A stretch of 64,000 bases of DNA from NCBI GenBank assembly GCA_963708075.1, contig OY970194.1, positions 736,001 to 800,000 of the forward strand. The letters run 5' to 3'. A program made the position numbers and the translations under genes. The notes beneath the pieces were generated by a model. The model ran no database searches, was not told where the DNA came from, and worked only from the letters and a program-made list of their open reading frames with translations. Shown piece by piece: positions 1 to 64,000 of this stretch (position 1 is its first letter; every line of letters begins with the position of its first letter). The stretch is from Sedimentisphaerales bacterium (GTDB taxonomy: Bacteria; Planctomycetota; Phycisphaerae; Sedimentisphaerales; Anaerobacaceae).

Positions 1-449
1 TGGTCCAGTTGGTATCGGATCAGCAGGAAGGCGACGCCGAGCATGATCGCCGGCCGCAGCAGGTTGCGAGTGAGCCGGCTGAGCGGACAGGGCCGCCCCA
101 TCTGCACGAACGTCTCGACCAGGAGCCCTTCGACAAGCCTTACAAGGGCGTAAACGCCCCAGAACGACAGCCACGCTTGATGGTACTTCGTCCAAGTCCG
201 CGACTGGTCCATGCGATCGAGCCAGTAGATCAGCGGAAGGGAAAGCACCAGCACCAGCAGGGAGAACGCCACATAGTTCAGCACCGCGCCGATGAACTGG
301 CGGCCGGAGCGATGTCCCGGCTCGACGCCGTCACAGGAGGCGTAGCGCCGACGCAGCGGGATCGTCAACAGATAGGCAATAAACAGCACTCCCAACGCCA
401 GGGCGACGTTCTGGATGTGGGGCAGTATCGGTTCAAGCCGGTCCAGCAT
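1..449 (-). CDS. Membrane protein, N-terminal part only (runs off the window edge); probably MscS-family mechanosensitive channel
   Basis: Not in the ORF track because it lacks a stop. ATG at 449 with GAGG RBS just after the MBL gene. Translation MLDRLEPILPHIQNVALALGVLFIAYLLTIPL...AWLSFWGVYALVRLVEGLL...LTRNLLRPAIMLGVAFLLIRYQLD shows about 4 hydrophobic helices resembling the region before the MscS TM core. The core itself lies outside the window. Confidence 0.55.
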   Translation of the reverse strand, partial: MLDRLEPILPHIQNVALALGVLFIAYLLTIPLRRRYASCDGVEPGHRSGRQFIGAVLNYVAFSLLVLVLSLPLIYWLDRMDQSRTWTKYHQAWLSFWGVYALVRLVEGLLVETFVQMGRPCPLSRLTRNLLRPAIMLGVAFLLIRYQLD

Positions 450-458
450 GATTGTTCC

Positions 459-1301
459 TCAGCCACCTATCTCTAACCATTGTCCAGCCCGCGCAAGCAT
501 GCTACCGGGCGAGCGTTTCTTCACCTGCTGTTCCAGGGTGTGCAATGCCTTGTCGTCCGCATTCGGGTCATGATGGCCAAGGAGCACTCGCTTCACACCC
601 GTGGACTCGGCAATGTCTATGCCATCCTCCCAGGAGCTGTGCCCCCAGCCGGCAAACGCTTTCACATTGGCCCGGGGAATGTGCGCATCGATGGCGAGCA
701 CATCGGCCGGCTGCGGCTGGCGGCACATCGTCATGAATGCCTCCTCCTGCTCGCTCGTCCGATTCTGCCATTCGAGATCCGTGGCGAACACGAACGAGTT
801 GCCGGCGCTCGTATCATCGATGCGATAGGCCATACAGCCGCCGGGATGCGGGACCGAACAGCCTCGCACGCGCAACTGTCCAGCCTGGATTCCACCCGTT
901 GCGAACTCGGCAAATTCGAGTCGTGCGCTCATCCGCTCCACGGGCAGCGGCCAGTAGGGCGGCGAAAGCAACCGCGTCACGGCGTCACGCACGCCGCCAT
1001 CGGCAAAAGTCGGTCCGAGGAGCCTGAACGACCAGCCCGGCTGGTAGAACAGGGGATTCATCGTCAGCCCCACCATGTGATCGAGATGGTAATGCGAGAA
1101 CAGTACAGTCACCTCGCCCGGCCCCGCATCGGCCAGTTGCCTGGCCACGGCGTGCATGCCGGTCCCGGCGTCGAGCACGAGTCGCTCGCCATGAGACCCG
1201 ACGAGAAGCAGGGAGGTCGTGTCACCGCCATATTCCGCGAAGGCGGCCCCCGTGACCGGCCGGCTCCCGCGCATCCCGCCAATGAAGAGTCGCAAGTTCA
1301 T
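459..1301 (-). CDS. MBL-fold metallohydrolase (RNase Z/cyclic-nucleotide phosphodiesterase-like)
   Basis: GMRGSRP N-terminus, LDAGTG, HxHxDH (SHYHLDH), PHPGG, ATDLE, WGHS, GHHDP motifs. ATG at 1301 overlaps the cyclase stop (ATGA). Confidence 0.88.
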   Translation of the reverse strand: MNLRLFIGGMRGSRPVTGAAFAEYGGDTTSLLLVGSHGERLVLDAGTGMHAVARQLADAGPGEVTVLFSHYHLDHMVGLTMNPLFYQPGWSFRLLGPTFADGGVRDAVTRLLSPPYWPLPVERMSARLEFAEFATGGIQAGQLRVRGCSVPHPGGCMAYRIDDTSAGNSFVFATDLEWQNRTSEQEEAFMTMCRQPQPADVLAIDAHIPRANVKAFAGWGHSSWEDGIDIAESTGVKRVLLGHHDPNADDKALHTLEQQVKKRSPGSMLARAGQWLEIGG

Positions 1302-3394
1302 TTTTCCGTCAGTCCCCATACGCCGTCCCAGGATGCCGGAGGCTGGGCACACAGCTCCGTACATCGCTTCAAATATCGCTGCGCCGCCGGATCGTCAGGC
1401 AGTCGCTCGAAAACCTCCTTCGCCCCGGCAAAATTGCCCTCGCGGAAATGAGTCAGTCCGGCGGCAAACGCGTCCCAACCGATCGGCGCAGCGTCCCCTG
1501 CGAATCCCGTCAGTTCATACACCGCCACGGCGGTCTTGCGGCCAACTACTCGCAGATCCGCCAGTTTGCGGCCGCAGAACTCGGAGGACGCCAATTGCCA
1601 GGTGTTCCCGGAAACCATAGTCTCCGTCCCGAACGCTTTGTTCGCGCCTTCCAGGCGAGAGGCGAGATTTGCCGCGTCCCCGAGAATCGTGTAATTGAAG
1701 CGTTTGCGGGAGCCCATGTTGCCCACCACGACCTGACCAGTGTTGAGCCCCACCCTCATCCGCAGCATTGCCCCGGTGCGCTGCTGGAACATCTCCCGGA
1801 GTTCAGTCAACCGCCGCTGGCAGCGCAGCGCCGCACGGCAGGCACGCACGGCATGGTCCGGCTGCTCCAGCGGCGCATTCCAGAACGCGATAATCGCGTC
1901 ACCCTCGTATTTGTCGAGCGTGCCGCCTTCCTCCAGGATAATGTCCGTCATCTCGCTAAGGTAATCATTGAGCAACGTTGTCAGCTCGACTGGGCCAAGT
2001 CGCTCGGAGAACGTGGAGAAGCCGGCGAGGTCCGTGAACATGATCGTCAGCTCGCGTTTCTCGCCGCCCAATTGCAGATGCTTTGGGTCGCGAATGATCT
2101 TCTCAATCACTTCGCCGCTCAGATAGTGCCGGAACGCCTGCTTGATGAACGCCTTCTGGCGTCCCTCGGTCCAGTAGTTGACGGCCAGAGCGCCGACCAG
2201 CCCTAGCGCCGAGCCCATTTCGTGCGCAGCGACCGGCCACCACTGTCCCTGGGCGTACGCGGCAAAGCCGACACCCATTGGTACTCCCAGCCACACGATG
2301 GAAAGCGGCCCCGCCTGCCACCATTTGCCCCCATAGGTCAGGGAGACGGCAGCGGCAATGGCCGTCGCCAGCACGCCCAGAATCACGGCGGGTGCGGGCG
2401 CCTCGGCGATGAAGGAATTCGTGAGCAGGTTGTCGACGAACGTCGTGTGCAGGACGACTCCGGGACATTTGGAGTTGACCGGGGCCGGCCGCAGATCCAG
2501 CAGACCCGGCGCGCTGCAACCGACGAAGACGTAGCAGTCCTTGAAGGTTTCGGGCGACAGGGAAGGGGTTTCGCCTTCGCTCAACCGCAGCTCGGATTGG
2601 ATGACCGCCGCGGCGGAAACTGCTTCAGGCAGACCGCCTCGACCCTTGAAACGCAGAATCGCCTGGCCGTTCCGGTCGAGAGGAATGCTTTGCCCTCCCA
2701 CCTGCAATTGCCTGCCCGACGCTGTGACAGGGGTCGATTCCGCACGCGCGGTCAACCACGCTGCCAAGCCGAGCGCCGGGATATCGACCCCGCCAAAACG
2801 ACAGAATGGCGAAATCCGCCGGAATACACCATCGGCGTCCGGTGTGCCCGCGACGTGTCCTGCGGCAGCAGCCCCGGCGGCCACCTCTTGCACCGGGAAC
2901 AGCAGATCTGCAGACTCTGCCACAGCGAGCGTGTCGATCTTTGGGTTCGGGCGCGGCATGTACTCCGGCCACGCATTCGCTCTGCCTCCCGACAAGACAG
3001 GTAGAACCGCCGGCGGACCCGCCCGCAGAGCTTGCCCCATCGCTTCGTCGTCCGGCACCCCATAGACAGACGGCTCGGTGAACAGCAGGTCCAGAGAGAG
3101 CACCCGGGCCCCACCTCGCTTGCAGAACGCCGCGATTTTCCCGTACACCTCGCGCGGCCACGGCCAGCTCAAACTGTTCTCCTGCTGCGCCCAATCCAGG
3201 CTGGCCTGGTCCAACAGGATCAGTTTGATCTCCGGCGAAGGGACCTCTCGCTGCGAGAAGAACCGGGCCCGCCACGTCCACGTCGGCGCCTCCAGGGATT
3301 CGAGCCAGCCCAGATGCCACGCGAATAACGCTGTTGCCCCGGCGACCAGGCCGATTGCCGGGCCACGTAGACACTTGCCACCGAGCTTAACCAT
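1298..3394 (-). CDS. CHASE2-domain class III adenylate cyclase
   Basis: CHASE2 (WPWPR, DLLFTEP, DADGVFRR), 3 TM helices, and a cyclase core with FTDLAGFS, DKYEGDA (ATP-specifying Lys) and YTILGDAANLASRLEG. Start placed at ATG 3394 (RBS GGGGAAG). Confidence 0.93.
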   Translation of the reverse strand: MVKLGGKCLRGPAIGLVAGATALFAWHLGWLESLEAPTWTWRARFFSQREVPSPEIKLILLDQASLDWAQQENSLSWPWPREVYGKIAAFCKRGGARVLSLDLLFTEPSVYGVPDDEAMGQALRAGPPAVLPVLSGGRANAWPEYMPRPNPKIDTLAVAESADLLFPVQEVAAGAAAAGHVAGTPDADGVFRRISPFCRFGGVDIPALGLAAWLTARAESTPVTASGRQLQVGGQSIPLDRNGQAILRFKGRGGLPEAVSAAAVIQSELRLSEGETPSLSPETFKDCYVFVGCSAPGLLDLRPAPVNSKCPGVVLHTTFVDNLLTNSFIAEAPAPAVILGVLATAIAAAVSLTYGGKWWQAGPLSIVWLGVPMGVGFAAYAQGQWWPVAAHEMGSALGLVGALAVNYWTEGRQKAFIKQAFRHYLSGEVIEKIIRDPKHLQLGGEKRELTIMFTDLAGFSTFSERLGPVELTTLLNDYLSEMTDIILEEGGTLDKYEGDAIIAFWNAPLEQPDHAVRACRAALRCQRRLTELREMFQQRTGAMLRMRVGLNTGQVVVGNMGSRKRFNYTILGDAANLASRLEGANKAFGTETMVSGNTWQLASSEFCGRKLADLRVVGRKTAVAVYELTGFAGDAAPIGWDAFAAGLTHFREGNFAGAKEVFERLPDDPAAQRYLKRCTELCAQPPASWDGVWGLTEK

Positions 3395-3436
3395 GCCGCA
3401 CTTCCCCCTGCAGGACAGACGCAAGAGTCTGCGTCT

Positions 3437-4420
3437 CTACTTGCCCGCGACGACCGGCTGTATGGCTGCAGAGAAACGTTGCTGCCGGACAGGATCGGGA
3501 ACGAATCCCGCATCCGAGATCGTCGCCCGAATCGCGTCCGCACGGCTCCTGGCCGACGGATGCGTCTTGGCGAACCCGAGGCCTCCCGCATCGGCCAGCC
3601 GCTCGTCCATGCGCTCCAGCATGGCGATCATCGCCGTTGCCGGGTAGCCGGAACGCTGAAGAAGTCCCACCGCGGCGGCATCGGCGCTGCGCTCCTGCTT
3701 GCGAGAGTAGCCGCTGGTCGTGAGGGTCGAAACCACGTCGCCCACCGACCCCTCGAATGCCTCCGTCAGACTCGCCAACTCCTGGCCGCCCATCTGCTTG
3801 GCGGACTCTGCGGCGATAATCGTGAACGCGTCAGTCAATCGGCTCTGCTTGATCGCGCTGAGTCCATGTTTCTGCTCGACATGGCAAATCTCGTGCGCCA
3901 ACACCGCCGCCAGCTCATCCTCGCTCTGGCAGCATCGCAGCATTCCGCGACTCACCAGGATCAGCCCGCCCGGCGCGGCGAATGCGTTGATTTCGTCGGA
4001 ATCGAGCAGTAGGAAATGGTAGCCGCCGAAGGTCTCGGGACGCTCGGAGAAGATGGCCAGCGACTGGCCGAGCAGATTCAGATATTCATTCGCCTGGGAC
4101 CGATCCAGCGGCGGATAGCTTTGGAGCACCTGCGCCGCCACGGCGCGCCCGACGTAGTACTCCTGTTCCGGGGTCAAGTCCTGCCACGACTTTTCCACCG
4201 CCTGGGCGCCGCGTGTGATCGACTGCGCCTCATCGGAGGAGATCACGCCGGCCGCCGCCGCAATCCCGGCTCCCGCCTCAGAAACCTCCGCACAGCCGCA
4301 GAACAGCACCCCGGCCACGGACCCCAGCAGGAGGATCGTGCAAATTCCGATGTGCAACTTTCGACCGGCTGCCGGGACAGCAAATGGCAAATCGTAAATC
4401 ATAAATCGTAAATCTCTCAT
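3437..4420 (-). CDS. M48-family zinc metallopeptidase, probable lipoprotein
   Basis: INAFAAPGG, AHEICH (HExxH), YSRKQERSAD, THPSARSR motifs. Hydrophobic signal ending LFCGC. ATG overlaps the upstream stop (ATGA). Confidence 0.9.
   Translation of the reverse strand: MRDLRFMIYDLPFAVPAAGRKLHIGICTILLLGSVAGVLFCGCAEVSEAGAGIAAAAGVISSDEAQSITRGAQAVEKSWQDLTPEQEYYVGRAVAAQVLQSYPPLDRSQANEYLNLLGQSLAIFSERPETFGGYHFLLLDSDEINAFAAPGGLILVSRGMLRCCQSEDELAAVLAHEICHVEQKHGLSAIKQSRLTDAFTIIAAESAKQMGGQELASLTEAFEGSVGDVVSTLTTSGYSRKQERSADAAAVGLLQRSGYPATAMIAMLERMDERLADAGGLGFAKTHPSARSRADAIRATISDAGFVPDPVRQQRFSAAIQPVVAGK
4381..4415. repeat. Tandem heptamer array (5 x (C/T)AAAT(C/G)N) in the 5' end of the M48 gene
   Basis: CAAATGG CAAATCG TAAATCA TAAATCG TAAATCT. 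4389-4408 is identical over 20 nt to 30888-30907. Confidence 0.85.
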
Positions 4421-4881
4421 TGGACGCCTCCCGGCAGACGGCCCTGCATCCGGAACTTCATGATCTGGTCCGCACCGGCGTTGAACGTCGCCATCCGGTC
4501 CACCCAGGTGTAATCGAGTTTTCCCTCGCTCCTGAGCTTCTTCTCTACCTGCTCGTTGAAGCCCTTGCCCGCGAGAGCGACTTCATCGGACGAGACCCCG
4601 GTGGCTGCGTCACTGGTGCCCGCGCGCATGGCGATCGGCTTTCTGGAGAGTGCCGACTCGTGGACCCAGCCGGTCTTGCCATCCGCCGTAGTCACTGGAT
4701 ACCAACCCTTTTGCGGCGTCCCGGCCTGGACCACGGCGCCGTAATCCACCATGGCTACGGTACTGCCCAGTTGTGACGGGGTCGCTCGCACCCTGCAGTT
4801 CCGCACTTGGACGCTCATCGGCCCTGCGAGTGCCGCACCAGCAGAAATCACGAGCAGCACCACAAGAACTCGGATCTTCAT
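4417..4881 (-). CDS. Secreted SH3b-domain protein
   Basis: Signal peptide, VRATPS...GWYPVTTADGKTGWVHES SH3b pattern, C-terminal EVALAGKGFNEQVE motif, GGGAGG RBS. Confidence 0.85.
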   Translation of the reverse strand: MKIRVLVVLLVISAGAALAGPMSVQVRNCRVRATPSQLGSTVAMVDYGAVVQAGTPQKGWYPVTTADGKTGWVHESALSRKPIAMRAGTSDAATGVSSDEVALAGKGFNEQVEKKLRSEGKLDYTWVDRMATFNAGADQIMKFRMQGRLPGGVQ

Positions 4882-5182
4882 GGCATCTGCCTCCCATTGA
4901 ATCGTATTCCGTTGTTACTGTCTGAAGCCAACCACGTGCACCAGACACCGCCGGACACCATAATATCTGTCGCCAGCGCGAAAGCAAGCGGTGAGATGCC
5001 GAAGCCCGGCAGGAATCCGTCAGTTCGGCCTGATCGACGACTTCTGCATTTACCGCCGCTCCACTAGGCCGTAAGGCCGATACTGGTCCTTCTTGGGACA
5101 GGTGCCGGCGGTTACCGGCTTCTGTGCCTCCGGCCTTCCCGGCACCCTGTCTACCGCCTATGGTTCCATAATATATTCATTC

Positions 5183-5211
5183 TTGACGCAGGACCGGCAA
5201 CGTAGTATACT
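5183..5211 (+). promoter_or_regulatory. Sigma-70-type promoter of the FN3 surface protein gene
   Basis: TTGACG-N17-TATACT in an AT-rich intergenic stretch. Confidence 0.7.
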
Positions 5212-5329
5212 AAATTACTTAGAGCCCGGGATTCGGCTTGGCAGCACCAGTTACCACACCACGGACTTGGTAATACAGCCTTTCAGATGCAATCTTCCCG
5301 CCGGCGCGGCAGGAAGGAGGAGGAGGAAC

Positions 5330-8300
5330 ATGACCGCATTATCGATGTGTGCAATCGTTCTGGCTTCGCTGGGCGTTGTTCCTGGAGAGAACCAATGGGT
5401 GGGGCAGTGGCGAGGTTGTGTTCCGGGCCTGGGTGAGGACCAGCGAGCATCAAGAGGTCTACCCCGTCTGTGCCGGTCAGTATACGGCCGAAGTGGTCAT
5501 CGAAGGGGTCCTTGACGATCCCGGGGACGTGCTGGAGTACGTGACCAAAGTCGACCTCTGCTACAACAGCCGGTTGAATCTGGCTGTCGGCGACTCCGTC
5601 GAAGTGAGAGGCACCTATCATAATGGCGCCTGCCCCTTCGCATTCTGCGGCCGAGTGGAAGCATTGTCTGTGGAGAAGGTGGCCGACTGGGTGCAGCCAC
5701 CGACGCCGGAGGAGCCGAACGATATCGAATCGCCTTCGGTGAGCACCGACTCCGCTGAAGCCACGGAGACTACCGTGACGTTCGTGGCGACCCTTGAGAG
5801 CGACGGCGGCCAGCCCAGCAGGGCCAGATTCGCCTACAAGACCATTGACGGTCCCTGGTGGACAACCGAGTGGCAGGAAGGTCTGACTACCGACGCGACC
5901 TTCAGCCAGAAGGTTGCCGCGTTGGCCCCGGGCACCCGCTACTACTATTACGTCGAGGCGGAGAACTCGGCGGGCTGGAGCGGCGGACGCCAGGGGATCT
6001 TCTTCACGCTTCCGGAGACAGTTCCTCCCATTCCCCACCCGGCGGTGTGGGTGTCCGGACCCGGTCAGATCGACACCACCTCCATCGCCATGGTGGCTGA
6101 TATCGAGCGTGACGTGGCGTCGCCCGAAGAGTACGCCTTCGATTTCGTCGCCAGCCCCACGGGTGGCGCCGGCGGCTCGGACTCCGTCTGGCAGTTCAGC
6201 CCGATGTACACTGACGTAGGACTGAATGCCAACCATCAGTACGGCTATCGCGTTAAAGCCAAAGACGGCCTTGGCAATGAGACCGCCTACTCCCCGGTGC
6301 GATACGAGTATACCGATATCGAGACACCCGAAGGGATCTCGTTCGGGCAGATTACGACGACCAGCATTCAGGCCAAATCAAGCAGCGCCCTATCGGGTCT
6401 GTCCCGCGGATTGTCGGGCCTGAAGCTCGAAAACACCACGTCCGGCCATGTCTCTGCCTGGCAACAGGACAACGCGTTCTGGACGAATGACGGACTGCTG
6501 CCGAACACCCAGTATGTGTTTCGGGCACAGGCCCGCAATGGCGATGGCGACCTCACCCCGTTCAGCCGGGAGGCACACGTCTATACCCTGGCCATTGCCC
6601 CTACGGCAGCTACCTTTGCGAATGTGATGACCAACCAGATCTCCGTCTTCTGGAGCTCCAACGGCAATCCTGCGGGCACACAATACTGGTGCCAGAATAC
6701 CGTCAGTAATGCGGATTCAGGCTGGACCACCGGCATGCAGTGGCTCGATACGAGCGTGTCCCCCAATGTCAAGTACACCTACCGTGTCAAGGCTCGCAAC
6801 GGGGACGGCGTGGAAACGGTATTCTCCGCCACGGCCTCGATCTACTCGGCTATCGAGTCACCCACCGGGATTGTCCTGGGGACCATCACATCGAACAGTG
6901 TCCAGATGCAGTCAAGGAACACCCCGTCCCACCTGGATCAGGGAGAATCGGGCCTGTGGTTTGAGAACATGACCACGGGTCAGACGTCCTCCTGGCGCCG
7001 GGACAATGGTTTCTGGACGAGTGATGGGCTCCTGCCCAATCGCAGCTATGCCTTGCGGGTCCGGGCCCGCAACGGCGACACGGTGCAGACCGCTTACAGT
7101 GAGACAGTTTACGTTTATACCCGCGCCAATGTGCCGGGCTCGGCCGCCTTCACCGGGATCACTCCCGTCAGTATCCAGGTCCAATGGGGGACCAACGGAA
7201 ATCCCGCGGGCACGTTGTACCTCTGTGAAAATGTGACGGCCGGCATGAATTCCGGCTGGACGACGGATCCCGCTTGGCACAACACCGGGTTGACGCCCAA
7301 CACGTCCTATACCTATCGCGTCAAGGCCCGTAATGGCGATGGTGTGGAGACTACCTGGACAAACCTGGGCATACAGTCCACGGAGTACCGCTCCTTAACG
7401 ATCAGTGCCCCTGTGGGGGGCACGGTGGGCTCACCCGGGCAGGGTGTCTTCCGGTTCGCGCCCGGCGCAACGGTCAATCTCGTCGCTACACCGGTCGGTG
7501 GATACCACTTCCTGCGTTGGACCGGAAGCGCCGTGGATGCCGGGCGAGTCGCGGACCCCAACGCGGCACAGACTACCGTCCTGGCTGATGCTCATTACAC
7601 GCTTACGGCCAACTTCCTGCGCACACGGATCTACGTGGATAAGCGGGCGACCGGCACCAAGAGTGGCTCGAGCTGGAAGAACGCATTTGTGTCCCTCCAG
7701 GATGCTCTGGATGCTGCCCAGGTGGGAAATGAGATTCGGATTGCCCAGGGCATGTACAAGCCTGACGTTGGGACAAATGTGCTTGCGGAGGATCGCATTG
7801 CCTCCTTTGAGCTCAAGAGCGGCATCGCTCTCAAGGGCGGCTACGCGGGTATAGTGTACACGGATCCGAACGCCCGAGACATCGCTGCCTATGAGACGAT
7901 TCTGAGCGGCGACCTGAAGGGTAACGACAGGGCGGTGTCGGAATCGTACGATCTCTACAGCGATATCACGCGAATCGACAACAGCTTCCACGTGGTGGTC
8001 GCCTACGACGTGGACAACACGACCGTGCTCGAAGGCGTCACCATCACGGGGGGCAACGGGATCGACGGGGCGGGCATCTGTCTGATCCGCAGTGATCCGA
8101 CTATCTCTCAATGCGTCATCGTCGCCAATCGCGCGGGCCAGCTCTCCGGCGATGGTCTGGAGGGCTGGGGCGAGGGGGCCGGAGTCTCCTGTTACCAGTC
8201 TATGCCTGTGTTTTCCAAGTGTCTGTTCCAAAAGAACTGGGCCGGTGGGCAGGGGGCAGGCGTGTTCAGCGTAGAAAGCGCCCCCATTCTGACCGGCTGC

Positions 8301-9164
8301 ACATTCCAGGGCAATGAAGCGGGCCTCCAGGGCGGTGGCATGTACGGCGAGGACAGCAACTCCGTGTGGGTCAATTGCACATTCCACGGCAACTGGTCCG
8401 GAGACGGAGGAGCCATTTGTACCACCGAAACCAGCGATTCTCGCATGACCGGTTGCCGCTTCCTCGGCAACGCGGGACGAGGCTTGGGCGGAGCCGTCTT
8501 TGATGCGGGCCGGAGTCTGGAGATCACCAACAGTGTCTTCAGCGGGAACCTGGCAACCATTGACGGCGGGGCCGTGGGCCTGGCACAGGGTGTCGGCGTG
8601 TTGACCAACTGCACGTTCAATCGCAACATCTCGGAAGGCAAGAGAACGGGACAAGCTCTGACCGTGCGCAATGCCGCGGCCTTGCTGACCAACTGCATCC
8701 TCTGGGATCACGTGGACGCCACTCAGGGACAGATCGCCCTGGCAGGCACAGCCGGGAAGATTACCGAGCTGGTTGTGTCCTACTGCGACGTGATGGCAGG
8801 TGAGACCGGGGTCATACGCAACGGAGCGGGGACGATCACGTGGGGCAAGAAGAATATCGATGCCGACCCGCAATTCCGGAACCCGCTGGGCGCCGATCGT
8901 GTCGCGGGCACGGCGGATGACGATCTGCACGTACGGCCCGGGTCGCCCTGCGTTGATGCGGGCGACAACACAGCAGTGCCTGCCGACGCCGATGACCTGA
9001 ACTCGAACGGCAATCGCCTCGAACGCGTGCCCTTCGACCTGGACGGTCAGCCTCGCTTTGTGAACCGTGCCGACACGCAGGATACCGGCGTGGCGGATGC
9101 TCCTCTCTACCCATCCGTCGTGGATCTTGGAGCGTATGAGTTGAGCACCACAGCAACCCCATGA
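5330..9164 (+). CDS. Large secreted protein with FN3 repeats, an InlB B-repeat-like domain and a parallel beta-helix (pectin-lyase/Pmp-like) C-terminus; apparent frameshift near 5400
   Basis: AGGAGGAGGAGG RBS precedes ATG 5330 and a signal-like MTALSMCAIVLASLGVVPG, which is out of frame with the 1271-aa ORF (5349-9164). Multiple LxPNTxYxYRVKARNGDG FN3 units, GYHFLRWTG, GGA-rich FxGN repeats, and a DLGAYE terminus. Confidence 0.85.
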
Positions 9165-9561
9165 TACCGGGCATGTGACGCCCGGCCTGGATGGCCGGTA
9201 TCAGTCCCGGCCATCGCCGGCCGGCATGCTACTGAGCGGAAAAAACGAAGATTTCTGCAGATTCTCATCTGTGGGAAGACGCTGCTATTGGTCGCCCTTC
9301 CTCCTGCACGAAAGGTGTCTGGTCACGCTGTTTGTTCTGTTCGGGGTTCTCATATGTGAGAGACTTTGGCCGGTCTACGGGCTTGCCTTGCTCTGCGAGA
9401 GGCGGCATTCCTTGAACGGTCCGCCGTGATTCGATAGTATGAAAGATCCAGGGTGGGGCATGAGATGGTGACCGCGCAAGAGGCGGTCCGATTTGCATAA
9501 TGGATGGAGACTCGTGTCGGTGACTTTCACGAGTCCCCATCATGCGACCGTGGAAGCATGA

Positions 9562-10920
9562 ATGAGCACGCAGCGACCCACTGAGGGGAACGATCTGAGG
9601 CAGCGCACCTTCTGGCTGATCCGGCTTCGGTGGCTTGCCGCCGCCGCCGTGGCACTCGGCACGTTTGTGTGTGCTCGCATCTTTCACATGCCGGTGCAGG
9701 AAACGCTGCTGTACACAATCTCCGCATTGCTTTTTCTCTACAATGCCGCCATTCTTACCCTTTTGAGGCGTTTTGGTGACGCGGAGCACGGCGGGCGGGA
9801 GGTGAAATGGGTGATCGACTTCCAGATCTCCACGGATCTCGTCATCCTTACGCTCCTGCTGCACTCTTCGGGTGGCCCGGAGAATCCGCTCGTATTCTTC
9901 TTCATCTTTCACATGATCATTGCGAGCGTCCTTCTGTCGGTGTGGGAGAGCTACTTGCAGGCGACCCTGGCCGTGCTGCTTTTCGGTCTCCTGCTGCTGT
10001 CCGAATCTACCGGGCTCGTCTCTCACCATTGCCTGAAGGGATTCATCAAGCATTGCCGCTACGAGGAGGGAGCCTATCTCGGGGCCATGTTTGTCGCTTT
10101 TGCGATCACCATCTACCTAGTCGTGTACATGGCGAGTTATGTCGCCGTGAGACTCAAACGGGCGGAAGAGGCGCAGAAGATCGCAAACGAACGGCTTCGC
10201 GAAAAGGATCGCATCAAGGATGAGTACGTTGCGCACCTGACACATGATATCAAAGGCCACCTCGCGGCCATACAGAGTTGTCTCAGTGTCGCAGTCACGG
10301 ATTCGCTCTCGCCCCCGGCCGCCGAGTTTGTTCACCGGGCGTACGGCCGGACACAGAAACTGACCGGCTTTGTTCGCATGCTCCTGAGATTGACGCGGTT
10401 GAAGCTCGACGGGAGGCTGGAGATGGAGGCTTTCTCCGTGCCTGAGGCTGTTCGAGAAGCCACCGAGGCGGTTCGGCCCACAATGGAGCAGAAGTTCCTG
10501 CGTCTCGAATGCTCGCTCATCCCGGAGGCGACTGCCTCCGGGCACGCGGGCTCCTTCAAAGAAGCCATCGCTAACCTGCTGCTCAATGCCATCCGGTATA
10601 CCCCCGAGCACGGCACCGTCTCCGTGCGGGTGGACGTGCAGGCGGAGTCCGTTGTTGTGGAAATCACCGATACGGGGATAGGAATCCCGCAAGACGAGCA
10701 ACCTCATATTTTCGAGGAGTTTTACCGGGCGAGCAATGCCAGGCAGATGGAACACGAGGGTGACGGCCTGGGATTATCCCTGGTGAAACGTGTCGTCGAT
10801 CTGCACGGGGGAACGATCAATTTCTGCAGCCAGCCCGGCTGCGGCACGACCTTTCACATCATGCTCCCGGTCGTGGCGGAAAAGAGCATTCCAGAAGCGG
10901 TCGGAACCGCTGTCTCTTGA
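9562..10920 (+). CDS. Membrane sensor histidine kinase with a RegB/PrrB-like TM domain
   Basis: LIRLRWLA, about 6 TM helices, SGGPENPL loop, H-box THDIKGHL, NLLLNAIRYT, DTGIGI, IFEEFYR, GLGLSLVK. Confidence 0.93.
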   Translation: MSTQRPTEGNDLRQRTFWLIRLRWLAAAAVALGTFVCARIFHMPVQETLLYTISALLFLYNAAILTLLRRFGDAEHGGREVKWVIDFQISTDLVILTLLLHSSGGPENPLVFFFIFHMIIASVLLSVWESYLQATLAVLLFGLLLLSESTGLVSHHCLKGFIKHCRYEEGAYLGAMFVAFAITIYLVVYMASYVAVRLKRAEEAQKIANERLREKDRIKDEYVAHLTHDIKGHLAAIQSCLSVAVTDSLSPPAAEFVHRAYGRTQKLTGFVRMLLRLTRLKLDGRLEMEAFSVPEAVREATEAVRPTMEQKFLRLECSLIPEATASGHAGSFKEAIANLLLNAIRYTPEHGTVSVRVDVQAESVVVEITDTGIGIPQDEQPHIFEEFYRASNARQMEHEGDGLGLSLVKRVVDLHGGTINFCSQPGCGTTFHIMLPVVAEKSIPEAVGTAVS

Positions 10921-11106
10921 TTCGCCGTGTGAGCCAGGTGCTTTGCTTCGCTCAGCATGACAAACAGAGGGCTGTTCGACCACGAAACGTAGTCGCACAC
11001 GGCCGTGTTTCAAGCATCGAATGGCGTGGCATTCTCCGGGGCGATAGCCTATAATGCGCCGGCAGTGTTCGGTCTGATATTGTCTGGTTCATGCTGGAGG
11101 CCCGTC

Positions 11107-11586
11107 GTGATTGGTCCATTGTCCGGTGAGTGGTGGTTTCTTGTGGTCCTGGGTCTTTGCGCGGGTGTGGTCAGCGGCACGCTGGGACTGGGCAGCGGGA
11201 TCGTGGTCATTCCGGCCCTTGTCCTGCTCGGCGGGTTCGAACAGAAATCCGCGCAAGGTACGGCTTTGGCGGTGATGGTGCCGATGGCCCTTGTTGGAGC
11301 GATTCGGTACTGGAGAAACCCGCAGGTTGAGCTCAGCGGCATCGTGATTCTGCTGCTGGTGTTGGGAGCTGTGGCCGGTACGCTGGCAGGAACGGAATTG
11401 GCCGGCCGATTGCCTGCCGGCACTCTACGAAAGATTTTTGCCCTGGTTTTGATGATCGTAGCGATAAGGATGTTCACCGCCTCACCGCGGCCCGTGAACA
11501 TGCATCAGGAGGAAGGTCCGACCAACCAGTCGAGTCCGGAAGCGGCTGAACGTGGAGGTATCAATGACTCAGCAACACAACGGTAA
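11107..11586 (+). CDS. TSUP/TauE-SafE family small membrane transporter
   Basis: AGVVSGTLGLGSGIVVIPAL and AQGTALAVM motifs with 4 TM helices. GTG start at 11107 with GGAGG RBS. Confidence 0.88.
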   Translation: MIGPLSGEWWFLVVLGLCAGVVSGTLGLGSGIVVIPALVLLGGFEQKSAQGTALAVMVPMALVGAIRYWRNPQVELSGIVILLLVLGAVAGTLAGTELAGRLPAGTLRKIFALVLMIVAIRMFTASPRPVNMHQEEGPTNQSSPEAAERGGINDSATQR

Positions 11587-12322
11587 CGGACTTGTGCGAA
11601 TTTTCAGTGCCCGGGCATGTGCGGCGCCGCTGGAAAAGGCCGCCAAGCTCTTCGAGCAACAGACCGGCATCACAGTGGAGATCAGCGTGTGCAGCCGTCA
11701 CTGTGCCAAACCCGTGGCTGAAGAGGCGACGGGCGAGACCGGTGGCGACGATTTCCTCCTTGAGATCGCCGATGGAGGCATTCACGATCTGGCCATAGGC
11801 GGCGCGGAATACCTCCTCGACGATGGTGAGGTTAGAGGGATCGTGCAGAGGCGCAAACGCAGGACCATCGGTTATCGCACATCGGCAATCCTCGTGCCTG
11901 CCGGCAATCCGAAGAATATCCGTTCCGTGCAGGACATGGCCCGGCCCGGCGTGCGGATCGCCGTTTCCGTGATCGATTGCCTCAAAGGGCTGTGGGAGGA
12001 TGTCTGTGGCCGGCTGGGACTCGTTGAGCCGATCCGCAACAACATATGCTATTATGCGAACGGCTGCGTCGCCATTGTGGAGGCAGTGGCCACGAAGCAG
12101 GTGGATGCGGCGTTCGGCTGGACATCCTTCCGCCATCTGGAGTCCGACCGGATCGAGGTCATCGAGATGCCGAAAGATCAGCAGGTGGCGAGGGGGACGT
12201 GCGTGGGGATGCTGTCCTTTGCCCATCAACCCGCCTTGGCCGAGCGGTTCATGAATTTCCTGGCCTCGCCCGAGTCCCGGCGATTCTACAAGGAATACGG
12301 CTGGGTCGTCCCCGCTGAGTAG
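11564..12322 (+). CDS. ModA-like (PBP2 fold) substrate-binding protein, Cys-rich, no signal peptide
   Basis: AILVPAGNPKNIRSVQDMARPGVRIA, VDAAFGW and AERFMNFLASPESRRFYKEYGW are typical of molybdate-binding PBPs. GGAGGT RBS before ATG 11564. Confidence 0.8.
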   Translation: MTQQHNGNGLVRIFSARACAAPLEKAAKLFEQQTGITVEISVCSRHCAKPVAEEATGETGGDDFLLEIADGGIHDLAIGGAEYLLDDGEVRGIVQRRKRRTIGYRTSAILVPAGNPKNIRSVQDMARPGVRIAVSVIDCLKGLWEDVCGRLGLVEPIRNNICYYANGCVAIVEAVATKQVDAAFGWTSFRHLESDRIEVIEMPKDQQVARGTCVGMLSFAHQPALAERFMNFLASPESRRFYKEYGWVVPAE

Positions 12323-12337
12323 ACCGCCGCACAGGCA

Positions 12338-12655
12338 TTACGAGGTAGTGAGTGCGTTCCTGGCCCACTGCAGCGCCGCCGAGGCCCGAGGAAAGCCGAT
12401 CGTCGTGATCAACAGCAGGATCGCCTGGTAGACCTCCTCGTGCGTGGCCCCCGCCTGGACCGCCATCACGGCATGTCGCTGCAGGGCGGTAATCTGGTTG
12501 GCCGCCCCGGAAATGCCCACTTTGATCAGCTCCCGCGTCTTGCGGTCGAGCGGCCCGGACTCCGCACAGGCTTCACTCAGCCTCTGATGGGCCTCCCACA
12601 CATCCGGGTATTCCTTGACGAAACTCTGAAAATGCTCCGGTAAGGTCTCTTTCAT
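12338..12655 (-). CDS. Carboxymuconolactone decarboxylase/AhpD-like protein
   Basis: GPLDRKTRELIKVG...H...AGATHEEV...TTIGFP pattern; no CxxC. Confidence 0.88.
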   Translation of the reverse strand: MKETLPEHFQSFVKEYPDVWEAHQRLSEACAESGPLDRKTRELIKVGISGAANQITALQRHAVMAVQAGATHEEVYQAILLLITTIGFPRASAALQWARNALTTS

Positions 12656-13365
12656 CGTTCAACTCCGTCAGTGTCTCTGAACATCAAAGCCACAGCCAGC
12701 TCGCGGGCTTTCTGCGTTCTGAATGTGCGTTCGACAAACCCTCTGGCCTCGACGGCATCAATGCCACTGCCGCGTTCACCGACTCTCGCCAGCCACTCTG
12801 CATCCCAGAGAATCTTCGATTCCATGCTGTCCTCGACCTCTCCCCGGCAATGAGTCTCGATGATTCGACAGATGTGATCCGCCGGTTCAGCGTCCACACC
12901 ACATCGGGTGAGGATCCCCTTCACGGTGACTGAATTCTCCTCCGTCAGTGGAACTTCCCGGGCGGGGCATGGGCCGCCGATCGCGTGGAGAATCGCGGCC
13001 GCATTGACGGCACGAGCGTCGCCTCCCTCGCAGGACAGGATTTCCTGGGCGTTCCTGAAGACGGCAAGGGCGTGATCGATCGTCCGCTCATCCCGGCCGA
13101 AATGGCCTTTCATCTCCTTGATGAGTTTCTTGCAGAGGATGCTCTGCGGGTCCATCACCGCGCCAAGGCATTGCTCCGCATGCTGGCACCATTGGGCACA
13201 GCCGAGGTCCAGGCGGGGATTGACGATGACCTTTCGGCAGTGGGGGCACTTGACGCTCGGCTCGTCCTTCCAGAACTCTACCGCGGTCGCACAGTGCGGG
13301 CACTGGGCGTCAAAGATATCACCTGACTTCCAGAACCTCAGGTCCTGGCCCGGACATCTGACCAT
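12652..13365 (-). CDS. Zn-ribbon plus HD-like domain protein
   Basis: N-terminal CPGQD...CPHC...EFWKDE...CPHC...NPRLDLGCAQWC...EQC, then HALAV...AAILHAIG...ILWDAEWL (HD motif reads HA). AGGAGG RBS before ATG 13365. Confidence 0.8.
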   Translation of the reverse strand: MVRCPGQDLRFWKSGDIFDAQCPHCATAVEFWKDEPSVKCPHCRKVIVNPRLDLGCAQWCQHAEQCLGAVMDPQSILCKKLIKEMKGHFGRDERTIDHALAVFRNAQEILSCEGGDARAVNAAAILHAIGGPCPAREVPLTEENSVTVKGILTRCGVDAEPADHICRIIETHCRGEVEDSMESKILWDAEWLARVGERGSGIDAVEARGFVERTFRTQKARELAVALMFRDTDGVER

Positions 13366-13481
13366 TTCACGGTCCTCCTGCGACACAACGATCACTCTGT
13401 CTGTCGGCTACTCATCACGTGCTTACTTGTACGCAGGTGACCGATGCTTGTTTGGCAATGTTGCCTCAAGTCGCCTGTCGC

Positions 13482-15954
13482 TCAGGATTTCGACAGTGCG
13501 GGCGCTGGGGCCGGCTTGCGGGGTTTCTGATTTTCCGCACAGAACCTGGCCATCAGCTCCTTGGCGATGCGAGTTCGTTCCGGCGAGCCGTCCATTTTGA
13601 TAAACGCGTCTGCCAACTCCAGCAGTCCGGGATCGGCGGGATCGTCGCCGTAGTGCAACGCCGGATTGACAAACCCGGCATCCATGCCGCACTCGATCGC
13701 TCTCGCTGCATAGGCCCGGCACACACCGATAGCCCGGCCGGGGAGCTCGCCGGCGGCTGCATCGATTCTAAGAAGACAGTGGGATCGTTTCGTGGTTGGA
13801 TCGGTCCGGAGTCTTCTCATCGTCTCGAACGCACTGTACGTGCGTCCGCGACCGCCGGCGAGCGTCGGCTCGTCCTTAACCAACGGCACGGCCACCGGAT
13901 CAAAGAAGATTTGCCCGGGGCCGAAGCCATGTTGATTGACAGCTTTCTCGAAGAGTTGTCTGGCGGCATCACAGGCGTCATCTACGCCGGAGATACCGCT
14001 GATTGGGTCGCCAAGCAGGGCGACGAAGTTGAAGTCGTGCTCTCCCTTGAGAGCCATCAGCCTGTCGGCTGTCCTGGCCCGAATGGAGCTCAATAGTGGC
14101 GTTCTGACTGGCTGATTCGTGTTGTACCATTCCTTCAGGCCCGCGATCAGGGCGTCGTCAAAGCGGCTGTCAATGCACACCGGCACCCCGCGACCGCATT
14201 GGCGGACCAGGCGGACGTACTGCTTCATCATCTTGACGGCCAGTTGTCCTTCCTGGTCGCTGATCGCATCGACGTTCACGGCGATGTAGTCCGCCCCGTC
14301 GTCGGCCTGGCTCTGGATCAACGCTTTGATATAGCCCATGGGACCGGCAGATTGGTGGAACGCCGCTTCACCCAAATCGAGGATCTCTTTCATTACTTTG
14401 CCCGTCTTCGGATTCGAGGCGTTGACCTGATCGCCAATCGAGATCAGAGGGCTCTTCTTCGTATGATCCCTGCTGAACAGGTAGTTGAGGATAGACGACG
14501 TGTGCCGCAACTCCGGGTTCTCGCGGCCGGTTGATTGTTCCTCTCAGACGCTGTATGCCGTCATGCTCGGCGACGGCGGCATCGTAGATCTTCTCGCCTA
14601 TACAAATCTTGTCAAAGTTGTTTCCGCAGCGTCCATCGATCGTGGAGTCGCCGCAGGGGGCGTTGCTCAATCCTTTCTCACAGCCACCCATCGTGCAGCA
14701 TCCGAAGTTCTCCGGCAGGTAGCAATCGCCGCAGTCCTGGCACTCGAAAGCCGCGTACTTGATCGCTTTCTCCATCATGGCGAACGATCTGTATGCGAAG
14801 CCCGTTCCTTTTCCGGCCCCCACCAGGTGCATGAGGCCGCGACCCGCTTTGAAGCCTCCGTGCTCCGGGTCGAGGATCAGGCGGTGTGTCAGGTTGAAGC
14901 ATCGCTGTGCGAGGCGTTTCTTTCGTTTGCCGGGACTCGTTCGGCGGCCCGCCTCATCGTAGAGGTAGAAGCGATCCGCCCCGGGCCAGCAGAGATTGTC
15001 TTTGTATTTCTCCCAATCGCCACCGATTTGCTCGGCTCGGCGAAGAATCTTCAGAAATGTGTCAAAATCGAGCAATCCGCCGACGTCGGCGCCCGCCGCC
15101 CCGATGGCCTTATACATCGCCACCTGTTGCGCCGCTCGCTCGATGTGGTCCTCGATCTTCTCTCGCTGCAACTGAGCGAGCAGATCGTCGCTGACGAAGC
15201 AACCGGGGAGCTTGCCGTCATGCATCAAGCGAGGCGCAGGAGTCAGCGTCGTGAGCAGATACACGTTTCCCAGGACAGGGATGTCGATGTGAGTCTCCTG
15301 GAGGTACTGCATCAGCTCCAGGGACTTTCGCCAGTCGTAGCCAAGCTGCGTGATGAGGCATCTGGCTCCGGCGGCGGTCTTCTTTTCCATTTTATAGTAC
15401 TGCTGCATCTGTGAGGCTTCGGAGTACTTGAAGGGCGACACGGCAGCGGCGGGGAAGAACTGGGTGACGCTGTTCCACTGTCCCGGGCTCGCTTTCAGGT
15501 ATGCGGCGTCATTCATCCGCTGGATGAGCTGCAGCAGGCCGACGGACTCGACCTCGAAGACGCCCTGGGACCGGACCGGCTTGTCCCCGGTCAGGGCGAG
15601 TACGGACTCGACTCCGCGAGCGCGGAACGTGACAAGCGAGCTGGTGATCGCGTCGCTGTTGTGGTCTTTGCAACTCACGTGGGGAATGAAATCCAGCGGT
15701 CCCAGGAGGTCCGCCGCTTTGATTCGCGTGAGCACGTCCGCCGGCTCCAGATTGGCCACACCGCCCGGGCTCTGCGGCGCCGTGACGCCAACGAAATCGA
15801 AGCTCTGAGGAATGCTGTCCGCGCCCGCCTCCTTCGCGGCCTTCAGAAACTTCTCGATGGGGGCGAAATTGAACCCGGGACCGGCGGCCAACTCCGCCAC
15901 GATGACGAATTTTGATCTGTCGGTCAGACTTTTTGCCAGACTTTTAGCCTGCAT
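13482..15954 (-). CDS. metF: Methylene-THF reductase (MetF) fused to a MetV-like Cys-rich domain and a pterin-binding methyltransferase-like domain; apparent frameshift near 14520
   Basis: MetF barrel (PHVSCKDHN, LALTGD, AAVSPFK, ITQLGYD, PGCFV) and a CQDCGDC...CEKGLSNAPCG...GRC..C domain. Removing one base in CGCGAGAACCCG restores PRNPELRHTSSILNYLFSRDH and continues into an AcsE/MetH-like TIM barrel (ISIGDQVN, GADYIAVNV, CIDS, IFFDP). Confidence 0.85.
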
Positions 15955-16780
15955 GTGTGTACCTCCCGTTATTGTCGATCCGAATCCTCGTAGGGTCTGT
16001 ATAGATGTTGATCTTCCCGTTCCGGACGAATCCGCAAAGGGTGATATTCCACTTCTTGGCGGCGGTGATCGCGTAGGATGAGACGCCTGAGACGGCGACG
16101 ATCAACTCGATGCCGGCGCGGGCGGCCTTGGTCACGATTTCCAGACTGACTCGCCCGGAGAGCACGAGGCCGCAGCCTCGCATCTCGCGTTTCATCAACA
16201 GGCACTTGCCGATGGCCTTGTCGAGCGCGTTGTGCCGGCCGATGTCCTCGGCGAACGAAAGAATGGCGCCGTCGCGGTCGAACAGGGCCGCCGCGTGTGA
16301 GCTGCCCGTCAGCGCGAACGTTGCTTGCATCGGCCGGAGGTTCTCGACGGTTTCAAGGAGCAGCCCCTCGGACACTTCCAGTGTATGCGGGCATGCGGGC
16401 ACGTCCGACAGCATCTTCTGAATGTTGCGGACGCCGCACATGCCGCAGGAACTCGCCACGATGAGATTCCTTGCAATGTCGAGTTGAACGGGCCTCTGGA
16501 TCTCGATCCCGACGACATTCGGCAGATCATCCTTTGTCGCAATGGCCGTGATCTCATCGGCGCTGCGGATCATGCCCTCGGAGAAGATGAACCCTACAGC
16601 CAGCGCCTCGACATCGGACGGCGTGCACATCACGGTGAAGCTGCCGACGGTGTGAATCATGATAGTCAGCGGCTCCTCGACGATGACATAGTCGGCCACC
16701 GTTTCTACATGCGAGGCCTGATGGACGCGATGGATATCCACACGGTTCGTCGCTCGGCGCGTCATTAGCAGATCTTTCAT
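15944..16780 (-). CDS. fdhD: Formate dehydrogenase accessory sulfurtransferase
   Basis: VEEPL, MCTP, SSCGMCG, TGSSHAAA, EDIGRHNALDKAIG, SGRVS motifs. ATG 16780 overlaps the fdhA stop. Confidence 0.95.
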   Translation of the reverse strand: MKDLLMTRRATNRVDIHRVHQASHVETVADYVIVEEPLTIMIHTVGSFTVMCTPSDVEALAVGFIFSEGMIRSADEITAIATKDDLPNVVGIEIQRPVQLDIARNLIVASSCGMCGVRNIQKMLSDVPACPHTLEVSEGLLLETVENLRPMQATFALTGSSHAAALFDRDGAILSFAEDIGRHNALDKAIGKCLLMKREMRGCGLVLSGRVSLEIVTKAARAGIELIVAVSGVSSYAITAAKKWNITLCGFVRNGKINIYTDPTRIRIDNNGRYTHAG

Positions 16781-19482
16781 GGCACCGCCTTTATCTGTGC
16801 AGCGCATACCTTGTACTCGGGAATCTTTGCAATGGGATCCAGCGCATCGTGCGTGAGCGCGTTCGCCGGGCCCTCCTGAAAATGGAACGGCATGAATAGC
16901 CAACCTCTCTCGATTTTCGTCGTCACCCTGGCCCGGGTCGTCACCTGTCCTCGACGGGTGGTCACCTCAACCATCTGGTCGTTGGCGATGCCGAAGCGCT
17001 CCGCGTCATGGGCATGAATCTCCACATACCCGGTCGGCGAAACCTGATGGATCGCGCGGCTTTTACGCGTCATAGTGCCCGTGTGGAACTGGTAGAGCTG
17101 TCGGCCCGTGGACAAGACAAACGGGAATCCTTCACGAGGCATCTCCGCCGGGCTTTTGAACTCGACGGCGTGAAATTTGCCCTTGCCTCTCGTGAAGCGG
17201 TCCGCGTGGAGGTACTTCGTACCGGGATGCTGCCGGTCGGGGCAGGGCCATTGCAGGCCCTCTTTGTCGAGTCGCTCGAACGATATGCCTCCATAGATGG
17301 GCGTGACCGAAGCGATCTCCTCGGTGATCCGGGATGCCGATTCGTAGGCCATCGGATACCCCATCTTTGAGGCGACTTCGCAAATGATCTCCCAATCGTT
17401 GTGTGCCCGGCCGGGCGCCGTGACGGCCTTTCGTACTCGCTGCACTCTGCGCTCCGTGTTGGTGAAGGTGCCGTCCTTCTCCGCGAAACAGGCCGAAGGG
17501 AGCACCACGTCCGCATATTCCGCTGTCTCCGTCAGGAAGATGTCCTGCACGACCAGGAACTCGACGTCCTGCATCGCTTTTCGCGTGCGATTCAGGTTCG
17601 GGTCGGACAGGGCGGGATTCTCACCCATGATGTACAGGGCCTTGATCTTGTCGTGCTCGACGGCGTGCATCATCTCGATGACGGTCAGTCCTTTGCGATC
17701 CGGCAGGTCCACACCCCACGCCTGCTGAAACTTCTTGCGTGCCTGTGCATCCTCCGCCGACTGGTAGCCCGGATACACGTTCGGCAGGGCCCCCATGTCG
17801 CACGCGCCCTGCACGTTGTTCTGCCCCCGCAGAGGATTGACGCCGGCCGATTCCTTGCCCAAGTTGCCCGTCAACATCGCGAGATTCGCCAGTGTCAGCA
17901 CGTTATCCGTGCCAGTCGTATGCTGCGTGATCCCCATGCTGTAGATGATGCTCGCCGGCGAGGTGGTGGCGTACAAGCGTGCGGCTCGGCGGATCGCCTC
18001 TGCCGGGACAGTCGTGATTGTTTCCGCGTCTTCGGGTGTGAAGTCTCTGATCGTCTCGGCCAGCGCCGCAAAGTCCTCCGTACGCTCCCGAATGAACGGC
18101 TCGTTATGCAGTTTCTCAGCCACGATTACGTTCATCATGGCGTTGATCATCGCCACGTCGGTGCCCGGCTTGTGGGCCAGGTGCACCGCAGCGAAGCGGA
18201 CCAGGTCGATGCCCCGTGGGTCGGCCACGATGAGTTTCGCCCCATTCCAGACGACCGCCTCCTTGATGGCCAAGCCAATCACAGGGTGCGCCTCGGTCGT
18301 GTTCGAGCCGATGACGAAAATGCATCGGGCGTGTTTGATCTCCTCGATGGAGTTGGTCATGGCGCCGGAGCCGAACGCCTTGGCCAGACCGGCGACCGTG
18401 GAGGCGTGACACAACCTGGCGCAGTGGTCCACGTTGTTCGTGCCGACAGCCGCCCGCATGAATTTCTGGAAGACGTAATTCTCCTCGTTCGTGCACTTGG
18501 CCGAAGAGAGCCCGCCGATGCTGTCGGGACCGAAGGTTGCCTTGATTTCCTTGAGCCGGCTGGCAATGAGCCCAATCGCCTCGTCCCACGAGGCCTTCTC
18601 GAACGTTCCATTTCGCCTGATCAGAGGAGTCGTCAGTCGCTTGTCGCTCTTGACGAACTCCATCCCGAACCGGCCCTTGACACACAGATTGCCGTTGTTG
18701 GGGACCACTCCCGTGGGGCTGGTCACGCGCACGATTTCATTTTTGCCGTTGACGTTCAGATCGATTTGACATCCCACGCCGCAATAGACGCAGGTCGTCC
18801 GCGTTCGCGTGAGGTCCCTGGCTTGCCCTTTGCTTTCTGCCGCCCGTTCGTACAATGCGCCGGTCGGGCAGGTCGAGATGCACTGGCCGCAGAGCTCGCA
18901 CGTCGAATCGTTCAAGGGCATCCCGAAGGCCGTGGACACTTCGACCCAGGCCGCCCGGTCTTTGAATGTCAAGGCGCTGTCCATTTGCACTTCCTGGCAG
19001 ATCCGGATGCAGCGGCCACATCGAATGCACTTCTCCGGCCGATAGCGAATCGCCTCGTTGCCGGTGGTGTAGTTCTCCACAGCTTCGCCGGGCCCGGGTG
19101 CAGCAAAAGCTGCATCGGCAATCTGGTACTCATAGCCGTACTTCTGCAGCAGGCAATCGCCATTCCTGTCGCAGGTGGCGCACACGCCGCGATGCTCCGC
19201 AAACAGAAGCTCCAGAACGGTCCTTCGCAGCGCACGAATCTCGTCGGTATTCGTCTGGACGACCATTCCGTCGGCGATTGCGAACGTGCACGCGGTTACG
19301 GGCCCCCGTTGTCCCGCGACCGCCACCAGGCATAGTCTGCACGCGCCGGCGGGCTTGAGCCTCGGATCGTGGCACAGATTCGGGATCTCGATGCCATTCG
19401 CCTGGGCAACATTGAGAATGGTCTGACCGGCTTGGCCGGCCAGTTGGATTCCATCAATTGTAATTTTGATTTCCGACATCAC
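16777..19482 (-). CDS. fdhF: Formate dehydrogenase alpha subunit (Mo/W-bisPGD, Cys-type) with N-terminal [2Fe-2S]/[4Fe-4S] domains
   Basis: CHDP...GACRLC...C, CIRCGRCIRIC, CELCGQCISTC, CVYCGVGC...LCVKGRFG. Active site DHCARLCHAST, PLRGQNNVQG, and a C-terminal PEYKVCA. Confidence 0.96.
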   Translation of the reverse strand: MMSEIKITIDGIQLAGQAGQTILNVAQANGIEIPNLCHDPRLKPAGACRLCLVAVAGQRGPVTACTFAIADGMVVQTNTDEIRALRRTVLELLFAEHRGVCATCDRNGDCLLQKYGYEYQIADAAFAAPGPGEAVENYTTGNEAIRYRPEKCIRCGRCIRICQEVQMDSALTFKDRAAWVEVSTAFGMPLNDSTCELCGQCISTCPTGALYERAAESKGQARDLTRTRTTCVYCGVGCQIDLNVNGKNEIVRVTSPTGVVPNNGNLCVKGRFGMEFVKSDKRLTTPLIRRNGTFEKASWDEAIGLIASRLKEIKATFGPDSIGGLSSAKCTNEENYVFQKFMRAAVGTNNVDHCARLCHASTVAGLAKAFGSGAMTNSIEEIKHARCIFVIGSNTTEAHPVIGLAIKEAVVWNGAKLIVADPRGIDLVRFAAVHLAHKPGTDVAMINAMMNVIVAEKLHNEPFIRERTEDFAALAETIRDFTPEDAETITTVPAEAIRRAARLYATTSPASIIYSMGITQHTTGTDNVLTLANLAMLTGNLGKESAGVNPLRGQNNVQGACDMGALPNVYPGYQSAEDAQARKKFQQAWGVDLPDRKGLTVIEMMHAVEHDKIKALYIMGENPALSDPNLNRTRKAMQDVEFLVVQDIFLTETAEYADVVLPSACFAEKDGTFTNTERRVQRVRKAVTAPGRAHNDWEIICEVASKMGYPMAYESASRITEEIASVTPIYGGISFERLDKEGLQWPCPDRQHPGTKYLHADRFTRGKGKFHAVEFKSPAEMPREGFPFVLSTGRQLYQFHTGTMTRKSRAIHQVSPTGYVEIHAHDAERFGIANDQMVEVTTRRGQVTTRARVTTKIERGWLFMPFHFQEGPANALTHDALDPIAKIPEYKVCAAQIKAVP

Positions 19483-19488
19483 TTCTCG

Positions 19489-22400
19489 TCACGCTCTTTC
19501 GAGGTCACATCGCAGGCACCTGCCCGCCTCGACGATAGCCTGTTCCCGGTCCAGCCCCAGCACGACCTCCGCAAAGCCGCGTTTGCGTTTACTCAAGGGG
19601 ATCATCTTTTCCTCGGCTCGGCCGTTGGTATCGGTGGGCGTTTCACGCACTTGCGCCAGAGCGACGCCGATGTCCTGCGGCAGGAGCCCCTTGCCGCCCA
19701 GCATCCGGTCGATATTTACGGCCGCCTTTTGACCGGCCGCGATCGCCGAGATGACCGACGCGGCGCCTGTCACGCAGTCCCCGCCGGCGAAGATCTCCGG
19801 CCGGGAGGTTCTGTGCGTCAAAGGATCGGTCCGTATCGTGCCCCACTCGGTTAGTTCAGGTCCTCCCTCAAAGCCGACCACCTCACAGGACGGTACCTGC
19901 CCGATCGCCGGGATCACAATCTCGCATTCGATCACGGTTTCACTGCCCTCGATGGCCACGGCCTTGCGCCTGCCGTCTTTCTCCGTTTTGCCCAGTTCGG
20001 CTCGGAGGGACTCAATGCCGACGACCCGGCCCGCCGTCCCCACGATGCGCCTGGGGATCGCCAGCACAATCACTTCCGCGCCTTCGGCAATCGCCCCGCG
20101 AATCTCTTCCTCGTAGGCGGGCATCTCCTCGCGGGTCCTCCGGTACATCACTGTCACTTTGTCTGCGCCCAACCGGATCGCCGATCTCGCCGCATCGATG
20201 GCTGCGTTGCCGCCGCCGAGCACGACGACTCGTTTGCCTGCGCAGTCGATCCCTTTGCCAAGGGCACGATCCCGCAGGAAGCCTATCGCGTCGACGACGC
20301 CTTCGAGATCGCTTCCCTCGATGTCGATGGTCTTGCCCCTCTGCGCGCCTGTGGCCACGAATACCGCTCTGAAACCTTGCTTGACCAGGGTGCTCGTATC
20401 GGCCACCGGAGTCGAGGTATGCAGTTCCACGCCGTGAGAGAGAATGAAGGCGATTTCCCTGTTCAACGTGTCCTTCGGGAGCCGGTATTCGGGAATTCCC
20501 AGCGCGAGCATTCCACCGGGGATGGGCTGTGCTTCGAACATCACCGAGCGTCTGCCCATCAGGGCCAGAAAGTATCCGCAGGCGAGGCCGGCGGGTCCTG
20601 AGCCGATGATCGCTGCGGCCGGCTTGTGATTGGATGCGCGGACGAGAGGCTTGTCATGATCGTCGAGATTGTCCGCGATGTACCGCTTCAAGGCGCGAAT
20701 CGCGAGAGGCTGATCGATCTCGCTTCGCCGGCATTTGCCTTCGCAGGGATGATCGCACACGCGCCCGCAGACGGAAATGAGCGGATTGCGTCGCCGGATC
20801 ACGTCCGCCGCCTCGTGCAGCCTGCCTTCGCCCGCCAGCGCGAGATACTCAGGCACATTGACGCCTGCCGGACACGCGTGCTGGCAGGGGACCCGGACCA
20901 GCCCTTCGCAGACGGAGGCCCGACATGTCTTCAGGACGATGTGCTCGATGTACTCCTCGCGGAAATGCCGCAGTGTCGATAGGACCGGGTTCGGAGCCGT
21001 CTGTCCAAGCCCGCAGAGCGAGGCTCTTCTTGATATGCGAGCCGAGGGTCTCCAGTCGGTCAAGGTCGGCCAATGTGGCCTGGCCGCGCGTGATAGCTTG
21101 CAGGATTTCGAGCATCTTCCTGGTGCCGACACGGCAGGGGGTGCACTTGCCGCACGACTCCGCCTGGACGAATTCCAGAAAGTACCTGGCGACGTCCACC
21201 ATGCAGGTGTTCTCGTCCATCACGATCAGGCCACCCGAGCCCATGATGGCGCCGATAGCCTGAACGCTGTCGTAGTCGAGCTCGGTGTCGAGATATGCCG
21301 CCGGCACACACCCGCCGGAGGGCCCGCCGAGCTGAGCAGCCTTGAACTTCCGGCCCTTGCCGATGCCGCCGCCAATGTCGAACACGATCTCCCGCATGGT
21401 CGCGCCCATCGGAACTTCGACCAACCCGGTGTTCCTGACCCGACCGGCCAAGGCGAAGATCTTCGTGCCCTTACTCTTTTCCGTTCCGAAGGCGCTGTAC
21501 CACCTTGCCCCGTTCTTCATCACGAGCGGGACATTCCCGAAGGTCTCGACGTTGTTGATGTTGGTCGGCCGTCGCATGTAGCCGCTTTGTGCCGGGAAGG
21601 GCGGACGCGGGTTCGGCATGCCCCGCAGACCTTCCAGCGAGGCGATCAGCGCGGTTTCCTCACCGCAGACAAAGGCGCCCGCCCCCATTCGCACCTTGAT
21701 GTCAAAGTCGAAGCCGGTCCCGGCGATATCCTTGCCCAGAAGGCCTCTTTCCCTCGCTTGCTCCAGTGCGATGCCTACGTGCTCGACCGCAATAGGGTAC
21801 TCGGCGCGGACATAGACGATTCCCGTCGCTGCCCCAATGGCGTATGCAGCAATGATCATGCCTTCGATGACGCGGTGTGGGTCGCCTTCCAGCAGGGCAC
21901 GATCCATGAATGCACCCGGATCGCCCTCATCGGCATTGCAGATCAGGTACTTTTCGTCGCCCGGCGCCTGCCGGCAGAACTTCCATTTCAGCCCGGTCGA
22001 GAAGCCCGCGCCTCCCCGACCTCTCAGGCCGGAAGCGATCATCTCGTCGATAACTTCCTGGGGCGTCCGCTCGGCTAAGACTTTCACGGCTGTGACGTAT
22101 GTGCCGCGCTCGATGGCGCGTTCAATCTCCCTCGGATCGATGCGCCCGCAGTTCTCCAGGACCAGCCTTCGCTGCTTGTTGTAGAAACTGACGTCTTCGA
22201 TCCTGGGCTGCGGCTGCCCATTTTGCACTACGGCGAGCCTCTCCACGGGCAAATGGTTGCGGATCGTGCGCTCTATGATCTCGTCAACATCGTCGGGTGT
22301 GACACCGCCGTACAGGAAGTTGTCGGGCTCGATGAGCATGACCGGCGCCTTGGCGCACAGGCCGATACAGCCGGTATGCACTATGGCGACTTCGTCGGCA

Positions 22401-22573
22401 AGCCCCAGGACCTCGAGTCTTTCGCGAAACTTCGCCGCCACGTCCGCCGCTCCGAGCGCCCTGCACCCGGTCATGCAGATCAGGACTCTCGTGGTGTGTT
22501 TCCGCGCTTCGTCCTGGAGTCGGCTGTGTAGTTGCTCGATGGCCTTCAGAGATCGGATCTTGGGCTGTGACAT
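19489..22573 (-). CDS. HydB/NuoF-like flavoprotein fused to a GltD/NfnB-like NADPH-FAD module; apparent frameshift near 21024
   Basis: Trx-like [2Fe-2S] domain, GLRGRGGAGF, NADEGDPGAFMDR, GAGAFVCGEET, ESCGKCTPCR. Deleting one base in AAGAAGAGCC restores KKASLCGLGQTAPNPV. Then CQHACPAG, CGRVCDHPCE, GSGPAG, GGGNAAID, YRR, FAGGD, CLRCD. Confidence 0.9.
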
Positions 22574-22576
22574 TCG

Positions 22577-23059
22577 CTATTTGTACCTGTCCAGTATCCC
22601 CCGGACTCTGGCCGTGGTCATGTTGCCGTAGTAGTCGTTGTCCACCATCATCACCGGCGCCAGGAAACAGGTGCCGAGACAGGCGACGGTCTCAAACGTG
22701 AAACGCATGTCCTCCGTGGTCTGGCCCTCGGTGATTCCCAATTCGCGGCTGATGGCCTGGATCATGCCATGCCCGCCTTTCACGTGGCAGGCGGTGCCTC
22801 GACAGCAGCGGACTGTGTGTCTTCCGTGCGGCTCAAGATGAAACTGCTCGTAGAAGGTTGCCACCCCGTAGACTTGGCTCGCGGGAATGCCCGTCCGCCG
22901 GCTCATCTCCAGCAGCACTCGGGGCGGCAGATACCCGTACCCGGCCTGGATCTCCTGAAGGAGGGGGCTCAGGTCCGTCGCTGTGACCCGGGGTCGTGTG
23001 GCCAGAATCCGTTCCAGCACTCCCATGTCCACGCAAGTATCGATACCCGGTTTCACCAT
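22577..23059 (-). CDS. NuoE/HydC-like [2Fe-2S] subunit
   Basis: LQEIQAGYGYLP, GVATFY, CRGTACH, VACLGTCFLAPV. Confidence 0.92.
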   Translation of the reverse strand: MVKPGIDTCVDMGVLERILATRPRVTATDLSPLLQEIQAGYGYLPPRVLLEMSRRTGIPASQVYGVATFYEQFHLEPHGRHTVRCCRGTACHVKGGHGMIQAISRELGITEGQTTEDMRFTFETVACLGTCFLAPVMMVDNDYYGNMTTARVRGILDRYK

Positions 23060-23112
23060 AGACACATCCTGTCTCCCAACCATTCTGAATTTAGGAAAAC
23101 TATGAGGGCGAG

Positions 23113-23135
23113 ACTATTGTGGAAAGTACGTACAT
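23113..23135 (-). promoter_or_regulatory. Repeated operator copy upstream of the fdh operon
   Basis: Reverse complement ATGTACGTACTTTCCACAATAGT matches the copies at 24057, 36332 and 36632. Confidence 0.7.
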
Positions 23136-23356
23136 GGGCAGTTCGGCGCGAATCTTCATCATTTTTGTTGCGCTTGGCGCAGGCGGTGCTCAGGGGACGC
23201 CGCTCATATGATTTGCAGGTGAATGTGACGATCTCGAGTTGGGGGCCCATTCCAGTACTTGGGGATGACGCGGTGTCAGTGCTCGACTATGATGAGGTAT
23301 GCCCGTGCTTGCGATTACAACGCGGGGCCTTGTCGCGATTTCGGGAGAATCGTAGC

Positions 23357-23962
23357 GTGCACGAACAACTATGGGAACAACTTGCCAGGCTCGACCGCAT
23401 GGAAACCGCAAGGAGAGCCAGGTGCCGATACCTGGCCGAATGCGATTCTTTCGCGATTTTCCTGCTGAATCGTGAATATGTGGTCGATGTGGCTCACAGG
23501 ACGATCCGTGGCATGACTGAGCCACTTGACGCCCGGCCCGCCGGTTATCTGGAGCATCTCTGCATCCTTGCTTATCTCGTCAACGCGAGGGACCTGCCTC
23601 CGGCAGGCAAGCTCGTCAGCGTGGATGGACTGGATCGCGGGGGCTTCTTCTTCCGTGGCTCGCACAGGCTTCCTGTGGAGAAATTGACGGATGTGTTCGG
23701 AGCGGACCCGCAGTTGCTGGACAAGGTTGCGCAGGGTTTGAACGCTGTCTCGCAGGCTTTTGGGGATGCAGCGATTGAATTATCAGTACTTCCGCGTATA
23801 TCGCTCGTAATCATCATCTGGGGGGCAGATGACGAATTTGAAGCTCGGGCCTCAATTCTTTTCGATCAGGGTGTGTCGGCACAGTTGCCCTTGGACGCCC
23901 TTTTTGCAGTCGCGATCCTGACGATCAATACCGTTGTAAGTGCCGCAAGTACAACAGGTTAG
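23357..23962 (+). CDS. DUF3786-family protein (acs-cluster associated)
   Basis: ILAYL...GGFFFRGSH...FGDAAIELSVLPRI..IIWGADDEFEARASILFD pattern. GTG 23357 with GGAG RBS; the upstream part of the 397-aa ORF overlaps nuoE antisense. Confidence 0.85.
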   Translation: MHEQLWEQLARLDRMETARRARCRYLAECDSFAIFLLNREYVVDVAHRTIRGMTEPLDARPAGYLEHLCILAYLVNARDLPPAGKLVSVDGLDRGGFFFRGSHRLPVEKLTDVFGADPQLLDKVAQGLNAVSQAFGDAAIELSVLPRISLVIIIWGADDEFEARASILFDQGVSAQLPLDALFAVAILTINTVVSAASTTG

Positions 23963-24056
23963 CTGCTTGATAGCGTATGGGAGGATCATCGACAGCGAGG
24001 TCCTCGCGGCGATTGGGGCCATCGTCACGCAGCCGAACGAACCAGTACGAAAACGG

Positions 24057-24079
24057 ATATACGTAGTTTCCACAATAGT
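24057..24079 (+). promoter_or_regulatory. Repeated operator copy upstream of the acs operon
   Basis: ATATACGTAGTTTCCACAATAGT. A further 11-nt core, GTGGAAACTAC, lies inverted at 24195-24205. Confidence 0.7.
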
Positions 24080-24334
24080 GGTATGCCCGTTGACGTGACT
24101 ATTATGCTGCTTGGGCGCTCCGCTGTATGCAGTCTCATGACCGCTTGGAGGCATGGGAATATCTGCAGACAGACCTTGATTTTGATTGCGTCAGGTGGAA
24201 ACTACTGTATTTTTCGCTGACATCGGGTCGGGATTGGGCGGGGACCAGTAGTCCTACGTATACAGGCTCGGATGTCGTGTCTGTTTGCGACACCCGGAAA
24301 CGATTAGATCAGGACGGCCGCATTGCAGTTGGGC

Positions 24335-25117
24335 ATGAAGATTGCGATTGGTGGAAAGGGAGGAGTAGGCAAGACGACGGTCTGTGCAGTCTGGGCCCAG
24401 CTTTTCGCCAATGAGGGCCATGATGTCCTGGCCATCGATGCGGATCCAAGCCTGAGCCTCGGCGCCGCGTTTGGCCTGCCCACAGAGCAAAGCCCCCGGC
24501 CACTCATTGAGATGAAAGACTTGATCGCCGAGCGGACCGGCACGAAGAGAGATGCCGCGAGCGCCTACTTCCGGCTGAATCCCTCCGTGAGCGACCTTCC
24601 CGAGGAGCATTGGCTGCGAGTGGGCAACGTGAAGCTGCTCGTGCTCGGGGCCGTAACGCGGGCCGGCGGCGGATGTGCCTGTCCGGAAGGGGCATTTCTC
24701 AAAGCCATGCTGACGCATACGATCCTCCAGAGGGACGAGCTTGTCCTGGTCGATCTGGCCGCGGGGGTGGAGTTCATGGGCAGGGCGAGCGTCCAGGGGA
24801 TTGACGCCTTTGCCGTAGTCGTTGAGCCCGGCAGCCGCAGCATCGAAACCGCAAGAAACATCGCCGCAATGGCCAGCGATTTGGGAATCGGCTGCGTCGG
24901 AGCAATCGCCAACAAGATAACGGAGCCAAGCCAGGTCGAGACAATCCGCTCGCAACTCAATGGCATTGCCCTGTTGGGCGCTATGCCGTACAGCAGGTTG
25001 GTTCAGGACGCCGATTTGAGGCGCTCGGCCGTGATGGAGGCTGATGCGGCCATCGTGCAGGAGTTGGATAGAGCAAGGCAACGCCTTGTGGAACTCGCTG
25101 CGAGTGTGAAGATTTAA
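24335..25117 (+). CDS. cooC: CO dehydrogenase nickel-insertion ATPase
   Basis: GKGGVGKTT deviant Walker A, IDADP, GGGCACP, DLAAGVEFMGR. Confidence 0.92.
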   Translation: MKIAIGGKGGVGKTTVCAVWAQLFANEGHDVLAIDADPSLSLGAAFGLPTEQSPRPLIEMKDLIAERTGTKRDAASAYFRLNPSVSDLPEEHWLRVGNVKLLVLGAVTRAGGGCACPEGAFLKAMLTHTILQRDELVLVDLAAGVEFMGRASVQGIDAFAVVVEPGSRSIETARNIAAMASDLGIGCVGAIANKITEPSQVETIRSQLNGIALLGAMPYSRLVQDADLRRSAVMEADAAIVQELDRARQRLVELAASVKI

Positions 25118-25201
25118 GCGGGAAACGCAGGTGCTGTGGGTCCTGCAGGACTCATAACTCCTGTTCTCCCATAGGATTACACGGGTCGATGAGGAATCTG
25201 C

Positions 25202-27136
25202 ATGGAGCCAAGTAAACGCAGCACAGACAAGGCCGCTCAGGAAATGATCAGCCGCATGGCCGAGCTGGGCCAGCAGAACGCATGGGACAGGCTTGATGCC
25301 CAATTGCCGCAATGCGGATTCGGCAAGCAGGGGATTTGCTGCCGCATCTGCAGCATGGGACCTTGTCGCATCTCGAAGAAGGCGGCGGTTGGCGTCTGCG
25401 GCGCCGATGCCGATACCATCGTGGCGAGGAACTTCCTGCGAATCGTTGCCGCCGGCGTCAGTGCCCACAGCGATCACGGGCGCACGGTTGCCGAGGTATT
25501 TCTTGCTGCGGCCAAGGGCGAGGCGCCCGATTACCGGATCAAGGATACCGCGAAACTGAACAAGCTGGCCAAGGAGTTCGGCGTGGAAACCGCCGGACGC
25601 TCGCCTCAGGACATTGCGGTCGATGTGGGCGAGATCGCGTTGGCCGAGTTTGGCAAGCCGAGGGGGACCCAGTTGATGGCCCGCCGGGCGCCAAAGCCAC
25701 GTCAGGAACTCTGGCAGAAGCTCGGGGTCACGCCCCGCGCGATCGACCGTGAAGTGGCCGAATCGATGCACCGTAGTGCGATGGGCGTGGATCAGGACTA
25801 CCGCAATGTGCTGCGACAGGCCAGCCGGGCGGCGCTTGCCGATGGCTGGGGCGGCGCGATGCTGGCGACGGAACTGCAGGATATTCTCTTCGGGACACCT
25901 TCTCCGGGTCGCGGAGAAGTGAACATGGGCGTGCTCAAGACCGACGCGGTGAACATCATCGTGCACGGGCACGAGCCGATTCTGTCGGAGATGATTGTCG
26001 CGGCGTCTCAGGATAAGGAGTTGCTGGCCGAGGCTGCGAAGGTCGGGGCCAAGGGAATCAACGTGGCCGGGACCTGCTGCACTGCCAACGAGCTGCTGAT
26101 GCGGCACGGCATCCCCATTGCGGGCAACTTCCTCAACCAGGAGCTGGTCGTCGCCACCGGCGCCGTCGAGCTGATGGCGGTGGACGTCCAGTGCGTGATG
26201 CAGGGATTGGCCCAGGTGGCCAAGTGCTACCATACCAAGCTGATCACCACGGCCGACAAGGCGCGGATTGCCGGCGTCGAGCACGTCTCCATTGAAGAGA
26301 AGACAGCGCTGAAGACCGCCAAAGAGCTTGTCAGGATGGCCATCGCCAACTACAAGAACCGCGGCGAAGTGTTCATCCCGGCGAGCAAGGAAAAGGCAGT
26401 CGGCGGCTTCAGTTTCGAGTCGATCAATTACATGCTGGGCGGCCGGTTCCGGGCGAGTTTCCGCCCGCTCAATGACAACATCATCAATGGCCGAATCCGC
26501 GGCGTGGTTGGCATCGTCGGCTGCACAAATCCAAAGGTGCCGCAGGATTACACACACACGACCCTAGCCCGTGAGTTGATCAAACGCGACATCCTCGTGC
26601 TGACTACAGGTTGCGCGACGATTGCCTGCGGCAAGCAGGGGCTCGCCAATCCGAAGACAGCGCTCGATTACGCGGGACCGGGCCTTCGGGAAGTGTGTGA
26701 GGCTGTCGGTATTCCGCCCATCCTGGCCTGCGGCAGTTGCGTGGACAACAGCCGGCTGCTGGTGTCCTGCAGCGAATTGGTGCGTGAAGGCGGCCTGGGC
26801 GAGGACCTCTCGGATCTGCCGATAGCCGGCGCGTGCCTAGAGTCGATGCACGAGAAAGCAATTGCAATCGGCCAGTATTTCGTGGCCAGCGGGGCTCTGG
26901 TGGTCTTCGCCGAAGACATCCTGCCGATCGCGGGCAGCACGAACGTCAGTGAGTATCTGTACGGCGGGATCGAGAAGGAGTTTGGCGGCCGCTGGGCGGT
27001 CGAGTCTGATCCGGTCAAAGCGGCCGAGCTGATCCTCGCGCACATCGAAAGCAAGCGTGACGCCCTGGGCATCAACAAGACCAAGGAGCGTAAGCTGTAC
27101 GACATGGCCGACCGGCGGGCATTGGCTGTGGAGTAG
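25202..27136 (+). CDS. cooS: Anaerobic CO dehydrogenase catalytic subunit (AcsA/CooS)
   Basis: CGFG...CCRICSMGPC, AHSDH, HGHEP, CCTANE, VGCTNP, TTGCA, GSCVDNSR, EKAIAIG. Confidence 0.97.
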   Translation: MEPSKRSTDKAAQEMISRMAELGQQNAWDRLDAQLPQCGFGKQGICCRICSMGPCRISKKAAVGVCGADADTIVARNFLRIVAAGVSAHSDHGRTVAEVFLAAAKGEAPDYRIKDTAKLNKLAKEFGVETAGRSPQDIAVDVGEIALAEFGKPRGTQLMARRAPKPRQELWQKLGVTPRAIDREVAESMHRSAMGVDQDYRNVLRQASRAALADGWGGAMLATELQDILFGTPSPGRGEVNMGVLKTDAVNIIVHGHEPILSEMIVAASQDKELLAEAAKVGAKGINVAGTCCTANELLMRHGIPIAGNFLNQELVVATGAVELMAVDVQCVMQGLAQVAKCYHTKLITTADKARIAGVEHVSIEEKTALKTAKELVRMAIANYKNRGEVFIPASKEKAVGGFSFESINYMLGGRFRASFRPLNDNIINGRIRGVVGIVGCTNPKVPQDYTHTTLARELIKRDILVLTTGCATIACGKQGLANPKTALDYAGPGLREVCEAVGIPPILACGSCVDNSRLLVSCSELVREGGLGEDLSDLPIAGACLESMHEKAIAIGQYFVASGALVVFAEDILPIAGSTNVSEYLYGGIEKEFGGRWAVESDPVKAAELILAHIESKRDALGINKTKERKLYDMADRRALAVE

Positions 27137-27191
27137 CAGGGACGTTATCGGCATTAAGGGCGGCTGAAAAGGATAGTGAAAGGTTGGTTGA

Positions 27192-29378
27192 ATGTCGAGA
27201 CTGATTGCATCCTCGGCGATACGCGGTGCACATAAGATAGCAAAGCAGGCGGAAGAGCTCTTGGCCCGGGCGATTCAGGCCAAGGGCAGGGATTCGAAGG
27301 TCGAATTCCCGAACACGGGCTACTATCTGCCGATCATCTACTCGATGACCGGCCGGACGGTGGAGACATTGGCCGATCTCGATGCGGTGATGGAAGAGGT
27401 TCGCGGCCTGCTGCCGCCGTTTGTCGATGAGGACTTCTGGATTCCGTACCTCGGTCCGGCCCTTGACGCGGGCATGGCCACCCTGTTTGCCGAAGAGGTA
27501 ATCGAGGCATGCAAGTATCTGATCGGGCCGAACCCCGTGCAGGACATCTGGCTGGGTGCGGCCGATGATGTCATCCTTCGCGAACGCGGCATTCAGTTCG
27601 TCGACGGCACCGCTCCGGGCTTCGCCGCCATCGTCGGCGCCGCGCCCGATGTCGAGACGGCCGTGACGATCGCCCGCAAGCTCCAGGAGCGAAGCCTCTA
27701 CGTGTTCATGTGTGCCCACAACAACGGGACCAGCTTCGCCGAGCAGCTCGTGGAAGGCGGTGTGCAACTGGGCTGGGAGACACGGCTGGTGCCGTTCGGA
27801 CGCGACATTACCGCCGCGATCTACTCGCTCGGCTTTGCCAGCCGGGCGGCCCTGAGCTTCGGCGGTGTGCAAGCGGGCGATTTCCGCCGCAACCTGCTCT
27901 ACAACAAGAACCGGATCTTCGCGTTCGTCATGGCGCTGGGCAAGGTGACGGACGAGTGGTACGCCACCGCGGCAGGCGCCATCAACTACGGTTTCCCCGT
28001 CATCGCCGACAGCGACATCCCCGAAATCCTGCCGACCGGCGTCTGCACGTACGAGCACGTCGTATCCAGGATTCCCCACGACAAGATCGTGGAGAAGGCT
28101 GTCGAAGTCCGCGGCCTGAAGGTCAAGGTGGCAAAGATCCCGGTCCCGGTGCCGGTCAGCCCGGCGTTCGAGGGCGAGCGAATCCGCAAGGAGGACATGC
28201 ACAGCGAATTCGGCGGGCAGAGGACGCCTGCATTCGAGTGGCTGCGCATGCGGGAGCTCGATGAGGTCGAGGACGGCCTTGTTCAGGTGGAAGGACCCGA
28301 CATCGACACCCTCGCGCCTGGCGGGAAGCTGCCGCTGGGAATCGTGATCGAGGTGGCGGGCAGGAAGATGCAGGCCGACTTCGAGCCCGTGCTCGAGCGG
28401 CAGGTGCACACCTTCATCAACGAGGCCCAGGGCATTTGGCACATGGGCCAGCGTGACATCAACTGGGTGCGGATCAGCAACGGCGCGTTCAAGGCGGGAT
28501 TCCGGCTCGAGCATATTGGTAAGCTGCTGCACGCCAAGTACCACGATGAGTATTCCAACATTCTGGACAAGGTCCAGATCACTCTTTACACGACGGAAGA
28601 GAGGGTGGTTGCGTTGCGCCGGCAGGCACAGGGCGTCTACGCGGAGCGCGATGCCCGGCTGGCCGGCATGACGGATGATGACGTGGAGACGTTTTACTCC
28701 TGTCTGCTGTGTCAGAGCTTCGCGCCGAGCCACGTGTGCGTCGTCTCCCCCGAGCGGCCCGGGTTGTGCGGCGCGTATAGCTGGCTCGATTGCCGAGCCT
28801 CCCACGAGATCACGCCGTCCGGGCCGAATCAGCCGATTCCCAAGGGCACTTGCGTGGAACCGAAGATCGGCCAGTGGGACAGGGTCAACGCATTCGTCGT
28901 CTCCTCCAGCGGCGGCAAGATCGAGCGAATGAGCCAGTACAGCATGATCGTCGATCCGATGACCTCCTGCGGCTGCTTCGAGTGCATCGCCGCGATTTTG
29001 CCCATGACCGGCGGCATCATGATCGTCAACCGGGAGTTCCCCGAGATGACTCCGAGCGGCATGAAGTTCTCCACGCTCGCCGGCACCGTCGGCGGCGGCC
29101 AGCAGACCCCGGGCTTCATCGGCCACTCCAAACACTACATCGGCTCGAAAAAGTTTATCGCCGCCGAGGGCGGTATCCGGCGCATCGTATGGATGCCGAC
29201 GGCGCTCAAGCAGGAGCTTCGCGACGTGCTCACCACGAGGGCGGAAGAACTCGGGCTCGGGGGCGAAGAGTTCCTGGCCAAGATCGCCGATGAGACAACG
29301 GCTACGACGGAAGAGCAGGTCCTGGAGTTCATTACCAGCGCGGGCCATCCCGTCACGACAATGGACCCGATGTTCTAG
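27192..29378 (+). CDS. acsB: Acetyl-CoA synthase subunit
   Basis: FPNTGYYLP, CLLCQSFAPSHVC...PERPGLCGA, PMTSCGCFE, FSTLAGTVGGGQQTPGF. Confidence 0.97.
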   Translation: MSRLIASSAIRGAHKIAKQAEELLARAIQAKGRDSKVEFPNTGYYLPIIYSMTGRTVETLADLDAVMEEVRGLLPPFVDEDFWIPYLGPALDAGMATLFAEEVIEACKYLIGPNPVQDIWLGAADDVILRERGIQFVDGTAPGFAAIVGAAPDVETAVTIARKLQERSLYVFMCAHNNGTSFAEQLVEGGVQLGWETRLVPFGRDITAAIYSLGFASRAALSFGGVQAGDFRRNLLYNKNRIFAFVMALGKVTDEWYATAAGAINYGFPVIADSDIPEILPTGVCTYEHVVSRIPHDKIVEKAVEVRGLKVKVAKIPVPVPVSPAFEGERIRKEDMHSEFGGQRTPAFEWLRMRELDEVEDGLVQVEGPDIDTLAPGGKLPLGIVIEVAGRKMQADFEPVLERQVHTFINEAQGIWHMGQRDINWVRISNGAFKAGFRLEHIGKLLHAKYHDEYSNILDKVQITLYTTEERVVALRRQAQGVYAERDARLAGMTDDDVETFYSCLLCQSFAPSHVCVVSPERPGLCGAYSWLDCRASHEITPSGPNQPIPKGTCVEPKIGQWDRVNAFVVSSSGGKIERMSQYSMIVDPMTSCGCFECIAAILPMTGGIMIVNREFPEMTPSGMKFSTLAGTVGGGQQTPGFIGHSKHYIGSKKFIAAEGGIRRIVWMPTALKQELRDVLTTRAEELGLGGEEFLAKIADETTATTEEQVLEFITSAGHPVTTMDPMF

Positions 29379-29379
29379 G

Positions 29380-29454
29380 AAAGTGTGAAGTGTGATTTTC
29401 GATTTGTGAAGTCTGATGTATGAATCAAAACTCACACTTCATAAATCTGACTTT
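29380..29454. repeat. Heptamer-built imperfect inverted repeat between acsB and acsC
   Basis: 7-nt units (AAAGTGT GAAGTGT GATTTTC GATTTGT GAAGTCT GATGTAT). 29386-29404 pairs with 29423-29441 at 17/19. Confidence 0.8.
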
Positions 29455-29468
29455 GACGTGAGGACACT

Positions 29469-30806
29469 ATGGCTTTGACAGGTTTGGATATCTTCAAGTT
29501 ACTGCCGAAGACGAACTGCAAGAAGTGCGGCATGCCCACGTGCCTGGCGTTTGCCATGCAGCTTGCCCAGAAACGCGCCAAGCTGGACGCCTGTCCGGAG
29601 GTCTCCGAGGAGGCGAAGCAGAAGCTGGCAGCGGCGGCGGCGCCTCCCATGCGCAGGGTCGCGTTCGGCGCCGGCGACGCACAAGTCGCGGTCGGGCAGG
29701 AAACCGTGCTGTTCCGGCACGATGAGAAGTTCCACAATTCCACCGTGGTGGCTGTGACGGTCTCGGACAAGCTGTCCGGGCAGGCACTGCAGGAACGCAT
29801 CCGGGCGGTCAACGCGCTTCAGTTCGAGCGGGTCGGGACGCACATTGGGATCAGGGCCGTCGCGGTCGTGAATGAAAGTGGGTCGGCGGATACTTTTGCC
29901 CAGGTCTGTTCGACTGTGAAGGAGACGACCAAACTGGCCATGATTCTTGTGACGGACTCGCCAACGGCCATGGGGGCGGCCGTGCAGCGCGTGGGGCAAT
30001 CCATGCCGTTGCTTGCCGGAGCCACCGGGAAGACGGTCGAGGGCATGGCCAAGATTGCGAAGGGGGCGGGCTGTCCCCTTGTGGCCAGGGCCGGATCGAT
30101 TGAGGAACTCGCCGATCTCAGCGAGAAGATAAAGGCCGCAGGGGTTGAGGACATCGTGCTGATGCTCGATGCCCTCACGCTGGCCGATCAATTCTATGGC
30201 CTTTCCCGCGTGCGGGTGTTGTCACTGAAGAAGGTCTTCCGGCCGCTCGGTTATCCGGTGGTGTCCTTCGTCAGCGGGGGCGATGCGAGCCGGCAGGGCG
30301 CGATTGCCATCAGCCTGGCGTGCAAGTACTCGAGCATCGTGGTCCTCGACACGGTCGAGCCTTCGGTGTTCCTGCCTCTGCTGACGGCCGTGGCGAATAT
30401 CTACAGCGATCCGCAAAAACCGGTGCAGGTGGAACCGAAGGTCTATGCCGTCGGCGAGCCGAACGAGAATTCCCCGTTGATGTTCACAACGAACTTCTCG
30501 CTGACGTATTACAGTCTGGAATCCGACGTGGAGGCCAGCCGGGTCCCCAGCTACATTCTCGTGGTCGATACGGAAGGCACCAGCGTCTTGACGGCCTACT
30601 CCGGCGACAAGCTCAATGAGAAGGTCGTCGCCCAGGCCATGCTCAAGCACGATGTCGCAAAACTGGTCAAGCATCGTAAGCTTATCATCCCGGGCTACGT
30701 GGCTGTCATGAGCGGCAAGCTCGAAGAGGCCACCAACTGGGAAGTGATGGTTGGGCCCCGGGAGTGCTCCATGCTGCCCAAGTTTCTCCAGGACGTTTGG
30801 AAGTAG
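29469..30806 (+). CDS. acsC: Corrinoid iron-sulfur protein large subunit
   Basis: LPKTNCKKCGMPTCLAFA...CP, ETVLFRH, NIYSDPQKP, TTNFSLTY, SVLTA, VGPRE. Confidence 0.97.
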   Translation: MALTGLDIFKLLPKTNCKKCGMPTCLAFAMQLAQKRAKLDACPEVSEEAKQKLAAAAAPPMRRVAFGAGDAQVAVGQETVLFRHDEKFHNSTVVAVTVSDKLSGQALQERIRAVNALQFERVGTHIGIRAVAVVNESGSADTFAQVCSTVKETTKLAMILVTDSPTAMGAAVQRVGQSMPLLAGATGKTVEGMAKIAKGAGCPLVARAGSIEELADLSEKIKAAGVEDIVLMLDALTLADQFYGLSRVRVLSLKKVFRPLGYPVVSFVSGGDASRQGAIAISLACKYSSIVVLDTVEPSVFLPLLTAVANIYSDPQKPVQVEPKVYAVGEPNENSPLMFTTNFSLTYYSLESDVEASRVPSYILVVDTEGTSVLTAYSGDKLNEKVVAQAMLKHDVAKLVKHRKLIIPGYVAVMSGKLEEATNWEVMVGPRECSMLPKFLQDVWK

Positions 30807-30811
30807 TGAGC

Positions 30812-30908
30812 TTCAAAGTTTGATGTATGAAGTTTGATTGTTGATTTGAAGAGACCGATAGGCAACTCTCCTCAAATCATAAATCAAAAATCGTAAATCA
30901 TAAATCGA
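30812..30908. repeat. Heptamer-built hairpin element between acsC and acsV
   Basis: Left arm TTTGATG TATGAAG TTTGATT GTTGATT TGAAGAG; right arm 5 x AAATCNN. 30833-30853 pairs with 30868-30888 at 18/21. Confidence 0.85.
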
Positions 30909-30914
30909 GAGCCG

Positions 30915-32870
30915 ATGGAAGACGGCAAGAAGAAAAAGTGTAAGGTCCATTTCGGCCCCAGCGGCTTGAAGGTCGAGGTCGAAAAGGGGACGGTTCTGCT
31001 CGATGCGGCCCACAAGGTCGGACTGTACGTGAACAGTGTCTGCGGCGGCGACGGCTACTGCGGCAAGTGCAAAGTCACCATCGACGAAGGTCAGTTCCAG
31101 TCCAAGCCGACGGGCCTGCTCACGGCCGATGAGATCCGCGACAACGTGGTGCTGGCCTGCCAGACCCGGGTCCTGTCCGATATCACGGTCACGGTCCCGA
31201 ACTCCAACTCGCTGGATACGGGCCGAATACTCATCGATAGCGACGCTCATCGATTCAGCGACATGAGCGGCGACGGGCATCTGACCACATTCGAATTCGA
31301 TCCGCTTGTGCGCAAGCTGTGCGTCGAGATGACGCCGCCGAGCATCCAGGATCATACGGCCGATCACGAGCGTCTGTACGCGGCCATCCGCGAGCAGATC
31401 GATGCGCCGATCATGCAGACCGGCTATCGGATTCTTCAAAAGTTGCCTGGCATTCTCTTTCATTCCGGGTACAGGGCCACCGTCACGGTCGGGCGCCGTG
31501 GCAGCACCACCGAAGTCATTGAGGTGGACCCGGGCGATCACAGCAGGAGAAATTTCGCTGTGGCTGTTGACCTTGGCACCACGACCGTGGTGGCCCACCT
31601 GGTAGACCTGAGCACCGCCACGACCCTCGACACGGAGGCGACCTACAACAGCCAGTTGAACTTCGGCGAGGATTACATCCGGCGGATCATCTATGCGGAA
31701 CAGAATGACGCCTTTGACGAGATGCAGAACCGCATCGTGAGGGACGTGAACAGCCTGATCATGGCACTGGCCATGAGGCAAAGGGTCGATCTGCAGGAAA
31801 TTACGACGGTTGTCTGCGCCGGCAACACAGCGATGATCCATTTCCTGCTGAATCTCGACGCTCGTCGCATCCGGCGGGAGCCGTACGTGGCGACGGCCAA
31901 TTTTGTGCCGCCGATCCGGGCCGCCGAAATTGGCATCCAGATCAGCAAACGGGGCCTGCTCTATTGCCTGCCCAGCGTGGCCGCCTATGTGGGCAGCGAC
32001 ATCGTCGGGGGCGTGCTGGCGACGGGGATGTTCGCCAAGTCCGGCATATGCCTGCTGGCCGATATCGGCACCAACGGCGAGATCGTTCTGGGCAACCGAG
32101 AGTGGCTTGTATGTGCATCGAGCTCCGCCGGTCCGGCCTTCGAGGGCAGCGGCGTTCGGCACGGCATGAGGGCGGGGGCGGGAGCTATCGAGAAACTCAC
32201 GTACCGCGGACCCGGTCGCATTGACTATCAGACGATTGGAGAGGGGCCGCCGGCGGGCATCTGCGGCTCGGGCCTGCTGGACCTTCTGGCGGAGTTGCAT
32301 GGCCACGGCGTGATCGACCGGATGGGACGGTTCGTGGAGAACCACGACCCGAGCCTGACGCACGGCGATGACGGACGGCAGTATCGACTGGTGCCCTCGG
32401 AGAACGGCCGACAGGAGATCGTGATCACCCAGGCGGATATCGACAACCTTCTGCGCTCCAAGGCAGGCGTCTTCGCGGCCATACGGGTGCTCATGGAGGC
32501 CACGCAGACGAGACTGGGGGACTTGGATACGGTTTTCCTGGCGGGCGGCTTTGGCAATTTTCTCAACGTCCAGCATGCGGTGGCCATCGGAATGCTGCCG
32601 GACGTGCCCATAGAGAGGATTCGATTCGTGGGCAATACCTCTATTGCCGGGGCTAAGATGGCGTTGCTGAGCCGCGAGGCTTTCCAGCGGGCGGAGGACA
32701 TCGCCGCAAGCATGACCTATTTCGATCTGATGAGCCATACCGGCTACATGGAAGAGTTCATCCGGGCCAAGTTCCTGCCTCACACGGACCTGTCGCTATT
32801 CCCGACCGTCCACGGCAAAGAGCGTGAGCCCGAAACTGGAGAAACGGGCCCTATAGGTCCTACGAGTTAA
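30915..32870 (+). CDS. acsV: Reductive activator of corrinoid protein (RACo, ASKHA ATPase with [2Fe-2S])
   Basis: CGGDGYCGKC...LACQ, AVDLGTTT, AGNTAM, DIGTNGE, AGPAFEG, GICGSG, LAGGFG. Confidence 0.93.
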   Translation: MEDGKKKKCKVHFGPSGLKVEVEKGTVLLDAAHKVGLYVNSVCGGDGYCGKCKVTIDEGQFQSKPTGLLTADEIRDNVVLACQTRVLSDITVTVPNSNSLDTGRILIDSDAHRFSDMSGDGHLTTFEFDPLVRKLCVEMTPPSIQDHTADHERLYAAIREQIDAPIMQTGYRILQKLPGILFHSGYRATVTVGRRGSTTEVIEVDPGDHSRRNFAVAVDLGTTTVVAHLVDLSTATTLDTEATYNSQLNFGEDYIRRIIYAEQNDAFDEMQNRIVRDVNSLIMALAMRQRVDLQEITTVVCAGNTAMIHFLLNLDARRIRREPYVATANFVPPIRAAEIGIQISKRGLLYCLPSVAAYVGSDIVGGVLATGMFAKSGICLLADIGTNGEIVLGNREWLVCASSSAGPAFEGSGVRHGMRAGAGAIEKLTYRGPGRIDYQTIGEGPPAGICGSGLLDLLAELHGHGVIDRMGRFVENHDPSLTHGDDGRQYRLVPSENGRQEIVITQADIDNLLRSKAGVFAAIRVLMEATQTRLGDLDTVFLAGGFGNFLNVQHAVAIGMLPDVPIERIRFVGNTSIAGAKMALLSREAFQRAEDIAASMTYFDLMSHTGYMEEFIRAKFLPHTDLSLFPTVHGKEREPETGETGPIGPTS

Positions 32871-32896
32871 GACCTCAAGCACAGGATTATGTGATT

Positions 32897-33661
32897 ATGG
32901 CTATAACGATTGCAGTCAGTGGAAAAGGGGGCTCGGGCAAAACGACGATTGCCTCCATGCTGGTCAGGGTGCTCCTGGAACGCAATGAGCGAGCATCGAT
33001 CCTCTGTGTCGACGCGGACCCCAACTCCTGCCTGGGAATGGCGCTCGGCGTGCAGCCGGGCGTGGCGGTGGCGGACATTCGCGAGCAGGCTCGCACCAAG
33101 CCGGCAAACTCGGGGGGCATGGACCGCGTGCGAACGTTCGAATACGGCCTGCAGCAGGCCATTGTTGAAGCCGGCAAGTTCGACCTGGTGACAATGGGCC
33201 GGCCGGAAGGGCCCTCATGCTACTGTGCCATCAACAGTCTGCTGCGGCGCATTCTCGATGAGCTGAGCTCAAAATACCAGTACGTGGTGATCGACAACGA
33301 AGCCGGCATGGAGCATTTGTCCCGGCGGACAACGAACCACGTGGACCTGCTGTGCATCGTGGCCGAACCGACGCCCGTCGGCTCGCTAACCGCGCGGCGG
33401 ATCTTTGATCTTACCAAGCAACTGCCGATCGTTGTCAGGCGGACCGGCGTCCTGTGGAACAAGGACGGAGGCGAGCATTCCTCGCAGGAGGGGCTGGCGG
33501 ACGTGGAGGTGCTGGCCTGCGTGCCCGAAGACGCCCTCGTGCTGGAAGCATCTAAACGCGGCGAGAACGTGTTCACCATCCCGGGCGAGAGCCCTGCCTT
33601 TCAAGCCGTGCGGACGATGGTGGAGTCCCTTTTCGCCACGCCCTTTGTCAAACAGAGATGA
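32897..33661 (+). CDS. acsF: CooC2/AcsF nickel-insertion ATPase
   Basis: GKGGSGKTT, VDADPN, MGRPEGPSCYC, DNEAGMEHLSR. Confidence 0.9.
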   Translation: MAITIAVSGKGGSGKTTIASMLVRVLLERNERASILCVDADPNSCLGMALGVQPGVAVADIREQARTKPANSGGMDRVRTFEYGLQQAIVEAGKFDLVTMGRPEGPSCYCAINSLLRRILDELSSKYQYVVIDNEAGMEHLSRRTTNHVDLLCIVAEPTPVGSLTARRIFDLTKQLPIVVRRTGVLWNKDGGEHSSQEGLADVEVLACVPEDALVLEASKRGENVFTIPGESPAFQAVRTMVESLFATPFVKQR

Positions 33662-33695
33662 AGCATGAAACCCAGGAAGTTTTGGAGGATTCATA

Positions 33696-34634
33696 ATGCC
33701 TGTTCCTGAGATTGTGGAAGGTTTTGCAGGTTGTGTGAATCGCATCACGCTCGGCGCGAGCCCGAGACGCACAGTGACCGTAGGCGGCGCTCGCAATGTT
33801 GTCTACGGAGGTTCTGCGTCGGATGGCGGGCAGCGACCGCTGATCGCGATGGATGTGCTCGATGTCCGGCCGGACGACTGGCCCGATGTCCTGCTTGAAC
33901 CCTTTGCGTCCGTGGCGGACAGCCCCGGCGACTGGGCGAAACAGTGCATGCAGGAGTTTGGAGCGGATCTGGTCTGCCTCAAGTTCGAGGGCATCCACCC
34001 CGACAAAGGGAACCAGGATGCAGCTCACGCCGTCAAAGTCACGCAGGCGGTGCTCAAAGCCGTGGACGTTCCCCTGGTACTGTGGGGCTGCGGCAACGAT
34101 GAGAAAGATAATGAGGTCATGCCCAAGGTCAGTGGGGCGGCGAAAGGCCAGAAATGCCTGATCGGCACGGCGACGGAGGACAACTACAAGTCGCTCACGG
34201 CTATCGCCATGGCCGACGACCATTGCCTCATCACGGAAGCACCGCTGGACATCAATATCGCCAAGCAGGTGAATATCCTTGTGTCCGACATGGGATTCCC
34301 GCTGGAGAGGATCGTGACATTCCAATCCACGGGCGCCCTGGGTTATGGCATCGAGTACGCCTATTCGATTCAGGAACGCCAGCGATTGGCGGCGCTCGGG
34401 GGCGACAAAATGATGGCCATGCCGGCCATTTGCGATGTCGGCTACGAGTCGTGGCGATGCAAAGAGGCCAAGCTGGCCGATGCCCCGGGCTGGGGCGACA
34501 CGAAGGACCGGGGGCCGATGTGGGAGGCCGCGACCGCGATCTGCCTGCTTCAGGCGGGAGTGGACATCATCCGCATGAGGCATCCCAAGGCGGTAGCGAC
34601 GGTCAGGAACTTCATTGACGGTATCTGGAACTAA
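33696..34634 (+). CDS. acsD: Corrinoid iron-sulfur protein small subunit
   Basis: DINIAKQVN, ALGYGIEYAYSIQERQRLAALGGDKM, WEAATA, MRHP. Confidence 0.96.
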   Translation: MPVPEIVEGFAGCVNRITLGASPRRTVTVGGARNVVYGGSASDGGQRPLIAMDVLDVRPDDWPDVLLEPFASVADSPGDWAKQCMQEFGADLVCLKFEGIHPDKGNQDAAHAVKVTQAVLKAVDVPLVLWGCGNDEKDNEVMPKVSGAAKGQKCLIGTATEDNYKSLTAIAMADDHCLITEAPLDINIAKQVNILVSDMGFPLERIVTFQSTGALGYGIEYAYSIQERQRLAALGGDKMMAMPAICDVGYESWRCKEAKLADAPGWGDTKDRGPMWEAATAICLLQAGVDIIRMRHPKAVATVRNFIDGIWN

Positions 34635-34727
34635 GAAGTGAGAAGTGTGAAGTTTGATTGTTGATTTGAAGAGGCGGGACCGTGCGATCCTCAAATCACA
34701 AATCGAAAATCGTCAATCAAAAATCAC
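34635..34727. repeat. Heptamer-built hairpin element between acsD and acsE
   Basis: 34648-34673 is identical over 26 nt to 30828-30853 (TGAAGTTTGATTGTTGATTTGAAGAG). It has a different 14-nt loop, then TCCTCAAATCA and further AAATCNN units. Confidence 0.85.
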
Positions 34728-34742
34728 TCAAGGGGCTTTATC

Positions 34743-35561
34743 ATGATTTTAATCGGTGAGCGTATCAATGGCATGTTCAACGATGTGAAGCGGGCGATTG
34801 CCGAGAAGGACAAGAAGGTCATCCAGGACCTCGCAATTCGCCAGACGGCAGCGGGAGCTGCTTATCTCGATGTCAACGTCGGCACTGCGGCAGCAGATCA
34901 GGAAGGGACCATCCAGTGGCTCATCGAGAGCATTCAGGAGGTCTGCTCGACTCCACTGAGCCTGGATTCCCAGAAGCCGGCCGTCATCGCGGCGGGGCTT
35001 AAGGTCATCAACACGACGAACGGCGTCATTCTCAATTCCACCCCCTTGAACAAGAAAAGCGACGCAGAGGTCTTTGACAAGTACGTGGCGATGGCCCAAT
35101 CCGCCGGGCTGAAAGCGAATATCATCGCCTTGACGATGGACAAGAACGGAGTGCCGCAGAATATCGATACGCGAGTCGAAATCGCGGCGCAGATCATCTC
35201 GCGGGCCGCGGAACTTGGCTTTGATACGCATCGATTGTTCATCGACACTATCGTTCTGCCGGTGAAAGTGCCCAATGCGCAGGTGCAGCCGAGCAATATG
35301 CTGGCGGCGATAGATCAGATCAAATTCCTGTCGGACCCTGCCCCTCATATGACGATAGGCCTGTCGAACTTGTCGCAAGGCGCCGCGGAAAGACCTCTGA
35401 TTAACCGGGTATTCCTGATCATGGCGATCTCGCACGGGCTGGATTCGGCCATCGTGGACGTGTGCGACCAGGAACTGATGAACGGGGTCGCGACGGCCGA
35501 GATGCTCATGAACAAGCAGATTTATTCGGATAGTTTCCTGAAAGTCTACGCGGCATCCTGA
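34743..35561 (+). CDS. acsE: Methyl-THF:corrinoid Fe-S protein methyltransferase
   Basis: MILIGERINGMF, YLDVNVG, LDS, ILNS, FID, GLSNLSQG, GLDSAI, YSDSFL. Confidence 0.95.
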   Translation: MILIGERINGMFNDVKRAIAEKDKKVIQDLAIRQTAAGAAYLDVNVGTAAADQEGTIQWLIESIQEVCSTPLSLDSQKPAVIAAGLKVINTTNGVILNSTPLNKKSDAEVFDKYVAMAQSAGLKANIIALTMDKNGVPQNIDTRVEIAAQIISRAAELGFDTHRLFIDTIVLPVKVPNAQVQPSNMLAAIDQIKFLSDPAPHMTIGLSNLSQGAAERPLINRVFLIMAISHGLDSAIVDVCDQELMNGVATAEMLMNKQIYSDSFLKVYAAS

Positions 35562-35672
35562 GTAGCCCCATAGGAAATGGTATAATAGGGCAGAATAAGA
35601 ATCGCGTAGTCCGTATTTTGCGGTGGGGAGTGGGCGCATGCAATTGTCTGATGCATAGGGTACCGACTCACC

Positions 35673-36290
35673 ATGAAGGATAGTCCAGTAGCACGCATCT
35701 TTGTTGTGGATGACGATGAGTGCATCCGGGCGGCGGTCTGCGCCATATTGAAGCGAGCGAAATACGACTGTGTCTGTTTCCCCGATGTCGCGAGTTGCCT
35801 TGACGAGCTCAAGGCCCAGAACCGCGATCTTGCCGAAGGTTGCGATGTGCTGATCACAGATGTGAAGATGCCGGGGAAAAACGGGATGGATCTCCTGCAG
35901 GAGGTCCGGACAATCTTCCCCTGGATCCCGGTGATCATGATGACCGGTTACGGCAGTATCCCAATGTCCGTGCAGGCGGTCAAGACCGGGGCCTTCGACT
36001 TCATCGAGAAGCCGGTGGATGAGGCCAGGCTTTTGAGCCTCGTGGAATCGGCCCTTCTGAAGGAAGCCGAGTTGCACGACCCGCTCGTCGGCAAGCCGCT
36101 CACAAGGACCGAGCGGATCGTCCTGTGCCTGATCCTCGAAGGCATCAGCAACAAGCGAATCGCGTACATCCTGGAGCGTTCCGAGCGAACGATCGAGGTC
36201 CATCGCAGCCGCATCATGCGCAAACTCGGCGTCGATAACCTCGTGGACCTGGTCAAAAAGTCCACGGCGATGGGTTGGACGGAGTGCTGA
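35673..36290 (+). CDS. FixJ/NarL-type response regulator (REC + LuxR HTH)
   Basis: VVDDD, ITDVKMPG, GAFDFIEKP, LTRTE...GISNKRIA...RTIEVHRSRIMRKLG. An extended -10 (TGGTATAAT) lies at 35578-35586. Confidence 0.93.
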   Translation: MKDSPVARIFVVDDDECIRAAVCAILKRAKYDCVCFPDVASCLDELKAQNRDLAEGCDVLITDVKMPGKNGMDLLQEVRTIFPWIPVIMMTGYGSIPMSVQAVKTGAFDFIEKPVDEARLLSLVESALLKEAELHDPLVGKPLTRTERIVLCLILEGISNKRIAYILERSERTIEVHRSRIMRKLGVDNLVDLVKKSTAMGWTEC

Positions 36291-36331
36291 GACCCGTCTT
36301 TCCTGAATACCCGTCTCGATGGCGCGAAAGG

Positions 36332-36353
36332 ATGTACGTAGTTTCCACAATGA
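36332..36353 (+). promoter_or_regulatory. Repeated operator copy (distal, upstream of fhs)
   Basis: ATGTACGTAGTTTCCACAATGA. Confidence 0.7.
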
Positions 36354-36631
36354 CTCTCTCGCGTGAAGGCCCGCCGGAATAGCGAAACCGCAGCCCGACC
36401 ATGCCCAGTCACACCACACGTTTAGCGGGACACCGGGTGTCCTGTCCATGTCGTATGCGTGGATGTTTCCACGACTTACAGCCCTGCCTGTACTGTTTCT
36501 GCGGCGATTTCGCTCATCTCAAGGCGAATCTCGCCGGGTGGTGATAGCCACGTGGCTGTGCCACCGGCGAAAGGGCCGAGAGGCAAGGCGAACTGTATCA
36601 GGGGACGGTACAGCCGGCGAAAAAACGGCTT

Positions 36632-36654
36632 TCGTACGTGGTTTCCACAATAGT
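36632..36654 (+). promoter_or_regulatory. Repeated operator copy (proximal, upstream of fhs)
   Basis: TCGTACGTGGTTTCCACAATAGT. Confidence 0.7.
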
Positions 36655-36776
36655 TTCAAGGGCTGCTTTTTCATAAGCTCCGATATGGAGGAGCATTGGA
36701 CAACCTCCGGGGTCCGAACGGGTATTGCGTCCTTTGATGAGAAGGCGTGCATCATAGTGATTGAGGTGACAGGTTT

Positions 36777-38736
36777 ATGAAACACGGTCCGGCAACGTCG
36801 CAAAAGGCAGAGAAGATCAAACAGATACGACTGTCGTGTAAGGGCGGTGTATCCGCCGCGAATTCCCGCGGGGACAACTCTTCGAAGAAACACAGCGGTT
36901 CAAATGGAGGAAATGGCAAGGCAAACTCTGTCCACACCCGCAAGATGACGCGCCTGGACGTCGAGCGCCCGGTTCTGGATCCGGTCACAATGAAAGACTG
37001 GCAGATTGCCGAGGCCGCGGAAGAGTTCATGAAACCCCTCGGACAACTGGCGCAGGAATTAGGCTTGAAGGAGGACGAGCTGATCCCGATGGGTCCACAA
37101 CTGGCCAAAGTGGACTACGGCAAGGCAATCAGCCGCGTCCGTGGGAACCCAACTGCGAAATATATCGACGTTACGGCGATCACACCGACGCCTTTGGGTG
37201 AGGGTAAGACCACGACCGTCATTGGGCTTGTGGAAGGACTTGGGAAATTAGGCATGCGCGTGACGGGCGCCATCCGGCAGCCGAGCGGGGGACCCACGTT
37301 CAACATCAAGGGGTCCGCCGCGGGCGGTGGTCTTGCCCAGTGCATACCGCTCGTGCCGTTTTCCATTCGATTCACCGGCGACATCGATTGCATCACCAAC
37401 GCGCACAACCTTGCCATGGTTGCCCTGACGGCGCGTATGCAGCACGAGAGAAACTACGATGATGCCCAGCTTGCCGAGCGAGGCCTGCGGAGGCTGGATA
37501 TTGACCCTGATCGGATTCAGATACGATGGGTCATGGATTTCTGCGCCCAGTCCTTACGCAATATCACGATCGGCAAAGGCAGCAAGATGGACGGCTTCGA
37601 GATGGAATCGGGGTTTGACATCTCCGTCTCCAGCGAGTTGATGGCCATTCTGGCGGTCGCCAGGGACCTGAAGGACCTGCGCGAGCGGATCGGCAGGATG
37701 GTCGTCGCCTATGACCGCAAGGGCAACGAGGTCACGACCTCGGACCTCGATGTGGCCGGGGCAATGACCGCGTGGATGGTCGGAGCGCTCAATCCGAGCC
37801 TGGTCCAGACCATCGAGGGCCAACCGGTCTTCGTCCATGCCGGCCCGTTTGCCAATATCGCCATCGGGCAAAGTTCTATTGTTGCGGACCTGCTCGCCAC
37901 GAAGCTGTCCGATTACCACGTGACGGAGAGTGGGTTCGGTGCGGATATCGGCTTCGAGAAGTTCTGGAACCTGAAATGCCGCTTTTCAGGTTCTCAGACC
38001 TGATGCAGTCGTTGTCGTGGCCACTATTCGGGCGCTGAAAATGCATGGCGGCGGCCCGGCGGTCAAACCGGGCGTGCCGCTGAGCGTGGAATACACGCGT
38101 GAGAACCTTGAACTGCTGGAAAAAGGCTGCGAGAACCTGGTCGCACACATCAACACCGTCCGCAAGAGCGGCGTGCGTCCGGTCGTCTGTATCAACAGTT
38201 TCCACACGGACACCAGGGCGGAGATCGAGTTGGTCCAGCGGATCGCGGAGCGCAACGGCGCGTTCGCCGCTGTGTCCGACCACTGGCGCCGAGGCGGCGA
38301 AGGAGCGGTGGAGCTTGCCCGGGCCGTCATGGCGGCCTGCAACGAGAAGAACAGCTTCCGATTCCTGTATCAAGAAGATACGCCACTTCGCAAGAGGATC
38401 GAGTTGATTGCAAAGGAAGTGTACGGAGCCGACGCTGTGACGTACAGCCCGGAGGCTGCCCGGAAAGCCGAGATGCTGGAGTCAAGCAATGGCCAGTTGT
38501 CCGGTTTCGGTGTCTGCATGGTCAAGACGCACTTGAGCCTGTCGCACGATCCGAATGTGAAGGGCCGGCCGACGCACTGGGTATTGCCGATTCGGGATTT
38601 CCGCCTCTACAAGGGGGCGGGCCTGGTCGTTCCGATTGCCGGGGATATCAAATTGATGCCCGGTACGGCTTCCGATCCTGCGTTCCGACACATTGATGTC
38701 GACGTCGAAACGGGCAAAGTCAGAGGGTTGTTCTGA
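36777..38736 (+). CDS. fhs: Formate--tetrahydrofolate ligase; apparent frameshift near 37991
   Basis: [49 protein letters not shown]. Deleting one T in GGTTCTC gives [22 protein letters not shown] and joins the 38017-38736 ORF (KTHLSLS, MPG). The start may instead be ATG 36945. Confidence 0.92.
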
Positions 38737-38814
38737 GCTGCGAGTGCTCGGTTGTGGTGGACGGGAGTCTACCCTCCGGGAAGCCGCAAAACCCATAATG
38801 CAAAGCTGCACGAG

Positions 38815-40908
38815 ATGTTGGACTTTCTGTTTCACCCCAAATCGGTGGCTGTGATCGGAGCATCACGGGCGCCGGGCAAAGTAGGTCATGAGGTCCTGTC
38901 CAACCTCACGGGCGGCGGCTTTGAAGGCCAGATCGTCCCGGTGAATCCTTCCGCTGATGAGGTGCTGGGCCTCAAGTGCTACCACACCATCGCCGAGTAT
39001 GGCCGCGCGGTCGATCTCACCGTCATTGCCTTACCCGCACCCGCGGTGGCGGATGCGGTCAAAAGCTCTATCGAGGCGGGGACGAAAGCGATCGTCGTCC
39101 TCACGGCGGGCTTTGGGGAAACGGGATCGCGTGGGACCCTGCTGCAATCCGAGATCGCACAATGCTGCGCCAGGGCAAAGGTTCGGCTGCTCGGCCCCAA
39201 TTGTCTGGGCCTGATCAACACAACTCATCGCCTGAACGCCTCATTTTCACAATGCATGCCCAAACCGGGCGGAATCTCCGTCATTTCCCAATCCGGTGCG
39301 TTATGCACAGCCATCCTGGATTGGGCCTGTGCCCGCGGCATAGGATTGTGCAAAGTCGTCAGCATCGGCAACAAAGCCGATCTCGATGAGAAGGATTTTT
39401 TGCGGGTCTTTGCGGCGGACGAACAGACAAAGGTGGTTGTCGGTTATCTGGAGAGCATCACCTGCGGGGACGAGTTCATTCACATCGCTCGCGCTGTCAC
39501 GTCGTCCAAGCCCTTTGTCCTTCTGAGAGCAGGCGTCACGAACGCCGGCATGTGGACGGCCTGCGCCCACACTGGCAATCTCGCAGGGGCAGACAGTGCC
39601 TATGCGGCGGCCTTCAAGCGGGCCGGCATCGTCAGGGCCGAGAACCTTGATTCTCTGTTTGATTATATGCTGGCCTTCTCCACGCAGCCCCTTCCTCGCG
39701 GTGACCACGTGGCGATCATCACCAATGCCGGGGGCCCGGCGGTCATGGCGGTGGACGCGGTCGAGCGGTCCTCGCTGAAACTGGCAAGGCTGGACGGCCC
39801 GGCGATGGAGAAACTCAAAGGTGAGCTGCCGCCGACGGCCAACACCTGCAACCCGGTCGTCGATGTGCTGGGGGACGCCGATCCGAAACGGTATGCCGCC
39901 GCAGTCAGTGCCTCGCAGCAGGCTGAAAGCGTCGATGCCACGATTGTCATTCTGACGCCGCACGCCATGACGCAGCCGTCGGAAACCGTCCGTGCTGTTG
40001 CTGCACAGACGAAGGGTGACAAGCCGCTGCTGCTCGTCTTCCTCGGGGAGTCGAACGGCCAGTGGCGTGATCAGGCTTTGCCGGTCTATTCCACACCGGA
40101 GCGTGCCGTGGCGGCGCTAAACGCGATGCGCGAGTATCACCTCTGGCGCAATCGGCCGGAACTTGTAGTGACGCGATTTCCTGTGAATCGACGCCGGGTC
40201 GAACGCATAATTACACGGCATGTCCGGGCCAACTGTGTGCGAATCAATGAGGTGGAAACCAAGGAGATTCTGCGGGGCTATGATCTGAATGTGCCGGACG
40301 GCGCCATGGCCAGTTCGCCCCAGGAAGCTGTGGAGATCGCCGAGCGCATCGGCTTTCCCGTCGCGATGAAAGTCGTCTCAACGGCCATCCTCCATAAATC
40401 CGACGTCGGCGGTGTCAAGCTGAATATTGTCAGTGCGGAAGATGTTCGTGACACGTTTGATCTGCTGACGTTGCGGGTGGCCCGCCGCATGCCCGATGCA
40501 TGTTTGGAGGGGGTGTACGTGGAGAAGATGTGCAGCGCAGGGCTGCAGGTCGTCCTGGGGATGACGTGCGACCCGAGGTTTGGCCCACTGCTGGTCTTCG
40601 GGCTGGGCGGCACATTCGTGGACCGCCTGAAGGACGTCTGTCGCCACCTGGCTCCTATCACGGCCGAGGAGGCGATGCAGATGCTTTCGGAGACAAGATC
40701 GTACGGGCTTTTGACGGGCATTCTCGGCGCGGGTGAGGTCGATGTCTCCGCCATCGTCAGCGGCCTGCAGCGGATCAGCCAGTTGGCGACCGATTTCCCG
40801 CAGGTCAAGGAGTTGAGCGTTGACCCGTACCTCGTCGGCCCCGTGGGAACAGAGGCCATGGTGGTCGATGCGAGGATGACTCTGTTCAGCGCCGGCATTG
40901 AGAGATGA
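38815..40908 (+). CDS. Acetate--CoA ligase (ADP-forming), fused alpha-beta
   Basis: PKSVAVIGAS, GPNCLG, SQSGA, GNKAD, phospho-His AHTGNLAG, TNAGG, and an ATP-grasp domain with HKSDVGGV and DPRFGP. Confidence 0.9.
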   Translation: MLDFLFHPKSVAVIGASRAPGKVGHEVLSNLTGGGFEGQIVPVNPSADEVLGLKCYHTIAEYGRAVDLTVIALPAPAVADAVKSSIEAGTKAIVVLTAGFGETGSRGTLLQSEIAQCCARAKVRLLGPNCLGLINTTHRLNASFSQCMPKPGGISVISQSGALCTAILDWACARGIGLCKVVSIGNKADLDEKDFLRVFAADEQTKVVVGYLESITCGDEFIHIARAVTSSKPFVLLRAGVTNAGMWTACAHTGNLAGADSAYAAAFKRAGIVRAENLDSLFDYMLAFSTQPLPRGDHVAIITNAGGPAVMAVDAVERSSLKLARLDGPAMEKLKGELPPTANTCNPVVDVLGDADPKRYAAAVSASQQAESVDATIVILTPHAMTQPSETVRAVAAQTKGDKPLLLVFLGESNGQWRDQALPVYSTPERAVAALNAMREYHLWRNRPELVVTRFPVNRRRVERIITRHVRANCVRINEVETKEILRGYDLNVPDGAMASSPQEAVEIAERIGFPVAMKVVSTAILHKSDVGGVKLNIVSAEDVRDTFDLLTLRVARRMPDACLEGVYVEKMCSAGLQVVLGMTCDPRFGPLLVFGLGGTFVDRLKDVCRHLAPITAEEAMQMLSETRSYGLLTGILGAGEVDVSAIVSGLQRISQLATDFPQVKELSVDPYLVGPVGTEAMVVDARMTLFSAGIER

Positions 40909-42785
40909 GCATCGTGGATAGCACCCGAAATGGCGTTTGCGCTTCCCTGGATCGCTACCGGAGTATAGTCCTATCGGCCGAAGAGGCGGTTGGACGCATT
41001 CGGCCCGGTCATCGCGTGTTCATCGGCACGGGCTGTGGACAGCCACAGGCACTGGTCGCCGCATTGCTGCGTCGTGCGGATGAACTCGACGATGTGGAGG
41101 TCATTCACCTGGTGACATTGGGCGAGCCGGCCTTCCATCACAAGGAACTGGCCGAGCGCTTCCGCCTCAAACCCTTCTTTATCGCCGATGGCGTGGACAC
41201 CGGCACGCGGAGCCGTCTCGGTGACTACACGCCGATCCTCTTCTCGGACATCGCTGAACTGTTTCGTTCCGGTCGCCTGCCCATCGACGTTGCTCTGATC
41301 CAGGTGACGGAGCCAAACGAGCATGGCCTCTGCTCGCTTGGCATCTCCGTGGATGTGACGAAAATCGCGGCTGAGAATGCCGGCATGGTCATCGCACAAG
41401 TGAATCCGCAGATGCCGTGGACCACGGGCGACGGTCTGATCCGCGTCCACGATCTGGACATGCTTGTGCCATGTGACGAGCCTCTCCTGGAGACCCGCTT
41501 GCCTGATCCGGGCGAGACGGCTCGCCGCATTGCCGAGTACGTCGCCGCGCTGATCCCCGACAGCTCAACCATCCAGTTCGGAGTCCACCGGATCTTCCAG
41601 GCGTTGCAGGGGTTTCTCAAGAGCAAGCATGATCTGGGCATTCATGCCGAGGTCGTGAGCGACGGGATCATCGAGTTGCTCGAAGCCGGAGCGATCACGG
41701 GCGCTCGCAAGAGTGCCGATCGCGGTAAGATCGTTTGCAGTCTGTGCCTGGGCACGAAACGGCTCTACAGCTACATCGCCAACAATCCCGCTTTTTGCTT
41801 TCGCTCCGCCGAGTACGTGAGCGATCCCGCCGTGATCAGCCGGCAGAGGAATATGGTAGCGGTGGATCTGGCCTCGGAGATCGACTTGATGGGACAGGTA
41901 TGTGCCCACTCGCCGGAGACGGGATTTTCCGGGATGGCCAGCCATGCGGACTTTGTCCACGGGACCGCCAAATCGCGGGGCGGCAGAATGATCGTCGCTC
42001 TGGAATCCACCTGGGGCGATGGCAAGGTATCGCGGATCGTGCCTCGCCTCAGTGACGGGGCTGCGGTCGCGGCAACGTGTTTTGAAGTGCACTACGTTGT
42101 CACCGAGCATGGCGTCGCCTATCTGCACGGCAAGAGCCTGCAGGAGCGTGCGATAGCCCTGATCAGCATTGCGCATCCGGACTTCCGGGCCGGGCTGCTT
42201 CGCGAGGCGATCGATCGCGGCTATATCAGTTCCGATCTGGCCACCATCGAGGGCAAGATCCACGTTGGACCGCCGGTGCTGAGGAGTGCCACTGTGCTTG
42301 ACGATGGGACTCAGATCAGCTTTCGCCCGATGCATCCGACGGATGAAGCGCGCATCCGGGATCTCTTCCATTCGCTTTCGAAGCAGACCATGTACTATCG
42401 CTTCATGTCAGGTGCGGCCCGGCTGCCGCAGCGGCAGGTGCGTGACTTCGTGTACGTCGATTATCGCGACGAAATGGCCATCGTCGGCACGGTGCCCGAG
42501 GCGAGCGGAGAGGAGATCATCGCTGTCGGCCGGTACTATCTTGATCCCGGCACGAATCGCGCCGAGGTCGCCTTCATCGTGCGGGACCAATGGCAGAACC
42601 AGGGCATTGGGACCTTTCTGCTGAGTTATCTTTCCACGATTGCTCGGAGCCACGGGATTGCCGGATTCACGGCGGAGGTGCTGGTGGATAACCGGGCGAT
42701 GCTGGCCGTGCTGCGCAAGAGCGGCTTTCGACTCCGCAGCCAACTGGATGGCCGGGTCCACAGCGTTGAGTTGGATTTCGAATAG
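40905..42785 (+). CDS. Acetyl-CoA hydrolase/transferase domain fused to a C-terminal GNAT acetyltransferase
   Basis: DVALIQV...SLGISVD, QVNPQMP, LGIHAE, VVTEHGVAYLHGKSLQERAIALISIAHPDFR, then YYRF...AEVAFIVRDQWQNQGIGTFLL...VLVDNRAML. Confidence 0.9.
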   Translation: MSIVDSTRNGVCASLDRYRSIVLSAEEAVGRIRPGHRVFIGTGCGQPQALVAALLRRADELDDVEVIHLVTLGEPAFHHKELAERFRLKPFFIADGVDTGTRSRLGDYTPILFSDIAELFRSGRLPIDVALIQVTEPNEHGLCSLGISVDVTKIAAENAGMVIAQVNPQMPWTTGDGLIRVHDLDMLVPCDEPLLETRLPDPGETARRIAEYVAALIPDSSTIQFGVHRIFQALQGFLKSKHDLGIHAEVVSDGIIELLEAGAITGARKSADRGKIVCSLCLGTKRLYSYIANNPAFCFRSAEYVSDPAVISRQRNMVAVDLASEIDLMGQVCAHSPETGFSGMASHADFVHGTAKSRGGRMIVALESTWGDGKVSRIVPRLSDGAAVAATCFEVHYVVTEHGVAYLHGKSLQERAIALISIAHPDFRAGLLREAIDRGYISSDLATIEGKIHVGPPVLRSATVLDDGTQISFRPMHPTDEARIRDLFHSLSKQTMYYRFMSGAARLPQRQVRDFVYVDYRDEMAIVGTVPEASGEEIIAVGRYYLDPGTNRAEVAFIVRDQWQNQGIGTFLLSYLSTIARSHGIAGFTAEVLVDNRAMLAVLRKSGFRLRSQLDGRVHSVELDFE

Positions 42786-42818
42786 TGTCCGCGTCTTCTA
42801 TTCCTTCGAGGTAAACGC

Positions 42819-43235
42819 ATGGAGAAACAAAAGATTCTGATCGTGGACGATGACATCGATTTGAGCGGCTCACTGAAGGTGATTCTTGAACATGCGGGCT
42901 ACGACGCGGCGACGGCGGCCAGCAGGGCGGAAGGAATGGAGAAGATCAGGATGGAGCAGCCGAACTTGATCATTCTCGATGTGATGATGGAGACCTGGCA
43001 GGACGGTTTTGAGATGTCGAGAGACCTCAAGGGAGACCCTCAATTCAAAGGAACGCCCATCCTGATGCTGACGTCTATCGAAGAGATCACGGGCATCGAG
43101 GTGAAGTCGTCGGCGGGGGACCCGGTGTGGCTGCCGGTCGACGGATTTCTGGACAAGCCGGCGCTACCTGACACTTTGCTGGCGGAAGTGAGAAAGCTGC
43201 TGCAGAACTCGAAAGCAGGAGTGACTCCTCGCTGA
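42819..43235 (+). CDS. Single-domain response regulator
   Basis: IVDDD, ILDVMM, PILMLT, FLDKP. Paralog of 48896-49294. Confidence 0.92.
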   Translation: MEKQKILIVDDDIDLSGSLKVILEHAGYDAATAASRAEGMEKIRMEQPNLIILDVMMETWQDGFEMSRDLKGDPQFKGTPILMLTSIEEITGIEVKSSAGDPVWLPVDGFLDKPALPDTLLAEVRKLLQNSKAGVTPR

Positions 43236-43395
43236 CAGTGACCCGCGACCTCATTCCATCCATACTCCCGCAACGGGCCGGGGATTGAATTGTTCCCATC
43301 CGGCGGTCCCTGTGCTATCATGTGCCGCTGTGTCAAGGAGTGCTCCCAAGTCCTGCAAGTGGGAGATACTGGGTCGGCAGATGAGGAGTCGAACA

Positions 43396-45411
43396 ATGAA
43401 TCGCCGGAGTGCCGCTTGTTTCATGAAGACATGTGCCATTGATATCCTGCTGCTGCTCATAGTGGGTGTGAGCGGGGTCCGCGCCGACATCAGGCTGCCT
43501 GCCGTCGTTGGTGACAACATGGTTCTGCAGCGAGGGGAGAAGGTTTCCATCTGGGGCTGGGCCGATCCCGGCGAGGAAATCAGTGTACGCGTGAGTTGGC
43601 ACTCTTCGCACCGGCGCGTCCGTGCTGACCGCGGTGGCAAGTGGCTACTCAAGGTCGATGCGCCGAAGGCAGGCGGTCCTTACGGGATGACGCTCGTCGG
43701 CAAGAACACGATCACCCTGCGGAATATCCTGTGCGGCGAGGTCTGGGTCTGCTCGGGCCAGTCCAATATGGAAATGGCTGTGCAGGCTGTGGCGAATGGC
43801 GAGCAGGAGGTGGCGGCCGCGAATTTTCCGAATATCCGGCTGTTCACCGTGCAGAAGAAGATCGCGGAGACCCCGCAGGCGGATTGCGTGGGGCAGTGGA
43901 GTCTGTGCAGTCCGCAGGCCGTCGCCGGGTTCTCCGCCGTAGGATACTTCTTCGGCAGGCATCTGCACAAGGAGTTGAACGTCCCCGTGGGATTGATCAA
44001 CACCAGTTGGGGCGGGACGGTGGCGGAGGCCTGGACCAGCGACAGGACGCTGGAGAAGATGCCTGAGTTCAAAACCCTGATGGCCCGGATCGCCCAGGCC
44101 AAAGCCAATCCGGATGCCTCGATGAAGAAATACCAGGAGGAAATGGAGCAGTGGCAGCAGAAGATTGAATCCACGGGGGCTCAGAGCAGGGGTTGTGTTG
44201 CGCCTGACTTTGACGATTCGAGTTGGCAGGAGATGGAACTGCCCGTTCTGTGGGAGCAAGCCGGGCTGACGAATTTCGATGGCCTGGTCTGGTTTAGAAA
44301 GACCATCGACGTCCCGGATTCGTGGGCGGGCAAGGAAGCCATGCTCGAATTGGGGCCGATTGATGACATGGATACGACGTGGGTCAACGGAGTCAAGGTC
44401 GGCGCTCACATGGAGGCCGGCCAATGGCAGGTCGCGCGCCGGTACAAAGTTGCAGCAGACGTCATCAAAGCCGGCAGGAACGTAATTGCCGTCCAAGTGC
44501 TCGATACCGGTGGTGGCGGCGGGATCTACGGCCAAGCGGAACAGATGCGGCTCAAGGCGGTCGGTGCTGCCGAGGGGACGCCTGTTCCACTGGCGGGCAC
44601 GTGGCGATACAAGGTCAGCAGTGACCTGGCGTCGATGCCGCCACAACCCAAACAGCCGACGTGGGTCAACAATCCAAACGCTCCGACAGTGCTCTACAAC
44701 GGGATGATTGCACCGCTGATTCCGTTCGGCATCCGGGGGGCAATCTGGTACCAGGGCGAATCCAATGCAGACCGGGCCTATCAATACCGCGAGTTGTTTC
44801 CAGCGATGATCGAGGATTGGCGTCGAAACTGGGGCAGCGGGAAGTTCTCCTTCCTGTTCGTGCAACTGGCGAATTTCATGGCCACCAGGCCCGAGCCCGC
44901 AGAGAGTACGTGGGCCGAGTTGCGTGAAGCTCAATGCATGACATTGTCACTGCCGCAGACGGGCATGGCGACCATCATCGACATCGGCGAGGCCAACGAC
45001 ATTCATCCGAAGAATAAGCAGGATGTCGGCAAGCGTCTGGCCCTGTGGGCGCTGGCCAGGACCTATGGCCGAGAAGACCTGGTTTGCTCCGGCCCCAGGT
45101 ACAAATCCATGAAGATCAAAGACGACAAGGTCATTTTGCGCTTCGACCATGTGGATGGAGGCCTCGTCGCCAGAGGCAGCGGGCCTCTCACGGGCTTTGC
45201 CATCGCCGGAGCCGATCGCAAGTTTGTCTGGGCGGATGCCAGGATTGAGGGCAAGACCCTGGTTGTCCATAGCGACAAAGTACCGAAGCCGGTGGCGGTG
45301 CGCTATGCGTGGGCGGACAACCCTGTCTGCGACTTGTCCAATGCGGCGGGCCTGCCCGCCTCACCTTTCCGCACGGACGACTGGCCCGGCGTGACAGCCG
45401 GCAAGAAGTAG
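43396..45411 (+). CDS. Sialate O-acetylesterase (SASA) family secreted esterase with an inserted sugar-binding domain
   Basis: DNMVLQR, GEVWVCSGQSNM, WGGT, WYQGESN, VQLANF, DIHPKNKQDVGKRLA, VRYAW, PFRTDDW. GAGGAG RBS before ATG 43396. Confidence 0.93.
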   Translation: MNRRSAACFMKTCAIDILLLLIVGVSGVRADIRLPAVVGDNMVLQRGEKVSIWGWADPGEEISVRVSWHSSHRRVRADRGGKWLLKVDAPKAGGPYGMTLVGKNTITLRNILCGEVWVCSGQSNMEMAVQAVANGEQEVAAANFPNIRLFTVQKKIAETPQADCVGQWSLCSPQAVAGFSAVGYFFGRHLHKELNVPVGLINTSWGGTVAEAWTSDRTLEKMPEFKTLMARIAQAKANPDASMKKYQEEMEQWQQKIESTGAQSRGCVAPDFDDSSWQEMELPVLWEQAGLTNFDGLVWFRKTIDVPDSWAGKEAMLELGPIDDMDTTWVNGVKVGAHMEAGQWQVARRYKVAADVIKAGRNVIAVQVLDTGGGGGIYGQAEQMRLKAVGAAEGTPVPLAGTWRYKVSSDLASMPPQPKQPTWVNNPNAPTVLYNGMIAPLIPFGIRGAIWYQGESNADRAYQYRELFPAMIEDWRRNWGSGKFSFLFVQLANFMATRPEPAESTWAELREAQCMTLSLPQTGMATIIDIGEANDIHPKNKQDVGKRLALWALARTYGREDLVCSGPRYKSMKIKDDKVILRFDHVDGGLVARGSGPLTGFAIAGADRKFVWADARIEGKTLVVHSDKVPKPVAVRYAWADNPVCDLSNAAGLPASPFRTDDWPGVTAGKK

Positions 45412-45445
45412 ATATCTCGGTGGCAGGGGGGCAGCCCCGTGTTCG

Positions 45446-46693
45446 CTAAGGTTTCCGGCCGAAGCAGAAAAGGTGCTTGAAGCCTCGCAGGAAGACCTGG
45501 CCGTCGCTGATCGCAGGCGAGGCGTAGCAGGACTCGCCCAACTCATATTGCGCGACGCGCTCGAATGCGGAGCCGGGTTTGATCACATTCACCTGGCCAT
45601 CGTCGTTGATGAAGAACACCAAACCATCGATCAGGACTGGAGAAGCGTGATGCCGCCCCAGCTTCTGCTGCCAGAGCACCTTGCCTGTGGCGGCTTCGTA
45701 GCAGAACGCTGTGCCGCCGTTGTTGACGCTGAGCAGGTAATCGCCTGCGACCATCAGGGATGGAACATAAGGTGCACCCTTGTTGTCGCTCCAGACGACA
45801 TGTGTGCCGGTAACGTCGCCGCTGCCATCGGGCCGGATGGCGAGCAGGACTTGCTTGGGCCAACTGCTGCTGATGAACACCAACCCGGCCTTTTCACTGT
45901 ACGTTGGCGTGGCGACGAATTCCTGCGAGGGGCCATCCACTGTCCAGAGCTGCTTGCCGGTCTCAGGGTCAAAACTGGTCACGCAGCGGTCGCCGCACTG
46001 AATCATTTGCATGCGGCCGGCCAACTCACGAATCAGCGGGGCGCTGTAGCTGATCCCCTGGTGGGTGCGGCTGATGCGCCAACGCGTCTTCCCGTCCTCG
46101 CGGTTCAGGGCAATCAGAAACGAATCGCCTTTGCTGTCGCCGTCCACGATGACCATATCCTTGAATAGCACTGGCTCGTTGCTGAATCCCCACTCGCCGG
46201 CGTGTGTGCCCGGCCGGACCAGCCAGAGCTGTTTGCCGCTGGCCAGGTCGTGTGCGGCTACAACGATCTCGTCGCCGACGCGAAAGGTGACGTAGACCCG
46301 CTCACCGTCCGTGGCCGGCGTGCCGGAGGCATGGCTGTTTTCCTTATGGATCTTCTCCAGAGGCCCCTGCACGACGGTCTGTTGCCAGAGAATCTTCCCG
46401 CTGGCACGATCGAGGCAAAGGAGCACGCGCTCCTGCGTGGCCGGCAGGGCGGTGACGGTACACACGCGGTCGCCCCAGACAATCGCGGAGGAATGTCCCT
46501 GGCCCGGGAGCTCCGTTTTCCACATCGCGTTGCTCCCGTCCCAATTTGTAGGGACATCTTGCTCGATACAGGTCCCGTCACCTCGCGGGCCCCGCCAGCA
46601 GGGCCACGATTCGGCTTTGACAACAATCGGGAAATTAGGGAGGAGGCAGGCGAGCAGAATGGCTAAGGTAAAGGATCGTTTTCTGGAGTTCAT
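45446..46693 (-). CDS. PQQ-like/BamB-like beta-propeller protein (planctomycete-type family)
   Basis: Signal peptide, WPCWRGPRGDG, repeated GKxLW blades, YASPAISDGQVFLR terminus. Confidence 0.88.
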   Translation of the reverse strand: MNSRKRSFTLAILLACLLPNFPIVVKAESWPCWRGPRGDGTCIEQDVPTNWDGSNAMWKTELPGQGHSSAIVWGDRVCTVTALPATQERVLLCLDRASGKILWQQTVVQGPLEKIHKENSHASGTPATDGERVYVTFRVGDEIVVAAHDLASGKQLWLVRPGTHAGEWGFSNEPVLFKDMVIVDGDSKGDSFLIALNREDGKTRWRISRTHQGISYSAPLIRELAGRMQMIQCGDRCVTSFDPETGKQLWTVDGPSQEFVATPTYSEKAGLVFISSSWPKQVLLAIRPDGSGDVTGTHVVWSDNKGAPYVPSLMVAGDYLLSVNNGGTAFCYEAATGKVLWQQKLGRHHASPVLIDGLVFFINDDGQVNVIKPGSAFERVAQYELGESCYASPAISDGQVFLRGFKHLFCFGRKP

Positions 46694-46810
46694 AGCTTTC
46701 CCTGAGATGATCGAGGTAAGGAAGGAGTGTTCAAGACGTCTCATCCGGATTACAATGTCAGCCAGTTTTGACACGACGCAAGTTGATTGTGAATTCGACT
46801 CATTGTCAGA

Positions 46811-46838
46811 AGTATATCGTGCTGGACGGGCGTGTCAA
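46811..46838 (-). promoter_or_regulatory. Sigma-70-type promoter for the beta-propeller gene
   Basis: TTGACA-N16-TATACT on the minus strand. Confidence 0.6.
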
Positions 46839-46862
46839 GCATAGGATTGGGAGGAAAGCACC

Positions 46863-48146
46863 ATGAGGGGCATGGGACAAGTGAATCAACAAGGGTTCGA
46901 CAGGCGTCGGTTTCTGGCCGGTGCTGGTGCAGCGACGTTCACGGCGGGACTGTCCCTGGCGGCTGGTGAGGAGGGTGCAGGCAAGGCACGGTCTCCCAGC
47001 CCCGAGGAGTTGGACCATGTTGCCGCGGCTCCGATACTGAAGCAGGACGGGCTGTCGTCGCCGGTCGTGATCGATTCGATCCGGCTGCTCAAAAAGGGCA
47101 GGGACTTCCTGGTCCACGTGCGTTCCAAAGATGGGGCGGAGGGCGTATCGCTTACCGATCCTCCGCGGGCCGAGTACCTGGCGCAGATTCTCAGACAACT
47201 CGTGATCCCGTTCTTCATCGGCAAGGACGCGCGGGACTTGGAGAATCTGCTGTGGGAGCTTTATCGATGGCAGAGCAACTATAAAATGTACGGGCTGGCG
47301 TTCTGGTCCCCGCAGGCGTGGGTGGAGTTTGCGATCCTGGACATGCTGGGCCGAATTGCCGGCAAGCCGATGGGCGCGATGCTGGGCGACATCGTGCGCA
47401 CGGAGGTGCCGTTTTATGTCGCCAGCGGCCGGCGGGACACGACGCCCGAGCAGGAAGTGGAGTACCTGCAGAAACTCGTGGAGCAATCGGGGGCCAGGGC
47501 AGTGAAGTTCCGCGTCGGCGGGCGGATGAGCCGCAACGCCGATGCCATGCCGGGGCGAACGGAGAAGCTCATCCCGCTGGTGCGAAAGACGTTTGGAGAC
47601 GCGATCGATATCCACGCGGATTCGAACAGCTCCTACGATCCACCGCAGGCGATCAAGGTGGGGCGGATGCTGGAGGAGGTCAAGGCGGTCTATTTCGAGG
47701 AGCCGTGCCCATTCGATCATTTGGAGGACACCAGGAAGGTTACCGACGCGCTGACGATTCCGGTAGCGGGCGGAGAGCAGGAATACAGCGACTGGCGGTT
47801 CCGATGGATGATCGCCAATCGGGGCGTGGACATTGTGCAGCCGGACCTGCATTACTACGGCGGGATGATACGGTCGATCCGGGTGGCGCGCATGGCGGAG
47901 GCGGCGAAGATGCCGACGACAGTGCACATTTCCGGCGGATTCGGTTTCGTATACATGCTCCACTTCGCTTCTTGCGTGAAAGACATCGGACGCTACCAGG
48001 AGTACAAACTCGGGACGCAATCGTACGGAAGCTGGTTCGATCCTCCGATCACCATAAAGGACGGGAAGATGAGCGTGCCTACTGGTCCGGGCTCGGGCAT
48101 CAAAGACCTCAAGGGCCTATTGCAGGGCGCAGTTGAGGTAGCCTAG
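46863..48146 (+). CDS. Mandelate racemase/muconate lactonizing enzyme family protein with a Tat signal
   Basis: DRRRFLAG twin-arginine motif. VEFAILDMLG, metal ligands ADSN / FEEP / GGEQ, VQPD, and PTGPG. Confidence 0.9.
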   Translation: MRGMGQVNQQGFDRRRFLAGAGAATFTAGLSLAAGEEGAGKARSPSPEELDHVAAAPILKQDGLSSPVVIDSIRLLKKGRDFLVHVRSKDGAEGVSLTDPPRAEYLAQILRQLVIPFFIGKDARDLENLLWELYRWQSNYKMYGLAFWSPQAWVEFAILDMLGRIAGKPMGAMLGDIVRTEVPFYVASGRRDTTPEQEVEYLQKLVEQSGARAVKFRVGGRMSRNADAMPGRTEKLIPLVRKTFGDAIDIHADSNSSYDPPQAIKVGRMLEEVKAVYFEEPCPFDHLEDTRKVTDALTIPVAGGEQEYSDWRFRWMIANRGVDIVQPDLHYYGGMIRSIRVARMAEAAKMPTTVHISGGFGFVYMLHFASCVKDIGRYQEYKLGTQSYGSWFDPPITIKDGKMSVPTGPGSGIKDLKGLLQGAVEVA

Positions 48147-48186
48147 GGCGGGGAGGACAGCCGCCTGTTCCGGCTTCTTTCGGTCC

Positions 48187-48625
48187 TTACCCGGCCAGTT
48201 GCTCGAGGCGGGCCCGGGCCTCTCGTTTGCCCATGTGGCGAAGGGATGCGATCATCGCCACCTGCTGCTTACGGGGCCGGGCGGACTCATGCTCCCAGTT
48301 GTAGATCGTCTGATCCGTCACGCCGATGAGCTTGCCATAATCCTCGGCGGACAGTCCCAGACGCGCCCGCTGGGAACGCAAGCCCTTGGCGGTGAATCGT
48401 GCCGCGCTGCCCATCGGGCTCGGGAGCCTGCGATGGGATATTCTTCTGGACCTGCTTTTCGAGAGGACCGATCTTGCGCTGAAGCTCGGATATCCGGCGT
48501 TTCATCTCGGCAATGTCCTTGCGGTACTGGACTGATGCCCTCCGAAGAGCGTTTGTCTCTTTGCGGGCTTCCTTGCGAGCCAGCCGGGAGATCTCCTCTT
48601 TGAGTACGGTAGCGATGTTCGGCAT
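48187..48625 (-). CDS. Coiled-coil plus XRE-family HTH protein; apparent frameshift near 48410
   Basis: AGGAG RBS, then MPNIATVLKEEISRLARKE coiled coil. Deleting one G in GATGGGCAG joins RFTAKGLRSQRARLGLSAEDYGKLIGVTDQTIYNWE. Confidence 0.85.
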
Positions 48626-48895
48626 GTGGTTCTCCTGATCCTCGTACGACAGACCCTGCTTCACAGGACGCCAACCTGGAGCGTCGAGACTCGTGACATC
48701 GACATAGAATAACAACACTATGAAACACGGTATGTCAACAATAAACTCCTGTCTCAAGCCATGGATTCCTGGGAGCGTTTTCTTGCGGCTGTTTTCATAT
48801 GGATTGGATGGTTTCTGTTGGCGCAGGATTTCCCCTCGCCTATAATAGGAGATCATCACAACGATTAACGTGTTCATTGTGTCCAGGGAGGACAG

Positions 48896-49294
48896 ATGAC
48901 AGCAGGGGGCAAGGTCCTGATAGTTGACGACGATCCAGACATCACCGAGGCGATGCGAGTCGTCCTTGAGGGCAAGGGCCACGAGGTTTGCAGCGCGCGG
49001 GACAGCACGGAGGGCATGGAGCAGGTGAAGCGGGCCAGGCCGGATCTGATCATCCTCGATGTGATGATGAGAACCTCACAGGAGGGCTTTGAGTTCGCCA
49101 GAACGCTCAAGCAAAGTCCGTCCTACAAGGACATCCCCATCCTCATGTTGACGGCGGTGAAGCACAAGACAGGGCTGGATTTCAAGACCGAATCCGGAGA
49201 TCGATCCTGGCTGCCCGTGGAAGCGTTCCTCGATAAACCGGTCAAGCCGGATGTGCTGATAGAGAAGGTCGAAAGCCTGATTCGAAAGCCCTGA
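48896..49294 (+). CDS. Single-domain response regulator
   Basis: IVDDD, ILDVMM, PILMLT, FLDKP; GGAGG RBS. Confidence 0.93.
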   Translation: MTAGGKVLIVDDDPDITEAMRVVLEGKGHEVCSARDSTEGMEQVKRARPDLIILDVMMRTSQEGFEFARTLKQSPSYKDIPILMLTAVKHKTGLDFKTESGDRSWLPVEAFLDKPVKPDVLIEKVESLIRKP

Positions 49295-49299
49295 GTGCC

Positions 49300-50649
49300 A
49301 TGGAAAATCTTCTCAAGAGCACCAATCTCATCCGCAGGGCGTACTGGCTGGTTCAACTCCGATGGGTGGCCATCGGGGTCGTGGTCGGCAGCACATTCAT
49401 CGCCCGAAAGCTCATGGGTGTGTCTCTTCCCGCCTCAACGCTCTACATTATCTCGGCCCTGCTGCTGGTCTATAATTTCATTCTCTATGACCTGCTCAGA
49501 TACTGGACCCGGAACAATCGGGAGCCTTCGCCGACGAGGATCGGTGGCATTCTGACATTCCAGATCTCCGCAGATCTGCTGATCCTGGCGGCGGTGCTGC
49601 ACTTCTCCGGAGGCATTGAGAATCCATTCTCATTCTTCTTCGTATTCCACATGATCATCGCCAGCATCCTGCGTTCCCGGTGGCAGAGTTATTTACAGGC
49701 GACGCTGGCGGTGATTCTCTTTGGAGGCCTGGCGGCCCTGGAGGGTACAGGTGTCATCCGGCATTACGATCTGAGCGGTTTCGCCGGACGCGGCCTGTAC
49801 GCCAATGGAACGTTCGTCATGGGCTTCCTGTTCATCTTCGCTGCCACGCTGTACCTCGTGGTCTACATGACCACGTCGATCAGCGAGCAGCTCCGTACGC
49901 AGCAGGACGACCTGCAGGAGGCCAACAATCTGTTGGAGGAAAAGGATCAGGTCAAGAACGAGTACGTATTGCGCGTAACTCACGATATCAAGGGACATCT
50001 GGCGGCGATCGAGAGCTGCCTGGGGGTTGTCTACAATGGGATGCTGGGGCCTCTGAACGAGAAGCAGAAGGACATGGTGGAGCGGGCCTATCGGCGGACG
50101 ACGAAGTGTATGGACTTCATCATGGCCCTGCTGAAGTTGACGCGGATGAAATTGAGCGGGCAGTTGGAGATGGAGCGGTTCTCGTTGAGGAACTGCGTGC
50201 TCAACTCGCTGGCGTTAGTCCAGAACAAGGCCCAGGCCAAGTCCATAGCGGTGAATCATCGGATCGATCCGGCTGTCGATGAAGTGGTCGGCGAAGCCGT
50301 GCTCATTGAAGAAACCATTACCAACATGCTCTTCAACTCGGTGAAATACACGCCTGACGGCGGCCGAGTGGATATGGATGTCAGACAGGACGGCGGGTTC
50401 GTTCACGTGAGGATCGCCGACACGGGGATCGGGGTTCCGCCGGCCGACATGCCGCGGATCTTCGAGGAATTCTACAGGGCCGAGAACGCTCGGGCCATCG
50501 AGCGGGATGGGACCGGTCTGGGGCTGGCGTTTGCGAAGCAGGTGGTGGAGAGGCATGGGGGCCGGATGTGGGTGGAGAACAATCCTGGCGGGGGCAGTAT
50601 CTTCACGTTCACGTTGCCGAATCACTCGACCGGGCCGGGTGTCGGGTGA
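49300..50649 (+). CDS. Membrane sensor histidine kinase, RegB/PrrB-like; paralog of 9562-10920
   Basis: LVQLRWVA, SGGIENPF, THDIKGHLAAIESC, NSVKYT, DTGIG, IFEEFYR, GTGLGL. Confidence 0.93.
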   Translation: MENLLKSTNLIRRAYWLVQLRWVAIGVVVGSTFIARKLMGVSLPASTLYIISALLLVYNFILYDLLRYWTRNNREPSPTRIGGILTFQISADLLILAAVLHFSGGIENPFSFFFVFHMIIASILRSRWQSYLQATLAVILFGGLAALEGTGVIRHYDLSGFAGRGLYANGTFVMGFLFIFAATLYLVVYMTTSISEQLRTQQDDLQEANNLLEEKDQVKNEYVLRVTHDIKGHLAAIESCLGVVYNGMLGPLNEKQKDMVERAYRRTTKCMDFIMALLKLTRMKLSGQLEMERFSLRNCVLNSLALVQNKAQAKSIAVNHRIDPAVDEVVGEAVLIEETITNMLFNSVKYTPDGGRVDMDVRQDGGFVHVRIADTGIGVPPADMPRIFEEFYRAENARAIERDGTGLGLAFAKQVVERHGGRMWVENNPGGGSIFTFTLPNHSTGPGVG

Positions 50650-53348
50650 GGCGTGCGGTGGGACGTGTGATAGTAGAGGAATCGCCAGAAGGTTTCGAAC
50701 CCGTGGCAATCGACGCAGAGCCCTCTACGTGCGGTGTTCCTTAGAAACACCCCTTGAGGCAGAGATGTCCCGCTTTCGCTTTCGGTGGCTTTCGCGCCGG
50801 CATGCAGGTCATGGCAGGTGGGGCAGGAAATGACGCCGGTGCGCGATCGTTCGCCCGCCTCGCTGAAGGTTGGCATATAGTCCGGATGATCAGGCGAGAA
50901 GCGATTCGTGATCGCCACCTCGGGATGGCCGGCATGTTCGGGAACTCGGTCCTCCGCACATCCATCCTTGCGATGGCAGCAGGCGCAATATTCGCTGCCA
51001 AATTTGTGCTCCGATGCGGAGTCCTGCGCCCAGGTCTTCTGCTCTTTGGACGTGGGATGAACCAGATGGCAGGAGCTGCATGGCCCGGATTCCGCAGCGG
51101 TTTCACCTCGCACGTTGCGTATCTCGGGCGCCGATTGTCTCAGGTCGTGCGATGAGTTGACGATCGCGCCGAGTCTCGCGTGGCAGACGAGGCACAAACT
51201 CGAATCCTGCCTTGGGGTCCTGAGCAGCAGCGGGTCCTGCTCCTTCTTATGAATGTCGTGGCAGGTGTTGCAGTTGATTACGGACTTCGCGCTACGAGTG
51301 GGCAGAATCCCGTTAGCATCCGTCATCTGATTCAACACGTTGCCGAGAGGTTTCCCCACATGCGGGGTGTCCATTGCCGGGGCGATTCCACCTTCCTGAT
51401 GGCAGACCTCGCAGGACTGTTCGTGAGCGCTATTACCCGGGACCGACGCCCAGATGCCATGTTGCCCGCTTGGGCCGTGGATCGGATGGCAATCGACACA
51501 GATCCCCTTGGAGGCGAGACCAAGCTTCTTGCCCCATTCGCTCGCAACGGGATCATGCACGGAACCCTGTACATCCTGCTTGTCTTTGTGGCATTCGGTG
51601 CACAAGTTTTCAGCGGTACGGCGTAGCAGTGCTGCGGTGGTCTTGCTCTTGTGCGGATCATGGCAGGCGATGCAACCAGCCTTGTGGTCATTCGAATCCG
51701 CAATCTGCAATCCGAAATCCGAAATCGAGAGCGGATGTCGCGTCTCCTGCGGCTCCTTCACGGCGTTCGTTCTGTGACAGGCATCGCAAGGGTTGGTTGC
51801 GGACCCGGCGGGGGCATCGGCCGAGACTCGTGCCCAGAGATGAGGGCCTCGGGCGCTATGAGTCGTGTGGCATGCCCGGCAGGCGCCGGCGGAAGAATGC
51901 AGGCCAAGCGACTGGCGCACGGCAGGGGCAAAGTCGGCAGGATCGTGAGGACCCTGCAAGGACTCCGCCATTTCATCGTGGCAGAGAACGCAGAGCTGCG
52001 AGCCTTCCCGCCGCAGGAACGAGCGGGGGGGCTGGCCTGAATTCGGCGGCTCCTCAATCGGTCCTGCGGGATCAGCAGGTTTCTCAGTTGCGATTTCCGG
52101 CGTACGCGGGGTATGAGGATCATGGCACGTCAGGCAGCCGATACTGCCGGTGGCCTCATCCAGGGGCAGCGGGACGGATTTGCCCTCTGGCAGCGGGACT
52201 CCGACAGGATGTGCCTCCACGTACGGCCGGTTGACGGACCCGGGGCCTCCGGCCTTGTGGCACTCCATGCATCCGGAGCTGTGCGGCGAGTTCACGTCCG
52301 GCACATCTCTCGCCCAGCCGTGGATGCGATGACAGGCCCCGCACGGGCCGGATAGCGTTGGTGCTTCACCGCCGGCGTTCACCGTCTGCGGAGAGCTCAC
52401 GCGGAGATCGTGAGGGGAGCCGATGACCGCCTTCTCCTTCTCGTGGCACTCAAGGCAAAGGGAACTGTCATGGTTCTTGTGAATCAGCAGCGGCCAGGCG
52501 CCTGATGCGTCATGGAGGCGATGACAGGAGAGACAGGTAAGCTCACCGCCCGGGCCAAACGTGGCTTTCTCGTTGAGCAGGGTTGCCGGAGGCTGAAACC
52601 CCGGATACGTGTGGCCAATCCTGTGTACCGGCGTGCCAGCCTTGGACGTCGCATCGGGACTCTTGCCGGGGTGACATTCGGTGCACAGTTGCGATGGCGG
52701 CAGGACCAGCATCCAGGCGTTTCTTGCCCCATGCGGCTCGTGGCACGTCTGGCAGATGATCGTGCGACCATCCGCGGAGGTCTTGCCCCCGGCGTCGAGA
52801 ATCGCCTGGGGAATGGGAGAGTCGATCTGCCCGAGCGGATGATGGCGCTCGTCCTTCTGTGCGTGGTCAGCGTGGCAGGCCAGGCAGAGCGACGAATCGA
52901 CATTTGGCTGGCGAAGGAAGATCACCGTCGCGAGATCGGAATTGTCGGGTATCGCGTGCGCCGTGTGGCACGTGGCACAAGTCATGTGTCCCTCGGCATC
53001 GAGAGGAAACTTGTCCGTGGGAATCCGCACTGCCGGAGAGGGAACATGGTCGGTGGTGTGATGACGGGTCGACCAGACTGTGAAACGCGAGTCCGCGACG
53101 GAGCCATCATGGCAGGAAAGGCACATGTCGCCACTGCCGGCCTGGCGGTCGAGAATCGCTTGCATGCGATCTCCCTGTGCATCGCCTCTCTCAAAGGCTT
53201 CCACCCACCGGATATGACAGATGGCACACTCCCTGCTTGAATTGCGTATGACCTCCCGGCCCGGAAGGGATTGGGCCGCTGCCAGCATGAGAAGCAGGAT
53301 GACGCCGCATCGCTGCATGAATCCCGGCGGCAATCTCTGCGTGCACAT
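50622..53348 (-). CDS. 24-heme c-type cytochrome (paired CxxCH repeats)
   Basis: Signal peptide after ATG 53348. I counted 24 CxxCH motifs, mostly as CxxCHxxH...LCxxCH doublets. Confidence 0.93.
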   Translation of the reverse strand: MCTQRLPPGFMQRCGVILLLMLAAAQSLPGREVIRNSSRECAICHIRWVEAFERGDAQGDRMQAILDRQAGSGDMCLSCHDGSVADSRFTVWSTRHHTTDHVPSPAVRIPTDKFPLDAEGHMTCATCHTAHAIPDNSDLATVIFLRQPNVDSSLCLACHADHAQKDERHHPLGQIDSPIPQAILDAGGKTSADGRTIICQTCHEPHGARNAWMLVLPPSQLCTECHPGKSPDATSKAGTPVHRIGHTYPGFQPPATLLNEKATFGPGGELTCLSCHRLHDASGAWPLLIHKNHDSSLCLECHEKEKAVIGSPHDLRVSSPQTVNAGGEAPTLSGPCGACHRIHGWARDVPDVNSPHSSGCMECHKAGGPGSVNRPYVEAHPVGVPLPEGKSVPLPLDEATGSIGCLTCHDPHTPRTPEIATEKPADPAGPIEEPPNSGQPPRSFLRREGSQLCVLCHDEMAESLQGPHDPADFAPAVRQSLGLHSSAGACRACHTTHSARGPHLWARVSADAPAGSATNPCDACHRTNAVKEPQETRHPLSISDFGLQIADSNDHKAGCIACHDPHKSKTTAALLRRTAENLCTECHKDKQDVQGSVHDPVASEWGKKLGLASKGICVDCHPIHGPSGQHGIWASVPGNSAHEQSCEVCHQEGGIAPAMDTPHVGKPLGNVLNQMTDANGILPTRSAKSVINCNTCHDIHKKEQDPLLLRTPRQDSSLCLVCHARLGAIVNSSHDLRQSAPEIRNVRGETAAESGPCSSCHLVHPTSKEQKTWAQDSASEHKFGSEYCACCHRKDGCAEDRVPEHAGHPEVAITNRFSPDHPDYMPTFSEAGERSRTGVISCPTCHDLHAGAKATESESGTSLPQGVFLRNTARRGLCVDCHGFETFWRFLYYHTSHRTPHPTPGPVE
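51694..51728. repeat. Tandem heptamer array inside the 24-heme cytochrome gene
   Basis: GAATCCG CAATCTG CAATCCG AAATCCG AAATCGA, translated as SISDFGLQIADS between hemes 14 and 15. Confidence 0.75.
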
Positions 53349-53352
53349 CCCG

Positions 53353-54342
53353 CTACTCCAAATCCATTCGGCAGACGCGGTCCGCCTTGAGCTCAACGAC
53401 GTAAAGGCGTTTGCGCTTGGCGTCCATCGTGATTCCGGTAGGCGTGGTGAACTTGATCGGAGCCCCCTCATGGTCCGCCAGCGCGCCGAGGAAATTCCCC
53501 TTCAGGTCGAATACCTGGACGCGACCGAGGTAACTGTCGGTCACGAACACCTGATCTTGGCAAATCGTGACGCCCTTGGGACGGAACAACTGTCCCGGCT
53601 TGACCCCCCAATCTCCAATGAAGCCGACGAATTTGCCGGCGGCGTTAATGATCTGGACCCGAGTGTTGATCGGCTCGACCACGAGGACGTAGCCGTCAGC
53701 GTTGACGTCGATCAGGAATGGAAATCGGAATTGCCGACGACCCTGCCCGGGGTCGCCCCAATCCTCCTCGAAGCGGCGGCCGGCGAGACTGTAGATGCAG
53801 AGCCTGTGGTTGTCATTATCGGCGATGTAGAGCCGTGCCCGTGCCAGGTCCGCGGCCACATCGGTCGGGTCCGGAGGCGCACTCATGCCGGTCGTTGGCA
53901 ACTGGATGGCTTCCAGCACTTTGCCGTCCGGGGCGAAGACCTGGAAGCGATGGTTCCCGGAATCAGCAACGTACACTTTGCCGTCCCCGTCTGTCGCGAT
54001 GCCGAGGGGGAAGAGGAATTGGCCGGGCTCGCTGCCTTGACTGCCGAAGATGAATCGGAAGGCACCATTGGGGTCGTATGCAACTGCCCGGTGGTGCACT
54101 CCATCGAGGACATACAAAGTGCCGTCCGGCCCGACGGCGGCGTCGCTCGGCATGGTGAAGGGGTCGCCGTTCGGGCCGACGATTTCCGTCGTCGCCCGCA
54201 CACGTACAGACGTCGGACTACTCTTCGGCTGGACTTCTTTCTGGGCCGGGAGAGCGACCGCCGTGAAGCCGAGGATAACCGCCAGAATCACTTCTCCACG
54301 GTTTCGTCCTCCGCTGACCCAACCGCACTTACGGGACGTCAT
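53353..54342 (-). CDS. Secreted NHL-repeat beta-propeller protein
   Basis: Repeated FxxPxGIAxDxxGxVYVADSGNHRxQVF units and an N-terminal hydrophobic signal. Start at ATG 54342. Confidence 0.9.
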   Translation of the reverse strand: MTSRKCGWVSGGRNRGEVILAVILGFTAVALPAQKEVQPKSSPTSVRVRATTEIVGPNGDPFTMPSDAAVGPDGTLYVLDGVHHRAVAYDPNGAFRFIFGSQGSEPGQFLFPLGIATDGDGKVYVADSGNHRFQVFAPDGKVLEAIQLPTTGMSAPPDPTDVAADLARARLYIADNDNHRLCIYSLAGRRFEEDWGDPGQGRRQFRFPFLIDVNADGYVLVVEPINTRVQIINAAGKFVGFIGDWGVKPGQLFRPKGVTICQDQVFVTDSYLGRVQVFDLKGNFLGALADHEGAPIKFTTPTGITMDAKRKRLYVVELKADRVCRMDLE

Positions 54343-55209
54343 TTGGCTTCGCTTCCCCCGTCCCCGGCTGCGCCGGCTCAGCAGGCTTAAGCAGGCTGGG
54401 CATGTGAAATGTTTCATAACGTGCGACGAGATCTGCCACCTCGGCACTCATGAGGAAAGCGGCCCGGTCCTTTGTGTATCCCAGCGAGGTATAGGGAAGG
54501 AACGCCTTCTGCTGGCTGTGGCAGTCGCTGCAGCGGACAGGTGTTTCAATGCAGCGTCTGTGAATGAATTCGTTGGCAAGCACCTTCTGTTGATCGCTCA
54601 GCTTGTCCCGTCGCTTGAAGTACTCGACAGCGAACGCCTCCTCCTCCTCAAAAGTCACCGGTCGGGGGTCGCCTTCGGAGTCCTTCAGCGGGACGATCTT
54701 CGCGCCGTACTCGCCCCAGAGCTGTTCCGACATATCCGGGCTTGGGCACAACTGCCCGTCGGCGATGTTCGACCATGCGAAACGAGCAGGCGCAAGGTCT
54801 CCTTCTCCCGGACGTGGCAAACCTGGCAGGAAATGAACAGGTTGTGCATATTGAGAAACGCGCGCACCTGGGGACTGTTGGAGTGAGGCGTCTGACCATG
54901 ACACTTGATGCAGAAGTTGTATTTGTCGGCCTCGTACCAGCGGCCAATGTGGTGGAAATGGCCGGGCAGTCTCGGCTCCAGCAACTCCCACTCCCCGAGA
55001 TACCGCACGATCTTCTTCTCCGTGAGCGCCACGACGCTGTCGAAGATTTCCATTTGGGCAACTTGCGTGTCCCTGCCGGCCAGCGGGTCGCCCAGCGTTC
55101 CGACGAGGAACTTGGTCAGCCAGACGGCCGCGATGGCCAGGAGCACGCCCCAGAACCCAACGTATAGGGCCAACAGCAGCTTTTTCGAGAGGCTTGGTTT
55201 GTGACTCAT
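54329..55209 (-). CDS. Membrane-anchored triheme c cytochrome; apparent frameshift near 54803
   Basis: N-terminal TM helix, CIKCH, CQVCH. Adding one base in GAAGGAGAC joins GDLAPARFAW...CSDCH...ETFHMPSLL. Confidence 0.82.
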
Positions 55210-57065
55210 GACACTGCCTCCTGGGCCGCAATGAGACCGTTCAACTCATCCCCGTGTTCCTCCGCCAGGACCCGCGGCGAGATCTTCCCGTTGAGCACCA
55301 TGCCGGACAGCGGCGACAATCCTGGTCTTCCGAGAATTCCCGGGATGTGTACGAGAGTGATATGCGCGACGGCCAGAAGCGACTCGTATGTGTGGGCCAG
55401 ATACGCGATGTTCAGCAGCCAGCCCGGGAACAGGCGGCTCGACAAGCTCTCGGCCCACAGGAGGATCCCTGTGATGCCCAGGAGCCCGATACCCCAGAAT
55501 AGTCCGAGATATTCAAGCTTCTCCTTCCAGCAGAACCGGCCGTGGTTGGGCCGCTTGGGACTGAGGAAAAAGACGTACTTCACTAGCGCGATCAGATCGC
55601 CCAGGTCGCGGCGTTGGGGGATCATCGGCAAGACCAGCACTCGTCGGATGAAGACCCTGAGGCCCCGCCTGTTATCGCGCCGCATGGAGCGCCGGACGTT
55701 CCAGAGAATCATGCCCACGTGAAAGCCAAACCCGACCAGCATCGCCACACCCGCAATGCGATGAATGATCGGTGCGACGTGGATCCCGCCGAAAAGGTCG
55801 TAGAGCGCCGGCGCCCACGACGCCTGCGGGAATTTCATGGGGAATCCGGTCAGGCACAGGACCACGAAAAGGATGACCAGAGACGCATGCTGTATCTGGT
55901 GTCCGCGCGTGAAGCGGCGGATTCCGCACTCTGCGGCCGCCTTCCTCTCAGCCAGTTCCAGAAGATGCTCGATTTCCTTCTCCGCCTGCCGGCTTGGGAA
56001 CAACTCGCGGATCAGGCCGAGCACGTTGAGCGTCAGGATGGGCAGCAGGATACCGAGAGTTGCCAACACGAAGAATAGCGCGACAGCAAACTCGAGCGGG
56101 TGGGTCCGGGGATTGCGAGTGGCATGAACGTCAAAGGATGCCAGCGCCGGCGTGGCGGAATCATGGCAATCCTGTGTGCTGCAGGTGGCGGAGCGATTGG
56201 CGGAATGGACCGAGGAGCGAGGGTCCGTCCTGGAGTGCATCTCGTGCACGCTGTCTTCCCTGGCGTGACAATCCAGGCAATCGGGCGCCATGGCCGAGCC
56301 AAGCAGGACGGCTTTTCCATGGTAGGTCTCCAGGTAGCTGGAGACCACGTCCGGCAGCCCGTGGCGCTTGGTAAAAGCGGCATCTGCATGGCAACTGGCG
56401 CACATGGCAACCACCTCGCGCGAATCGCGGGCCTTGTGCAGACGCGTCGTCACGTGAGAGTAGAAGTATCGCACGAAGTTCTCATCCGTGTGGCACAGGG
56501 TGCAGCGATTGATGGCATGCTCCGAAACGCCGGCACGCATCTTCTTGAAGATCGATATGGGCCGGAACAGAGGGATGTCGTGGCAGTCTTTACACTGAGG
56601 AAAGTCCTCCAAATTTGCATGCGGCACGCCATTGGCATCCATCGGCGCGTGCACGCTTTCCTTCAGGGCTGTTTCCACTTTCGTATGAGTGAACAGAATC
56701 TCGCGGGTGGGCTCCTCAATGTGACACTCGCGCAGGCAGTTCACCGGCTTGGCATTGTCATGCGGTATTTCCTCGATATCCGCGTGGCAGCCCGTACAGG
56801 CAACGCGTGCATGCGGTCCCCGATTGAAGAGCGTCTCGTCCACATAGAAGAGGCGATAGGTGCCTTGCTTGTCCACGCGTGCCAGCCCCCGGAACCGGTG
56901 GCACATGAGACAATTCTCCGGGTCCGCGGCGCGCAGCGGCTGCGACGACATCAGGACCAGTATGAGTGCAAACAAGGCCACCGCGGTCTGCCGGCTGCAC
57001 TTCATCGAGTCCCCTGGAGGACTCACGGCGTCGCTGGGTTGGTTCAACATGGATGACTGCTTCAT
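55206..57065 (-). CDS. Multiheme c / cytochrome b fusion (CbcL-like quinol oxidoreductase)
   Basis: 6 CxxCH plus CLRECH and CSTQDCH, followed by a TM helix and an FdnI/HydC-like cytochrome b domain (RFTRGHQIQH...LTGFP, IHRIAG, EKLEYLGLFWG, AHTYESLLA...VH). GAGGT RBS before ATG 57065. Confidence 0.9.
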   Translation of the reverse strand: MKQSSMLNQPSDAVSPPGDSMKCSRQTAVALFALILVLMSSQPLRAADPENCLMCHRFRGLARVDKQGTYRLFYVDETLFNRGPHARVACTGCHADIEEIPHDNAKPVNCLRECHIEEPTREILFTHTKVETALKESVHAPMDANGVPHANLEDFPQCKDCHDIPLFRPISIFKKMRAGVSEHAINRCTLCHTDENFVRYFYSHVTTRLHKARDSREVVAMCASCHADAAFTKRHGLPDVVSSYLETYHGKAVLLGSAMAPDCLDCHAREDSVHEMHSRTDPRSSVHSANRSATCSTQDCHDSATPALASFDVHATRNPRTHPLEFAVALFFVLATLGILLPILTLNVLGLIRELFPSRQAEKEIEHLLELAERKAAAECGIRRFTRGHQIQHASLVILFVVLCLTGFPMKFPQASWAPALYDLFGGIHVAPIIHRIAGVAMLVGFGFHVGMILWNVRRSMRRDNRRGLRVFIRRVLVLPMIPQRRDLGDLIALVKYVFFLSPKRPNHGRFCWKEKLEYLGLFWGIGLLGITGILLWAESLSSRLFPGWLLNIAYLAHTYESLLAVAHITLVHIPGILGRPGLSPLSGMVLNGKISPRVLAEEHGDELNGLIAAQEAVS

Positions 57066-57073
57066 GGAATACC

Positions 57074-58159
57074 TCACTTATCGTGACACACGACGCAGAC
57101 TTTGCCTTCGCGAGCTCGCAGTCGATGCATTGCGGCCTGTTTCGGCTCGGCACCGAGGGAGCGAGGGTTCGCATCCGGCAGGAGTCCTTTTTCGTGGGGA
57201 TTGTGGCAGGTGTAACACGCGATGCGGCCATTCTCATCGAAGGGGATGGCACGGGGGGCTCGCCGCACGGTACTGGTGTACTTCAGTCGCTGCTCGAACG
57301 ACAACCGCAGCTTTGGCTGCAACTCGTAAGCGGAAATGTGCCACAGCAATTCCGCCGGAGGAGTTGTCCCCATGTGCGAGTGGGTGGGGTGATTTTTGAC
57401 CATCGGATGGCAGTTCAAACAGACCTCGGACGACTTGTCCCGCAGCGTGTGGGGCGCTGCCTCCTCCTGGTAAAAGTTCACGTCCGGCACATCGGCATGA
57501 CACCAGACGCACGTGTCCGTCTTGGCCCGCTTGGCTTCCACTTGGTCGTGAGCATTGAAGGGGCGACAGTCCTCCGATGCATGGCAGTGCGAGCAGAACA
57601 CCATGGGGTTGGATGCCTGCCACCCCCGCAAGAGATAATGACGGGGCGTAGAGTCAGGCGGATCGGCCTTGCAGTCACGGCTCACGTCGTGGCAGGTCAG
57701 GCAGCCGAGCCGCCCATCCTGGAGGGGGAATTCGGGCAGCATTCGTCCAGCGATTGCGGTGCTTGGTGTCAAATTCACCGGGTGAACCTCGCGACTAGCA
57801 CGCCGCCCGTCATGGCACGATTCGCACAGTTGTACCACATCCCCATCGAAGTGCAGATTGCCCCCTGTGGCGGACGCGTGACACGCCACGCATAGCGAGG
57901 AGTCTCCGTGGGGATTCTCAAGGGCGAGTTTTTCCTCTACGCCTGTGGAGATCGACCTGATGGCAAGCACTATTATCAATGCGAGAGTTATCCATGAGCC
58001 GCGACGGGAGATGATAGTCGAGGATTTTCCTGTGGATTCAAACAGACGCGGCAATCCCGGTGTCTCACAGGATTGCCGCGTATTGTAAGCGACTGAATTT
58101 GCTACGGTTACTCCACTATTAACCACATTCTTCTTTACCTGCTTCAGTGGATGCGGCAA
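57074..58159 (-). CDS. Octaheme c-type cytochrome (start uncertain)
   Basis: 8 CxxCH motifs (CVACH, CESCH, CLTCH, CSHCH, CVWCH, CLNCH, CYTCH, CVVCH) after a hydrophobic segment. The 5' 130 nt are AT-rich and may be non-coding. Confidence 0.85.
   Translation of the reverse strand: MPHPLKQVKKNVVNSGVTVANSVAYNTRQSCETPGLPRLFESTGKSSTIISRRGSWITLALIIVLAIRSISTGVEEKLALENPHGDSSLCVACHASATGGNLHFDGDVVQLCESCHDGRRASREVHPVNLTPSTAIAGRMLPEFPLQDGRLGCLTCHDVSRDCKADPPDSTPRHYLLRGWQASNPMVFCSHCHASEDCRPFNAHDQVEAKRAKTDTCVWCHADVPDVNFYQEEAAPHTLRDKSSEVCLNCHPMVKNHPTHSHMGTTPPAELLWHISAYELQPKLRLSFEQRLKYTSTVRRAPRAIPFDENGRIACYTCHNPHEKGLLPDANPRSLGAEPKQAAMHRLRAREGKVCVVCHDK
58046..58081 (-). terminator. GC-rich hairpin downstream of the OmcB-like gene (partial terminator or mRNA stabiliser)
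   Basis: Perfect 12-bp stem ACGCGGCAATCC / GGATTGCCGCGT with a 12-nt loop, followed by CTGTTTG on the minus strand. Confidence 0.55.
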
Positions 58160-58161
58160 GG

Positions 58162-60264
58162 TTACGGACGCACCAACTTGCTCGTATCGACGGTCACCTT
58201 CGTGCCCAGATCGGCTATACTGTCATTGAGGATCTGAATCATGTACTTGCCGTTATGTGCGAAGGCTCCCGGATCCTTTTGTGAGTACTGGTAGTTGTAG
58301 GCGGCCTGGAGCAGTCGCGGCGTCCAACTCGCATACTTGGTCTCACCTGCGTCCACCTGGCCATTGCCGTTGGCATCGGCAAAGAAGTACGGATTGGTGC
58401 TTGCGCTATAGACGATTGGGGCCTTCGCTACGTTCGCGGCGTAATCCTGAATCGCAGCGAGGAGTTTCGCCTGGAGGGTCTCGATCTCACGGGCAAGACC
58501 CTCGGTCTTGTTGCCGTCGCCATCGAAGTCCCTGACGTCCTTGCGAATGCTCTTGACACTCTTGGTGCCGTGGCAGAACGCCGTGGCGCAGCTCTCCGTC
58601 TGCACTTCGCCGGTATGCGTCTCGTGGCACTCCGTGCACACATCGAAACTACTCACGTGGGCGAAGCGTCCAAGGTAGGTCTTGCCTGCATATTCGTAGG
58701 CGCCCTTGGCCTGCGTGCCGAACAGCGTCGCACCGGCGGCGAAGTAGTGGACGTTACTGAAACTCAACTTGGTGGACACGGTATCAAGATCGAGTCCGGC
58801 GATCTTCGTGTTTACGCTGACTGTGGATTCGCGGCCCTGATGGCAACTGATGCACAGGTTGCTGTTCAAGTCGCCCGTATCGAGCTTGGCGCCGCTGGGG
58901 AACAGGGCGGTCTTGACTTCATACCGAGTGAACTCGGGCATGGCGTTGTGGCAGGTCGTGCACATCAGGCCATTGGAAAGCGGCTGCGACGCAGTGACCG
59001 CCTCTTGCAGGTAGAACGGCAGGCCGGTGGCCGAATGGCACTTGCTGCAACTGCCGGAAACCTTGCCGTCCTCATCCCAGTGCCGGAACTGCTCATGGGA
59101 GCCGGCGAAGTGGCCCGCGTCATCCCGCGTAAGCTTGGCCACGAGGGTGGGGTCCAGGTCCTCGATGGAATCGAAGAGCAACTGGATCATGTACTTGGCA
59201 TTATGAGCGAACGCCCCGGGGTCTTTGACAGAGACTTGGTAGTTATAAGCCGCCTTGAGCAGGCGAGGCGTCCAGGGGGTGTACTTGTTGGCGCTCTTGG
59301 CCTCATTGGCATCGGCTACGCCATCTCCATTCGTATCCTTGAAGAAGTACGGATTTGCACTGGCGTTGTAAGCGATGGGAGCCCCGGCCTTGGTGCCATA
59401 GGCCTGAATCGCAGCATATAGCGCGGCTTGAAGACCCTCGATCTCGCCCGCGATGCCCTCCAGCGTGTCGCCATCTCCGTCGTAATCGTGCAGGGAGCCC
59501 ATCATCCGGATGCTCTTGAAGTCTTCCTCTTTCTGGACGGCAACGTGGCATGTGGCGCACAATTCGATGCGCACTTCCAGGCTATGCTGATCGTGGCAAT
59601 CAATGCAGGTATCGACGCCCTGCACGTGGGCGAACTTCACGTCGTATGATTTGCCGCTGTACTGATACCCACCCTTTGTGATGCCGCCGTAGAGGGTAGC
59701 CGCGGCCGCTTTGTAATGAATGTTCTTGAAGGAGAGCTTCGTGCTGGCGGTATCCGGTTGGTTCGGATCGGCCGATGCAACGATGGCGCTATCGATAGAC
59801 AGCCCGGACTCGCGTCCCTGATGGCAGACCATGCATCGGGCCTCGGCTCCGAGGTCCTTCACCTCAACGCCGGAGGGGAACACGACGCTGGTCAGCTCGC
59901 TGGTCGCCTCATTGTGGCAGGTCTCGCAACCGATGACCGTACCAATGGGAGCGGGAGCATCCACGACGCCGGGAGCACTGCCATCGGCGCCGAGGTAGTC
60001 CTGGTATCCGCCGGAACTGTGACATCTGGCACAGCTCGCGGAGACTTGTGGCGGGTTGTCGGCGTCCCAATGGCGAAAGGCTTCCGCCGTAGCATCTGCG
60101 TGGGCCGACCCCGCCCAAAGCGCTTCGTAGAGCGGGATATCCACCGAGTGGATTCCCAACTCATCCGCCATCAGCGAGGTCGCTCCGATCAACAGGATCG
60201 ACGCCGCAAGACAGCACGTCCATTTTCGAACCAACGTCTTTGATGTGCACCCAACCTTCATCAT
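58162..60264 (-). CDS. Decaheme cytochrome c, OmcB/OmcC-like, built from two pentaheme repeats
   Basis: Signal peptide, 9 CxxCH plus CATAFCH. Two copies each of FRHWD, CHQGRES, NxHYxAA, NPYFF and DPGAFAHNxKYMIQxLxDSI. Confidence 0.88.
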   Translation of the reverse strand: MMKVGCTSKTLVRKWTCCLAASILLIGATSLMADELGIHSVDIPLYEALWAGSAHADATAEAFRHWDADNPPQVSASCARCHSSGGYQDYLGADGSAPGVVDAPAPIGTVIGCETCHNEATSELTSVVFPSGVEVKDLGAEARCMVCHQGRESGLSIDSAIVASADPNQPDTASTKLSFKNIHYKAAAATLYGGITKGGYQYSGKSYDVKFAHVQGVDTCIDCHDQHSLEVRIELCATCHVAVQKEEDFKSIRMMGSLHDYDGDGDTLEGIAGEIEGLQAALYAAIQAYGTKAGAPIAYNASANPYFFKDTNGDGVADANEAKSANKYTPWTPRLLKAAYNYQVSVKDPGAFAHNAKYMIQLLFDSIEDLDPTLVAKLTRDDAGHFAGSHEQFRHWDEDGKVSGSCSKCHSATGLPFYLQEAVTASQPLSNGLMCTTCHNAMPEFTRYEVKTALFPSGAKLDTGDLNSNLCISCHQGRESTVSVNTKIAGLDLDTVSTKLSFSNVHYFAAGATLFGTQAKGAYEYAGKTYLGRFAHVSSFDVCTECHETHTGEVQTESCATAFCHGTKSVKSIRKDVRDFDGDGNKTEGLAREIETLQAKLLAAIQDYAANVAKAPIVYSASTNPYFFADANGNGQVDAGETKYASWTPRLLQAAYNYQYSQKDPGAFAHNGKYMIQILNDSIADLGTKVTVDTSKLVRP

Positions 60265-60370
60265 CTTCTGACCCCTCTTCTGTCAAAAACAAATCGGTCT
60301 CTCAACGTGTTGCGTACTCCTCCGTGGAGGACTGTCGCCCGATGAGTAGAGCGACAGACAATGGAGATGT

Positions 60371-60387
60371 AGCAACATCTGTGCCAG
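60371..60387 (-). promoter_or_regulatory. Sigma-54 promoter of the cytochrome operon
   Basis: CTGGCACAGATGTTGCT, with exact GG-N10-GC spacing and TGGCAC / TTGCT boxes. Confidence 0.8.
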
Positions 60388-60420
60388 ACGCCCTGACTTA
60401 CGTCCATGCTCTCGGTCGTC

Positions 60421-60437
60421 CTGGCATAACCGTTGCT
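60421..60437 (+). promoter_or_regulatory. Divergent sigma-54 promoter-like element
   Basis: CTGGCATAACCGTTGCT, GG-N10-GC. Confidence 0.65.
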
Positions 60438-60694
60438 GCAAAAGGCAGTTACATGCGACATGAAAATGCGACATGCGAAGAAAAGACGGTCGTTGGCCGG
60501 GGGATTCTCCCAGAATTGAGAGAGATGGGCCGGCCGAATCTCACCTGCGGGAAAGGGTGTTTCGCCGCAGAATGCGTTCATGTGCCCAAGGACCATTCCG
60601 GGGGACGCTCATCCCGGCGTGAGGTGGGGAATTGTGTTGCAGATTCGTGTCGTGTGGCGTATATGCTTTGAGGCGGACGGATAGTAGCGATTGA

Positions 60695-62490
60695 ATGGGG
60701 CGTCTGATGATCCTTGTGTGGTTCATATACGGTTTGGCGTTCTTCGTCCTCGGCCTGATGATCCTCATCTACCCGAAGAAGGGTAGCAATTTCGACCTGG
60801 CGCGGCATATCTGGCTGGTCGGGGCGTTCGGCATCGTACACGGCGTGAACGAATGGCTCGACATGTTCATGGCTATCGGAGGACCGCTTCCGCTCGTGCT
60901 TGTTGAATTCGCACGGATGTTCACCTTGCCTGTCTCTTTCTTCTTTCTGGTCCAGTTCGGAGTTGCCACGCTCTCAAGAGATCTATCGAAGCCCCGCCTG
61001 ATGCGGGTGATTCCCTGGCTGTTGGCTGTCGCATGGCCGATGCTCCTCCTGACGAGCAAGCCGGACCACAGGCTTTTCATGGCAGACATCTGGTCCCGCT
61101 ACCTGCTGTGCGTGCCGGGCACCCTTCTTACGGCCTGGGGCCTGTTCTCCTACGCGCCCGGCTTCAGAGCCATGAGGCTGTACTCGGTTACGAGGAACCT
61201 GACGATCGCAGCGGCCACGTTTCTTGTGTATGGCGTGTTTGCGGGCTTGGTCGTGAAGAAGGCTGACTTCTTCCCGGCCACAATCCTGAACTACGAGAAC
61301 TTTATCTCCTTGACAGGTCTTCCGGTTCAGTTGTTTCGGACTGTCTGCGCGATTGTAACGGCTTGGAGCGTCGTCCGGATGCTGGACGTGTTCCGGTGGG
61401 AGACGCAGGAGACCCTGCGGATCAGCGAGGTGCGGTGTGCGACGGTTGCCTCGGCCATGCCGGTCTTTCTCTTCATGGTCGATCGCAACACGGTTGTCAC
61501 ATTCATCCAGGGCAAGGGTCTGGATGTACTTGGCCTGCGTGCTGAGCAGGTCCGGGGCCGACTCGTGCGCGATGCGTTTCCGTCCGGCGAGCAGCTCACG
61601 GAAGACTGCCGGCGGGCCCTGTCCGGCGAGCAGTTCAGCACGACCGCCTGTCTGGGTAGTGCATCCTTTGAGATCTACTACTCTGCTCTCAGAGATCGGG
61701 TGAGTAAGGTCATTGGTGTCGTAGGGGTGGCTCTCGACGTCAGCGCCAGGATACAGACGCAGCGGGAGCTGGATGAGTACCGCAGAAAACTGGAGAAGCA
61801 TGCCCGGGAAGCGGCCGTCGGAGTCCTGAGTGCAACAGTGGCTCAACAGGTCGTGGAGCCGCTCTCTGTGACACAACTGATACTGGAAAAAGCCGTTGCT
61901 GATATGAGCGACCCTAATTTGACGCAAACCGTACGCAGCGGTATCAGCAGGGGGCTCTCGGAGATACTGAAGGCACAGGGTACTTTGACGCGGTTCGTGG
62001 ATCTTGCACATCCGGGTTCTGCGCCACCGAGCAGCCGGTAGGGATCTACCAGATCGCCAGGCGAACGATGAGCGTGTTTGCAGAGAGTGCGCAGCGCCGT
62101 CACCTGCTGATTGCGATCAAAGAGATGGATGTCGTGCCGGTGATGACGATTTCACCGCGGGAGGTGGAGCAGATCTTCTACCATCTGATCCAGCGGGCCG
62201 TGGATGCTGCCCGCGGGGAGGTGGAGCAGAAGCTGATCATCGATTGTTCGGTGAAGGAGGGGTACGTCGAGCTTCTCTTTATCGACACGTGCGAAGGGCC
62301 CCAGCCGAGACAACTTGAGCACGCGGGCGGTCCAATTCCCGGTAATTTTGAAGAGATGAACGGTTGGGGGCTCGGCTTGGCCGTCGTGAAGCGGATTGTG
62401 ACGGACCATGGTGGCCAGGTGACCGTGGAACTCCCGTCCCAGAGCACCACAGTCTTCAGGGTCCGACTTCCGACCAAGCAAGTCTACTGA
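60695..62490 (+). CDS. Multi-TM sensor + PAS + degenerate histidine kinase; apparent frameshift near 62025
   Basis: About 7 TM helices (FIYGLAFF, HGVNEW), a PAS domain, and an H-box reading VAQQVVEPL. Adding one base in GCGCCACCG joins the 62068-62490 HATPase-like ORF (GLGLAVVKRIVTDHGG). Confidence 0.8.
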
Positions 62491-62737
62491 TCGCTCATGC
62501 AACAGGGCGAATGTAAGCCTCTGTAATCGCAAGGGTTACGGCGTATTGGCTGTTCGTGTGGCCAGGAGGCTGGGGACACCCGGTTGGGGTGTGCGACTAA
62601 ATTGAGGTCTCCCGCAAGCCGAAAACATTTGTGCCTGCGAGCCGTAAGACGTATGATATATGTCCTCAAGTTATCGAATTTGGGATGCTCAGGGGGGCGT
62701 AAAGGACTCGCTGTATCCATCGAGGGTTTCAAAGGCA

Positions 62738-63214
62738 GTGAAAGAGTCAGGCAACAACGTTGAGCAGAGGGTATTGGCCGCCCTGCAGGAGGGCTTGCCC
62801 CGAAGCCGCACACCCTATCACGATCTGGCTCGCAAGATCGGCATTTCCACGGACGAGTTGCTGACCATCCTGGATCGGTGGAAGCAGAATGGCATAATTC
62901 GCCGGCTTGGCGCGGTCGTCAACCACTTTCAGGTGGGCGTGGGTGAAGGCGCCATGGTGGTCTGGAAGGTCGAGCCCGGCCGCGTGGAGGAGGTGGGAGC
63001 GGTGTTTGCCGGATTTCAGGAAGTGAGCCACGCCTATGAGCGGCAGACGACGCCGGGCTGGCAATATAATGTCTATACGATGGTGCACGGAACGGCTCCG
63101 GAGGAAGTCCAGCGGACGGTCGAGCGGATGAGCGAAGCGACCGGGGTCTCGGAGTATCTGATCCTGGCGACTCGCAGAGAATTGAAGAAGGTGGCGCCGC
63201 GGTACATCGAATGA
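62738..63214 (+). CDS. ahbB: Siroheme decarboxylase subunit (AhbB/NirDLGH, AsnC-like fold)
   Basis: LQEGLP..RTPY..LA...GIIRRLGAVVNH...AMVVW...VSHAYER...WQYNVYTMVHG...ELKK. GTG start at 62738 is tentative. Confidence 0.85.
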   Translation: MKESGNNVEQRVLAALQEGLPRSRTPYHDLARKIGISTDELLTILDRWKQNGIIRRLGAVVNHFQVGVGEGAMVVWKVEPGRVEEVGAVFAGFQEVSHAYERQTTPGWQYNVYTMVHGTAPEEVQRTVERMSEATGVSEYLILATRRELKKVAPRYIE

Positions 63215-63250
63215 TCGGGTCGGTGATACGCATGAGAAACGGGATTGCGC

Positions 63251-64000
63251 ATGTTTAACCTGTCCACGTTGGAGGCAATTGTGTTGCTGCTGGTCGTGGT
63301 GGTCCACGCCGCCGCCGGGGGTATGACGGCTATGCAGCTTGTCAGGAGGCACCGGCGATATGAGTCGTTGCTTATGCCCACGATCCTGGCCGCGGTCATT
63401 CTTGACGCCGTTCTGCTCGTGCTCAGGGGGACATCGATCAAGGCGGTTCCGCTGACGAGTCTGTTCGACTCGCTCATCCTGTTAGCTCTCATCTTTGGCG
63501 TACTGTACCTGCTGACCAGGCCGTCAGTCGATCAAGTCTGGTTTGGCTCGGTGATGGTCTGGGCGATCCTGGGCATGGTTCTTGTGGCGGCACTGGTAGC
63601 GAAGCCCGCTTCCCGGCCGCAGGATGTGGCCCGGACACCCTGGGCCGTCGCGCACGCCAGTTTCATGATTCTGGCGACGGCCTCCATCGTGTTTGCGGCA
63701 GCCAACTCCGCTCTCTATCTGCTTGGCAGCTACAGGCTCAAGCACAAGGCAATCTCGCAGGTGCTGGGCCGGATTCCCAATATGGAAACGCTGGTCCGCA
63801 TGCATCGTTTTGGCGTGCGGGCCGGCTTCATCTTGTTGACGGTCGGCATCGTCAGCGGGCTGGGCCTTTCGCTGTTTGACACAGGTATCGCCAGGTGGCT
63901 GGCCGATAGCAAGGTGATCTGCATCATCGGGGCCTGGGGCCTGTTGGGCGCGATTCTGGTAGTGGACCGGTTTGGCCTGCTCAGGGTCAAAGCGCGGGCC
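63251..64000 (+). CDS. CcsA/HemX-like cytochrome c biogenesis/heme membrane protein (runs off the window edge)
   Basis: Open frame from ATG 63251 with many TM helices: PWAVAHASFMILA, ALYLL...RLKHK...RIPNMETL, GFILLTVGIVSG, WLADSKVI. Confidence 0.8.
   Translation, partial: MFNLSTLEAIVLLLVVVVHAAAGGMTAMQLVRRHRRYESLLMPTILAAVILDAVLLVLRGTSIKAVPLTSLFDSLILLALIFGVLYLLTRPSVDQVWFGSVMVWAILGMVLVAALVAKPASRPQDVARTPWAVAHASFMILATASIVFAAANSALYLLGSYRLKHKAISQVLGRIPNMETLVRMHRFGVRAGFILLTVGIVSGLGLSLFDTGIARWLADSKVICIIGAWGLLGAILVVDRFGLLRVKARA

Follow-up and report, generated by a model that had tools for sequence, protein, structure and literature searches.

A Wood-Ljungdahl pathway cluster and a CbcL-like multiheme operon form an island in a Sedimentisphaerales genome and may couple acetyl-CoA oxidation to extracellular electron transfer

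Does the proximity of a Wood-Ljungdahl pathway (WLP) cluster and a multiheme cytochrome operon in a planctomycete reflect one respiratory metabolism or two neighboring ones? The locus lies in a 64,000-nucleotide stretch (the window) of a 7.5-Mb Sedimentisphaerales (Phycisphaerae) genome, G000, with carbohydrate genes nearby. An initial annotation proposed a co-regulated module for oxidation coupled to extracellular acceptors or for electron-uptake acetogenesis. Of its readings we consider the former the best, and it is strengthened by a complex I that intervenes between the halves in relatives and by a missing TCA enzyme. If it holds, a sediment planctomycete likely burns acetate-level carbon to CO2 and passes the electrons to minerals or partner cells.

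Results

The island and its Wood-Ljungdahl half

Family-model searches located the genes named in the initial annotation (FDH, Fhs, MetF, the acs set, ligase, kinases, regulators, and cytochromes) at the coordinates it gave. The content of its interval, 9562..64000, was sustained but the end was not, because the island runs 29 kb beyond the window, to G000:C1:829055. The resulting ∼84-kb island combines the full WLP cluster, the CbcL-like operon, and downstream OmcE-like cytochromes, a barrel, and heme and ccm genes; 43 further heme motifs lie beyond the window, giving a total of 93 canonical motifs.

At the pathway end, a TauE-family membrane protein and a solute-binding protein, presumably ModA-like, are encoded on the plus strand (11005..12322). 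The minus strand then carries a CMD-family and a Cys-rich/HD-like protein (12338..13395, beside metF also in G011 and G279), a MetF-DUF5981 fusion that also contains an AcsE-like domain (13482..15954), FdhD and a cytoplasmic formate dehydrogenase alpha subunit with a NuoG-like N terminus (15944..19482; fdhA, TIGR01591, 907 bits versus a cut-off of 666), and HylB (NuoF-like plus a GltD-like domain) with NuoE-like HylC (19489..23083). On the plus strand, a DUF3786 protein (22769..23962; domain at residues 212-387 of the frame) is followed by the CODH/ACS and methyl-transfer genes cooC-acsA-acsB-acsC-acsV-cooC-acsD-acsE (24323..35561). AcsA (TIGR01702, 647 versus 478) and AcsB (NF040764, 1062 versus 800) both contain metal-ligand motifs, and the CoFeSP subunits AcsC (538/306) and AcsD (367/280) scored above threshold; AcsE was slightly below its cut-off (252/259), and its operon position fits AcsE. 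Next, also on the plus strand, are the formate-THF ligase gene fhs (36777..38736) and genes for an NDP-forming acyl-CoA ligase and a CoA-transferase-GNAT fusion (38752..42785). The ligase, previously called an ADP-forming acetate ligase, is an NDP-forming acyl-CoA ligase but did not reach the cut-off of the acetate-specific model (506 versus 567). With FolD encoded at 2.83 Mb, outside the island, the methyl branch (Fdh, Fhs, FolD, and MetF) is complete. Judged by sequence, the bacterial WLP gene set is complete in G000.

The cytochrome operon

The minus-strand operon at 50622-60264 contains 50 CxxCH motifs (24+3+6+8+9) and three CxxxCH/CxxxxCH motifs, in agreement with the ∼53 c-heme sites originally counted; the three plus-strand frames over the whole window contain three CxxCH only. 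It encodes a secreted nonaheme cytochrome (58162..60264), an octaheme cytochrome c (57074..58159), a CbcL-like protein (55206..57077), a membrane-anchored triheme cytochrome (54329..55209), an NHL beta-propeller protein (53353..54447), and a 24-heme cytochrome c (50622..53471).

The CbcL-like protein carries six CxxCH and two atypical motifs, fused with a cytochrome b domain of FdnI type (PF01292; FdnI 1kqf_C, E 7.6e-10) with invariant His 397, 439, 453, 562, and 577. By sequence, the protein joins a multiheme c domain to a di-heme b membrane domain, resembling G. sulfurreducens CbcL (GSU0274), which PMC9129911 defines as a fusion of a multiheme c domain in the periplasm with a membrane-embedded cytochrome b domain and describes as a quinone oxidoreductase serving low-potential acceptors. 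Compared by description, it differs from GSU0274 in having 6+2 rather than nine heme motifs and in sharing an operon with 8-, 3-, and 24-heme proteins; a crude hydropathy scan gave four hydrophobic segments after the signal peptide versus six helices in CbcL. Strict CbcL membership requires nine CXXCH, and the class was kept as CbcL-like only.

The initial annotation also invoked OmcB-type proteins. OmcB is a lipoprotein with twelve hemes, whereas the nonaheme protein has nine CxxCH and one atypical motif and no lipobox, and the OmcB label is not supported for it. Among the best 120 of its 5468 homologs, most of them unnamed, the name Geobacter was absent and the nearest named relatives were Anaerolineae, Abyssubacteria, and Sedimentisphaerales; a search for a solved-structure relative found none.

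Heme supply, OmcE-like cytochromes, and a barrel downstream

All downstream genes are on the plus strand. ahbB and a CcsA-like gene, the latter cut at the window end (62660..64000), are followed on G000:C1 by hemA and two radical-SAM heme genes (800131-803815); HK4 (GGTANPF), a sigma-54 activator, Rrf2, an ahbA-like gene, and a polyprenyl synthase (803994-809698); and a NapC/NirT-type decaheme, an unknown 409-aa protein, a 13-heme cytochrome, and a TPR protein (809795-814849). Then come an OmcE-like tetraheme (815184-815804) with its own sigma-54 promoter (815002); an NHL lipoprotein, a pentaheme lipoprotein, an outer-membrane beta-barrel (818706-820787), and an NHL protein (together 815878-821878); and an 11-heme cytochrome with an N-terminal OmcE-like domain, ccmE, ccmF, an unknown gene, and ccmABC (821875-829055).

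The OmcE-like proteins matched PDB 7tfs (E 9e-13 and 2.5e-23), an entry titled only "Cytochrome c" that we take to be the Geobacter OmcE filament, and their heme motifs and distal histidines are conserved. They are predicted to be OmcE-type secreted tetrahemes, alignable with Geobacter OmcE over the heme motifs and flanking histidines; they differ in their planctomycete host, in the fusion of the second copy to seven extra hemes, and in that nanowire formation is a prediction. Their neighbors resemble the OmcS companion (osc) cluster, which likewise includes NHL propellers, a large barrel, further multihemes, and ccm genes. G. sulfurreducens is reported (PMC13194489) to reduce Fe(III) oxide and to produce current without needing OmcE.

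A suggested check for porin genes was answered by the barrel, which is porin-type. Its AF2 model (pLDDT 89, nearly all beta) resembles large outer-membrane barrels including MtrB (6r2q_B: Z 16.0, rmsd 8.4 over 445), a score that TonB receptors tie; Pfam, NCBIfam, and PDB gave no sequence matches. Placed beside multihemes, the modeled barrel fits a porin-cytochrome layout, but it could be a secretion channel instead of a heme sheath.

Linkage of the two halves in relatives

The acs and cytochrome clusters proved linked within the genus, in four of the five congeners with both halves, but not in other genera. The initial annotation had allowed for incidental linkage, which does not hold inside the genus. 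The order is the same in G000, G013, and G005; G011 has the cytochrome operon at the metF end, with a different junction. These lineages span the genus root; in G007 the halves are not joined by a junction of the G000 type. Among 24 congeners, five of six acsB genomes hold a CbcL-like gene and five of six CbcL genomes hold acsB; G022 and G018 have cytochrome genes without acsA/acsB. Family-wide, acsB occurs in 112 of 250 genomes, in 12 of the 14 with CbcL, and in 28 of the 40 with OmcE. The earlier phrase "in a lineage not known for it" suits the WLP/cytochrome combination but not the WLP alone, which is common in the family. On the single contigs of G132 and G162, acsB and cbcL are ∼2 Mb apart; acsB is 0.8 Mb from OmcE in G279, and in G084 and G113 more than 100 kb beyond cbcL held no acsB. 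Shared loss could be a consequence of physical linkage alone.

The ∼5 kb of unrelated genes said to separate the halves at 43.4-48.6 kb exist (sialate esterase, PQQ-repeat protein, and enolase-superfamily), but their coordinates are corrected to 43285..48146. The place of this spacer in G005 and G013 is occupied by an 11-subunit complex I, nuoI-A-B-C-D-H-J-K-L-M-N, 170-190 bp downstream of and co-directional with fhs-ligase-transferase; G007 has the order fhs-RR1-nuo, and in G000 complex I is relocated to 3.74 Mb. The operon encodes NuoA-D and H-N, as judged from a search for 10 subunits with NuoN recognized by PF00361, and lacks NuoEFG. This complex I was found in five of 24 congeners: five of the six with a CbcL-like gene versus none of the 18 without.

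Regulators and promoter motifs

As initially annotated, there are two paralogous kinases and two paralogous receivers (HK1/HK2 44% and RR1/RR2 48% identical, both RRs being lone receivers). All of the following regulators are on the plus strand. HK1, a membrane histidine kinase with the RegB-like loop GGPENPL (9562..10920), does lie at the pathway end, and RR1 (42819..43235) is its partner in G279 and G162. The RR2-HK2 pair (GGIENPF; 48896..50649), convergent with the cytochrome operon, adjoins its 3' tail but not its promoter, a position that is not conserved; the G011 ortholog adjoins a hyf-like complex. HK3, a PAS histidine kinase, is at 60695..62490. The RegB-like label holds for the GGXXNPF loop (exact in HK2 and HK4, NPL in HK1) and for an Arg at the R31 equivalent in TM1 of HK1 and HK2, but not for Q38, whose place at +7 is taken by Val, or for the family cut-off (HK2, NF033792, 103 versus 350). 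Relative to RegB/RegA as described in PMC3000548, the TM1 arginine and GGxxNP(F/L) loop are shared, the Q38 equivalent is absent, and lone receivers or a sigma-54 activator take the place of RegA as partners.

A 17-bp WLP box precedes hylC (23116..23132, minus strand) and cooC-acsA (24060..24076, plus strand), and two precede fhs (36335 and 36635; 36335..36651, plus strand); a FixJ-like response regulator (35673..36290, plus strand), 88% identical in G005, G007, and G013, is the candidate binder. The cytochrome operon has a minus-strand sigma-54 −24/−12 promoter (60372-60386) and a palindrome (60508-60521), together at 60372..60521. Because conserved promoter motifs differ between the halves, these do not form a single regulon, and the claim of one co-regulated unit, against which the location of HK2-RR2 in G011 also speaks, was abandoned. 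Two TCTCA-N4-TGAGA palindromes, the cytochrome-regulon motif, lie upstream of HK1 (9263..9361), as they do upstream of its G011 ortholog. Different regulators would switch the two halves, and, since its gene carries this motif, HK1 may pass its signal on to the FixJ-like regulator of the WLP genes.

Carbon and quinone context

SdhB was detected in one of 24 congeners, not a carrier, and Si-citrate synthase in one of five carriers. Because SdhB is absent from nearly all congeners, the WLP is likely the route of complete acetyl-CoA oxidation in the genus. Of the functions to be sought elsewhere in the genome, Rnf and FolD are present, and menaquinone synthesis fared less well, the head-group pathway missing in most carriers (MenD in 0/24 congeners; MqnC in 1/5 and MqnE in 0/5 tested). 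AckA and hydrogenase motifs were also found; Rnf, AckA, and the NDP-forming ligase fit ordinary acetogenesis equally well. A search with a dsr motif, a weak test, found nothing.

Discussion

We favor a WLP that runs oxidatively and is coupled to extracellular electron transfer, a reading for which our confidence and our doubt are evenly balanced. Acetyl-CoA from sugars, or acetate entering via the ligase, would be cleaved by ACS/CODH, and the methyl group would pass through MetF, FolD, and Fhs, yielding ATP, and end as formate for FdhA-HylBC to oxidize. Reduced ferredoxin or NADH would feed the 11-subunit complex I, whose input, without NuoEFG, may be ferredoxin or the NuoEFG-like FdhA-HylBC; Rnf would balance the ferredoxin and NADH carriers. 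A menaquinone-type carrier, perhaps made from salvaged naphthoate by MenA and the island polyprenyl synthase, would be oxidized by the CbcL-like and NapC-type proteins, and electrons would reach Fe(III), humic substances, or partner cells by way of periplasmic cytochromes with 8, 9, 13, and 24 hemes, the barrel, and OmcE-like filaments. When an acceptor is absent, the same pathway would run reductively as an electron sink.

Oxidative WLPs occur in complete-oxidizing Desulfobacterota and syntrophic acetate oxidizers, and anammox bacteria, Thermincola, and Carboxydothermus combine a WLP with multiheme conduits. The island shares with such organisms CODH/ACS with AcsV, CooC, and DUF3786, a cytoplasmic FDH, and WLP plus multihemes in one cell; unlike them, it gathers everything in one place in a carbohydrate-degrading Phycisphaerae genus, with complex I added in two genomes. 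Model Rnf acetogens such as Acetobacterium woodii share the WLP, NuoEFG-like FDH partners, and Rnf, but to our knowledge have no c-type cytochromes or quinone chain, in contrast to the heme-rich island.

The halves might instead be independent neighbors, adjacent by inheritance, with the WLP a fermentative sink, running acetogenesis together with Rnf and the NDP-forming ligase, and complex I and the cytochromes respiring sugar-derived NADH and ferredoxin to external acceptors, a possibility we take seriously but regard as doubtful. It would explain the separate regulons, the 100 of 112 family acsB genomes in which this query found no CbcL-like gene, and G022, which lacks acs but retains complex I together with CbcL-like and OmcE genes; SG8-4 members are described in PMC13502194 as fermenters producing acetate and H2. 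Against it are the co-directional placement of complex I after fhs in G005, G007, and G013, the persistence of linkage in rearranged G011, the gathering of fdh, metF, fhs, and ligase around acs in this genus versus a bare acs block in G084, G113, G132, and G162, and, without SdhB, the lack of another evident route to complete oxidation.

Electron-uptake acetogenesis, in which the cytochromes would take up electrons supplied by Fe(II), a cathode, or a partner and the WLP would use them to reduce CO2, appears improbable. Every step is reversible in principle, and Rnf, hydrogenase motifs, and acetate-forming enzymes are present. Transfer from quinol to ferredoxin, however, is uphill and needs a separate pmf source, and the genome size and carbohydrate genes point to a heterotroph with its own reductant. 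Characterized CbcL works outward (PMC9129911).

We find it quite improbable that the window operon serves a soluble periplasmic acceptor (a sulfur or nitrogen oxyanion or humic quinone) or acts as a capacitor rather than serving solid acceptors. In its favor, no barrel is encoded within the octaheme-cbcL-triheme-NHL-24-heme unit, which occurs by itself in G132, G162, and Desulfobacterota-type loci, and the nonaheme protein has neither a lipobox nor a solved relative. Yet both omcE-like genes have the same kind of sigma-54 promoter and palindrome as this operon, which in L021 and L022 comes directly after the OmcE/barrel cluster.

An assembly artefact or decaying island, through a chimeric join or pseudogenes, is hardly credible even though single-base indels split metF (near 14518), hylB (near 21022, unbroken in G013), fhs (near 37991), the triheme gene (near 54792), and HK3. 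We attribute these splits to assembly errors because relatives differ by one base at the split sites, independent short-read contigs mend three of the five (metF, fhs, and triheme), and rpoB of the same assembly is split too. Near-identical short-read contigs of run X1 cover 29/30 and 30/30 bins of two 20-kb stretches, none spanning the junction. This cover and the shared order in G013 and G005 indicate that the contig is not chimeric, and GC stays at 0.56-0.65 with no step.

Gene content and assembly of the window

The Wood-Ljungdahl pathway (WLP) genes named in the initial annotation were recovered as a minus-strand hylC-hylB-fdhA-fdhD-metF block and a plus-strand cooC-acsA-acsB-acsC-acsV-cooC-acsD-acsE block, and this half further encodes a FixJ-like regulator, Fhs, an NDP-forming acyl-CoA ligase, and a CoA-transferase-GNAT fusion. 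The ligase had been called an ADP-forming acetate ligase; it does belong to the NDP-forming type, but its score (506 bits) falls short of the acetate-specific cut-off (567 bits), so that acetate is no more than a likely substrate. The two kinases (HK1, bordering the WLP genes, and HK2, at the 3' tail of the cytochrome operon) and the two lone receivers (RR1 and RR2) are paralogous pairs as described, with identities of 44% and 48%, respectively. The estimate of about 53 c-heme sites agrees with the 50 CxxCH and three atypical motifs of the operon at 50622-60264, against only three CxxCH motifs in all plus-strand frames of the window. A short repeat element within the 24-heme gene (51690-51727) draws many unrelated contigs, and low-complexity inserts resembling it are present in other coding frames. 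The minus-strand frame at 13482-15954 encodes MetF fused to DUF5981 and a C-terminal AcsE-like methyltransferase domain, a fusion that is continuous in the congener G013 and also occurs in G011 (same genus) and G279 (same family).

The source genome is a single contig of 7.5 Mb with a completeness of 92.8%. Single-base indels split five window genes relative to relatives; because three of the five are intact in public short-read contigs and rpoB of this assembly is likewise split, we attribute the splits to assembly errors. The indels at 14518 and 37991 share a GGTTCTC context, which suggests that base calling goes wrong systematically where this motif is modified, and a small DNA-binding-like gene (48287-48728, minus strand) has a one-base indel at 48402 that is corrected by runs X1 and X2. 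Near-identical contigs of X1, which may be related to the source sample, cover both the WLP and the cytochrome half (29 of 30 and 30 of 30 bins). None spans the junction; GC content shows no step across the window, the gene order is common to the source genome and the congeners G013 and G005, and we regard an artefact as very improbable.

Linkage and distribution of the WLP and cytochrome genes

Among 24 genomes of the genus, including the source, acsB and the gene for the CbcL-like cytochrome-b quinol module were each found in six, with both in five; an acsB match in G009 (56%, 123 aa, acsA not found) was left out of the WLP tally. The cytochrome operon of G011 lies beside HK1-CMD-metF, on the opposite side of the pathway, and the genes of G007 are not linked at the junction seen in the source, the other end of that locus being unassembled. 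G022 and G018 possess the cytochrome genes, and acsA and acsB were not found in them with the queries used. In an rpoB tree with deep-node support of 43-79, the source genome is the deepest branch, G011 stands apart, G005, G013, and G007 group together, and an 11-genome clade is without cytochrome genes and without full acsB; G016 aligned poorly (458 codons, 63%), making its placement meaningless.

Of 250 family genomes, 112 contained acsB, 14 the CbcL-like gene (12 of them together with acsB), and 40 OmcE-like genes (28 of them together with acsB), a co-occurrence that kinship and genome size inflate; Fisher tests of co-occurrence are overstated for the same reasons and were not relied on. 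Linkage of the acs and cytochrome clusters in relatives held inside the genus but not outside it. In the single-contig genomes G132 and G162 acsB and cbcL are about 2 Mb apart, the distance from acsB to OmcE in G279 is 0.8 Mb, and the WLP and cytochrome genes of G084 and G113 are more than 100 kb apart; G084, G113, G132, and G162 have a bare acs block only. The WLP is therefore old in the family and the supercluster a genus-level assembly. We conclude that the island is real, larger than first noted, and conserved in one genus.

Promoter motifs and sensor kinases

A 17-bp box, TACGT(A/G)(C/G)TTTCCACAAT, lies upstream of hylC, cooC-acsA and, twice, fhs. The pattern was built from these four source sites; independent support comes from there being just one other site in the genome within two mismatches and from copies upstream of the same genes in G013 (four), G007 (four), G005 (two), and G006 (two). 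The box coincides with the FixJ-like gene, and no cytochrome or nuo locus had a copy with two mismatches or fewer. A sigma-54 -24/-12 site precedes the window cytochrome operon in 7/8 genomes and omcE in 5/7 (chance 0.023 per region), with none upstream of hylC, cooC, fhs, or nuoI (four to five genomes each). The palindrome TCTCA-N4-TGAGA was found at the same operon in 5/8 genomes and at omcE in 6/7 (chance 0.009), and the only three sigma-54 sites of the source genome preceded by this palindrome are those of the window operon and both omcE genes. The proposed co-regulated module is not borne out as a single regulon, since the two halves carry different promoter motifs. A sigma-70 and terminator scan of window positions 42-51 kb remained near chance level.

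The palindrome occurs twice upstream of HK1 in the source and G011, and RR1-HK1 is located inside the OmcE cluster in G279 and G162; we therefore assign HK1 to the cytochrome regulon though it borders the WLP. HK1 may relay to the FixJ-like regulator. The suggestion of RegB-like quinone-type sensors stands in part: the kinases share the loop and TM1 arginine of RegB as described in PMC3000548, but not Q38, and HK2 reaches 103/350 on the RegB model. By sequence the kinases are RegB-like, not RegB, and the position of HK2 is not conserved. RR-HK pairs of the same kinase family lie downstream of a NiFe hydrogenase operon in the source (contig positions 3632905-3638375) and upstream of a hyf-like complex in G011 (contig C709, 5339-17222), so that the family accompanies redox operons generally.

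The island beyond the window

Past the window lie hemA, radical-SAM heme genes, a fourth kinase with a sigma-54 activator, Rrf2, and a polyprenyl synthase, followed by a NapC/NirT-type decaheme protein, 13-, 4-, 5-, and 11-heme proteins, NHL proteins, a 693-aa orphan, and ccmEF-ABC. The island totals about 84 kb with 93 canonical heme motifs, and 92 of the 232 motifs in the genome's multi-motif frames fall inside it; other multiheme clusters were seen at 0.267-0.272, 0.462-0.465, 3.91, and 3.954 Mb (13+5, 16+6, 8, and 13+5 motifs, respectively). The claim of OmcB/CbcL-type proteins is supported for the CbcL-like protein and was not supported for OmcB; the nonaheme candidate gave no match in PDB searches. 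PMC9129911 describes CbcL with nine c-type hemes and a di-heme b domain of six helices, whereas the protein here has 6+2 hemes. The tetraheme protein (E 9e-13) and the N-terminus of the 11-heme protein (2.5e-23) matched PDB 7tfs, which we take to be OmcE, and both also matched 9yuq. A second OmcE-like gene (contig positions 6459065-6459971, split in the assembly), distant from the island, has the same sigma-54 promoter and palindrome as the cytochrome genes. OmcE is reported to be dispensable in Geobacter (PMC13194489).

The orphan had no match in a PDB sequence search. Its alignment-based model (pLDDT 89), the only one used after a single-sequence fold (pLDDT 32) was set aside, is a nearly all-beta outer-membrane barrel that resembles large barrels, including MtrB with Z 16.0 and rmsd 8.4 over 445 residues, a comparison in which TonB receptors tie; the modeled barrel could act as a sheath around hemes or as a secretion channel. 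A soluble periplasmic acceptor for the window's cytochrome operon is a reading that we find quite improbable. The octaheme-cbcL-NHL unit was seen at 30-42% identity in Desulfobacterota-type records (loci including L019, L023, and L024), and in other planctomycete records (L021 and L022) it directly follows an OmcE/barrel cluster; acsB was not found in L021 or L022.

Complex I and quinone supply

At the site of the source's spacer genes, G013 and G005 carry nuoI-A-B-C-D-H-J-K-L-M-N and no nuoEFG, read the same way as fhs and lying 170-190 bp downstream of the transferase; the order in G007 is fhs-RR1-nuo, and the source ortholog lies at 3.74 Mb (74-95%). This 11-subunit complex I occurs in 5/24 genomes, all CbcL carriers and including G022, which is without the WLP; it was not found in G011 with the query used. 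A respiratory link between the WLP and the cytochromes is plausible, and the two may be coupled. That the halves are instead independent neighbours, with the WLP as a fermentative sink, we judge the best of the alternatives, yet unlikely.

SdhB was detected in 1/24 genomes, a non-carrier, and Si-citrate synthase in one of five carriers (the search covered the Si-type); given these low counts, an oxidative TCA cycle is not evident. Rnf and FolD, sought elsewhere in the genome, were both present in 5/5 genomes tested, one of which has no module. The search for menaquinone synthesis recovered MenA-type prenyltransferases, but MenD in 0/24 genomes, MqnC over the cut-off in 1/5, and MqnE in 0/5. 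Separate motif scans for metabolic genes carry little weight where they show an absence. MenA-type was the best match for five of the eight UbiA hits scanned (of 14), in the source, G005, G007, and G011, and together with the island polyprenyl synthase such an enzyme could let a naphthoate head group be salvaged. The mqnA/mqnE-mqnC cluster of the source was rejected as proof of a quinone source because it does not track the module (PF02621 in 6/24 genomes, only two of them carriers). This cluster (locus L073, 12691-18514; 3.94 Mb) consists of mqnA and a single frame with MqnE and MqnC domains, adjoined by SDR and RND transporter genes, and looks biosynthetic. At loci L069-L070 (7.20-7.24 Mb) and at 4.63 Mb, a second complex I with NuoEFG-like genes adjoins, by eye, alternative complex III-like and oxidase-like genes, and a motif scan gave a cytochrome bd motif; low-oxygen respiration is possible.

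Proposed mechanism

Gene content, linkage, co-occurrence, and motifs are observations, whereas every flux is inferred. In the scheme that we find most likely, and to which we give an even chance, the WLP runs oxidatively when an acceptor is present and electrons are exported via the cytochromes. The products of ACS/CODH, MetF, FolD, Fhs, and FdhA-HylBC would be CO2, ATP, ferredoxin, and NADH; a menaquinone-type carrier would be reduced by the 11-subunit complex I and oxidized by the CbcL-like and NapC-type proteins; and periplasmic multihemes, the barrel, and OmcE-like filaments would export the electrons. The same parts run in reverse would give electron-uptake acetogenesis, which we consider improbable. 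A wider form of the oxidative scheme, doubtful as a whole, would make this sediment clade complete oxidizers. The NuoEFG-like FdhA-HylBC would be the missing input arm of the 11-subunit complex I, reverse WLP flux would pump protons and discharge via OmcE-type nanowires, with Fe(III), humics, or methanogen partners as acceptors, and the paralogous quinone-type sensors would relay from the cytochrome regulon to the WLP regulon.

Setting and significance

The WLP accompanies multiheme conduits in anammox bacteria, Thermincola, and Carboxydothermus. The component parts here are of known kinds, and the two promoter motifs are newly seen. No published description of the island was found in the open literature searched; some of these genes may already appear in the Anaerobaca lacustris description. 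In anoxic sediments, Sedimentisphaerales of this kind are abundant and degrade polysaccharides, and these planctomycetes are widespread and so far treated as primary fermenters. PMC13127444 calls the electron acceptor of the cultured SG8-4 member unknown, and in PMC13502194 the group figures as a source of acetate and H2 for methanogens. If some of its members can oxidize acetyl-CoA fully while reducing minerals or wiring to partners, carbon would be diverted from methane or reach it by another route. The island supplies marker genes (cbcL-like, omcE-like, and the nuoD-fhs junction) besides the two motifs, names enrichment conditions, and offers a non-Geobacter OmcE-type filament candidate and an unclassified barrel for structure work.

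The two public runs with the greatest share of the stretch stem from a single study of freshwater sediment metagenomes, and no RNA dataset was among the runs listed as containing it. CbcL-like homologs at 68-80% come from records labelled Sedimentisphaerales, Phycisphaerae, Phycisphaerales, Planctomycetota, or Pirellulales, the last label belonging to automatic assemblies (8/16 loci); named homologs of the nonaheme protein include Sedimentisphaerales. On these labels we take the source to belong to Sedimentisphaerales, probably within the SG8-4/Anaerobacaceae family. Outside the WLP and cytochrome genes, the window encodes a CHASE2 adenylate cyclase, an M48 peptidase, an SH3 protein, and a metallo-beta-lactamase-fold protein in one row (459-4881, minus strand) and a 1271-aa protein with fibronectin-III repeats and a beta-helix domain (5349-9164, plus strand). 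An identical 26-bp sequence, possibly an insertion-element end, occurs at six source positions (861556, 1110445, 2880880, 3059366, 3806303, and 6917649).
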